The notes: generated by a model not told the origin, from the letters alone. A DNA stretch of 64,000 nt from Macrostomum lignano (GCA_002269645.1 NIVC01000983.1:62001-126000); one strand, 5' to 3'; positions 1 through 64,000 are shown, counted from the first letter of the stretch. Program-made: numbers and translations.

Positions 1-76
1 CAGCACCGGAGGCGCCAGCGCCGGAGGCGCTAGCATCGGAGGCGCCAGCACCAGAGGCGCCAGCACCGGAAGCGCT
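1..76. repeat. 15-bp GGCGCC-core minisatellite (GGCGCCAGCACCGGA), runs off the left edge
   Basis: About 5 degenerate copies; same family as 53836-54058. Confidence 0.8.
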
Positions 77-163
77 GAGGTCCATCCCTGAACTAAACTA
101 ACCATGTACGCCAATGCAATCAGCGACCCCAGTAAGCTAAAAACAAGCAGAGAAGAAGCTCAC

Positions 164-707
164 CTGAGCCTGTGCTGTTCCAAACCCGCACCACAAAGTT
201 TACAGCGCGGTTGGCGGCGACATCAAAGTCAAGCCGCTGGCCGGATCGTAGCGACACCAGGCCGCTAGACGGATTGATGTCCAGCGCAGCCGGCGCCGGA
301 CTGCTAGTGTCGTCGCGGAAGGCGTAGAAGGTGCCGAGCACCGAGGCAGCAGCGCTGAAGATCGGGGAGCCCGACGGCAGCAGCTCCGACACCGTCAGCA
401 CCTGCAGGCCGGGCCCTGTCTGGCGGCGTTGCCGCGGAAGCAGCGGCGAGTCAGCAGCGGGGGCCGCTTGGCGGCTGTCCACCGGCAGAGCGGTGGCGCT
501 GTTGGTTGCCAGTAGCAACCAGCAAGATGCTGCTATTAGAAGCAGCAACATTCGAGAAGATGGCGCTGCCGCTGTTGTAGCTGTTGCCATTGGCAACAAT
601 GCCATTGTCAGGGCGCAAAGTAGGCGGACAACAATGCTGATAATTGAGCCTGGCTGTCTTAGCCGCGAGGCAATTTTAGCAGAAAGTTTTAGCATAAACT
701 GTTGCAA
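164..707 (-). CDS. First coding exon of a cadherin-superfamily gene (signal peptide, short prodomain, first cadherin repeat); remaining exons lie left of the window
   Basis: Hydrophobic signal (MLLLLIAASCWLLLATNSATA), furin-like RQRR, cadherin pattern VSELLPSGSPI...Y...DINPSSGLVSL..RLDFD...FVVRV. Donor CAG|GTGAG at 164/163. Start codon uncertain (several Met). Confidence 0.8.
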
Positions 708-1344
708 TATGAATGAGATTTCTATTCTTTGTCTAAATTGCTGAATGCATTTTGTCTAACAAAAGAAGATCACCAGGGTGGATTTTATTAAACAAACGAG
801 TTTTGAGCAAAGTTTAGTATTGAATGTATATATGGCCAGATTAGAATAATTTACCAGAGAAACCTTCGCGGTTTGAAACTTGGAGTACATATTGATGAGT
901 AATGATAACGATATTAGGTGGGAATTTTATTGCAAATCAATTTCATTCATGTTCATCATCTCTTTCATTTAAAGAAGCATTAAATAAAATACATATATTA
1001 TTTACTCTTACAGTTATTGTATATAGTAATTACTAGCAATTTTCGCCCCCCGTTGGGGGACATCTGGATAGAATCTCTGTTCTCTACAAGTAACAAAAAG
1101 ACAGCCAAATAAAGCCTTCACAAAGACGACAGACAAACTGCTCAAATAAAGTGTAATGCAAAAAGAAATCATCCCAAGACAGCAAGCATCCCCCAGATTG
1201 CAAGCATCCCCCAGATAGCAAGCATCCCGAAATAGTAAGCATCCACCATAAAATAAGTAGCTAGTGCTACAATTTCCTTAGCTCTATAGTGGCTCCTTTA
1301 AAATTGGCATGACGCTTACTTTTACGTTTGAAATTGTGTAAATT

Positions 1345-4300
1345 TTATGTTTGACTTGGTGGCTCTTTAATGTTTGACATGGTGGCTCTTTTATGTTCTA
1401 CATGGTGGCTCTCTTATGTTTGATTCAGGGTTTTCTTAATGTCTGACATGGTGTCTCTTTATTGTTTGACATAGTGGCTCTTTTATGTTTGACATGGTGG
1501 CTCTTTTATGTTTGACATGGTGGCTCTTTAATGTTCGACATGGTGGCTCTTTAATGTTTGACATTATGGCTCTTTAATGTTTGACATGGTGTCTCTTTAA
1601 TGTTTGACATGGTGTCTCTTTAATGTTTGACATGGAGTCATGTATATGTTTGCCATGGTGGCTCTTTAATGTTAGACATGGTGTCTCTTCAATGTTTGAC
1701 ATGGAGTCATGTATATGTTTGACATGGTGGCTCTTGTATTTTTAACATGTTAGCTCTTTAATGTTCGATATGGTGGCTCTTTAATGTCTAACATGGAGTC
1801 ACGTATATGTTTGACATGGAGTCATGTATATGTCTGATATGGTAGCTCTTTAATGTTTTACATGGAGTCACGCATATGTTTCACATGGTGGCTATTTTAT
1901 GTTTGACATGGTGGTTCTTAAATGTTCGACATGGTGGCTCTTTAATGTTTTACATGGTGGCACTTTCATGTTTGACCTGGTGGCTCTTTAATGTTTGACA
2001 TGGTGGCTCTTTAATATTTGACATGGTGGCCCTTTTATGTTCGACATGGTGGCTCTTCAATGTTTGACATGGAGTCATGTATATGCTTGACCTGGTGGCT
2101 CTTTAATGTTTGACATGGTGGCTCTTTAATGTTTTACATGGTGGCACTTTCATGTTTGTAATGGTGACTATTTTATGTTCTACATGGTGGCTCTTTTATG
2201 TTCGACATGGTGGCTCTTTAATGTTTGATAAGGTGGCTCTTTAATGTTCGACATGGTGGCTCTTTAATTTTTGACAAGGTGGCTCTTTAATGTTCGACAT
2301 GGTGGCTCTTTAATGTTTTTAATGGTGTCTGTTTTATGTTTGACATGGTGGCTCTTTAATGTTTTTAATGGTGTCTGTTTTATGTTTGACATGGTGGCTC
2401 TTTAATGCTTGACATGGTGGCTCTTTAATGTTTGACATAGTGGCTCTTTAATTTTCGAAATGGTGGTTGTTTTATGTTCTACATGGTGGCTCTTTAATGT
2501 TCGACATGGTGGCTCTTTAATGTTCTTAATGGTGTCTGTTTTATGTTTGACATGGTGGCTCACTAATGTTCGACATGGTGGCTCTTTAATGTTTGACATG
2601 GTGGCTCTTTAATTTTCGAAATGTTGGCTGTTTTATGTTTGACATGGTAGCACTTTAATGTTGGACATGGTGGCTATTTAATGTTCGACATAGTGGCTGT
2701 TTATGTTTGACATGGTGGCTCTTTTGTGTTCGACATGGTGGTTCCTTTATGTTCGACATGGTGGTTCTTTTATGTTCGACATGGTGGCTCTTTTATGTTA
2801 GACATGGTGGCTCTTTAATGTTAGACATGATGGCTCTTTAATGTTTGACATTGCGGCTCTTTAATGTTTGACATGGAGTAATGTATATGTTTGACCTGGT
2901 GGCTCTTTACTGTTTGACATGGAGTTACATATAAGTTTGACATGGAGTCACATATATGTTTGACATGGTGGCTCTTTTATGTTTGACATGGTGGCTTTTT
3001 TATGTTTGACATGGTGGCCCTTTAATGTTTGACATGGTGGCTCTTTTATGTTAGAAATGGTGGCTCTTTAATGTTCGACATGGTGGCTCTTCAATGTTTG
3101 ACATGGAGTCATGTATATGTTTGACCTGGTGACTCTTTAATATTTGACATGGTGGCTCTTTAATATTTTACATGGTGGCACTTTCACGTTTGACCTGGTG
3201 GCTCTTAAATGTTCAACATGGTGGCTCTTTAATGTTTGACATGTTGTCTCTTTAATGTTTGACATGGAGTCATGTATATTTTTGACATGGTGGCTCTTGA
3301 TTGTTCGACATAGAGTCATGTATATGTTTGCCATGGTGGCTCTTTTATGTTCGACATGGTGTCTCTTCAATGTTTGACATGGAGTCATGTATATGTTTGA
3401 CATGTTGGCTCTTGTATTTTTAACATGTTAGCTCTTTAATGTTCGACATGGTGGCTCTTGTATTTTTAACATGTTGGCTCTTTAATGTTCGACATGGTGG
3501 CTCTTTAATGTCTACCATGGATTCACATATATGTTTGACATGGAGTCATGTATATGTCTGATATGGTAGCTCTTTAATGTTTTACATAAAGTCACTTATA
3601 TGTTTGACATGATGGCTCTTTTATGTTTGACATGGTTGCTCTTTAATGTTTGACATGGAAGCTCTTTTATGTTCGACATGGTGGCTCTTTAATGTTTGAC
3701 ATGGTGGCTCTTTTATGTTCGACATGGTGTCGCTTCAATGTTTGACATGGAGTTACGTATATGTTTTACATGGTGCCTCTTTATGTTCGACATGGTGGCT
3801 CTTTAATGTTTGACATGGGGTCTCTTCAATGTTTGACATGGTGTCTGTTTTATGTTTGACATGGTGGCTCTTTAATGTTCGACATGGTGGCTCTTTAATG
3901 TTCGACATGGTGGCTCTTTTAGGTTTGAAATGGTGGCTCTTTAATGTTTGACATTGTGGCTCTTTAATGTTTGACGTGGTGGCTTTTTAATGTTCGACAT
4001 GGTGGCTCTTTTAGGTTTGAAATGGTGGCTCTTTAATGTTTGACATGGTGGCTTTTTTATGTTCGACATGGTGGCTCTTTAATGTTCGAAATAGTGGCTG
4101 TTTTATGTTTGACACGGTGGCTCTTTAATTTTCGACATGGTGGCTCTTTAATGTTTTACATGGTGGCACTTTCATGCTTGACCTGGTGGCTCTTTAATGT
4201 TTGACATGGTGGCTCTTTAATATTTGACATGGTGGCTCTTTTATGTTTGACATGGTGGCTCTTTTATCTTTGACGTGGTGGCTCTTTAATGTTCGACATG

Positions 4301-5330
4301 GTGGCTCTTTAATGTTCGACATGGTGGCTCTTTAATGTTCGAAATAGTGTCTGTTTTATGTTTGACACGGTGGCTCTTTAATGTTCGAAATGGTGGCTCT
4401 TTAATGTTTGACATGGTGGCTCTTTAATTTTCGAAATGGTGGCTCTGTTTTATGTTTTACATGGTGGCTCTTTAATGTTCGACATAGTGGCTGTTTTATG
4501 TTTGACATGGTGGCTCTTTAATGTTCGACATGGTGGCTCTTTAATGTTTTTAACGGTGTCTGTTTTATGTTTGACATGGTGGCTCTTTAATGTTCGACAT
4601 GGTGGCTCTTTAATGTTTGACATAGTGTCTCTTTAATTTTCGAAATGTTGGCTGTTTTATGTTTGACATGGTGGCTCTTTAATGTTCGACATGGTGGCTC
4701 TTTAATGTTCTTAATGGTGTCTGTTTTATGTTTGACATGGTGGCTCTTTAATGTTCGACATGGTGGCTCTTTAATGTTTGACATGGTAGTTATTTTATGT
4801 TTGATATGGTGGCTTTTTTATGTTTGACATGGTGGCTCTTTAATGTTCGACATGGTGGCTCTTTTAGGTTTGAAATGGTGGCTCTTTAATGTTTGACATT
4901 GTGGCTCTTTAATGTTTGACATGGTGGCTTTTTAATGTTCGACATGGTGGCTCTTTTAGGTTTGAAATGGTGGCTCTTTAATGTTTGACATTGTGGCTCT
5001 TTAATGTTTGACATGGTGGCTTTTTAATGTTCGACATGGTGGCTCTTTTAGGTTTGAAATGGTGGCTCTTTAATGTTTGACATGGTGGCTTTTTAATGTT
5101 CGACATGGTGGCTCTTTAATGTTCTTAATGGTGTCTGTTTTATGTTTGACATGGTGGCTCTTTTATGTTTCGACATGGTGGCTCTTTAATGTTCTTAATG
5201 GTGTCTGTTTTATGTTTGACATGGTGGCTCTTTAATGTTCTTAATGGTAACTCTACGTTCGAAATGGTGGCTCTTTTATGTTTGACATGGTGGCTCTTGT
5301 ATGTTTGACATAGCGCTTCTTTTATGTTTA
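1345..5330. repeat. About 4-kb satellite array, 23-bp unit (GACATGGTGGCTCTTTAATGTTY) with recurring variants
   Basis: 23-bp period read directly; ORF translations repeat every 23 aa (3 x 23 nt). Confidence 0.97.
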
Positions 5331-5372
5331 GCAGTTTTTTGTTTTTAAGGTGTTTTAATAAAAAATCATTTT

Positions 5373-5437
5373 GCGCTACCAAGATTCGAACCCAGATCGC
5401 TACATTAGCAGTCCAGTCTGTTCGCATCTAGGCTATC
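5373..5437 (-). pseudogene. Degenerate tRNA-like sequence (tRNA-Ser(GCT)-like or SINE head)
   Basis: Minus strand reads GGACTGCTAAT...GGGTTCGAATC (anticodon-loop-like segment plus B box); stems do not close. Confidence 0.4.
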
Positions 5438-8054
5438 TTTTTTTAATTGGAGCACATGAATTGTGGCCCTTATAATTCAATTCGGTTAGAAAGTCGCAAG
5501 TCGGTTAGAGTAAAAATTTATGACATAATCAATTTATCAGTCAGCCAGTATCAGTCTTAATTGAAGTTAGCAATATGGTTACACAATTTTAATCAAGTCG
5601 GGTGTGCATTTCTTCGACACTGTTTTCAAATTGTTGTGATGCAATCTTTATCACAATCGGAATTCAGCCAGTCAGTTTTTTCTCTAGCATTCTTACAATG
5701 CATTCCAGGTCGAAAGCGCTGCTTGACCTTTGCAAAAAAGCATGTTTTTCGAATATTTAATCCCTTTAAAATTGAGCAATTTCTTAGCCAGGATGCATGT
5801 ACCGTCCCAGGAAAATTTCTGATCGAATGGTGCAAGTTTGAAGAAAATCGGTTGAGCCATTTTTTCTGAAATCTATCGCATAGCTAGTTACAGACATTTC
5901 ATTTTTAGTATATAGGAGAATTACTATAGGTAAGTTACATAACCCAACTTCTAATGAAACTGAATTTACAATGCTTAATAATAAGTAAAAATGGTTGTTA
6001 ATCAGTTTTACAGATTGTGACTAAAATATCTTACCTAAGCATAAAAAAGAATGTATACGGCATATATAAGACATCAGACAATCCAAATTAATAAGCAACT
6101 TATTATTAAGTTTTAAATACCTTTGCTTTACTTTAGTTTTGTGGAGTACTTTTGGTTTTCTTTGGGTCAAGACTTTTACCAATGTTGTAGTTCTTGTTCT
6201 TTTACCTCTTCAATTAGAAGCCTTCTCTAGTAGTGTAAGTAGTTGCTGCCACAAGTCCCTGCAAGTCGCAGTCTTTATTAAGGTGAGGATCCTACCAGAA
6301 TAAAAAAGACAAGCAAACATAGCCATCAGACAGATTAGTGATTTTAAATGACTAGTTAGCAGATCCTGCTAGGCTCAGTAGGTAGTTGGGAGGGTGCATG
6401 GTGTTAGCCTTGGAGCAGACTCAGTGGTCTTGGTTTAGGATGAAAACTGTTTAAGGACAATATTAAATATATAATTTGGGCATTTAGAACTAAGAGCAAA
6501 TAAACAAATCAGGGCCAAAACTCCTTGACAAAAACAAGGTTGAGGGGCTTCTACTTATAGCTTAGGAGACCCCATTGTACCAAGCATACAAGATATTATA
6601 TTATATGTGGTATCTATTTTTAGCAACTAATATCAATGTTTACCACAAAGAAAGAAAGGATCTTAAAGCAAAATTTCTACTATAAGCATTGACTAAACAT
6701 AATAAAGATATTTATTATACCTTGAACTATAATAAAATAGAACTTCTATTTAGAATAAAATAGAATTTCACCTGTCTGGTGCAACTTAGTTTTGTCTAGA
6801 TTTGCAACTTAGTTTCTCCCAATTGCAACTTAGTTCCTCTTGATTGCAACTTAATTTTACCTTTGTATATGACTGTTCTTGCTTTTTACTCTTTTTTTCT
6901 CTTTTTTCTCTCTCTCTTTCTTCTTTCCCTCTCTCTCTTATCCCTCCTTTCTTTTCCCTTTCTCTCCTTTCTTTCTTCTCCCATTTTCATTTTTTTGCAT
7001 TTTCAATTTTGCAACATACCTTTGCCAGTGGCCATTTCACCCATCTGGTTTGGATGGGTTGGATGGGTGTTAGGCATATATGGTAGGCCACTAGTGTCCA
7101 ATTGCTAGTTGGAGAAATTAACTAAGAATGAACTAATACTTAAAGCTAAATTTAGCAACAGGCAAAAAGTGAAAGTTTAAATTGATATAAAAGTTGGAAA
7201 AAGAAGTATTAATAGGCTAGGCTACTATGTAAAAGTTATAAAACTGGACCTTTTCATGCACCACATGCATGGAAAGACCTAAAATTATTGATAAAGCAAC
7301 TATTATATGAGTATATAATGCTTTAAAAACTGTATAGAGAATAGAACAAAAATAAAATGGACAAACTTGATGCCACCATATGCAAAAATTACATAGAAGA
7401 GATAGGAAAAGATATTAAAGATATAAAAGCTAGCCACTAGTAAAGCACCAATGATTGAAAATGGAGTACAAAACAGAAGAGCAGAAGAATAAAGCACAGA
7501 GCAAGGAACAAGCAAGCCAAAAAGGGAATTATGCCTAGCCATAGCCAATAGCTCAGAGTGAAGGCAAGGGAAACTACTGGCTAAAGTAAGAAAGATACCT
7601 AATTGTAATACTATAATAGTAATTCTAGTATCTTACTATATCTGGTTATGTATAATTTAATTTTTTGTTAAATTAAAAATATTTATTTTTGGTATTCTTC
7701 AAAGAAAAAATCTTTTGTAAGTCAATCAAGTAATTTTGTTTAGTTTTTTTATTAGCTTCTTTAGTATTGGATAGTATTTGACAAAATCTGTATGAAATTA
7801 AAAGAATTAATATCTTAATGTAATAATATAAATGAAACTATATTACACAGTACATATTTTAGAGTTCTGCAGGAAGTTACAGATGTAAAGGTTTTTTGCA
7901 AAGCATACAGATATGGATATGGTTATGGGAACTCATACTTTATATATCAAGTTCTCATATCTAAAAATATCACTCAACTAAGAATTTAAAAACATAAGAC
8001 TTAAGACCATTGGAGCTACCCCTGGGGTCAAGGATTCAGACAACACATTTTTGA

Positions 8055-8057
<3 letters not shown>

Positions 8058-8090
<33 letters not shown>
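8058..8090. repeat. (TA)n microsatellite
   Basis: Pure TA run. Confidence 0.95.
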
Positions 8091-8092
<2 letters not shown>

Positions 8093-8529
8093 ACTATTGT
8101 GATTGGGATGCTGGCAGCTTAAGTTATAAGATAAATAAAGCCAATAGGAAAGTATCAAAGAAGGCTAGATTGCTAGGAAGAAGGAGGGAGAAAGGAGAAA
8201 AAGGGGCAGAAAAGAGAGGGTTATATTAATTTTATTTCATTTTTATTTTATTTTGTATCTTAGAAAAGAAGATTTTTGCCCTTGGCCTCAACTGTATACT
8301 CTGTTATCTTTGCAACTAGAGCAATAGCACTTTGTGTAAGCCCTAGCAGCATAGGGCAGCAGCTTCTAACCAGATAACATGGCTAGCCAGGCAAAGTTAT
8401 TGCTTGCACAGCAGGTCAGAAGGCCAAATCAGGGGCACCCATATGAAGAGTGTGGCATTGGTCTTGCTATCTAGACTGATACACACTCCAAATGCTCCAT
8501 ACAGTATAACTAGGTTATGATTTTTTTAG

Positions 8530-9012
8530 TAAAAAGTCATTTTGGCAAAATTCATTTTAGCAAAAAGTTTTCACCATGTTTAGAAGGCACTATATAGTTA
8601 TAATGTATTACCTCTTTATTTATCAATTGTTCATTGTGGTTTTTTGAATATATAAAAACATGTATTTACAAGCAAAAGAACTTAACTTTGGTTTATAAAA
8701 ATGTTTAGTCTAACACTAAATGAATGGTTTAATGTAGGTAAAAATGGAGAACCTTGAAAATTAGACATACATTTTAAGTATGGTTCAAGTGATTGAATAA
8801 TACAGTTCAAGTGATAAAATGATTTAGCAATTTTTTAAGAATGAAGTGTGTATATACCAACCGATTGCGCACCAAAGCAATCAATTGTCACTCATGTTGC
8901 TTAAAGTTTGAGCACTTGTTGCACTACACTACACTACACTAAAGCTTACTACACTATTTTACACGTATTAGTAAGCTTTTTGCTGAAATGACTTTTTGCC
9001 GAAATGACTAGT
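8530..9012. mobile_element. Possible degenerate MITE bounded by ~33-bp imperfect inverted repeats
   Basis: AGTCATTTTGGCAAAATTCATTTTAGCAAAAAG near 8534 versus reverse complement AGTCATTTCGGCAAAAAGTCATTTCAGCAAAAAG near 8975-9010; no TSD identified. Confidence 0.4.
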
Positions 9013-9407
9013 ACACAGATGGCTTCATGTGCAAAATCCAATGATCTCTCAGGTGTCTATCAAGGTCAAGGTCTCGACTTTGTACAACAGTTATGGAAAG
9101 TTTACTAGCTACAAATATGGATATGAATATGGATAGGCTACTGGAAAATTTTCGAGATATGGCTACATATATGGATAATGGGAAAAATTTGGTTTTAGAG
9201 CCAAACTCTATTATATTTTATAGAATAAAATAAGTCTGCATTTAATGGATAACATCTAGCATAACCAATAAACTTGTATTATTGCAAGTGTAGATCACTA
9301 TATGATATAAAAAAACAAAAAACAAAGAAATATTTTCCAATTACTCTGAAAAAGTATCTAAAGAAAAAACTCTGCAAGTAAGTGCAACGTTTATCTTATT
9401 CTTATAA

Positions 9408-10093
9408 GGCAGTGCTTATTTAGCCGGCACCGGTCGAATAAGTTCGCTACTATTTAGCCGGCACCGGTCAAATAAGCCCGTCACTATTTAGCCGGCAGTC
9501 CTGCCCCACTGCCGGTCAAATAAGCCCGTCACTATTTAGCCGGCAGTCCTGCCCCACTGCCGGTCAAATAAGCTCGTCACTATTTAGCCGGCAATAAACA
9601 AATTTAATGCTACGATTCGTAGCAACTACGATATAAGGATATAAGGAACTACGATTCGTACGACAGAAACTAAAGTGTCTGTAGAAGTGTCTGAATAAGT
9701 GTCGGCGAATGTTTAATACGTCCTAGTTGTGGGCCCTGGCCATACTGTACATGTATACTGTCTGTAGCACACGAGAGGGCAAGGATCGCTTGGATGAATG
9801 GGTTATAGCTTATTAATTTGACCGGCAGTGGGGCAGGACTGCCAGCTAAATAGTGACGGGCTTATTTGACCGGCAGCAGGACTGGGGCAGGACTGCCGGC
9901 TAAATAGTGACGGGCTTATTTGACCGGCAGTGGGGCAGGACTGCCGGCTAAATAGTGACGGGCTTATTTGACCGGCAGTTGGGCAGGCCTGCCAGATAAA
10001 TAGTGACGCGCTTATTTGACCGGCAATGGGGCAGGACTGCCGGCTAAATAGTGACGCGCTTATTTGACCGGTGCCGGCTAAATAAGCACTGCC
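9408..10093. mobile_element. Non-autonomous Mutator-like/Foldback element with long TIRs built from 48-bp repeats
   Basis: Ends GGCAGTGCTTATTTAGCCGGCACCGGTC and its reverse complement; exact 9-bp TSD TTCTTATAA at 9399-9407 and 10094-10102. Confidence 0.85.
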
Positions 10094-12889
10094 TTCTTAT
10101 AATTAGTAATTAATATCTTTAGATTCTCGATTAGCTAAAAACATAAATATCTTGACTCTAAACTTAACCAAATATTTCGAAAAACAAAATAAAGACACAT
10201 CCCACAACGTTAGAATTAATGCGACGGACGGAAAACAACAATAATAACAATTAATATTAGCTAGCAAGCACGCGCGTTGAGGAAACTGTCAAAAGTTGTA
10301 TTTTAAGATGAAGCAACAAACTACGCAAAAGATTTCAAAATGAAATAAAATTTTAAATACAATAACTTTTTTTATTTAAAAACTGTATGTTTAATACATA
10401 ATAAGCTAACAACTTAATAATATTTTTCTACTTTTCTTTTACCGAGTAAAAGAAATAACGAAATTTCTCAGGGTTCTAGATAAGTCCTTTTCATCAGAGA
10501 AAGAGCTAGAACTTTGGAAGTATCAGCATTACTGAACATAAACTCAAGAATGGTGGTACCCCTTTCGTAAAAAAAGTCTAGTATTGTACTATTATATTAA
10601 GTGACTGGCTTTCCAAGCTAATCTATGAAATAATACGGGTAATTGCGAGCTAACCTGTGCATTCTGAAAGCATAATTTGTCACGTTACTTAAATATGGCG
10701 CATATTTAAATATTTTCTGACGACCGGGTCGGAGTGTAAGTAAGTTTTCTTTATTCTACTAGGCCTATTTTTTGTTTCTATCGCAGCACAGAAGTTCTAT
10801 GAGGTCGATAAAAGCCCACTTTCTGTTCCTATAGATAGTAATGCTTAATGCTAGATTGCTAGGGGGCCTAGTTCCTAATCTTTTTGTGGGCCTACGCCTA
10901 CTGGATGGTTTGCTGTGATCGATTAGGCCTAAGCTAGCCTATGCCCACGCCCTAGTATTTTCAATTGATTCGTGTCTCCAACGTCATTTTGTGCTTGTCT
11001 GTGTAAATCAATCTTAGGCTAGTATTACCTTGATTGGTTTACATGCTTTTCGGTGCTAGGCCAAATTTAAACCTAAATTTTGTCAATAATAGAAATTTTA
11101 ATTTTATTGAGTTATAAATGATATAAAGTCAAGTTAGAAATTTATTGTGGCACAAAAGTGTAACAACATAGGCCTACTACATAGCAGGCCAGAAAAGCCA
11201 GCTTTTTACTGAACAGTTTTAATTTTGATTACCTGACTTAGTTTCTAGACACTTTGTGACTTGTCATCTTACCACTTTGTCATCCACTTATATTTCTGGA
11301 TACTTCATCATCAGTTGACAGTCATTTTATCTGTTGCCAGTTTGTCTGCCACTCTTTTGTTTGCAAATATATGATGCAGTTGTTTTGTCTGCCAACCAAA
11401 CATATATGCGCAACTGCTAGCCAACCTGGCCAATCTGGCTACCGTAAATTGTGGTGGACCAAGGGTAAGTTGCAAAAATGCCACCCCAAAGAATATGGAC
11501 ATAGTACTAATTAGATGCCGAGGCATTTAGGCCTGATAAGACAGTCATAGTTACTCCTGCCATTTACCCAAAATTACATTAATTTTGCTTTAGGGTTTCT
11601 TTTACAAGTAAGTTGCATGGCCAGTGTAAATCAGGGGGGTTGCGCATGTATGCAACCAAATATTAAATATATGTCAGTACCTCAGTAATCATATGTTTAT
11701 AGGCATAGGCATATATAAAAAGGAAATATCTGATCATCTGGACTATATGGTATATCTTTAAAAGGTTGACAGTTGTTTCGTCTGCTGCCAGTTTGTCTAC
11801 CATTTTTTTGTCTGCAAAAATATGATGCAGTCATTTTGTCTGCCACAAAATATTAAGACTAAATATGATATTAGTATATATATAATAATGAAAATAAAAT
11901 AATAAATATCTGTATATCTTAAAAAATACATTACATTAGAACTATAAGTACAAGCATACAATCTAAAAATATTTTTCCCAAGGGACCCATAGGCCTAGTA
12001 TACATATATATATTATATATATACTAACTTTTGTTTGAAAAACTTAGTTATATATAACTTTGTCAGCTAAGTTGTATTATATTAGTAGTTATAAATATAA
12101 GTAGCTATACTATGTCTGAATATATATAACTAGGCTTATAAATAATAAGCAGATCAGTGGTGGATCTAGGATTCCTTTTTGGGGAAAGGGTAGATAGGCA
12201 GACAAGGGGTACACTATTACTAGAAGGGCGCCATATGCACTTAGCACCTTAGTCCTTAGCTTTATCCTTTTCAATGTCCTTTATGATAATTATTGACATG
12301 CAAAATGATATAAATTAAATGGCTAATTGACTTTATACAAAATGTAATTTTTTTGTTGTGTGGTAGTTTAAGTTTGTCATTTAGCTGCAATGAAAGTAGC
12401 CCTAGGCCTAGGTGTATAGCAAATTGGAAAAATGATTAAATAGCTAAGTCTCAAGTAATGTGAAATAATATAAAGTAAAGTAATATCTCAAGAATGTTAG
12501 CCAGAGGGACATATTGTCATATTGACTATAAAATAAAAAAGTTAGCTTTATTAAAAGTTGCAAATTGCAATACAAGCTTTAGTAACTTAGCTAGCTTTAT
12601 AAAAATTCATGGGCAGCTTGTAGTGATAGCTAGTTGTTAATAGCAAAAAGACGGATGCTTGCAAAAAGGGTAAAAATTCAAATAACAAAGTTTTTATAGT
12701 GTGAGCCACTTTTGCAAAATCAATCAATCTGATCTGCAGTCACTGCAACCTCAGCGTGGGTGTGCAATGTATAGAGCCAGGCTGACAAGTCTATCCTATT
12801 GCATGGTAGAATGTGTATATTGCCAATACCAACAGCCAAGTGAATCCCAAGGTTGCGCCCAAGCATGCATGTGATGGGCGAGGTGTACT

Positions 12890-14460
12890 GCATGGTAACA
12901 TCTTTTCCAGCGTGACACGCACGTTTTCGATGTGCTTGCTTGCTGTAAACAGATCAATACTAACTTTCTGAAGGAAGCTGGACAGAGGCCAGATTACTGC
13001 CATCACCTCGCCTATCACATGCATGCTTGGGCGCAACCTTGGATTCACTCGGCTGTTGGTATTGGCAACACACACATGTAAGTTGCTATTGGATGGAATA
13101 GTAGTCACGTGACTGCTCTCAGCCAATAGCAACTTACCATGTTGCCAATAGAAATGGCCGGGTGATTCCCAAAGTTGCGCATGTATGATCACATGTAGCG
13201 GCACAATGAAGTTTGGCATTGTGCAGGCAGCCTTCAGCATTTACGCCTTGGCAGTAGTTCTTAGATCGCAATCAGAGGCGGATTCGCAGAAATCAAGAAA
13301 TTCCACAATTGATACAAAAAAGCTGCGAAAACACAAGCACAGCGTCATTCCTCTTGACCCAGCGAGTATTGCAGAGGGTTAGCAGTTTCCACTGACGGCT
13401 TCTGCATGAGCCACTTGCGGTAACTCTTTGAAAGACCTCGAGCCGCTTTGCCGATGAATTGATAAAGTTTGTTACTTCTCCTAAAACTCCCATTGCGTTA
13501 CGAATTGGGGGCAGTTTGCAGGCATGAACGAGTGCAAGGTTTAGGCAGTGACTTGTGTAATGAATGTAGTACACTGCTGGACACTTCTTCCGAACATGTG
13601 CCTAAGCTCCATTGAACTCACCCTGCATTGCAGCGGCCCCATCGTAGCCTTGACCTGCGAGTAGGTGGTAGTTGATGCCCAACTTCTCGAGAAAACTGAA
13701 CAATACAGCAGCGAGTGCTGAGCTGGACTGATTGGTCACATGAACAAATCTGAGAAAATCTTCCCTGAGAGTGCAGTCAGCATCAACATACCGAGCAGCA
13801 ACTGACATCTGCTCCTTTTTTGAGTTGTCACATGTCTCATCCATGAGGACAGAAAAAAAAATTGCTGCATTGACTTTGGTAGCCAGAATTTCCTGAATCA
13901 CGCAACTAGCGGCTTCGAGGAGCTCGTTTTAAATTGTCTTGCTGATGTATGTTGTATTTGCTGCTGAATTCTTGAAATTCTTCTCTAACGCTCAGCATCA
14001 TGTTGATCAGCATCAACGTGAAACTGCAGTAAAGCGCAAAAGTTGCCGCTGCCTGAAACCATCAAATTGTTGTCACTTGTAAGGCAGCTTTGCTCATACT
14101 AACACTGAGTTTAAACAAAAATATAGTGTCATTTTTATTATCTATGCCTTTCTCTAAGCACTCTTGCTACTAGTATTTGCTTGGACAAAATTACCACAGG
14201 GATTTTGGAAAGGTCCTTTTAAGCTAGGGGTCTTAACTAGCTATATGGCCCATCTTGGCCACAACTGGCTGCAGTGTCAGTGCGAACTTCCAGGTGGTCC
14301 ATTTACCAATCTCATCCTCAATGTAATCAGTGCATTCATAACCTTAAAAGGGTCATCTTTTATTTGTGCCCAGTTACAAAAAGTTCTAATTGGTTTGTCC
14401 CAAAACCATTTCAGCCATGGACATTTCACTCCCCAACTGCTTTGTTCATAAACCAAATTG
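12890..14460 (-). mobile_element. Decayed hAT transposase of the ZMYM1/P52rIPK (DUF4371) type
   Basis: Fragments FFSVLMDETCDNSKKEQMSV..RYV...REDFL, GQGYDGAAAMQG, IHYTSHCLNL, LCNTRW, LSSFLQKVSIDL in successive frames; multiple stops and frameshifts. Confidence 0.85.
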
Positions 14461-15043
14461 TTTTTATTGTGTTTTGGTCACAATTGAGATTATATAAAAA
14501 TGTAGTTTGGTAGAGTCTGCAGACAGGCAGAACTGAAACATTCTACAGAACATTAAATGTCAGTTGGTAAATGCAGCCTTGGGCATTCTAACCATAGAAA
14601 AAGAATTAAGTTGGGTTAGGTATTAGGTTATATTTAGAGCTCTATTCAATGCTTATTTTTTATTAACTTGAACTGAAATATATTAAATGTAAATGCTATG
14701 ACAGAAGGGATTACAATTTGGTGCTCATATAAGCATAGGTAAGAATTGTGTTTTTCTAAGAAAAGTCTAAAAAATTAATTAACTAACATTCGCCAGCTTG
14801 GCAGTAGATGTGGCCAAACTGGTTGGTGACCGAACCAAATTGGCTTGGGGGGAGGGCAAAAGGGTCAGAGCGAATTGTCGAATTGAATTGGTTTAGGGGT
14901 GAAACTACCGGTTATTGTTTATAAAAAATGCACAATTGATGAAACTATTTGTGCCGAAGATCCTACTGATAAAAGTAGACACTGAGGTAAATCATACGCG
15001 CACAATTACGCTCGTATTACAAGCAGGCAATTGGCAATTTCAG

Positions 15044-17556
15044 CCTCGCAAGCGCAAGCTAGAGGACGAGTTCGGGCTGGACCCAGCCGACCTAGAGGTG
15101 CCAGCCAGGCGCAACCAGCCCGCGCCAGACCGGGGCACCCTTGGCTACGAGGAGCGGCGCCGGCGCAATAATCAGGCTGTGAGGCGCAGCCGGCAGAGGG
15201 TGCGCGAACGGCAGGACTGGATGCGCGAGCAGATTGACCAGCTGCAGGTACCCGCTAGACTTCATATTCATAAAACTGGTGCCTACAACTGTCTACAGAA
15301 TCGCCCTAAACCCATCTATAAATGGCCTCCAAGCTGCCTACAGAATCGCCCTAAACCCATCTATAAATGGCCTCCAAGCTGCCTACAGAATCGCCCTAAA
15401 CCCATCTATAAATGGTCTCCAAGCTGCTTACAGCATCGCCCTAAACCCATCTATAAATGGCCTCCAAGCTGCTTACAGCATCGCCCTAAACCCATCTATA
15501 AATGGCCTCCAAGCGGCTTACAGAATCTCCCTAAACCCATCTATAAATGGTCTCCAAGCTGCTTACAGAATCGTCCTAAATCCATCTATAAATGGCCTCC
15601 AAGCTGCTTACAGCATCGCCCTAAACCCATCTATAAATGGCCTCCAAGCTGCCTACAGAATCGCCCTGAACCCATCTATAAATGGTCTCCAAGCTGCTTA
15701 CAGAATCGCCCTAAATCCATCTATAAATGGCCTCCAAGCTACTTACAGAATCTCCCTAAACCCATCTATAAATGGCCTCCAAGCTGCTTACAGCATCGCC
15801 CTAAACCCATCTATTAATGGCCTCCAAGCTGCTTACAGAATCGCCCTAAACCCATCTATAAATGGCCTCCAAGCTGCTTACAGAATCGCCCTAAACCCAT
15901 CTATAAATGGTCTCCAAGCTGCTTACAGAATCGCCCTAAACCCAGCCTATAAAGGACCTCCAAGCTGCTTACAGAATCGCCCCTTCCCAGTCCTTCCAGT
16001 TCGCAACTTTCCTTCCCGGTCTTCCATTGTGCTTATAAAACCAAAATTCGACAGGAGCGCAACAGGTCGCTGGAGAGCAGGCTGGTCTACCTGAACGAGA
16101 CCATAGACAGTCTGCGCGAGCTTATTGAGAGACAGCCAACTGAAGAGAACGAACGCCGTTTAGTCGATATTGAGCAGGAGTTCTCGGCTTATCAGGAGCG
16201 GCATCGGTTGCGATTACAGCAGCAGCAGGACCAGGGACAGGCGTCTAGGGTAACTATTTTTATTATTATTAATTATTCGTTTCAGGGTTTTGGGGTAGTT
16301 AGAATTTTGGAATTCTAACGCTCCGATTCATGGATTTTAATTCCGGGTTTAAGGATTTAGAGGCTCCGATCTGGATTTGGGGATTTAGAGTGTCCAATCT
16401 GGATTTGGGGATTTAGAGTGTCCGGTCTGGATTTGGGGATTTAGAGTGTCCGGTCTGGATTTGGGGATTTAGAGTGTCCAATCTGGATTTGGGGATTTAG
16501 AGTGTCCAATCTGGATTTGGGGATTTAGAGTGTCCGGTCTGGATTTGGGGATTTAGAGTGTCCGGTCTGGATTTGGGGATTTAGAGTGTCCGATCTTTAT
16601 TTGGGGGTTTAGAGTGTCCGGTCTGGATTTGGGGATTTAGAGTGTCCGGTCTGGATTTGGGGATTTAGAGTGTCCAATCTGGATTTGGGGATTTAGAGTG
16701 TCCGATCTGGATTTGGGGATTTAGAGTGTCCGATCTTTATTTGGGGATTTAGAGTGTCCGGTCTGGATTTGGGGATTTAGAGTGTCCGATCTTTATTTGG
16801 GGATTTAGAGTGTCCGGTCTGGATTTGGGGATTTAGAGGCTCCGGTCTGGATTTGGGGATTTAGAGGCTCTGATCTGGATTTGGGGATTTAGAGGCTCTG
16901 ATCTGGATTTGGGGATTTAGAGGCTCTGATCTGGATTTGGAGATTTAGAGGCTCTGATCTGGATTTGGAGATTTAGAGGCTCTGGCCTGGATTTGGGAAT
17001 CAACAGGATTCTCAATTTTAATCCTTAATAGGTTCAAGTTTCGCTTGCAATCAGCATTGCTAGATGTAGGGTTGCCGCTGCAGCCTCAGTTGGGTTCTAT
17101 TCGCAGGCTCTGTCCGCCGCATCGCGTCGCCAAGTCACCGCCGCCAATACTGCCGAAAGTCGAGCCGGCGTTGATGGCGGCGGAGGCGGCGCCGGCGGCA
17201 GCAGCAGGCCGGACATCCCGGAGCCCAATCATGACGCGCTCGACCTGATGCTGCAAGAGATGCTTAGAGAGAATCCTCAGCTCGAGCTGACCGGCGGCGG
17301 GCAGCCATCGCGACCTGCGGCGCCTCCCCCGCCCCCAGTGGATGCCGCCGACGACGCCAGCGCCAGCCTGCAACAGCTGCGTCGTCGCGTGGCCCGTCAG
17401 CAAAGCCATGCGCCGTTCCGACTACCGACGCTGTCGATATCGACATCTGCGACCACTGCATCGACGGCGTCGACGTCGGCATCGACAACTCAGCAAAACA
17501 GCGGCGGGGCGGCCAGTTCGCTGATCTTGCATCGGCCGATGGTGCCCCGGCACTGA
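15044..17556 (+). CDS. C/EBP-like bZIP transcription factor; exons 15044-15247, 16055-16249, 17107-17556 (5' end unresolved, possibly a short exon ending at 14986)
   Basis: YEERRRRNNQAVRRSRQRVRERQDWMREQIDQLQ|ERNRSLESRLVYLNETIDSLREL matches the C/EBP basic region and zipper. GT/AG junctions all phase 0 and open to stop at 17556. Confidence 0.8.
15295..15980. repeat. 45-bp intronic minisatellite, about 15 copies
   Basis: Unit CAGAATCGCCCTAAACCCATCTATAAATGGCCTCCAAGCTGCTTA. Confidence 0.95.
16370..16992. repeat. 28-bp intronic minisatellite, about 22 copies
   Basis: Unit TCTGGATTTGGGGATTTAGAGTGTCCGG. Confidence 0.95.
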
Positions 17557-17619
17557 AGCCAATTTAAGGACGCTAGATTGACTTCCTGCTCTTCTTACGA
17601 GTATGTTCTAATTATTGTC

Positions 17620-17920
17620 GGAGGGCGCCAAAATAGTTGTCAAGTAAGGCGCCAAAATAGTTGTCAGGTAAGGCGCCAAAATAGTTGTCAAGTAAGGCGC
17701 CAAAATAGTTGTCAGGTAAGGCGCCAAAATAGTTGTCAGGTAAGGCGCCAAAATAGTTGTCAGGGAAGGCGCCAAAATAGTTGTCAGGGAAGGCGCCAAA
17801 ATAGTTGTCAGATAAGGCGCCAAAAGAGTTGTCATTGAGGCGCCAAATAATTTGTTAGGGAGGGCGCCGAAATAATTGTTAGTGAGGCAGTGGGGGCGCC
17901 AAAATATTTGTCAGAAAAGC
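17620..17920. repeat. 24-bp GGCGCC-core minisatellite just 3' of the bZIP stop
   Basis: Unit AGGCGCCAAAATAGTTGTCAGGTA. Confidence 0.92.
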
Positions 17921-18637
17921 GCGTCGGTACTTGAAAAGCTACTTGCGCTGTCTGCAGACTAGCATCAGTTTGTGCTTGTTTTGGTTGGCCTCAATGAATA
18001 ACGACCCACTTTTCGCGGTAAGAATGACACAGATGACATTGGAACTGTTGCAAAAAGCTTTGTTGATCTGATATGTAATATTTAAAATTGATTTGTGCAT
18101 TTTCTTTCAACGTGTTCGTTTTGTCTTGCACTTTTTCCTGTCGCCAACGTATTTTCTACCTGCTTCATTACAAAGCTTTACTGATTAAATGTATATATAC
18201 CGTTTTTGCTAAGATTTGTCATGGACAGCTAAATTAAAAGGACGCTACCTTTGTTCATGGCGCAAGTTATGCGCTTTTCCAAGGTTCATACAAGAGGTTT
18301 TTTTAACCTCAAGCGAATGTAGCGTCCTTTTAGTTTGTACATGAGATTTGTGCGATTATTTCATTAAATATGCTCTCATTCTGCTCATTATTGTCTTCAT
18401 TAATAAGTCCAAGGGCTTTCATGCAAGCACCCTGGATCTGTGAAATGTATGTTGTCAAAATTGGTTAAAAATCTTTAATAGTCTTTGAATACTTTTTACA
18501 TTACCACCTTCAGCACATAAACAGTAAAACATTACTTTAATTTTTATGAAATTAAAAAACGAAAAAAGGCTTAACTTGCTACTGTTCAAGTCTAAAATGT
18601 TAGTAGGTAGATAGGCAGTAGGTATGCACAATATAAA

Positions 18638-27628
<8,991 letters not shown>

Positions 27629-28299
27629 GCCTGACCGCTGGCCAGGGTTCAGACACCGCCCTGGGGATCCTCCGTTTCTATGCAGTCCAACAACTACTGT
27701 CTCTCTCTCGCTCTCAGGAACAGAAAGCCGCTCCAATAACAGGTGCTGACACAGCCGCCCGTTCAGGGGATTAAGCACTGTCAAGAGAAAGGCTTTTGTG
27801 TATACAGAGTGCTGCTCCGAGAGATCAAGTGGCCCAATGGGAATCGGTCGGAAAATATCGATCTTTGGCCTGTTAGATTCTTGCTCTGTCGCTTTTTTGC
27901 TTTGCGTTGGTAGAGAAAATGGTGTCTTCTAGCAGGAGGGCGGGCGATTGAAACGAGGAAAAAATTTCTAGAAATAAATATGTATTTATAAGCTGAGAGA
28001 GACGCGCAGAGGACAGGACGCGCAAATACTGCTCTCTGGGTGGCGTTTCATATCGAGTTGGGGACTCAGGCACTGAAGTGCGCCAGCTCTCTCTGGATCC
28101 TCCAAGTCCCTCCTCCCCAACTCCCCGGAGATGCCATTCGGCTGCCAAAAAGAATTTGCGACCGCTCGACCTCTCTAGTAGACAGCCGAAGTCGTGAAGT
28201 GGGGGGTCTGTCTGGCTTAAGCCACTTAAAGATGGAGAAGAGAAAGCTGCATTGATATAAGATTAACGCAGCCAATTTTGATTAATGATGATGGCAAAT

Positions 28300-28830
28300 A
28301 GATGGCTTTGACTGCCACAATTTTACTGTCACAATTTGACTGTCACAATTTGACTGTCACAGTTTCCGCTTGCCCCTGGTGACCACGAGCAGCTGGTGCT
28401 GCTGTGTCGCTCAGGGAGATCCGGTGGTGCCGGTGGCGGAAGCGCAGTACCCCACCGGAGAGTCCAGGAGGTGGATGGTCGCTTGCCTGATAGCGGACGA
28501 GCTGGCAAAGATTCTCGGGCCTGAAAAGGTCGGAGTTTGGGCCGAGGTAGGTGAGCCTGTCCTGAGTAAAGGCGGGGCATTCACAGATGAAGTGCTCTGC
28601 ATTCTCGACACCGGAGAGGCAGAAGGGCATTCCTGGCTACGGATTATTTCCCTGGAGGTGACGATGCCTGGCAAAACAGCCATGACCCGAGAGGGCCATG
28701 GTCCCGCCCTGGTGTCCCTGCGGTTGAGTCCAAGCAGGGCGCTGCGGACGATGGGGTAAGGACAGGGGACAGCCTCGCGGGATTGCCGGCAGTCGGGGAC
28801 GTTAGCCCACATCTCCCTGTGCTTTGAAGC
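28300..28830 (-). mobile_element. 5'-truncated non-LTR retrotransposon 3' fragment (R1/LOA/I-like C-terminal zinc knuckle) with tandem-repeat tail
   Basis: [12 protein letters not shown]...[19 protein letters not shown]...[22 protein letters not shown] across frames; TTTGACTGTCACAA repeats at 28305-28362. Confidence 0.65.
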
Positions 28831-29823
28831 CGCCCACTGGTTTCAATTAGTGTCATTTCAATCAGTGAATATAAAAGGTGTAAAGCCTAAACTTTTAAGA
28901 TGCTACGAAGGCATTTCGAAGCATCGTTATTATTGGTAAACTACGAGCTACTTTACTCCTCAAGCAGTCGATTCCACCCTCTTTTTCCCCTCTATCTTCC
29001 CTGTGCAAACAAAGTACTGTTCAGTGTGGGACACGGGGCACCGGGTTTTACCCCTAGGAGTATTTATCTGTCTTTTATACAGTATTTTCCATTATCAGTG
29101 CACTTTTCTGTGCTGTAAAATGCGATTGATTAAACATGAACTGAACCACGGCAACGCCCTGTACATGTACGTGTGGTTGGATATGCAAGAATTGCTTCCA
29201 AACAGAATATACACTAGTAAAACGTATTGCGGTGCGAGCAACCGCGGTAACTGCGGTTAAAATTGTACCTGAAAAAAAGTCTTTTTATTCAAGAAAATTA
29301 ATATTCGATTAAAAGCTTCAATCGATGGACTATTGACGTGATTTTAATGCATATAGTAGCATATACGACTACTCACAAAGCGTCCACTAGTAGAATGATA
29401 CGAACATGAGCTTCATGTAGCGCTGGGAAACATCTCATCGATTTTCGGTTCGATTTGTTTAATTAATTTAATTCTTATTTGTTTAAAAAACATCTTGCAA
29501 GATCTGACGACTGGTACTCAACGCAACGGACATTAAAACCAGATGCTCCTTAAAACGTACTCTGGTTCTTTAAGTGTTTTAGTGCAAGCATTTCAGAGAT
29601 TTTTCATGGTACACTGAATAAGAGATAAGAGAAGAGAACCCGCTCTACTCTGCAGGGACATGTGATTGATTTTGTGCCCCACAGAATGATGTGACAGGAC
29701 AGCAAGGCTGCACAGACAAGGACAATAGTCATGCATTATTCACGGTGCCACTATATTACATAAAGCACGCCTTTGATGCAGTACTCAGCACTGACCCTGG
29801 CCATTCGCTTCTGCGTCTGAGCC

Positions 29824-30675
29824 ATGCCGCGCAACTGCGCAGCTGGCTTAACTGAACCAGCAGCGGAATATAAGAAACAGCTGCGCCGGAATTATTTGAC
29901 CACAAGCTGCTCTCCGGCTGGACACTTCAATCAAGCAGCTGTTTGGTCTGCGCCAGCAAAACTGGGCCAGCAACTCCGCCGCCTCGTCAGCGCCTGCGTG
30001 GCGTCGCCACCATCGTCATCATCCGAGAGGCCGCAGTCGCGCGTCATCCTGCTGGGACTCGACGGGGCCGGCAAGACCAGCCTGCTCGATCGTCTGGCTG
30101 GCGAACGCGACGATTCAGCCGCGGGGGCGTCGACATTCGGCTGTCGAATTCGATCGGCGCTCGGCTTTGAAATTGTCGACGTGCCCGGCGCCGCCCGACT
30201 GCGCCCGCTCTGGCGCTACTACGCCGCGCCGCGCCGAGACCTCGCCCAGGCCGTAGTGTTTGTCGTCGACGGGGCCGACAGCTCGGCCAGACTGGATGAG
30301 GCCGGACGAGAACTCGCTGGCGTTCTGTCTGACAGCGTCGAGCTGGCCGGAGTGCCGGTGCTGGCGCTGGCCAACAAGCGCGACCTGCCCGGATGTGCGT
30401 CGCTGGCTCGAATTCGCGACGCACTGCAACTCGACCGGCTGGCCGAGAGTCGCACCTGCCAGCTCATGGCGGTCTCTGCGGCCACTGGCGACGGCCTGCT
30501 GGAGGCCCGGCAGCTGCTGGAGCGGCTGGTCGAGGAGAATCGGCGATTCACGCGGCGTCGGCGTCGGTACAGTCGACGACGGCATGAGCGCGAGATTTGG
30601 CGACGACTAACGACGCCACCTCCGCCACCTCCTCCGCCGGCGCAGACTTTAGTTGACCTCGGCTCGCGTCTCTGA
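29824..30675 (+). CDS. Intronless divergent Arf/Arl-family small GTPase
   Basis: G1 GLDGAGKT, G3-like VDVPGA, LRPLWRYY, AVVFVVDGAD, G4 ANKRD, G5 VSAATGDGL. Confidence 0.88.
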   Translation: MPRNCAAGLTEPAAEYKKQLRRNYLTTSCSPAGHFNQAAVWSAPAKLGQQLRRLVSACVASPPSSSSERPQSRVILLGLDGAGKTSLLDRLAGERDDSAAGASTFGCRIRSALGFEIVDVPGAARLRPLWRYYAAPRRDLAQAVVFVVDGADSSARLDEAGRELAGVLSDSVELAGVPVLALANKRDLPGCASLARIRDALQLDRLAESRTCQLMAVSAATGDGLLEARQLLERLVEENRRFTRRRRRYSRRRHEREIWRRLTTPPPPPPPPAQTLVDLGSRL

Positions 30676-31763
30676 TCGGTGCGCCCCGGACTGCCAGCAA
30701 ACTGCCAGAAAATGACGCAGAGTGCTCAAACGCTCAAACGCACTGCGGTACTTTTCGAATAGGACTCAACAATTAACCAGCTGTATGGGAATATTTTCAT
30801 TCAGTTTTTTACGTATCCTGCACAAAATTCCGCTGTCACTAATGCGACTGTCGAGTCAATGCCAGTGTCAAAAAGCTGAATATTGGAATGGATACGCAAG
30901 TGCTGAATAGCCGCTGAAGAAGTTACAATTGAAAAAAAACTAACAAGGCATACAAGCTGGGACGCTGCTGCCACCACCGCTTCAACAAATATTGAGAAAA
31001 ATAAGAGAATTTCTAAAAACAAAATAAATTCTCTCCCTAAACTGACAGGTCCAGATCCGTCCTAGTAGTGGTACTCTAGCTAGAATAGAGTATATTGTTA
31101 TTGCTTGTTTACAACTCTTGAGTCACTTCTCAAGAGGCAGCCTACTTAAAACAGCTATCTGATTGACAGCACAACTCTGCTATTTTCTCTGAATTAAAAA
31201 TGCTGCATCTCTGAAATACAGAAATACATCTCTCTGAAAGATGTTGGGAGATTTTGTGTTCTGATGGCGTGTTCTGAAGTAAAAAGTGAAAATTGTCTTG
31301 CATGTTGCTGGGACGTGTCGTTGCCCAACATTCCGCTGGGCCCTAGCGACCAATTTATACTTTTAAGTCGCAGAAAAGTACATGAGGGCAACTTTAGGTG
31401 AGAGCCTGTTGGGACCGTAGCCCCAAAGTCCAACCGCCAGCCAGAAAAATGCGACCCCGGGGGTGGCTTAAGTCCTTACCAGCTCGACCGCTAGCAACCG
31501 AGAAACTCCCACGTCTAAGAGGCCCTACAATACCGGTGAAGAGGCTGAGCCAAACAAAGATACAAAACTGGGCAAACAAAGAAGCTGCCTCTGGAGCCTG
31601 CGAACTGGCCGCATTACCTTACTAACGTAAAAAGTAACGCTCTGCAATGTACACGGGTCGCCTTTTCATTGGCTACCGCTGCATGCAGCCTTAACAAACG
31701 ATTTAAAAGGGGACTCAAGCACCAATTCATTCAACTCAACGAGACTCAAGGGAATCAAACAAC

Positions 31764-32824
31764 ATGCTGACGGATCTGATTTTGCCTCTGCTGCAGCTGC
31801 TGTTGCTGGCTGTCGCTGGTCGAGCCGAAGCTACAAACGGCTGTGCCACGCACCACACTCTGCAGCCGCTGCACAGCGACTCCTGCGTCCCGGACGCCGA
31901 CCTGCAGCGTCAGCTGCGGCTGCCCAACGCGCAGCTCATGCCGGGCGCCTCGGACGCGAAGTCCTGCGCGATGGCCTGCGCTTTCCGACCGAGTGCGTGC
32001 GCGGTCACCCAGTTCCGCTTCGTCGCCCGGCTGTGTCACGTGACTGCGGACCTGCCCGACCGGCCAGCGAGGCCGAGGCGGCCGGCACGGCGAGCCACGG
32101 CGACTGCGTTGCGACGCTGCTAAGACGCGACGCTTCCGGAGCGACCGGCTGGCAGTTCGCCGCTCGGCTGTCGGCCTTCTTCGACTTCCGCATCTCCGAC
32201 CGGAACCTCGGCGTCGTCGGTGTCGGCTCGCCGCTCTCCGCGCCTGCGCAGCTCGTCGGTACCGCCGTGCGCAACGCGTCGGGCGCCGTGCTGCCCGGTC
32301 GGCTCGACTCGTTCGTGATGATCGGCGTGGCGCCGCCGGGTTTCCAGGCCTTCGAATCGTCCTCGAAGGAGTACACATTCTTCTTCAGCATCGCGGGAAT
32401 GCCCAGCGTTCCTACAGGCCAGACGCACCTGCTTCGAATCGTGCCTTCCAGCAATCCAACTAGTAAATTCTGCTCGTTCGCGTATTTTTCAGATGGTGAC
32501 ATGATGTTCGGCAACTTGTTCACTGAAACAATCGGCTACGTGACGGACAACTCCATGCCGCTGGCTGCAAAGCAGAAGTTTAATGTCGCTATGAGATACA
32601 GCACTTCCACAGCCTCTAAGGCCGTGTTCAACGGCTCGATCTACTCCGTCAAGTCATACAACACGGACTACAGTCTCCACACCGACACTGTTTTTGACGA
32701 GATCCGGCTCGGATCGGAAGGCACCCAGAACCACTACAGTCTGGATGCCACCATCGTCTGCTTCGCCATGTCGCAAGGCGCTCTAACAACCCAGGAGCTC
32801 CAGGCTATCGCATCTGTTTGCTGA
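31764..32824 (+). pseudogene. PAN/Apple + LamG-like secreted protein, copy 1 (1-nt deletion near 32056)
   Basis: Signal peptide, C-x3-C-x6-C module; CCTGCC-CGACC lacks one G relative to copies 2 and 3. May be a consensus error. Confidence 0.8.
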
Positions 32825-34288
32825 TAAGCATTGCTTCCTGAGGAACCGAATGCTTCAGTTTGCAGATCTTTGACTTAAATAACTGATGAAATAAACTGTC
32901 CAGTTTTTGGATGCCAGCTTTACAATTTTTAATATTTATTACCTATTGCCCTGGGTTGTAGCCTATAGCGTCCCACTGAACAGCTACGCAAGTGTAATCA
33001 AATATTATGATAATTTATTTATCTGATTATTACTGTTGTTGTCTGTGGTTAAGTTTATTTTACTCCTGTCTAGATAGTCTCTGGCCTACTCTTTCCTAAA
33101 CTCTGTACTAGTTGAGCCTGCTCATAATGTAGCTTCACCCCTTCGCTTTCTGTTTCTATCATTATTTGGCTCACCATTGTACACAACTAACTATACACTG
33201 ATCAGAGTTGTGAGTGAGAGTACAAGCACGCTTCATTTTTTTAAATCGTCAGCAACTATGACTACAAGCGTAGGACATCTGTACTCGCTGAGGTTGCGCT
33301 TGCACTGATGAGTGACCTAATTCCGCCTTTAGTGCAAAATACGGTTCTGGATATTTTAAATCTGTCAAGCACTCTCGTACTTCATTTATTTCAAATGAGA
33401 TGGTTTATGGGATCTTTATCTGGAATGATAGCTATTGTCTCACTATCAACTGAAAATACATTAACTAGATTATGATCAAATCATTATTTTGCAGCAAATG
33501 AGATACTGTTTTTGATTATTCAATGTACGAGCATTTCATTATTTTCTTGTGCATTTCTGGTTTTGTTACCAGCTTCTTTCTCCCATTAGGCCAGAATTTC
33601 AGTCAATATTTGCTGCTACTTAAATGTGCATGAGCAGCAGACGAGATAAATGCTTCGCTTCTCTATTTCCTCGGCTCTCTTCGCTTGGCTTGCTTTCTAT
33701 TTTCTGCTGCTCACTCAGCAATGAATAGACTTGATTTCTGTCTTCCCAGTATCCTGCACTGCTATGAAGCAACTAAAGCATAGAGTAGAGTTCAGTAGCG
33801 TAACCGAGTCACACTTCGCCTCTGCAGCCTCGCCCTAGCGCCTCTCCTCCAGTGGATTCAGCTCTTCCCTTAAATTTCATCCCAGCCAGCGTTATTTTCA
33901 GGCATGACATCAATACGATTATTGTTGAGCTAAATGCGATTTCTTACGAAGGCTGTCTCAAAATTTGGATGAGTTTTCAATCGATCACTTGCCAACTGTC
34001 ATTAAATACCTCATAGTTCACTTAACTGTCCATTCTGCCCTTGTGTTTTTTCAAGAGCGTTGCTATATTATGCAAGATATCAATACATGGAATCCCTGAC
34101 TAAAGCTGGCTTTCTCGTGACGTTAATTGCATTTCGCTTTGATTTGCTTTTGATTGGTCTGTCGGTTTGTTTGATTCACTACGAGTGAGTCACTAACGCG
34201 TTACCAAATGCCTTATTCGTGGCCTCAGGAGCATATTGGGTTAGGAATTAACAACAAGCATTTAACTCGGTGTACATAAGGGAAGGCA

Positions 34289-34458
34289 AGACGGACGAAA
34301 CTCAGCCTGGGGGGCAGGGCAGGCCTAATCTAGCTCAGCCAATGAGAGAGCAGTAAAGAGAGAGGTCAAAGTCAGACGGACGAAACTCAGCCTAGGGGGC
34401 AGGGCAGGCCCAATCTGGCTCAGCCAATGAGAGAGCAGTAAGGAGAGAGAGGTCAAAT
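34289..34458. repeat. Two tandem ~85-bp copies, each with a GCCAAT box
   Basis: AGACGGACGAAACTCAGCCT...CAGCCAATGAGAGAGCAGTAA at 34289 and 34374. Confidence 0.75.
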
Positions 34459-35134
34459 GAAACGCATGACCAATGACACATTTCGGTTAACAGTCAATAG
34501 CGCTTACGCATGTTATTATAAATTTTCTTCGAAATAATAAAAAATTCTGATGTATTCTGATAACTTTTCCTTTATAATCCCTATCTTTGAAACATTTGAA
34601 GCTCATCCACGTAGCAATGCAAGTATTTTTGTTTTACACATTACTGAAATACTGTGGCTGCTAGGGGGTGTTGCTGAGAGGTCAAGGTTCATTTGCAAAA
34701 AAAGCTGAGATATCAAGGCTCGGGAGGGAATTGTTGAAATGATGTGACTCTTTAGGAGATATGCTGAGATGTCAAGTATCACGGGGTGAATTGCATGGAC
34801 GTCAAAGCTCGCGGTGGAGTTTTGAAATGCTGTGTTTCATATGGGGGGGTTGCTAAAATGCCGAGTATCAGTTGGAAGATGTTGGTAGGTCAAGCTAAAA
34901 GTAGATCATACAGACAGTTAGGTTTAACCCAAGGCTTACAGGGGGCTTTGATACTGACGCTCATACGGGATGATAGCTGGCTTTCAGGGCTGATGATTTT
35001 TGCGTTAAACATCATTTTTAGGATAAGCTCGTATTAACAATAGCGACTGTACAAGGTCAAAACCTACAAGTGGCTTATTCAAAGATGTTTATTCCTTTTT
35101 TGCCCCTCCTATAGCACAGTCACACAGTTAGGTA

Positions 35135-35205
35135 CATGCCTAACGATAAATAAAGTTAGGGCCGCTGTACACGATCCTGTGTGAGTGTGTGCCTGTGCAT
35201 ATGTG
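35135..35205 (-). repeat. Partial copy of the dispersed 22794/62437 repeat (hairpin core)
   Basis: Reverse complement of ...GTGTACAGCGGCCCTAACTTTATTTATCGTTAGGCATGTAC... Confidence 0.8.
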
Positions 35206-36199
35206 GTATAAGATCCTACGTGTGTCTCTCTTTTCGGCTATAGACTTATTTTGTTATGATTTTGCTCTGACACTTTCTTTTAAGTACTAAGCTGCGAGCT
35301 GCCTTGAAGGAAAAGGAGAAAGGAAGAAATATACTCTCGCGCAAAACTCTAAACTAAAGAGCATTCCTGGAATTCATTACGTATATTCTTTTTCTCTGAC
35401 AAAGTAAAAATCTTCATTCACTTCTTTTTTTCTTGCTACTCATCAGTAGTGCCACTACACCTTATTTGCTCAGGAAGAATCGCATGGTTCTCATTTTTGC
35501 GTACTTACTATAATTGCTCCGCATCTTAAATGTCAGGAAGTGAGGTTCATATTCTTTTCCAGAAAGCATTTGATTTCCATTGCTTCAAGGCGAGAAGCAC
35601 ATCGCCTCAGTGAGTTACTGAGGGATATTGAGGAAGAAAATTTACGGATATGGCAGCTTAGCTGCGCGGCGCCTGTGCCTGTATGAATCATTTACATGTT
35701 GCTAGCATTGGGATTCTAGCCTCGCAGAAACGTCTCCCCTGATCTTCCTCGATGTCAGCTCCAAACTATTGTAAATCATCCAAAACGACACCATAATCTC
35801 GATCTATTGCTTGACAAGATGCAATCCGCAAATATTTGCTAGTATCAGACTGCAAGTCCCGTTTCAGTCTCCCCAGTGGGACCAGAGCACCTGCCGTCCC
35901 AGTTGGAACATGTATTCTGTATTTCCTGCAAAAAAATTAAGCAAACAGCATCATGAGGTGAGGATGGTCGAGGTTGAGGCCTGAAATTGACTCAGATGTG
36001 TGGGGGCAAACACACGTACTCCCGCAACAAAACGGAATCCAACAGCAGCGGAGTCCATTAATCGGTCGCTTCTTCATTGGCTACCGCTGCATGCAGCCTC
36101 GACAAACGCTTTAAGATGGACGAAACTTGCAGAAACGACTCACAACCGACTCAAAAACCGATCCAACTGACTCAACGAGACTCAAGAGAAACGAACGAT

Positions 36200-37272
36200 A
36201 TGCTGACGGATTTGATTTCGCCTCTGCCTCTGCTGCAGCTGCAGCTGCTGTTGCTGGCTGTCGCTGGTCGAGCCGAAGCTGCAAGCGGCTGTGCAACGCG
36301 CCACACTCTGCAGCCGCTGCACAGCGACTCCTGCGTCCCGGACGCCGATCTGCAGCGTCAGCTGCGGCTGCCCAACGCGCAGCTCATGCCGGGCGCCTCG
36401 GACGCGAAGTCCTGCGCGATGGCCTGCGCTTTCCGACCGAGTGCGTGCGCGGTCACCCAGTTCCGCTTCGTCGCCCGGCTGTGTCACGTGACTGCGGACC
36501 TGCCGCGACCGGCCAGCGAGGCCGAGGCGGCCGGCACGGCGAGCCACGGCGACTGCGTTGCGACGCTGCTAAGACGCGACGCTTCCGGAGCGACCGGCTG
36601 GCAGTTCGCCGCTCGGCTGTCGGCCTTCTTCGACTTCCGCATCTCCGACCGGAACCTCGGCGTCGTCGGTGTCGGCTCGCCGCTCTCCGCGCCTGCGCAG
36701 CTCGTCGGTACCGCCGTGCGCAACGCGTCGGGCGCCGTGCTGCCCGGTCGGCTCGACTCGTTCGTGATGATCGGCGTGGCGCCGCCGGGTTTCCAGGCCT
36801 TCGAATCGTCCTCGAAGGAGTACACATTCTTCTTCAGCATCGCGGGAATGCCCAGCGTTCCTACAGGCCAGACGCACCTGCTTCGAATCGTGCCTTCCAG
36901 CAATCCAACTAGTAAATTCTGCTCGTTCGCGTATTTTTCAGATGGTGACATGATGTTCGCAACTTGTTCACTGAAACAATCGGCTACGTGACGGACAACT
37001 CCATGCCGCTGGCTGCAAAGCAGAAGTTTAATGTCGCTATGAGATACAGCACTTCCACAGCCTCTAAGGCCGTGTTCAACGGCTCGATCTACTCCGTCAA
37101 GTCATACAACACGGACTACAGTCTCCACACCGACACTGTTTTTGACGAGATCCGGCTCGGATCGGAAGGCACCCAGAACCACTACAGTCTGGATGCCACC
37201 ATCGTCTGCTTCGCCATGTCGCAAGGCGCTCTAACAACCCAGGAGCTCCAGGCCATCGCATCTGTTTGCTGA
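36200..37272 (+). pseudogene. PAN/Apple + LamG-like secreted protein, copy 2 (1-nt deletion near 36959)
   Basis: TTCG-CAAC versus TTCGGCAAC in copy 1; otherwise nearly identical to copy 1. May be a consensus error. Confidence 0.8.
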
Positions 37273-37397
37273 TAAGCATTGCTTCCTGAGGAACCGAATG
37301 CTTCAGTTTGCGGATCTTTGACTTAAATAACTGATGAAACAAACTGTCCAGTTTTTGGATGCCAGCTTTACAATTTTTAATACTTACTATTGCACTA

Positions 37398-37700
37398 GGG
37401 GGTTGTAGCCTAGTGGTTAGAGCGTTGGACTAACGACTGAAAGGTCTGGGGTTCGATTCTTAACCCGAAAAAAATTGTGTCCTTAAGAAAGACACTTCAT
37501 TTTGCATTGTTTCAGTTCACCCAGCTGTAAAATGGGTGCCAGCATTAGCTGGGGTAATTGAGGGTGTGTGTGGCGACCCCCCAGTCCTTGGACTGAGCCG
37601 CCGAACGCAGCCTTCAGATGCTCCACGCAATAGCTGCGGCTGAGCTGTCGGTTGCACATCTGGCCCAATTGGGGCAAGTGCAATCAATTATTGTTTGTTA
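37398..37700 (+). mobile_element. tRNA-derived SINE with CORE-like central domain
   Basis: A box TAGCCTAGTGG, B box GGTTCGATTC, then TGTGTCCTTAAGAAAGACACTT...CACCCAGCTGTAAAATGGG resembling the CORE consensus; AT-rich tail. Confidence 0.75.
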
Positions 37701-39344
37701 TTACTTACAAGACTTCAGATGACTTACTATATTTATTGGCTCTTCGTGTATGTCTGAGGTAAAGTTTATTTTATTCTTATCTAGATTTTCTCTAGCCTAC
37801 TCTTTCCTAACTGTACTAGTTGAGCCTACTCTAAATGTAGCTTCGCCCTTTCGCTTTCTGTGTTCTATCATCCTTTGGCTCGCTATCGCACACAGGACAA
37901 GCGTAGGACATCCTTTCGAGCTACACACTGAGGTAGCGCTTGCAAAAAAGAGTGACGTAATTCGACCTTTAGTGCAAGTAGCCCGTCGATACGGCCGAGT
38001 ATTTTAACTCCGTCAAGTACTCTCGTACTCCATCAACTTCGATTGCGATGGTTATTACCGATTATATTGCCGATTCTGTTAGGTAATTCAGAGTTCGGTT
38101 ATTACGGAATCTTTACCTAGCATTATAGCTATTGTCTGACAAATAATGGAAAATACATTAGTTAGATTATGATCAAACCATTATTTTCAACAAATGAGAT
38201 ACCGTTTCTCATTATTCGATGTATTTCATTTTCTTTTCGATTCTGGTTTCTGTTGTCATACACCTTCCTTCTCCAGTAGCCCAGAATTTCAGTCAATATT
38301 TACTGCTACTTACGAGCTAAATCTGTGTGAGCAGCAGAAGAGATGAATTTCTCGCTCCACAAAAGCCTCGGCTTCGCTTGGCTTGCCTTTTTATTTTCTG
38401 CTGCTCACTAGGCAATGAATAGGCTTGCTTTCTGTCTTCCAATTCTATTGCTCTCGCTCAGACTTCCGCGTTGCTATGAAGCAACTAAAGCATTCAGTAG
38501 AGAGCCCAACTGGGTCCCGACATCACACTTCGCGTCTGAAGCCTCGCCCCAACGCCCTTCCTCCGCTCGATTCCTCTTCCCTTACCTCTCGTCCCAGCCA
38601 GTGTATTCTCAGGTACAAGTATGACATCACATAATTTCGATTATTGAGGTAGCTAAATGAGATTACCTACAAAAGGCGTCTTACTCGTATAAGTTCGATG
38701 AGCTTTCACTCTCATTTCGCTGTTGAATGTTCAATTACTCGGTAACTAACCAGGACCGACTCTGATTAGCTTGCTAACCGTCGGTGAATGCCCTAACCCT
38801 ACTCAGCTAGCTGCCCTTCGTCCCTTGTGTTTTTCCAAGAGCGATGTTAGATCATGCAAGATACCACTGCATGGAATCTCTGGATGAAGCTGGCTTTCTC
38901 GTGACATTAATTGCATTTCACTTCGAATTGCTTTTAATTGTTTGTCGGTTAGTTTGATTCACTACGAGCAATTCACCAACGTGTCACCATGATGTGTTCC
39001 TTACTACCAAGACTTTATTAGTAATCAAGGAACAATCACTTCTAGCCACTGCTAGGCAACCCAGTAATCAACTGAAGGTATTTGTTACCTTGAGTCCTGT
39101 TTTGTAGAGCGCTCCCGGTGAGTAGTTCTCGCTTTAACTCAGTTGAGGATATCCTGTCGACTGGTAAATCAGGCGCCTCGCTTCCAAGATCTAGGTCCTA
39201 GTTCCTCAAGTATTCCTTGGATTCGTTTCCGGCCGGTATCTGCAGTCAGGACCAATCAGAAGCTTCGAATTAACAATGGGATCCCTGCGCCGTAATGCGG
39301 TTTTAAATATGCCTTCTCCTTCTAGCAGTGCCTTAGGGAGTTTT

Positions 39345-39500
39345 TCTTGTATGATTGGTGGGCGGGGAGTTGTTGCTGTATGGCTGCTGTTGCACCGCCC
39401 CGCCGCAGCCCGTGGCCAGTGAACTCACATGGCGTCAAACCCGCCGATGTGCACAGCGAGCGAAGCCGACCGTCAAAACTGCAAGCCGTCAGAGGCATAT
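39345..39500 (-). mobile_element. Isolated tyrosine-recombinase fragment from a second DIRS-like element
   Basis: PLTACSFDGRLRSLCTSAGLTPCEFTGHGLRRGGAT contains the H-x-x-R box; sequence differs from the recombinase at 39862-40750. Confidence 0.75.
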
Positions 39501-39861
39501 TTATGCATTTATTTACACGTATATACATATTTATATTTGTATTTATATCCAGATAGCACTCGATATTCATTAGAAGTACATCGCCTCGATGAGACAAACG
39601 AGCGATTTTAAGGAAGAAAATTTAGGGATTACGGCAGTACCTGTAATACGTCGTACGGCAGGCTCTCCTAAAAATACACAAGTGCCAGAGCCAATTCACG
39701 ATAACGGCTGACGCCGTTCGTCTGGATCGGGATCGTCTACGCTTAAACACGCCGGAAGGAGCCAAACGAGACAAAGTCAGTTGCGAAAAGCAGGCAGCGG
39801 CCGAGAAAGCGGATCCCAACCCCAATGATGGGGAAGGGAAGGAGTAAAAGCGGGAAGGCAG

Positions 39862-41400
39862 TCAGGTGGACGCAGCCTGCAGCTGCGAAGCCATGAAAGA
39901 AGCAGAGCGCTGGCGGCGCGACAGGGCAGAGCTGGCAGAAAAGTAGCGGAGAACAGCGTCCGTTCTCCAGCCCCGTAGATCCCGAACGTCCGATTCTGAC
40001 AAGCCGATTTGATGGCAGAAGCTGGCACCCCCACGCCGGATGCTGTGGCCGGAGAAACCAGCAGCTGGAAGGCCGCACGCAGCCAGACACGCACGAAGAC
40101 AGCTGATGAACCGGCTGGCTGAGAGCTCGCCTCCGTGGCCGTAGCCAAAGAGTGGCGCCCTTGGGTCGCTGACTGGTGACAGGTGCAGGTGAGACAGTAG
40201 AGCGTGCACAAGGCAGAGTGGTGACTCTTGAACAGGTGGCAGAAGAACGACATGCGGCGTCGACCCGAACTGGTTGGTCTTGGACTTAGGGAGGGCCAAC
40301 ATCCAGCAGCCAGATGAAGCCGACAGGCAGGCCCGTGAGACAGAGCGGCTGCCGCGGGTCGATAGGAAGTCGCCAAGGCGCAACATGCCCCACCAGCCCA
40401 CCAGAAGAGCCGCCCAGAAGGCGGCCCTGAGATCTGCGCTTGAGATGGAGCGCGGGAGCTGCTGATGGATGCTCTTGAGGTGCTCGATGGTCAGCGGCTT
40501 CGCCTGTTTGCATCGCAGGCCCAGATGACATTTGGCACCGCGGAGGGCCAGCTGCACGGTGAATTCTTTCGCTGGGTCGGGGGCGCCGGTGGCTTGGTGC
40601 AGAAAGGAGACGGCATGGATGTAGGATCGGAGGCTAGAGAAAGACCGGAGCCGGGTGCTCACCAGGTGCGCAATGTAGCGGCAGAGCAGGTCACCATCAG
40701 CTGGAGATGAAGGGCGGCCTGCGCTAACACAGAAGGCTTTCCAGGAGCGCAGCTGGCCAGGAGTTCTCCGCCAGGCCGAGGCGGCACAGGCGTCCGGCGG
40801 ACACAGCGCGAGGGGCGGGCGGCGTCTCCGGAGGGCGAGGGCGACCTGCAAAAGGAGGCGAGATTGAGAAGCGGCAGAGAGCGCGTGCGACGCGAACTCA
40901 AGCGGGCAGATCACGAGCGTACGGTAGTAGCGGCAGCAAAAGTTAATGAGCTCATGCTGCGAGGCAAACATGCGGGAGGCGGCATCAGCAAAAATCTGCA
41001 TGCGACCAGGAAGGTGAAAGGCCTCCAAACTGATGCTGTTCCTGATGCACAGCAGAGCCACAGTCTGGTACACCTGCAGGAACCGCGGGTCACGACAGCT
41101 CAGCCGATTGATCATGCCAGCAGCAGCGGTGCTGTCGGTGTAGATGACAATCTTGCAGTTCTTTAGCTGAGAGCGACGGTGCAGGATGATCAGCAAAGGT
41201 GCCAGAGCCTCCTTGAAGTTGATATGAACATCCTTGAACACACCACCGCAGTCCAGCTCCCAGTCGATGACACTCCAGAAACTCTCGGCACCCCAGATGA
41301 CTGCGGCTGCGCCCGACCGGCTGCTGTCAGTCTCCATGGCAAACTCCTCATCAAAGCGCGGCCACAAAGCCACCGGGGGAGCCAAGCCAGGGCTCTGAGC
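39862..41400 (-). pseudogene. RNase H and tyrosine recombinase of the DIRS-like element
   Basis: METDSS...HINFKEALA...YTDS...ADAASR; then MLRLGD, KSKTNQ, GHSIRRGGA, RGWRTDAVLRY. Confidence 0.88.
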
Positions 41401-42650
41401 CACCAGGACAGGTTGGCGCGGGTCTCATCGGTCACCCAAAGCTTGCAGTCATCAGCAGTTGTCAGCCAGTCGAAGAGCGGACGCAGGAAGACTCTGACAT
41501 GAGGGACAATCTGACAGAACCAGCCAAGCTTGCCAATCAGCTTCTGAGCAGAGCGCAGGTGCACCCGAGTCTCCGAGCAGGTTTGAGTCAGCAGCTTTGT
41601 CGTCTCGAGAGCTTTCTCCTCGGGCAGCGACTTTGTGCCGGTAGCGGTGTTGATGCGCACGCCAAGGAAGTCGATGCATTGCGTAGGTCTGACAACCTTG
41701 TCCCAGTTGATGGCAAAGCCGAGGCGCTGCAGGATGTCCAGCAGGCAATTGAAAGCAGCGAAAGCCTCGGACTCGGATTTCCCAGCGACTGCCCAGTCAT
41801 CCAGGTAGTTCACCGTAGCAGAAAAGCCAAGCCGGTGCATGTGCCGGGTAACGGCGGCTGAAAGGCGGTGAAAAACTTCGCAAGCAGCTTTGGCGCCGAA
41901 GGGAAGCCTGGTGTCGCAGAGCAGACTGTCCTGGCTGTCTGAGTCAAACCGCCAAGCGAGGCCGACGAGCCGGTAGTCAGCAGGCCTGATTGGCACGGAC
42001 CTGTAGGCGCTTTTGAGATCAATTTTGGCCATTCAGTGTCCCGGACGGAGATGACGAACCAGCTGCTGGACAGTGCAATACTTGATGTGCTTCTGTTGGT
42101 CGTAGAAGTCGTTGACAGACTGGCCGGTCGGATCGGACAGGTCATGGATCAGGCGGACCCGCCGTAGGACTTGGGAAGGGCACCGATGGGGTTGATTTTG
42201 ATCGGGCCGCTCCACCGGATGTACCTCCCAAGGCGCAGCTCCTCCTCGACCTGGGCTTCCACAGCAGAGCGGTGCACCAAGGCGGAGGCGTGGTTCTTGG
42301 ACGAAGTCAAAGGTGGCTGGCCAGCATTGGTGAGAGCGAAACCGTTGACGACGCCTTGCATCAGAAAGTCGCGGTCTGGGTCGTCGCTGAGCAGAGCACT
42401 CCAGGCGTCAGGTTGCAGGTCAGACGAGATGGGCAGCGAAGAAGTAAAAGCAGAAAAATCGGAATTAAAAGCAGAGCAGTCAGCTGGATAAAATGGCATC
42501 AGTTTTTTGCACTCGCACCAGTCACGTGACCCGGCAGCTGTCCGGTGAGTAATGGCTGCGGCGACTGCGTGTGAGCGTGAGCCGGGTGCGCTGCCAGGCA
42601 GCCTTGGATTTTGCAGACGTGGCGGAACTTGCAGTTCTGGCGGTTGCATC
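41385..42650 (-). pseudogene. Reverse transcriptase of the DIRS-like element (frameshift near 42160, TGA at 42033-42035)
   Basis: PIGALPK / RLIHDLS.P.GQSVND / KIDLKSAYR / LPFG / YLDD / FLG. Confidence 0.9.
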
Positions 42651-43616
42651 CGGACACGGAGTTGAAGCGCAGACAGATCGGCCTGGTTGCTGCCGGGATT
42701 TGCTGCTGGCTGGGCTGCTTAGCGAATGTGAACCGCAGGTTTCTGGGGGCGTTGAGGTGCTTGTGGTACAACTGAGGGGGCTCCTCACCCCACGCCATGC
42801 CCGACTTTGCCACCAGCCTCCGGTAGTCCTCGTCAAACTCCCAGATTACGGACTCCGCGGGTAGTCAGCAGCCAGCAGCTCTCCAATCTTGCGATTGTAG
42901 TCAAGGTAGCCAAGGACGTCAGTCAGGAGACCATCAGTGCTTCCAGCAGCCGCCGGGAGTTTTTCCTTGATCAGCTTTTGCAAGATGATCGAGTTGGCCG
43001 CGATCCACTGACCAGCAGAGATACTAGACAGCTTCGGCTCCTGCTTTCTGAATGTGAGCGAGCCATTCTCCATAGTGGCGACCAACTGCTCCTGACTGGC
43101 TGAGCCGGATCCTCTGGCTAGCTTGATGTGGTCTCTGACGAGATGCAACCTGCGAGTTGGAGCCTGGCAATTAGCGGCCTGAAGCTGAGCCGCCTGCCTC
43201 ATCCCAGATTCAAAAACCTCGGGCAACTGCAGACTGGCATGTGCGTTTTGCTCACCTGATGATGATGCTGGCTGGGGCTGAGCCGTCAAGCGCTGCTGAG
43301 TGTGAAGCTGTTGCTGAAGATCACGACGACGGCCTTCCAGGACTTGCAGTTCGAGCAGCTCCACCTCCTGCCGCAGCGCAGCCAGCCGGTCGCTCCCCGC
43401 CCCCGGAGGCGCCTCGCCCGCGCTGCCGATGCCGTCTTTGGCGTCCGGAGCAGAAGTCATCTCGGAGTTGTTGACGTCTTCGTCAGCTTGCTCTAAACCG
43501 AGTGCAGTAGACAAGCGCTTGGCAAGCTGTTGTTTGCGGCCCGTAGTAGGCAGGCCTCTGTTTCGCAGCTCAGCCTTGAGTTGGCGCACGTTTAGTCGCT
43601 TTGGGCTGGCACTCAT
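42499..43616 (-). pseudogene. gag-like ORF with N-terminal SAP motif and C-terminal Cys/His finger (frameshift near 42850)
   Basis: LNVRQLKAELRNRGLPTTGRKQQLAKRL (SAP); CLRFNSVSGCNRQNCKFRHVC...C...H. Confidence 0.8.
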
Positions 43617-44360
43617 GGCGGTGGCTGAGCAAAAAAATTGAGAAATGGCGGCGGAGCCAAGCCGGGCCGGGTGCAGAGGCTTTAAGCTGGCCGGCGCGGC
43701 CAACACCCCCACACCTCAACCCCCCGCCAAAGTACAGCGATATGTACAGCGACACCCTCCGGCGTGTCTAACACCCCTTACTCAGAGAGTAACGATTGCA
43801 TTAAATAAGAAAATTTAGGGTAAGGGAAAACTATAATACAAATTTTAGGTAGCACAGGTTGCACTAATAGGAGTCGTGCCTCAAAAGAACCTAGAGTCTA
43901 GACCATAGAAAATCATAGGAAATAGTAGGACAATGTGGGTGTTTTACTATCTGCTAATATCTGTTAAACTATCGTTTGTGGTACTTCAATTAATTTATTG
44001 TTTTTACGGAATGGACAAGTCATTTCTCAGTAGATTCCTGTCCTTATTCTTTAATTTCTCATGCTAGGATAAGGGGAATGCCGGGGCTCCTGGTGGCAGA
44101 GCTAGCGAACTACAAAACATTCTACTAAGATTCTACTGTATCTACTAAGATTAAAACAAGAATAAACCAGTATAGCCTCGATCAACACGGGAGCCATGCC
44201 ACTAGCAATGGGATCATGGACACACAGACAATCTTCATCGATCTCTGCCCGAACTATTATTCTATCCACATGACGTGTCAATCTATTCTCGCTTAGCCTA
44301 GCAACTGGGACCTTTGGCCACTCTGTCACAGTTGAAACATTTTCTATGGTTCAAGCAAAC

Positions 44361-44563
44361 TGCTGTGTGTGGGCTCAGGGCCATAGACACCTGGGAACCA
44401 CCACAGTAAGTTTATTTTATAAAGTAGAGCAGAGCAGAATTTAAAGAAAGCCAAGAGGCCTAGAAGTCGCTTGGCGTGAGCGCTCTGAAATATATGAGTA
44501 CAAAACTCACTCAATCGTCTGACAACAACCGAATGACTCCGTCTCCTTACTGCATACATAACA
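44361..44563 (+). repeat. 5' LTR (203 bp)
   Basis: One substitution seen against the 3' LTR, apart from the insertion. Confidence 0.95.
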
Positions 44564-44603
44564 GTGGCGTCGCAAGCTTTTGGATTTAGTCAACTTGCGA
44601 GAT

Positions 44604-47600
44604 ATGTCGAAGTCACCAGGAAAAGTACCTGGTAAGACACCAGTGAAGTCTCCAGTGAAGATGCCAGCAATAGCTCCGAGCATGCTCTCACAGGATGCGA
44701 CTTTGTCGAACCAAAGCAGCCGTCCAACGTCGGGAATGGCCGAAATAGAGCGATTGGACGAGAACTCTAGCCTGGAGCGATGGATGGATCGCTTCGAGAT
44801 CGCGTCGAAGTTCTTCAACTGGAGCGCGACCGACAAGGCTCAGGTGCTGCTTTTGAGGCTCGCACCGCAGCTGTTTGAAAAACTGGCGGACTATCTGGCG
44901 CCCAAAAAGCCTGGAGATAAGATATTCGACGAGCTGAAAACAGCGCTGGGGGATATAATGCTGCCCAAAACGTACGTCCTTGCCGAAAGATTCAATTTTC
45001 AAAGTATAAGACGAGAACCAAACGAAACAGTGCGAGTGTTCTCCGAGCGATTGATCAAAGCCGCAGAAAAGTGTGAGTTTCAAAACAAGGACGAAAGACT
45101 GCGTGATCAGTTCATTTGCGGCCTAAACAACCAAGGCATTATTGGGAAGCTTATCGTCAAAGATCACAAGAAGCTCAGTTTTAAGGACGCAGCTAGCGAA
45201 GCAGAAGCGCATGCAAGTCTGTTGGAGACTCCTATTATGAAGAGTGCACCAAAAACTGAGGCTGGGTCCATCTTAAAGGTCGATTTATCGAAGCCTAGAA
45301 CCGTCGAAAAGAAGAGCAATCGGACTCACGGAAAGGGTCTCGAGAAGGCGTGTCAAAAGTGTGGACGCGCACATGCCAGGATGCAGTGCCCAGCGTTTGG
45401 GAAAAGTTGTAATAAGTGCGGTAAGCCTAATCATTTTGCGAAGGTCTGCAGAAATGGTGAGAGTAAAAGCAGGACATCAGGCGGAAATTCTGTACAACAT
45501 GTAGCTGGGAGTGGAAAAATTTTCGCGGCGGAAGCCCGAAGGTGTTGTCAGCGACAGCAGCCTCGAGAGCCGATTGCTATCACGGTGAAGATTCTCGAAG
45601 CAAACAGAGGGCATCCCATCCGTTGCGAGCTCGATACGGGAGCTGGAGTGTCGATCTTGTCAGAAGCCTTGTGGAACCAACTTGGTCGCCCAACTCTAAG
45701 ACCTTCGGACGTAAAGCTGGGAGGCTATGCGAGTGACCATACGTTTCAGGTATTGGGAAGGTATGAAGCGACTGTTGATATCGAAGGCGAATTTCGGACA
45801 ATCAATTTTGAAGTTGTGAAAGGGAACAAGAGCTACGCTCTTCTTGGAAGGGACGTGCTTTGTGTCCATCTGGAATCAAGTCAGGCTGTGGGAGAGGCGG
45901 CACCTTGTGCATCTATGAAAGCGCATCTAGAGTTAAAGGCGGGCGCGACACCGAAGCACATAAAGGCAAGGCCGTTGCCTTTTGCCCAACGTGAAGCTGT
46001 TCAGAGAGAGATAGATCGATTGCTCCAGGAGGGAATCATAGAGCCTGTACGTTTCGCAGAGTGGGCATCGCCTATTGTGGTCGTGCCGAAACAACGTGGA
46101 GGAATTCGGCTCTGCGTGGATTACAAAAGGACTCTAAACCCGCAATTGGTACCTGACAGCTACCCGATGCCGACTCCGGAAGAAGCGTTTTCAGTAGTAT
46201 CTGGCTGCAAGCGATACACGCTGCTCGACTTGGAGAAAGCCTACAATCAAATCGAGCTGGATGCCGGATCAAAGCCGCTAACAGTGATGTCAACACCATT
46301 TGGGAATTACCAATATAACAGACTAGTATTCGGGATAAAAACGGCGCCGTCCATTTTCCAAAGATATATCTCAGAAGTAATTCAGGGAATCAATGGATCT
46401 ATAGCCTACATAGATGATGTGTTGATCGGTGGAAAGGATGAGGACGAGCTGTTGTCAAGAGAGGAGGAGGTTCTGCAGCGGCTGGAAGCAGAGGGACTGC
46501 ATGTAAATAAGGAAAAGTGCCAGCGGAATCAAAGCAGGATTCGGTTTTGGGCCACATACTCGAAAACGGCAACATTTACCCAGACGAAGAAAAAGTTCGT
46601 GCAATTAAAGACATGGAAGCGCCTAAAAACCTGGCTGAGCTAGAATCATTTCTGGGCTTAGTGGCATTTTGCTCGCGGTTCATTCAGAATTTAGGTGACC
46701 TGACTGCTCCGCTGATGCAGCTGAAGCAAAAAAATGTACCCTTCGAGTGGGGACCGAAACAGAGCAAGGCGCTGGAAAACCTCAAAGCTTCAATATCTAG
46801 AGATGCGCAGCTAACGGCCTATGATCCAGATCGGCCTGTGGAGCTCGAGGTCGATGCTTCGCAGAAGGCCCTGGGAGGAATTCTGAGCCAGGAGGGTCGT
46901 CCAGTGCTCTACATCAGCAAAATATTGTCGAAGGCTGAGCGAAACTACTCGCAGATGGAACTTGAGGCGTTGGCCATAGTTTGGGGTGTTCGCAGATGCC
47001 ATCGATTCTTGTGTGGCAGGAAGTTTACGCTGGTTACCGACCACAAACCGCTGGTTTACATATTTGCCGTGGACAGCGAGCTACCTGCTCGTGTTTCAGC
47101 GAGATTGCAGCGTTGGTCGATTTTGCTTACGGCGTATGACTACGAAATCAAATATCGAAACACCAAGGCGATGTCATCAGATGCGTTGTCCAGACTAGTA
47201 TCGCAGCATAAGAGTGAAGCAACTTTGGAGATTGGAAATGTAAATGCTTTCTGCACGCTGTTGCCAACTGAAGAGATTGTAAAAGCAACTCGAGAATGCA
47301 ACGAGATGCAGCGCTTGTTGAGTGCTATCAGATCAGGAAGTTTCAAGTCACCGAAGCTACGAGCCTTCAAGCCGGTCCGAGATGAGCTCACAGTACAAGA
47401 CGGTCTAATTCTTCGAGGTCATAGAGTAGTGATACCTCGTTCACTGCGTTGTAAGACGATCGGAGTGGTTCACCAAGCACACCTGGGAATAGTCAAATCT
47501 AAATCTCTGGCAAGAACTGAGTTCTGGTGGCCAGCGATGGACAAAGACTTGGAGAAAACCATTAGCAAGTGCCGGGTATGCCGATCAGCCAAACCACAAA

Positions 47601-48415
47601 ATAGAGATTTTCGGACGCCCTGGCCGCAGGCTGCTGGGCCATGGCAGCGAGTTCATGCAGATTTTGCAGGACCAATTCAGAAACAGTACATCTTGGTGCT
47701 GGTAGACGCATACACTGGTTACCCAGAGATTTACATCGTTAATGACATGAAGTCGACCACAGTAATAGAGCGTCTCCGTCGAACGTTTTCCCAGTTCGGA
47801 GTACCACAAACTTTGGTTACCGACAACGGGCCGAGCTTTATGAGTTCTGAATTGAACCAGTGGCTCACGGAAATCGACTGCGAGCATCTTACTACGCCAG
47901 CGTATCATCCGCAAAGCAACGGTGCGGCTGAACGGCTGGTAAGAACTGTGAAGGAGACAATAGAAGCAAACGGGTTCAGTCAGAAGACGATTGACCGTTT
48001 TCTTTTGTTTTATCGAGCGTCGGCTGGCAGAAACGGTGTTTCACCTGCAGAGCAAATGTTTGCGAGAAGGATTCGGGTGCCGTTCACTGCTAGGCAGGTC
48101 GGTCTCGAGGAGCAGGTGATTTACAAGAACTTCCGAGATGCTGCGGTTCCGGCAAGAATTGTGCTACCGCTAGGAAGGAGCATGGCGCTCATCAAGACTG
48201 AGGAACAGAAGCCAGTCTACCGGAGGGCTCATCTGGATCAACTGAGGCCATGCACCGACTCTGATCAACAGCCTGGAGGTCAAAGGATCAGACGGCAGAG
48301 CAGTCCAATATCGACCAGCTGCCCAAGTCCGGGGAAGAGGGAGAGCCGGAGGACAAAGAGCATCTCCCACCGAAGGATCAAGGCCAGCCACGGCGCAGCT
48401 ACCGACTGGCGCTAA
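44604..48415 (+). CDS. gag-pol polyprotein with a single 1-nt frameshift near 46548
   Basis: Two Cys/His knuckles, protease LDTGA, RT YIDD, RNase H VDAS, integrase HHCC plus HADFAG/TDNG/E. CGGTTTTGGGC needs one more T for RFLGH. Confidence 0.93.
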
Positions 48416-48643
48416 AGCCACGAGTTGACTATACATGCTGATGTTGGCTTGCATTGTCTACTCACTAACTTGCGCTACCCATTGTAAGGGGGAAGGTGCT
48501 GTGTGTGGGCTCAGGGCCATAGACACCTGGGAACCACCACAGTAAGTTTATTTTATAAAGTAGAGCAGAGCAGAATTTAAAGAAAGCCAAGAGGCCTAGA
48601 AGTCGCTTGGCGTGAGCGCTCTGAAATATATGAGTACAAAACT

Positions 48644-48835
48644 TTCAGGAAAACTTTCAGGAAAACTTTCAGGAAAGGACTGATCCTTTAGTACTTTATA
48701 TCTTTTCAATACCTGATTTTGTCGTCTACACAGTATTTAATAGGTTGAAATAAATTCTGTTCGATAGTGCCTGAAGATGGCTAGTTTTAGCCGAAACGCG
48801 TCGCAAATAATATTGAGTTTTGTCTTACTAAAACT
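48644..48835 (+). mobile_element. 192-bp Penelope-like retroelement 3' fragment nested in the 3' LTR
   Basis: Absent from the 5' LTR; flanked by AAAACT duplication (48638-43, 48830-35); contains a hammerhead motif. Confidence 0.75.
48768..48805 (+). ncRNA. Minimal type I hammerhead ribozyme (Penelope-type); predicted cleavage after GUC at 48802
   Basis: TGC-CTGAAGA-T-GGCTA(GTTT)TAGCC-GAAA-CGCG-TC-GCA: full core, 5-bp stem II, palindromic ACGCGT stem III, 3-bp stem I. Confidence 0.85.
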
Positions 48836-49044
48836 CACTCAATCGTCTGACAACAACCGAATGACTCCGTCTCCTTAATGCATACATAACACAAACAGTT
48901 TAAGCAAATATTCTTTTGTGGTTGGCATGTTCGAGGTCGAGGCCTGAAGTTGGCTATTAGTGGTCCTTGGATCGTCCATGGACTCTCGTAACAAAACTGC
49001 ACGGAATCCAACAGCAGCGGAGTCCATTAGCAGGTCGCTTCTTC

Positions 49045-49084
49045 ATTGGCTACCGCTGCATGCAGCCTCGGAAAACGCTTTATA
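49045..49084 (+). promoter_or_regulatory. Reverse CCAAT box and TATA-like element upstream of copy 3, conserved in copies 1 and 2
   Basis: TTCATTGGCTACCGCTGCATGCAGCC is identical upstream of copies 1-3; TTTATAA at 49078, TTTAAAA at 31702. Confidence 0.5.
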
Positions 49085-49158
49085 AGGGTACGAAACTTGC
49101 GGAAGCGACTCAAACACCGATTCAACTGACTCAAAGTGACTCAAGAGAAACGAACGAT

Positions 49159-50229
49159 ATGCTGACGGATCTGATTTCGCCTCTGCCTCTGCTGCAGCTG
49201 CTGTTTCTGGCTGTCGCTGGTCGAGACGAAGCTACAAACGGCTGTGCAACGCACCACACTCTGCAGCCGCTGCACAGCGACTCCTGCGTCCCGGACGCCG
49301 ATCTGCAGCGTCAGCTGCGGCTGCCCAACGCGCAGCTCATGCCGGGCGCCTCGGACGCAAAGTCCTGCGCGATGGCCTGCGCTTTCCGACCGAGCGCGTG
49401 CGCGGTCGCCCAGTTTCGCTTCGTCGCCCGGCTGTGTCACGTGACTGCGGAGCTGCCGCGACCGGCCAGCGAGGCGGAGGCGGCCGGCACGGCGAGCCGC
49501 GGCGACTGCGTTGCGACGCTGCTGAGACGCGACGCTTCCGGAGCGACCGGCTGGCAGTTCGCCGCTCGGCTGTCGGCCTTCTTCGACTTCCGCATCTCCG
49601 ACCGGAACCTCGGCGTCGTCGGTGTCGGCTCGCCGCTCTCCGCGCCTGCGCAGCTCGTCGGTACCGCCGTGCGAAACGCGTCGGGCGCCGTGCTGCCCGG
49701 TCGGCTTAACTCGTTCGTGAAGATCGGCGTGGCGCCGCCGGGCTTTCAGGCCTTTGCTTCGTCCTCGAAGGAGTTCACATTCTTCTTTAGCCTATCGGGC
49801 ATGCCGAGTGTCCCGACTGCAAATCTCCATCTTCTGCGAATCGTGAATTCCAACAACCCCACTGGACCATTCTGCTCATTCATGTTCTTCACTAGCGGCA
49901 GCAAGCTGAAGTTCACTAACTTTTTCTCCGAAACGATCGGCTACGAGACCGTCAACTCGATGCCGCTCGTTGTGCAGCAGAAGTTTTTTGTGGGTGCCAT
50001 CTATAGCAATGCTACGGCTGCCTCCACTGCTCTCTTCAATGGCACGACTTACTCTGTCACGCAGTATAACAGCTACACTCTCAGTGCCGATACTGTCTTC
50101 GACGAGATCCGGCTTGGATCGGAAGGAACAGGTGATATATACTCTTTTAAGGGAACGATAATCTGCTTCGCCATGGCTCCAGTGGCCCTGTCGCCTGAAG
50201 AATCCCGGGCCCTCGGCTCCATCTGCTAA
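49159..50229 (+). CDS. PAN/Apple + LamG/concanavalin-A-like secreted protein, copy 3 (intact, 356 aa, intronless)
   Basis: Signal peptide; SCAMACAFRPSAC...LCHV; C-terminal DEIRLG...FKGTIICFAM...ALSPEE resembles the LamG_3 ending. Domain names come from motif recall, not a search. Confidence 0.85.
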   Translation: MLTDLISPLPLLQLLFLAVAGRDEATNGCATHHTLQPLHSDSCVPDADLQRQLRLPNAQLMPGASDAKSCAMACAFRPSACAVAQFRFVARLCHVTAELPRPASEAEAAGTASRGDCVATLLRRDASGATGWQFAARLSAFFDFRISDRNLGVVGVGSPLSAPAQLVGTAVRNASGAVLPGRLNSFVKIGVAPPGFQAFASSSKEFTFFFSLSGMPSVPTANLHLLRIVNSNNPTGPFCSFMFFTSGSKLKFTNFFSETIGYETVNSMPLVVQQKFFVGAIYSNATAASTALFNGTTYSVTQYNSYTLSADTVFDEIRLGSEGTGDIYSFKGTIICFAMAPVALSPEESRALGSIC

Positions 50230-52703
50230 ACTCGATTTTTAGACGTTAATTTGCTACGGGCAAACAATCTTACGGAATGAACAGAAAAAAACTCGGGATA
50301 TCTTTCATGACGTGATTTTTAAATATTCGTGACTACAACCCTGAGCGTTTTTATTGCTTAATTATGGCTGTGTCTTTTGATGCTGTTTATCCTTTCTTCT
50401 TGTGTTAAAACAGTTTCCTTTTGTGTTTTCTTCTTGTTAAAATTTTTTGTTGTTTAATGAAATTTTTTCAGTTAAAAATAGGTTTTTGGGTAAATAAATA
50501 GTTCCCATTGCTGTCTTTTGTTTAAGTTTTTGTTACTGTTTATCTTACGTTTTCTTTTCGTTAAAGCAAGTCGTAGCTGTTGCTGCTTTTCTGTAAAACC
50601 AAAATTTGTTGCTGCTATTGGAAAAACATTGCCGATGTTGTTATCTTTTTTCTCGTCTTTTATTCTTGTTGACACTTGTAGGAAACGAACAATTTAATAT
50701 TTTTTCTTATAATTTTTAATAACGCATTAACTCCGCATCTTGTTTTATCTGGTTTTTAGAGAATATCAGCTAACGCTAATTTCAGACTCTGCTTCACACC
50801 TTTTTATTCGTGGAAAACGCATTCTGAACTTTATCATTAATAAGAACTTAAAGAAGCTGACTTTTTATGGCAGACTTCAGAGGCTCTTCGTACGATAGTC
50901 TCGGAAGGGGGAATTTTTATAGATTAAAAATATAGACACTCTCCTTCAATTCAATTTTTTTAAAGAAACTGGGGAACTTTTGGCATTCAAAAAGCTTTTA
51001 TTTCGACAAGCGGCTTCAAGTATTAATCTTACATTTTGTTTTAAAGAATAAATTTACATTAAAGTAAACAAGGAACAACTGTAAAAATTGCCACTACATT
51101 ATTATCGTAAAAGTTGTCTTTCAAGAATTTTAATAATGGATTTTAAAAAAATTAAATAAACTAAATTTATAAGTGCAATTTAATGAACTTAAACTTTAGC
51201 TAAATCTCAACTAAATCAACAAAATCATTAAATGTACTAATAATTTTAAATTAAAATTAAAATCTAAAATGTACAATGAAATCATTTAAAATTTTACATT
51301 TACACAGCATACTTGCATACTGCCTAGCCTAGTGCTTTCCTCACGCAACTGCATAGTTGAGTGGAAACTTCCCAAAAAGTGGATGCAAGTTGCAACACAA
51401 AACATTTTCTTCCTCTTTCTCTCTCCCATTTACAAGCTTAAAGAAGATGCAGTTTTTGTTTGTTATTACATAGGAAAGCCTAGCCCGGCTTAAAACCAGC
51501 CAATTAAGTATAGCCAAAGTATAGTATAGTATAGTGTATTTTGGTAAGCTTGCAGTAAGCGGGTAGAGCAGCTCAGAGGTAAGCGAGTCTGAATCTTGCG
51601 CTATAGCTAACACGCGACCTCCGGATTAAGTTTGTGCGCGGCCACCTTGATTTGGGACTTGCAGTGTGCACGAAAATTGGCCAAGGGGTTGTCAGATTCA
51701 CACCCATGGGTATGCTCTCGAGAAATCAGATTGTTTCGACCGAATCTGTCTATGGCAATGCGTGGAGCATACTGTGCGTTCGAAGGTACATCCTTGAAAG
51801 TACTACTACCTAGTCTGTATAAGTAGCTGTTCTCAGCAAATACCCTGATCTTTATTGTCTAACTGTACAGTCACTCTTTCCTCAAAGCCCCACCCACCTG
51901 CTTAGTTGCTAAGGGAAACTCTGTATTATTTAGGAAGCATCTCTTCTAAAATTTCAAAAACTCTTCCAGCGTCTCTCAAGCAGGCAGCACGGAGTCTTCC
52001 GCATTTGGGACTTTTCAACGATTCTCCCAGCCATGCATTCATGAAAACACAATTGAGTGAGCTTCTCACAGACAATGAGTTGTATGGTTGAAAAATTTTC
52101 CTGTTTCTTTTTGAGAATTTCTACGCAGGACTTGTTCCAACACTTTCTGGGAAATTGTATGGTATTTCAGCTGTCAAAATAAATGATAAGCATATCTTGC
52201 TACTATCAGTACTCCTATGGAACATTCGGTGAGGCATAAAATATAAAGCGAGAAAATTAGCTCAAAGAGTTGTAGAATTAAAGTCGGGAAAACCAAGCAT
52301 CACCTGCATGCAGTGCTCGCAAAAAATCTATAAAAGATTTCACAACCAACAGAACCCTTTTGTCTATGGCAAAATCCCATCTGCTAGAAAGCTAGTAGAA
52401 AATCAATAAGAACAAACCGTCTAAAAACATATGCCATGCTCTATGGTCAAAATGTTTTGATATACTTGACCAGCTTGGCTTAGAGTAAGAAGTAAAAAAA
52501 GACGAGCTCCCATTAAAAAAACATGTTTTGACATCAACGACCAGCCTATATTCAATGAATGATTAAGTTGCTTTTGAAACAACTGATTGTTCTGACTATG
52601 GATTTGAGGGCAGGAATGAGCGAATCCGAGGGCTGCGTCAGGCTGAGCCGTGGCCAAATTGGTTGCAGTTTTTATCAAATAGAACGTAATAAGGTATAGA
52701 ACC

Positions 52704-53340
52704 ATGGAAGACGACTTAGATCTAGTGCTACGATATTTTGAAAGTAAAGAATCCGCTGCAACGAATCCTGCTGCTGGTAGTGATCGATTCGCTACGCTCT
52801 CGACTGACGAAATACAAGGGAAGCTGGACGCTGCTATCCCACCAAATACGCGAAGGAAGGAACTATGGGCTCTAAGAATTTTTGACCAGTGGTTTGAGCA
52901 GCGACACAATCGAATTCTACATGGTGATACAACTGGCCTTCTCGTGTTGAAGGAGCGTCATGAATGGAACGCTTGCGATTGGAACTATCTACGAGTATTA
53001 AAGATGTTCATTCTCGAGGTGCGAAAAGTCGATGGCACTAAATACAATGCTACGACCCTTAGGGACATATTTTCCATGATTCCAAGACTTGCGCAAGTAC
53101 TCTACACCGTGCTGGCTTTGCTAGAGAGGACATCGCTCGTGTTACAGGACACTCTTCGACAGCTATTGAGCGCTATATTCAGTTTGACGTACAAGACCAT
53201 GTTAAAGTATCGCATGCTCTTCAATCTGGTGGTCAGTCATCAAGTCTGTCTATTGACACCGAGCCTGAACGCTCTGTTGAAGCTATGGAACAAAGTAACG
53301 TAGTGACTGCTAATCCTGCAAAGAAAATGAGGCTTAACAT
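52704..53340 (+). mobile_element. Internally deleted Crypton-like (DUF3504-type) tyrosine recombinase
   Basis: RFATLS.DE...AIPPNTRRKELWALRIF..W...L..FILEVRKVDGTKY; then in another frame KTCASTLHRAGFAREDIARVTGHSSTAIERY...NINGNTNTVEIVFE*. Confidence 0.8.
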
Positions 53341-53835
53341 CAATGGTAACACCAACACCGTTGAAATCGTTTTTGAGTGAGTGCTTACAAGACGCTTCTA
53401 AATCTTACTATTTGAACTTCCTGTTGTTGGTTTACATTTGTTAAATACAACTGTTTATAGCAGGACTGAGAACTATTTCTCAGGCCTCGTTTGGGGACTG
53501 AGAAATGGTTCTCAGTCCTCCTACAACCGATAAATTACCATAGAAGTTGTTGTTCCTCGGGAAAAGGATGAGACTGCGAAAGAGGCGAGAAATGCACTTT
53601 CTGTAGGTTAATCTGCCGTCTTGCCCGCGAAATCGTGAGACAACTCTGTTTCTACGAGCATTAAATTTCTAAGCAGTTTTTTTCGCTTTCATGCAAACGA
53701 GACTTTGCCATAGACAAAAAACAGACTTTGGATTGAATAGGTTTTGCTGTTTCTGAAAGGAGTGCTTGTTTTTTATTGATTTTTTTGCAAGCACTGCCAG
53801 AATTTTCAAAATTGATTTTCCGCTAGATTTTTGGA

Positions 53836-54058
53836 ACCAGGGGCGCCAGCACCAGGGGCGCCAGCACCAGGGGCGCCAGCACCAGGGGCGCCAGCACCAG
53901 GGGCGCCAGCACCACGGGCGCCAGCACCAGGGGCGCCAGCACCAGGGGCGCCAGCACCAGGGGCGCCAGCACCAGGGGCGCCAGCACCAGGGCGCCAGCA
54001 CCAGGGGCGCCAGCACCAGGGGCGCCAGCACCAGGGCGCCAGCACCAGGGGCGCCAGC
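53836..54058. repeat. 15-bp GGCGCC-core minisatellite
   Basis: Unit GGGGCGCCAGCACCA. Confidence 0.95.
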
Positions 54059-54560
54059 CATCATTTGGTCACGTATTACTTCATTTGAGTGGTTGCCAAA
54101 GCTACCGCATGGGAGCGTCATGTGCTTTTACTAAGCCGATGGAGGGATGGCCATGGCTACCTTCCCACTCCCCTGGCTACGCCCCAGATATAGAGTTCGT
54201 AGCTACTGGTATGCGAGGGCACACTACAATGGCTGATCGTATTGGGCGAAATAAAGTTTCAATCGTTAAAAAAGATTGAGAGAAGCATTAGCCACAAAAC
54301 AAATGCATTATTAACAAATCTATAACAAAATTCGATTATAAATAATCCAAGAAATAACTAATATATTTTCATGATCAGTACATTATCTTGTGACCTTCGT
54401 CACACTTAGAAGCAATTGATAATAATGTGTTACAGGAAAATGTTAAATTTTACCACGGCTTCCCCAAGCAAGTGCAAAAACAAAGCTTTACTTGTGTCAC
54501 ACAAATTTGCACAATTTCAATGTCAGATCAAACTGCCCAGTGCTCGTCAGCATTGTCAGA

Positions 54561-57500
54561 TCAAACTGCCCAGTGCCCGTCAGCATTATAGGAGAAGTTC
54601 TGCTTGGCTGGCACCTCAGGCTGGTAGTGCGCCGGCCCCGGCAACGACGTGGCGTCGCCCACAGTCCGGCCGGCCCAACGCGACGTGTTGCTAAGGAACA
54701 TGGAGCTGCTCATGTAGTGCTTGGACACTGGCCTGGGCGCCAGCTCGTACTGGCCCGGCCCCGGCAGCGGCGCCTGCGGCGGCAGCGGCAGCGCGGGAGC
54801 GGAGAGGCACAGGTAGTGCTGCATGGGGAACTGGAAGCCGCCCCGCTTGGCCTGCCTGTCCGGCTCGTGATCGTACGCACCGGGCCCCGGATTGTCCGTC
54901 GGCTTCGGGCCCGGACGGCGCGGCCCGGACGGACGGAAGCAGGAGACCGGGGCGCGGGAGGCTTCGCCGACCAGACGGTCGGCGCGGGTCACGTCGTAGG
55001 CTCCGGGGCCGGGTCGGCGGGCGGCGTCGCCGTGGCCGATGGGCTCGCGACCGGATGAGGATCTGCGGGCAGTGGGGTCCACTCTCTCTAATGTCTACTG
55101 TGTCCACTGTCTCAATGTCTACTGTGTCCACTCTCTCAATGTCTACTGTGTCCACTCTCTCAATGTCTACTGTGTCCACTCTCTCAATGTCTACTGTGTC
55201 CACTCTCTCAATGTCTACTGTGTCCACTCTCTCAATGTCTACTGTGTCCACTCTCTCAATGTCTACTGTGTCCACTCTCTCAATGTCTACTGTGTCCACT
55301 CTCTCAATGTCTACTGTGTCCACTCTCTCAATGTCTACTGTGTCCACTGTCTCTTATGTCTACTGTGTCCACTCTCTCAATGTCTACTGTGTCCACTCTC
55401 TCAATGTCTACTGTGTCCACTCTCTCAGTGTCTACTGTGTCCACTCTCTCAATGTCTACTGTGTCCACTCTCTCAATGTCTACTGTGTCCACTCTCTCAA
55501 TGTCTACTGTGTCCACTCTCTCAATGTCTACTGTGTCCACTCTCTCAATGTCTACTGTGTCCACTCTCTCTAATGTCTACTGTGTTCACTCTCTCAATGT
55601 CTACTGTGTCCACTCTCTCAATGTCTACTGTGTTCACTCTCTCAATGTCTACTGTGTCCACTCTCTCAATGTCTACTGTGTCCACTCTCTCAATGTCTAC
55701 TGTGTCCACTCTCTCAATGTCTACTGTGTCCACTCTCTCAATGTCTACTGTGTCCACTCTCTCAATGTCTACTGTGTCCACTGTCTCTTATGTCTACTGT
55801 GTCCACTCTCTCAATGTCTACTGTGTCCACTCTCTCAATGTCTACTGTGTCCACTCTCTCAGTGTCTACTGTGTCCACTCTCTCAATGTCTACTGTGTCC
55901 ACTCTCTCAATGTCTACTGTGTCCACTCTCTCAATGTCTACTGTGTCCACTCTCTCAATGTCTACTGTGTCCACTCTCTCAATGTCTACTGTGTCCACTC
56001 TCTCAATGTCTACTGTGTCCACTCTCTCAATGTCTACTGTGTCCACTCTCTCAATGTCTACTGTGTCCACTGTCTCTTATGTCTACTGTGTCCACTCTCT
56101 CAATGTCTACTGTGTCCACTCTCTCAATGTCTACTGTGTCCACTCTCTCAGTGTCTACTGTGTCCACTCTCTCAATGTCTACTGTGTCCACTCTCTCAAT
56201 GTCTACTGTGTCCACTCTCTCAATGTCTACTGTGTCCACTCTCTCAATGTCTACTGTGTCCACTCTCTCAATGTCTACTGTGTCCACTCTCTCTAATGTC
56301 TACTGTGTTCACTCTCTCAATGTCTACTGTGTCCACTCTCTCAATGTCTACTGTGTCCACTCTCTCAATGTCTACTGTGTCCACTCTCTCAATGTCTACT
56401 GTGTCCACTCTCTCAATGTCTACTGTGTCCACTCTCTCAATGTCTACTGTGTCCACTCTCTCAATGTCTACTGTGTCCACTCTCTCAATGTCTACTGTGT
56501 CCACTCTCTCAATGTCTACTGTGTCCACTGTCTCTTATGTCTACTGTGTCCACTCTCTCAATGTCTACTGTGTCCACTCTCTCAATGTCTACTGTGTCCA
56601 CTCTCTCAATGTCTACTGTGTCCACTCTCTCAATGTCTACTGTGTCCACTCTCTCAATGTCTACTGTGTCCACTCTCTCAGTGTCTACTGTGTCCACTCT
56701 CTCAATGTCTACTGTGTCCACTCTCTCAATGTCTACTGTGTCCACTCTCTCAATGTCTACTGTGTCCACTCTCTCAATGTCTACTGTGTCCACTCTCTCA
56801 ATGTCTACTGTGTCCACTCTCTCTAATGTCTACTGTGTTCACTCTCTCAATGTCTACTGTGTCCACTCTCTCAATGTCTACTGTGTCCACTCTCTCTAAT
56901 GTCTACTGTGTTCACTCTCTCAATGTCTACTGTGTCCACTCTCTCAATGTCTACTGTGTCCACTGTCTCTAATGTCTACTGTGTCCACTCTCTCTTGTGT
57001 CTACTGTGTTCACTCTCTCAATGTCTACTGTGTCCACTCTCTCAATGTCTACTGTGTCCACTGTCTCTAATGTCTACTGTGTCCACTCTCTCTTGTGTCT
57101 ACTGTGTCCACTCCCTCTAATGTCTACTGTGTTCACTCTCTCAATGTCTACTGTGTCCACTGTCTCTAATGTCTACTGTGTCCACTCTTTCTTGTGTCTA
57201 CTGTGTCCACTCCCTCTAATGTCTACTGTGTTCACTCTCTCAATGTCTACTGTGTCCACTCTCTCAATGTCTACTGTGTCCACTGTCTCTAATGTCTACT
57301 GTGTCCACTATCTCTTGTGTCTACTGTGTCCACTCCCTCTAATGTCTACTGTGTCCACTCTCTCTTATGTCTTCTGTGTCCACTCCCTCTAATGTCTACT
57401 GTGTCCACTCTCTTTAGCACAATATTTATTGAAAATTTAATTTCAATCCAATCTGAACTAACTTGAACACGCTAGCCAGGTCGCGAGTTCGATTCTCCCT

Positions 57501-58046
57501 GAGCCGAGCCAGAGCGTTGAGCGTATTGTACCGGTTTGGCCCCGGACCGTCCGAGGCAGCTCCAGCCGGTCGGGGCACCGCGATCGGCGGGTGGAAGCTG
57601 CTGGTTGCGCTGGCCTGATTGAAGTCGGCCCTGCTGCCGACTCTGCCGGTGTCGCCGATGTTGTAGCCAGCGGGCCCGGGACCGACTGGGACGCCGCCGC
57701 CGCCTCCGTCGGTCAGTCGGACGGTTTTGCTGGCGAGGCCGCCCGTGCCGCGTTTGCCGTAGGACGGCGAATCTGTTGCAACCGAGGAGCCGCCGCTGCC
57801 CAGAGCGTAATAATTTGGCGCCGGAGTCACGTGACGGGACAGGTCGTAGTTAAACCGCTTAGCGGTGGACATGAAACCTTTGCTGTCGGCCGTGTCAATC
57901 ACGACCGTCTGGTACTTGCTGGGGATTGAAGAGTTCGGCTTGGCGGCCGAGTAGCCTTTTCGGACACGGTTCTGATTGCCGTTTGGGTTGCCATGGATAC
58001 GCTTGACAACTGAGTCATTGTGTAAGATTTGTACACTGTCGGACAT
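54561..58046 (-). CDS. STPG1: STPG1 / O(6)-methylguanine-induced apoptosis 2-like PGP-repeat protein; exons 58046-57463 and 55062-54561 (361 aa)
   Basis: KGYSAAKPNSSIPSKYQ...KGFMSTAKRF, TPAPNYY, several PGPGxY motifs, PLPGPGQYE...SSSMFLSNTSRW...LPGPAHYQPE..KQNFSYN match my recollection of vertebrate STPG1; phase-2 GT/AG junction closes the frame. Confidence 0.88.
55089..57410. repeat. 2.3-kb 24-bp minisatellite filling the STPG1 intron
   Basis: Unit AATGTCTACTGTGTCCACTCTCTC, about 97 copies, degenerating toward 57410. Confidence 0.97.
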
Positions 58047-61000
58047 CGTGTCATGCATAAATGGAGGACAACCCAACACCATGACCTCAAACGAATATAG
58101 CAGCACTAGGGATAGTGGGTAGGTACAACAGCAATAAGGCATAAGATGTAAGCTCATATTTCACAAACTTATTGAGTTTGTTTAAAAGTTTAAACTTTGT
58201 TTAAAGTTTAAAACGAAACGATTCGACACCAGCAATTGGTAAAATATTCATAGTCTATTATTTTCTCCAAAAAGGATATAGCCAATCTATTTAGGAGCAA
58301 TGAACCTAAAGAATAAAAACATAATATTTTGTATACTTCTAGTCTTCTTTTTCTGGTAGGAAAGCAAAAATCAGCCTCAAATGTATTTATTATTCTCTAG
58401 ACAGAAACAAAAAAACATTTTTTTAGATATGCCTCATTTTAATTTGCCAAATAGTTACACAAGTTAACAGTGAATGCAATCATAAGATTACTAGACAGCA
58501 ACTTTTAATATACAATAAGAATAACTTTGACAAACTCGAGAACTAAAACTTTAGTCGAAGTTGTCTCAAAAGATTCTTACAACGAAAAAATATTCCACGA
58601 TTCTTTTCAAATAAATTTCTAAAAAATGGTATACAGTTTATAATTTCGATCTCGTTCTTCTAATTATATACCATAATAATAAAAAAATTCAATGGAAGAA
58701 CTTTACAATAGTTTTTTGTTTCTGAAACCTATATTCAGATAGTGTTTTAGGCAAGTATAAAATACTATAATTAAATTTAATTCCCGGTTAAGAAAATTAA
58801 ATTTTACTCATAATGTTCTACAAGACTACAACTCTAACCCCCTATACTTCACTCTGTTGTGTTGTTTATCAAAGTAATTTAAATTGATCCAGTCTAGCAC
58901 CAAAAGGGAAACCTTTTAAAGAAAAGCTTTGGTAATAAATAAACGGATTCTACTATTTCCATCCGTTAATGGACCAGATATTATTTCTATGACTAAATAT
59001 GACTTTGCAAAAATGAGAAAAATAGGCATAAATTCCCACTGTCAAATATATATCAAATCGCTTTTTTCTAAACAAAATAAAATCTGTTCATTATTTCATT
59101 TTCATTACTTCATTACATAAGTTTTTTACATCTTTTTTCTACATTAAAACCATTTATTGTAGTTCATTTGGCAAGTCATAATCAAGATTTGTTCGCAAAA
59201 GTCTCATTTTTTGAAGCAAACATAGACTCTTAAGAAAATTAACGATCTGGTGGCCTAAAATATATTCGGCCCATTGATGAAGTTGAAGAAATGTCCTTAA
59301 TAGCAACAATTAAAATTGTGAATAAGGTTACAAGTTTAACTTTGTCGATTAGTAATTTTATTTTTAAATAAACTTATTTTTCTAAGTAAGCGAAGACTTT
59401 ACTCTGGCACTAAAAAGAATAATCAACTTTTGTTTTTTCTGTTTATTTCGCAAACGAAAACACGTTTTTTGACAAAGCTTTTCCGTTGGTCTATGAACAC
59501 GTGGAAATTTGAATAAGTTGAGTATATCTGAGGATTCTGAGCTGCGGGTCGAAGCAAGGACTAATTAAACGATAAATAGTCGTTATTGGGTCTATGAATT
59601 AAAAAGCAATAAATAGGACGCTAACTTCATGAAATTACATGTAAAACTTGTATGTGTAGAATGAAAAGTGGAGGAAGTAGCGGAACTTGACGGAATAAAG
59701 ACTAACTTGAAAGTTTCCAGCATACATAAAACAATGAATATATTCCATTTTCTTATCATTTGAGACATTCCCTCACAATTCTCCCAAAAAGTATGGGGAG
59801 GTATGTTGATGGGTTCGGCCTTTTTAAGCCTGTAGCTTCGGGCCTCAGAACTCAGAAATGAATCTCTAAGAGCTTTGGCCTCTCGCTCTTGTCAGATGGT
59901 CAGCGCCGAGATAGCTAGATTGTGGGCGAGCAGCTAGGTCTTATAGCTAAGAGAAGACAGCGAGAGACCAGCAGGGAGAATTTGAAAGGTAGAAATTAGC
60001 TAATCCGCAGATTAATTAACCGGCTGCCACCACTCCGTGCGCCCCGGCTCACCAAACCGGAGCTGTCGAAATCGGACTTTCGAGTCTTCGACTAGAAGGG
60101 CACTGCACTTACCTGCCATCTAGTGTCTTTTAGCTGTCTATGTCTATCTCGAAGTCATGCATAGCCGAATAGAAGGGACACTACTGGGACTAAGATCGCA
60201 TTGGCCATGCAGGGAAAGAGAGGACTTTTGCAGGGGGTTCTTGCGCTGGCGAGCTTTCAAGCACTGCCCAATGTACTAACTCATTACCAAATTCCCAGAA
60301 GTACATGTACAAGTACACATAACTGCACGCTTTTGGCACTAAATGTGTTAACACGTCGACAGATAGCGATGATGTGGGTGTATTGTCACCTTTGGAGACC
60401 TTTACACTAGCATTTAACTCGTTTTAGCCTCTTAGCTGCCTGAGACTGCACGAAAGTACCGGTCTGGCACTTATTTATTCTGCATGTTTATCATGATTGC
60501 TTAGATCGACTGGGTACTGTGTCGCTTCCGGTCCACTGACCTCTGCTCCTAGATCTAGCCGCTCATCTCAGCTGGCATTGCGAAAAAGAAAGAAAACGCT
60601 AAGTCTTTAACTTCCAGATTTAACTTTCTCACTTAATTCACAATTCTAAACGCCTTAGATTGAGTCGGAGCGAATAGCTACTTTTAATTTTAAACGGAAC
60701 TTCTGCCTCGAGTTTGGCACACGAAAACAAGAAAGCAAAAGTGCAAATCCTATCGGACTACCAAGGAAGGGGTCAGACAATTGGGGCGCACCCAGTTAAG
60801 CAGGTCAAGAAAGTCTCTCACCCAACCAATCAGAAAACCTAACTGCCGGTAGCCAAGGATTCCACAGAGACCGAAGCGCTCGGACGGGATGCTGATGCTG
60901 AACTTAGCTGACGAGCGCCGCAGTTGTTCTTCGCTTGCCGGTTGCTGTCGCTGCTTTTAGATCACGACCAGGAAGTCACGGGCGATGCTGTCCAGGGGGA

Positions 61001-61180
61001 CTTAGCCGTTGAAGCCGAAGCTGATGGGAGACGACGACCAAAGTTTTGGGGGGGGGGGCAGAACGTCAGGAAGTCGACCAGGCAGGGGGCGCAGGCCGGG
61101 GGAAGGGGGATCACGAGTGACACGGCCGAAGAAAACGAAGAAGGTCCGGAAACCTTACCGAGCGCGGGCCGACGTGCTGC

Positions 61181-61313
61181 CTTTTATAGATCTCACGCGG
61201 CCGATTTGTTATAGCGAGCGCTGAATTTTCCTATTGGCTGAGGGCCTTTGTTAAAATCGGCGCCGAATTTTCTGATTGGTCCAGCCGGGAGCAGTCAGGT
61301 CGACTCTGATTGG
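61181..61313 (-). promoter_or_regulatory. Leftward promoter-like module: three CCAAT boxes plus TATA
   Basis: ATTGG at 61233, 61275, 61309 on plus; CTATAAAAG on minus at 61181-61189. Confidence 0.45.
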
Positions 61314-61431
61314 CTGAGCTTAAGACCCCAAAACCAACCCCACCGAGTGGGCTCCAGACCCCAGGAAAGTTGACAGGTGCGATCATAAATCATACAAAAA
61401 CGAATAAAAGTCACTTGTCTAGACATCCTGG

Positions 61432-61597
61432 TAGGGGTGTTCGGGGTTCGGGGTCGGGTCGGGTTTCGGGTCGGGTTTTGGTACCGGGTTCGGGGTTCGG
61501 GGTAGGTGTTCCGGGTCGGGTTCGGGGTTCGGAGTAGGGGTACCGGGTTCGGGGTAAACCCCGAACCCCGAAAAAATGGCCGACCCGAACACCCCTA
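61432..61597. mobile_element. 166-bp hAT-type MITE
   Basis: TIR TAGGGGTGTTCGGG / CCCGAACACCCCTA; 8-bp TSD CATCCTGG / CATCCTGT; GGGTTCG subterminal repeats. Confidence 0.8.
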
Positions 61598-62436
61598 CAT
61601 CCTGTGACTGCAAAGTGACTGCAAAAAGCTCATAACTCAAAGGAGAAGGTAATAGGGCGAGTGGGAAGGAGACTGGAAAGACCTCTTTGACCCAGACAGG
61701 CTGGAGCCAAAAGTGACAGCTAGACCGCAATAAATCACCAAAAATAGTGAAAAAGTCACAAATCGGGGGGGGGGTCAGGATGAGATAAAAACATTTCTCC
61801 CAGACTTAGTGTCGCCTGTCTAGACTGTTAGAGGTCAATCCGTCCCAGACCCAGACAGCCTGACCTTCAACCAAGCGTAAACAACCCAAAAATAGAATCC
61901 TAGGGAAAGTACATTAAATCCCTAACATAATTAATGGTAATGTCATAAAATAGTATAGCACTCAGCCTAGATGAGAGAATAGAGAGAAGATCCTAAGCTA
62001 GCCTACTGACAGTAGGGGGAAAAGCGCATCGGAGCTAAATGTGCGGTTTAGTGGTCCTGGTACGCGTGTCATTACATCAGCAAGAAAGCTACATGTACCT
62101 CAGTACCTTACGGTACATGTAGCCCAATAAAATGTAAGAGTACGAGCTACTATAGCTTACATTTTCAGAACTGCATCTCACCTACCGATCTGTACAGATG
62201 TGATAATTACATGTACGGTCCATGATCAGCACACCAACTACAAGGAGCTGTTTTGTGACCCCAGATTCTCAAATCCTGCATGGCTATGCCAAATGACATT
62301 TACGATAGTTCGCGAAGTCCTTTTTCTGTAATTTTTCTTTCGCAACGATTCATATATCCATGGAATTTTCTGAAGTTTCAAAAATCTGCCGTGCAAAATC
62401 TGTAAAGCGTGATGTAGCTAGTTAGTTAGAGTTAGA

Positions 62437-62745
62437 GGCTGTGTGCACCCTGGCGCACTTTAAGCGAAATGCGAAATGGTCACACAACCGGCGAGAGGCA
62501 TTGCTGCCCATTCCGCCAACTCCCCTGAGCAGGCACACAAGCGCGCGGATACGTACGCAGTAACGCAGTCGTACGCAGGCACACACTCACACAGGAGTGT
62601 ACAGCGGCCCTAACTTTATTTATCGTTAGGCATGTACACTTCACTGTGCCTTGGGGGTTGGCCTTAAAGCCGTTAATTGCACGAGCAGAGCCAAGCCGAG
62701 ATTCCAATTTAGCCCCAAATTAATGTGACTGCACCTGGAATCGAG
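62437..62745 (+). repeat. Dispersed ~300-bp repeat, copy B
   Basis: Aligns with 22794-23100. Confidence 0.85.
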
Positions 62746-63212
62746 CCTGGGCCCTTGGCACATCAGAGCGACGCGCGAGACCACTAAAGCGCGATTTAAG
62801 TTCTTAATTCTGAAGTTCAAGTTCTCCAGTACTCAAGTTCACTGTTTTGTAAACATTGAGCCAGTGAGAATCCACTTTTAGACTCCCGCGAAAGACTCTG
62901 CAATGTCGCAACTTCATGAAATCCAGTTTCAACCAGCTAGTGCCTATCGTGCAAGAAGCCAACAGGTAGAGATGCACTTTATGGCTAAAAAATTCACAAG
63001 AAGACAGATGCTTCACAAGTCATCCCAAGCCTTCCGCGACTGTTTTTCCCCTCATTGTAACCCTAATTGGCCTATTGGCTAGATGGGCGCTCACGGTTCT
63101 TCAATGCTCACTGGGGCTTTCATGCTACATGCAGTCGAGTATTTACCCAGATCCGCTTAGAAACAATGGAGAGAATTTTGCCAATCCGCTTCAGCTCCCA
63201 CAAGGCAATCAT

Positions 63213-64000
63213 ATGGCGGCTCTCGCAGCCATCGCTACTCTGCTGCTGTACGCCCAGTTGTCGCCCGCTTCAGCGAATGGCTTCAGCGGCGGCTGCCAGG
63301 CCCAGCACTCAGTCCGCCCGCTGCACAGCGACTCCTGCGTGCCGGACGCCGACCTGCAGCATCAGCTGCGGCTGCCCAACGCGCAGCTCATGCCGGGCGC
63401 CTCCGATGCGGAGTCCTGCGCGCTGGCCTGCGCTCTCCGACCGAGCGCGTGCGCGGTCGCCCAGTTCCGCTTCGTGGCCCGGCTGTGTCACGTGACCGCG
63501 GAGCCGCCGCGACCGGCCAGCGAGGCCGAGGCGGCCGGCACGGCGAGCCGCGGCGACTGCGTGGCGACGCTGCTGAGACAGGGGGGGGGGGCGGAGATGC
63601 TCCGACCGCCTGGTCGCTCGCCTCCCGACTCAAAGTGTTCATCGACTTCCGCGTCTCCGAGTTGAACCTCGTCGCCGGGTCGGCGGGCTGGCCGGCGGCC
63701 GCTCAGCTCACTGGCGCCGCGTCTCGCAACTCCAGTGGCGCCTGGCTGCCCGGCCTGCAGACCGCCCACGTGCTGATGCGCCTGCCGCCTCCCGGCTACC
63801 AGGCGGTGGCCGCTGCCAGCCAGGAGTTCGCCTACTTCTTCAAGGTGCTGGCCGACCCGCCAGCATCGGCGAGCTCGCAGCGCCACTTCATGCGCATCCT
63901 GTCAGCCAGCGACGGCAGCCAGCTGAGCGCCTTTTTCTATACTGTGGGCGGCCGGGTCCGCTTCTCCAACCTGTTCACCCGGCCGAATCCGTTCGAGGCC
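63213..64000 (+). CDS. PAN/Apple + LamG-like secreted protein, copy 4 (divergent; frameshift in G11 run 63581-63591; runs off the right edge)
   Basis: PAN module nearly identical to copy 3; after the G run the shifted frame reads AWSLASRLKVFIDFRVSELNL...PPPGYQAV..ASQEFAYFF...HFMRIL, homologous to copies 1-3. Confidence 0.8.

Follow-up and report, generated by a model that had tools for sequence, protein, structure and literature searches.

Why are four neighbouring paralogues nearly identical in DNA across one module and sharply diverged elsewhere? The window, which is the whole 64,000-nucleotide stretch of Macrostomum lignano DNA analysed here, holds four such genes. A preliminary description took them for a constant-plus-variable recognition family (immune, mucus or adhesion), in which a PAN/Apple module is homogenised and a lectin-like domain diversifies. 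We weighed that reading against nested, patchy non-allelic gene conversion among old tandem paralogues, that is, ordinary concerted evolution, which we consider the probable explanation.

Four paralogous copies, one with an uninterrupted frame

The four paralogues were confirmed on the plus strand with ATG codons at 31764, 36200, 49159 and 63213, and a search of the 64-kb window for additional copies or fragments returned none beyond them.

Copy 1: 31764-32824, plus strand, ATG to TGA, frame interrupted by the loss of one base after 32056
Copy 2: 36200-37272, plus strand, ATG to TGA, frame broken by a 1-bp deletion at ~36958-36960
Copy 3: 49159-50229, plus strand, 356 amino acids, the sole intact open reading frame
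Copy 4: 63213-64000, plus strand, divergent paralogue truncated by the window end at ~codon 262, frame change at a G run
11-G homopolymer: 63581-63591, plus strand, the site of the frame change in copy 4

None of the copies requires an intron, and to that extent they are intronless as described; all four paralogues are present, but the frame is uninterrupted in copy 3 only. Four-way DNA alignment combined with frame analysis placed the copy 1 break at CTGCC-CGACC, where the other copies read CTGCCGCGACC, and the copy 2 break at GTTC-GCAAC, where copy 1 reads GTTCGGCAAC. The G run in copy 4 is likely either a length mistake in the assembly or a tract prone to slippage. As assembled, three of the four copies (1, 2 and 4) are frame-broken, each by 1 bp, which leaves copy 3 to carry whatever function the family has in this genome.

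Domain architecture and the outside homologue

The copy 3 protein comprises a signal peptide (~residues 1-22), a six-cysteine PAN/Apple-like module (C43-C117) and a beta-rich C-terminal domain (~125-356). The family proteins have a single hydrophobic segment, at the N terminus, which agrees with their description as a small tandem family with secreted-looking products. Secretion is predicted, and each gene would encode a secreted glycoprotein of ~330 residues built from known domain types. An NAS sequon at residue 173 of copy 3 is kept in all copies (as NSS in copy 4) and in the M. lignano homologue introduced below.

The core of a PAN/Apple domain consists of four to six cysteines (PMC9249922). 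Four core cysteines and an outer pair were found in copy 3 (C43, C70, C74, C81, C93, C117), copy 4 (C42, C69, C73, C80, C92, C116) and the homologue (C40, C63, C67, C73, C85, C107). The family shares the core C-x3-C-x6-C-x11-C and the outer cysteine pair with PAN/Apple proteins (PF00024), which include the plasminogen/HGF N domain, the apple domains of factor XI and prekallikrein, and apicomplexan microneme lectins. The Pfam PAN_1 model aligned at the equivalent region of copies 1, 3 and 4 and of the homologue (17.9, 18.2, 20.5 and 19.9 bits, respectively; E 4e-4 to 3e-3), with no match among these four at or above the gathering score of 21.4 bits. Framework and sub-threshold match support the N-terminal PAN/Apple-like module that had been described. 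The family differs from established PAN/Apple proteins in scoring under the Pfam threshold, in having a predicted fold, and in carrying a single PAN module followed by a partner domain that is neither protease nor kringle. The best PDB match of the homologue was a microneme PAN lectin, weak at E 0.7.

The C-terminal domain (~230 residues) is probably a Laminin_G_3/ConA-like jelly roll. Laminin_G_3 (PF13385; gathering score 27.6 bits) aligned to residues 191-329 of the homologue over model positions 16-149 of 151, with 27.4 bits and E 4e-6, which is 0.2 bits under the cut-off. Like Laminin_G_3 and pentraxin-type ConA-like domains, the family domain is beta-rich and has a terminal ...LS.EE... 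helix motif. Unlike members of that class, no window copy matched the lectin or LamG models in a profile search with E up to 10, and a Laminin_G_3 search with the family consensus sequence returned nothing. PDB sequence searches gave nothing relevant to the C-terminal fold, and hhalign of the domain against human CRP aligned the terminal motif alone (probability 0.2%). An AlphaFold2 model of copy 3 had a mean pLDDT of 28.9, an unusable confidence; a second model, of the C-terminal domain, was mostly strands with a terminal helix at a pLDDT of 29.6, too low to rely on. The LamG/ConA-like assignment made earlier is plausible, with a near-threshold match in the homologue and none in the window copies. 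The hairpin-loop alpha/beta fold of PAN domains and the two-sheet beta-sandwich of LamG-like ones, if present, would imply a role in binding protein or glycan ligands.

A single homologue outside the window was found among 1.8 billion representatives (P0002, from M. lignano; E 8.7e-5, pairwise E 1e-11). This uncharacterised protein, BOX15_Mlig013932g1, is named "Apple domain-containing protein" in UniRef despite its sub-threshold PAN_1 match. It aligns collinearly with the window family over 302 residues, with nine cysteines and the RNASG sequon kept. It is of the same length class (338 amino acids), is encoded by a single exon (1017 bp) and has a signal peptide, the six-cysteine PAN framework, three C-terminal-domain cysteines at matching positions and the C-terminal motif CF..(x)LS..E....C. 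It differs from the window copies in its identity of only 24%. Unlike the cluster, it is a lone gene at both of its two near-identical loci, and no tandem array showed in their 10-kb flanks. A search for information on the function or expression of BOX15_Mlig013932g1 returned nothing. The earlier remark that the family was not recognised as a described one is supported, its only homologue being an unnamed M. lignano protein, and the four-gene cluster is apparently a lineage-restricted family of macrostomid flatworms.

Near-identity is confined to three nested tracts

Identity was then mapped along the genes, giving the following segments.

PAN segment of copy 1: 31866-32125, plus strand
PAN segment of copy 2: 36314-36574, plus strand
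PAN segment of copy 3: 49267-49527, plus strand
PAN segment of copy 4: 63318-63578, plus strand, an internal patch that is exactly the PAN module, 94% identical to copy 3 49267-49527, divergent on both sides, its 3' edge at the 11-G run
Tract shared by copies 1/2 and copy 3, copy 3 side: 48892-49795, plus strand, ~96% identical, covering a promoter-like region, 5' leader and codons 1 to ~212
Tract shared by copies 1 and 2, copy 1 side: 31850-32930, plus strand, ~100% identical, partner 36298-37378 in copy 2

The PAN segment is near-identical in DNA in all four copies, as had been noticed, at ~94-99.6% per pair (99.6% for copies 1 and 2, 96.5% for 1 and 3, 94.3% for 3 and 4, and 93.8% for 1 and 4). 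Outside it, the copy 4 signal peptide is 37-41% identical to the other copies and the remainder 45-63%. Copy 4 had been called alignable only as protein beyond the module; this is true of the signal peptide and of the distal C-terminal part, but not of the proximal half of the C-terminal domain, which is ~63% identical at the DNA level (blastn extends to 63804-63840). Copy 3 stays ~96% identical to copies 1 and 2 as far as codon column 214 (~49795, just past TFFFS; tract partners 35929-36842 in copy 2 and 31656-32393 in copy 1), and beyond this point identity falls to 66% in DNA and 59.4-59.9% in amino acids, in agreement with the 55-60% estimated by eye after ~49790. Copies 1 and 2 are 0.98-1.00 identical across 31850-32930, and 0.3-0.85 with indels in the 5' leader and 3' flank. 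Uniform divergence along the genes, named at the outset as evidence against the recognition-family reading, was not seen; identity is sharply uneven.

In a max-chi-square segment test, none of 200 permutations gave differences as clustered as those observed, in all five comparisons (max-chi-square 41-172 for copies 3-4, 1-3 and 1-4), and the clustering still exceeded 200 of 200 permutations at third codon positions alone. The boundaries fell at codon columns 38-125 for the copy 4 patch and 0-214 for copies 1 and 3. Differences in the copy 4 comparison numbered 15 of 262 inside the patch versus 236 of 512 outside (0/200 permutations), and the patch edges lie 5 residues ahead of the first cysteine and 7 past the last.

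Two further explanations of the shared segments were considered at this point. Conservation of the PAN-coding DNA for a nucleotide-level function (a regulatory element, structured RNA or antisense gene), rather than copying between paralogues, might be suggested by the long antisense ORFs that overlap this very GC-rich segment. Antisense ORFs are, however, expected in DNA of 70% GC, an Rfam search of the window returned no match, and the extent of the tract varies by pair (whole gene plus 3' UTR in copies 1-2, promoter to codon 212 in copies 1/2-3, PAN only in copy 4), and we regard this explanation as extremely unlikely. Collapsed or chimeric repeat assembly could likewise produce shared segments, and indel errors are possible in the assembly; but the tracts of copies 3 and 4 differ from the others by 4-6% with distinct informative sites, and every copy is set apart by flanking sequence and transposon insertions of its own, which leaves such an artefact hardly credible.

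Homogenised silent sites and purifying selection on the C-terminal domain

Synonymous divergence was estimated segment by segment with NG86, and the LWL85 and ML estimates agreed. Within the tracts dS was 0.01 for copies 1-2 (identity ~99.8%), 0.09-0.15 for copies 1/2-3 and 0.13-0.30 for the copy 4 patch; outside them it ranged from 0.7 to above 2. For copies 1 and 3, dS was ~0.09 in the first 217 codon columns and 1.58 in the last 143 codons. For copies 3 and 4 it was 0.16 in PAN versus 0.72-2.0 in the remaining segments, with third-position identities of 85-95% within the PAN tract and 35-60% outside. GC3 was 0.85-0.95 in the tracts versus 0.5-0.7 in the unconverted part of copy 3. The PAN module is thus homogenised at the DNA level, as the preliminary description had proposed, and silent sites are homogenised with it.

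Diversification of the binding domain, the other half of that proposal, was not supported. Between copies 1 and 3, the diverged half of the C-terminal domain gave a dN/dS of 0.16-0.22 by three methods, the kind of value that the description itself had named as refuting it; the domain is under purifying selection. Nor is this domain exempt from homogenisation, with 100% identity for copy 1 versus copy 2 and, in its first half, 96% for copies 1/2 versus copy 3. For copy 4, dN/dS was below 1 throughout, and we make no finer claim since its dS values are either saturated or skewed by the strong bias in GC3 (ML returned absurd dS values). Its proximal C-terminal domain gave an NG86 dN/dS of 0.6-0.7, above other regions, on a saturated dS. 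This raised ratio and the coincidence of the copy 4 patch with the domain boundaries would favour a recognition family with a selected constant module and a diversifying lectin-like one. A copy that may be dead and under relaxed constraint would explain the ratio equally well, however; homogenised silent sites are beyond the reach of protein-level selection, and there are four copies only, three of them frame-broken. Together with the low dN/dS and the homogenised C-terminal domain, these points make that reading very unlikely.

Probable nested gene conversion among old paralogues

The preferred explanation is that old tandem paralogues came first and that later conversion would have overwritten patches differing in extent and age. 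A tract of ~1.08 kb between copies 1 and 2 would run from ~codon 30 to ~100 bp beyond the stop, one of ~0.9 kb linking copies 1/2 with copy 3 would start in the promoter region and reach ~codon 212, and the 261-bp patch in copy 4 would be the PAN module alone. The PAN segment looks constant because it lies inside all three tracts, and the distal C-terminal domain looks variable because it lies outside two of the three. The constant/variable appearance is a matter of where conversion tracts happened to end, not of module-specific diversification. That the paralogues are old follows from the dS of 1.5 or more in unconverted parts and the ~60-85% identity of the copy 1 and 2 flanks. Silent and non-coding sites are homogenised like replacement sites, the tracts taking in 5' leader, promoter region and 3' UTR, and older divergent homologous flanks occur on both sides of the copy 4 patch and of the copy 1-2 tract. 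The 5' side of the copy 1/2-3 tract is unalignable beyond the tract, and this tract may therefore derive from a single unequal crossover making a chimeric gene.

Patchy conversion is a textbook finding in the red/green opsins, in RHD/RHCE and in human G-gamma/A-gamma globin, whose converted tract stops at a run of simple sequence. As in these cases, near-identity between old duplicates here has sharp limits and extends to silent sites and to a non-coding leader; sequence beyond the tracts has diverged further, GC3 is raised within them, and a simple-sequence run (G11) marks one of the edges. There is no essential difference from the classic cases; here three nested tracts of different ages share the PAN-coding segment. 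GC-biased conversion would account for the higher GC3, and further conversion is presumably likelier in the PAN island because its copies are so similar.

Flanking elements and the frame breaks

The flanks contain the following features.

Promoter-like block upstream of copy 3: 49044-49085, plus strand, ATTGG (inverted CCAAT), CATGCAG, then TTTATAAGG
SINE with tRNA-like head: 37396-37720, plus strand, in the copy 2 3' flank, absent from copy 1, 86% identical to a copy in M. lignano locus L001
DIRS-like retroelement between copies 2 and 3: 39862-43712, minus strand, ORFs for RT and a SAP domain, frame interrupted several times
Ty3/Gypsy LTR retrotransposon between copies 2 and 3: 44361-48643, plus strand, 147-bp LTRs 100% identical, 4-bp AAAC target duplication

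Equivalents of the promoter-like block start at ~31667 (copy 1), ~36075 (copy 2) and ~63065-63130 (copy 4), and the gene of the M. lignano homologue has a similar CAATGCAG...TATATAAAA block; these blocks may function as promoters. The SINE, present in the copy 2 flank alone, supports an old duplication of copies 1 and 2, and its similarity to the L001 copy indicates the taxon.

The frame breaks could be real, copies 1, 2 and 4 being pseudogenes and copy 3 alone functional, with the mosaic arising neutrally as dead and live copies converted one another. Three independent 1-bp breaks, the loss from copy 2 of the AATAAA signal kept in copy 1, and a dN/dS of copy 4 above that of the other copies all fit a decaying cluster. 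Every break, however, is a single-base length difference, one in the 11-G run and one in GG, and the copy 1-2 tract holds two substitutions, both silent, versus two frameshifting indels, a ratio unusual for real mutations. The Gypsy element, for all its identical LTRs and intact target duplication, also has a 1-bp break in its pol frame, at the T run 46545-46548, which suggests deletion-type assembly errors. We regard decay as a real but lesser possibility.

Implications for the family

Snail FREPs, which join IgSF and fibrinogen domains and are diversified partly by gene conversion, resemble the window family in being secreted two-module proteins from clustered genes with conversion among copies. 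The window family differs in that conversion homogenises rather than diversifies, and in its few copies, lack of a hypervariable region and dN/dS well below 1. Diversification of the FREP or VCBP kind was not found among the four copies in the window, with dN/dS below 1 and two copies having identical C-terminal domains. It is very unlikely that recurrent conversion maintains the PAN island as a shared constant module, with frame-broken copies 1 and 2 as silent donor cassettes patching an intact, expressed copy 3; if true, a secreted lectin-like protein of a flatworm would owe its variation to pseudogene templates, much as in chicken Ig pseudo-V conversion. Under the preferred reading, known domain types and ordinary concerted evolution would suffice, and no diversifying recognition system is needed for the constant-plus-variable look of this family.

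Four paralogues in the window and their reading frames

Four plus-strand paralogues (c1–c4), encoding small secreted-looking PAN/Apple-like proteins, lie at the starts given in the preliminary description:

c1, ATG 31764, plus strand; one base missing after 32056
c2, ATG 36200, plus strand; one base missing at ~36958–36960
c3, 49159–50229, plus strand; 356 aa, the sole uninterrupted reading frame of the four
c4, ATG 63213, plus strand; frame shift at an 11-G run (63581–63591), cut by the window end at ~codon 262

No copy needs an intron, in agreement with their description as intronless, and tblastn with c3, both c4 halves and the outside homologue as queries detected no fifth copy or fragment in the window.

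The frame breaks in c1, c2 and c4 could be genuine and reflect decay of these genes, a reading with which the loss from c2 of the AATAAA signal kept in c1 and the dN/dS of c4, the highest among the copies, are consistent. We consider this less likely than not, and assembly errors the more probable account: each break changes the length by a single base, in two cases within a base run (G11 and GG), and the otherwise identical c1–c2 tract carries 2 silent substitutions against 2 frameshifting indels. A similar break is found in a neighbouring element:

44361–48643, Ty3/Gypsy LTR retrotransposon between c2 and c3; 147-bp LTRs 100% identical, 4-bp AAAC target duplication

This element is young, its target-site duplication is intact, and its pol frame is likewise interrupted where a T-run (46545–46548) is off by 1 bp, which hints at deletion-type assembly errors.

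Homogenised tracts within divergent genes

The four copies were compared in a codon alignment in which an N was inserted at each 1-bp break, for analysis purposes alone.

DNA identity between copies by segment
PAN segment (six-cysteine module), c1–c2: 99.6%
PAN segment, c1–c3: 96.5%
PAN segment, c3–c4: 94.3%
PAN segment, c1–c4: 93.8%
Signal peptide, c3–c4: 41%
Proximal C-terminal domain, c3–c4: 63%
Distal C-terminal domain, c3–c4: 48%

Identity of c3 to c1/c2 was ~96% up to codon column 214 (~49795, directly past TFFFS) and fell beyond it to 66% in DNA and 59% in protein, which bears out the drop after FFFS seen by eye in copy 3. A maximum chi-square segment search delimited low-divergence blocks at columns 0–214 for c1–c3 (differences 23/620 inside, 147/433 outside) and columns 38–125 for c3–c4 (15/262 inside, 236/512 outside). 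The observed maxima were reached by 0/200 permutations, also when third codon positions alone were used; divergence along these genes is uneven rather than uniform, as had been proposed.

Silent sites followed the same pattern. The c1–c3 dS was ~0.09–0.15 in the tract (5' 60% of the gene) and 1.4–1.8 outside (3' 40%), and the c3–c4 dS was 0.16 within the PAN tract and 0.7 to above 2 outside, with third-position identities of 85–95% within the PAN patch and 35–60% elsewhere. Non-coding DNA is included as well: the c2–c3 tract begins ~270 bp ahead of the start codon (35929 in c2, 48892 in c3), and that of c1–c2 reaches ~100 bp beyond the stop codon. Protein-level constraint was considered as the cause of the constant PAN segment and rejected, silent and non-coding sites being equally homogenised; because silent sites carry the same mosaic, gene conversion is the explanation we adopt.

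The flanks of the tracts point the same way. Over 31850–32930, c1 and c2 are 98–100% identical, whereas identity drops to 30–85% in the 5' leaders and 3' flanks, where indels are numerous and c2 alone carries a SINE (37396–37720, in its 3' flank, with a tRNA-like head and a TACTAT target duplication). Since divergent flanks surround a near-identical body, the pair is read as an old duplication with a recently overwritten gene body. The c4 patch (63318–63578), the 3' edge of which adjoins the G11 run, has divergent homologous sequence on either side, for which neither one crossover nor a recent duplication can account. GC3 was 0.85–0.95 in the tracts compared to 0.5–0.7 in the unconverted part of c3, an elevation that would fit GC-biased conversion.

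As judged from these alignments, the mosaic in c1–c4 is patchy gene conversion within a tandem family. Three nested events may be envisaged, in order of rising age between c1 and c2, between c1/c2 and c3, and at the c4 patch, with the PAN-coding segment falling inside all three presumed tracts. The conversion explanation holds whether or not the frame breaks in c1, c2 and c4 are genuine.

Selection on the C-terminal domain

The preliminary description had taken the family for a "constant plus variable" recognition system in which the binding domain diversifies. In the divergent c1–c3 half (143 codons), dN/dS was 0.19 (NG86), 0.22 (LWL85) or 0.16 (ML), values well below 1, an outcome that the preliminary description itself had listed as contradicting this proposal. 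All dN/dS estimates in comparisons with c4 were <1, though dS was saturated or distorted by codon bias, and YN00 and ML gave no usable c4 dS values owing to saturation. The C-terminal domain is also homogenised wherever a conversion tract spans it. We conclude that this domain is not diversifying and that c1–c4 do not qualify as a FREP-like diversified immune-type family.

A single relative outside the window

An exhaustive HMMER search of 1.84 billion representative proteins yielded one credible relative, P0002 (BOX15_Mlig013932g1 of Macrostomum lignano; 338 aa, single exon, two near-identical loci), named "Apple domain-containing protein" in UniRef. Its alignment is collinear over 302 residues (24% identity, pairwise E 1e-11), with nine cysteine positions, an RNASG sequon and a C-terminal CF...LS..E...C motif in common. 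Word-indexed homology searches with c3, the family alignment or P0002 as query returned P0002 alone. The only other HMMER hit, the 4294-aa protein P0001, was rejected as a homologue: its similarity to c3 is confined to 50 T/Y/Q-rich residues (36% identity, repeated 24 times), and the match is therefore read as compositional and repeat-inflated; we presume this repeat protein to be bacterial.

Neither a mention of Mlig013932, nor expression or functional data on this gene, nor a described PAN + LamG family in flatworms was found in the literature and M. lignano supplements searched. The earlier impression that this is not a described family stands, its only relative being the uncharacterised P0002. 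The family is lineage-restricted and uncharacterised, yet assembled from known domain types, and one member is already public under an automatic Apple-domain name.

Protein architecture

The products of c1–c4 look soluble and secreted, since they are strongly hydrophobic only at the N-terminus. A CTG/CAG-rich microsatellite-like run (31790–31810, 36226–36260, 49185–49215) codes for the hydrophobic core of the signal peptide; it varies in length by 2–4 codons among c1, c2 and c3, and nowhere is the c1–c2 pair less conserved (94% identity).

Residues 43–117 of c3 contain six cysteines with PAN/Apple spacing (C-x3-C-x6-C-x11-C plus an outer pair), a framework conserved in c4 and P0002; the PAN/Apple domain core has four to six cysteines (PMC9249922). 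Pfam PAN_1 aligned at the equivalent site in c1, c3, c4 and P0002 with 17.9–20.5 bits, under the 21.4-bit cut-off. The C-terminal domain (~230 residues) of the window copies had no domain match, and the family HMM consensus had none in Pfam, nor was there a match in NCBIfam. Sequence and profile searches of the PDB returned only designed beta-trefoil or Kelch-like noise and a non-significant microneme PAN match. When the C-domain alignment was compared by hhalign with human CRP, the expected terminal motif was aligned, but at a probability of 0.2%. AlphaFold2 models of c3 at full length, built with the paralogues of the window, and of the C-domain, with P0002 added, both had a pLDDT of ~29, too low for a fold to be read from them. 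Residues 191–329 of P0002 covered nearly the whole Laminin_G_3 model at 27.4 bits (cut-off 27.6). Of the PAN and LamG modules originally assigned, the former shows the six-cysteine framework with sub-threshold PAN_1 scores, and the latter a sub-threshold match, seen only in P0002. The best reading of the architecture is a PAN plus a ConA-like domain, both folds putative.

Surroundings of the cluster

The window is eukaryotic, with retrotransposons, a SINE and numerous minisatellites alongside coding islands that are GC-rich within AT-richer DNA; Rfam and ARAGORN searches found nothing in it. Further features are:

39862–43712, minus strand, DIRS-like retroelement; RT ORF, SAP-domain ORF and 513-aa ORF, several frame breaks
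62434–62748 and 22790–23091, non-coding interspersed repeat; the two sites 86% identical
29824–30675, ORF for a small GTPase of the Arf family (106 bits to Pfam Arf), ~1.1 kb upstream of c1
23164–23943, minus strand, FERM-domain exon (FERM_M + FERM_C)

The 513-aa ORF, which had no Pfam match, is presumably of tyrosine-recombinase type. One copy of the interspersed repeat sits ~470 bp upstream of c4. Over 281 bp, part of the SINE (37396–37668) shows 86% identity to positions 20055–20335 of L001, the M. lignano locus around the P0002 gene, and a second common repeat (window 59836–60253, L001 2086–2475) is 79% identical over 422 bp. The L001 gene is GC-rich (63%) in 43% GC surroundings, the same contrast as in the window. 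Taken together, these resemblances make a Macrostomum species or a near relation the most probable source of the window; look-ups of c3 and of the Arf-family ORF gave no exact sequence match on record.

The heptamer GACTCAA occurs 2–3 times within 60 bp before the ATG of c1–c3 (31712–31749, 36148–36185, 49107–49144), which makes up 8 of the window's 17 matches, with 9 expected over its full length; two of the c2 and c3 occurrences read TGACTCA (AP-1-type core). Very large minisatellite arrays, at 55077–57413, 1343–5329, 27017–27399 and elsewhere, include 24 bp × 96 copies (241-bp higher-order period), 23 bp × 173 copies and (CAGA)n × 96, and generate long spurious ORFs. The 55–57 kb array is flanked by two minus-strand ORFs with GPGAY-type repeats (54561–55082, 57426–58157), which, to judge by this motif, look like exons of an ODF3-like (sperm-tail PG-rich) gene.

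Implications

Concerted evolution by patchy conversion in tandem families has its textbook cases in the gamma-globin genes, opsins and RHD/RHCE; the mechanism in c1–c4 appears alike, and nothing in the cluster suggests a new one. It would be a clean, compact case, with nested conversion tracts of three ages in one 32-kb cluster. Its main value is a caution for scans for immune-type diversified families: nested conversion tracts alone can imitate a "constant plus variable" receptor architecture. If expressed, the family would be a candidate lineage-specific secreted binding protein, and its role would be testable in M. lignano, because RNAi and transgenesis are established there.
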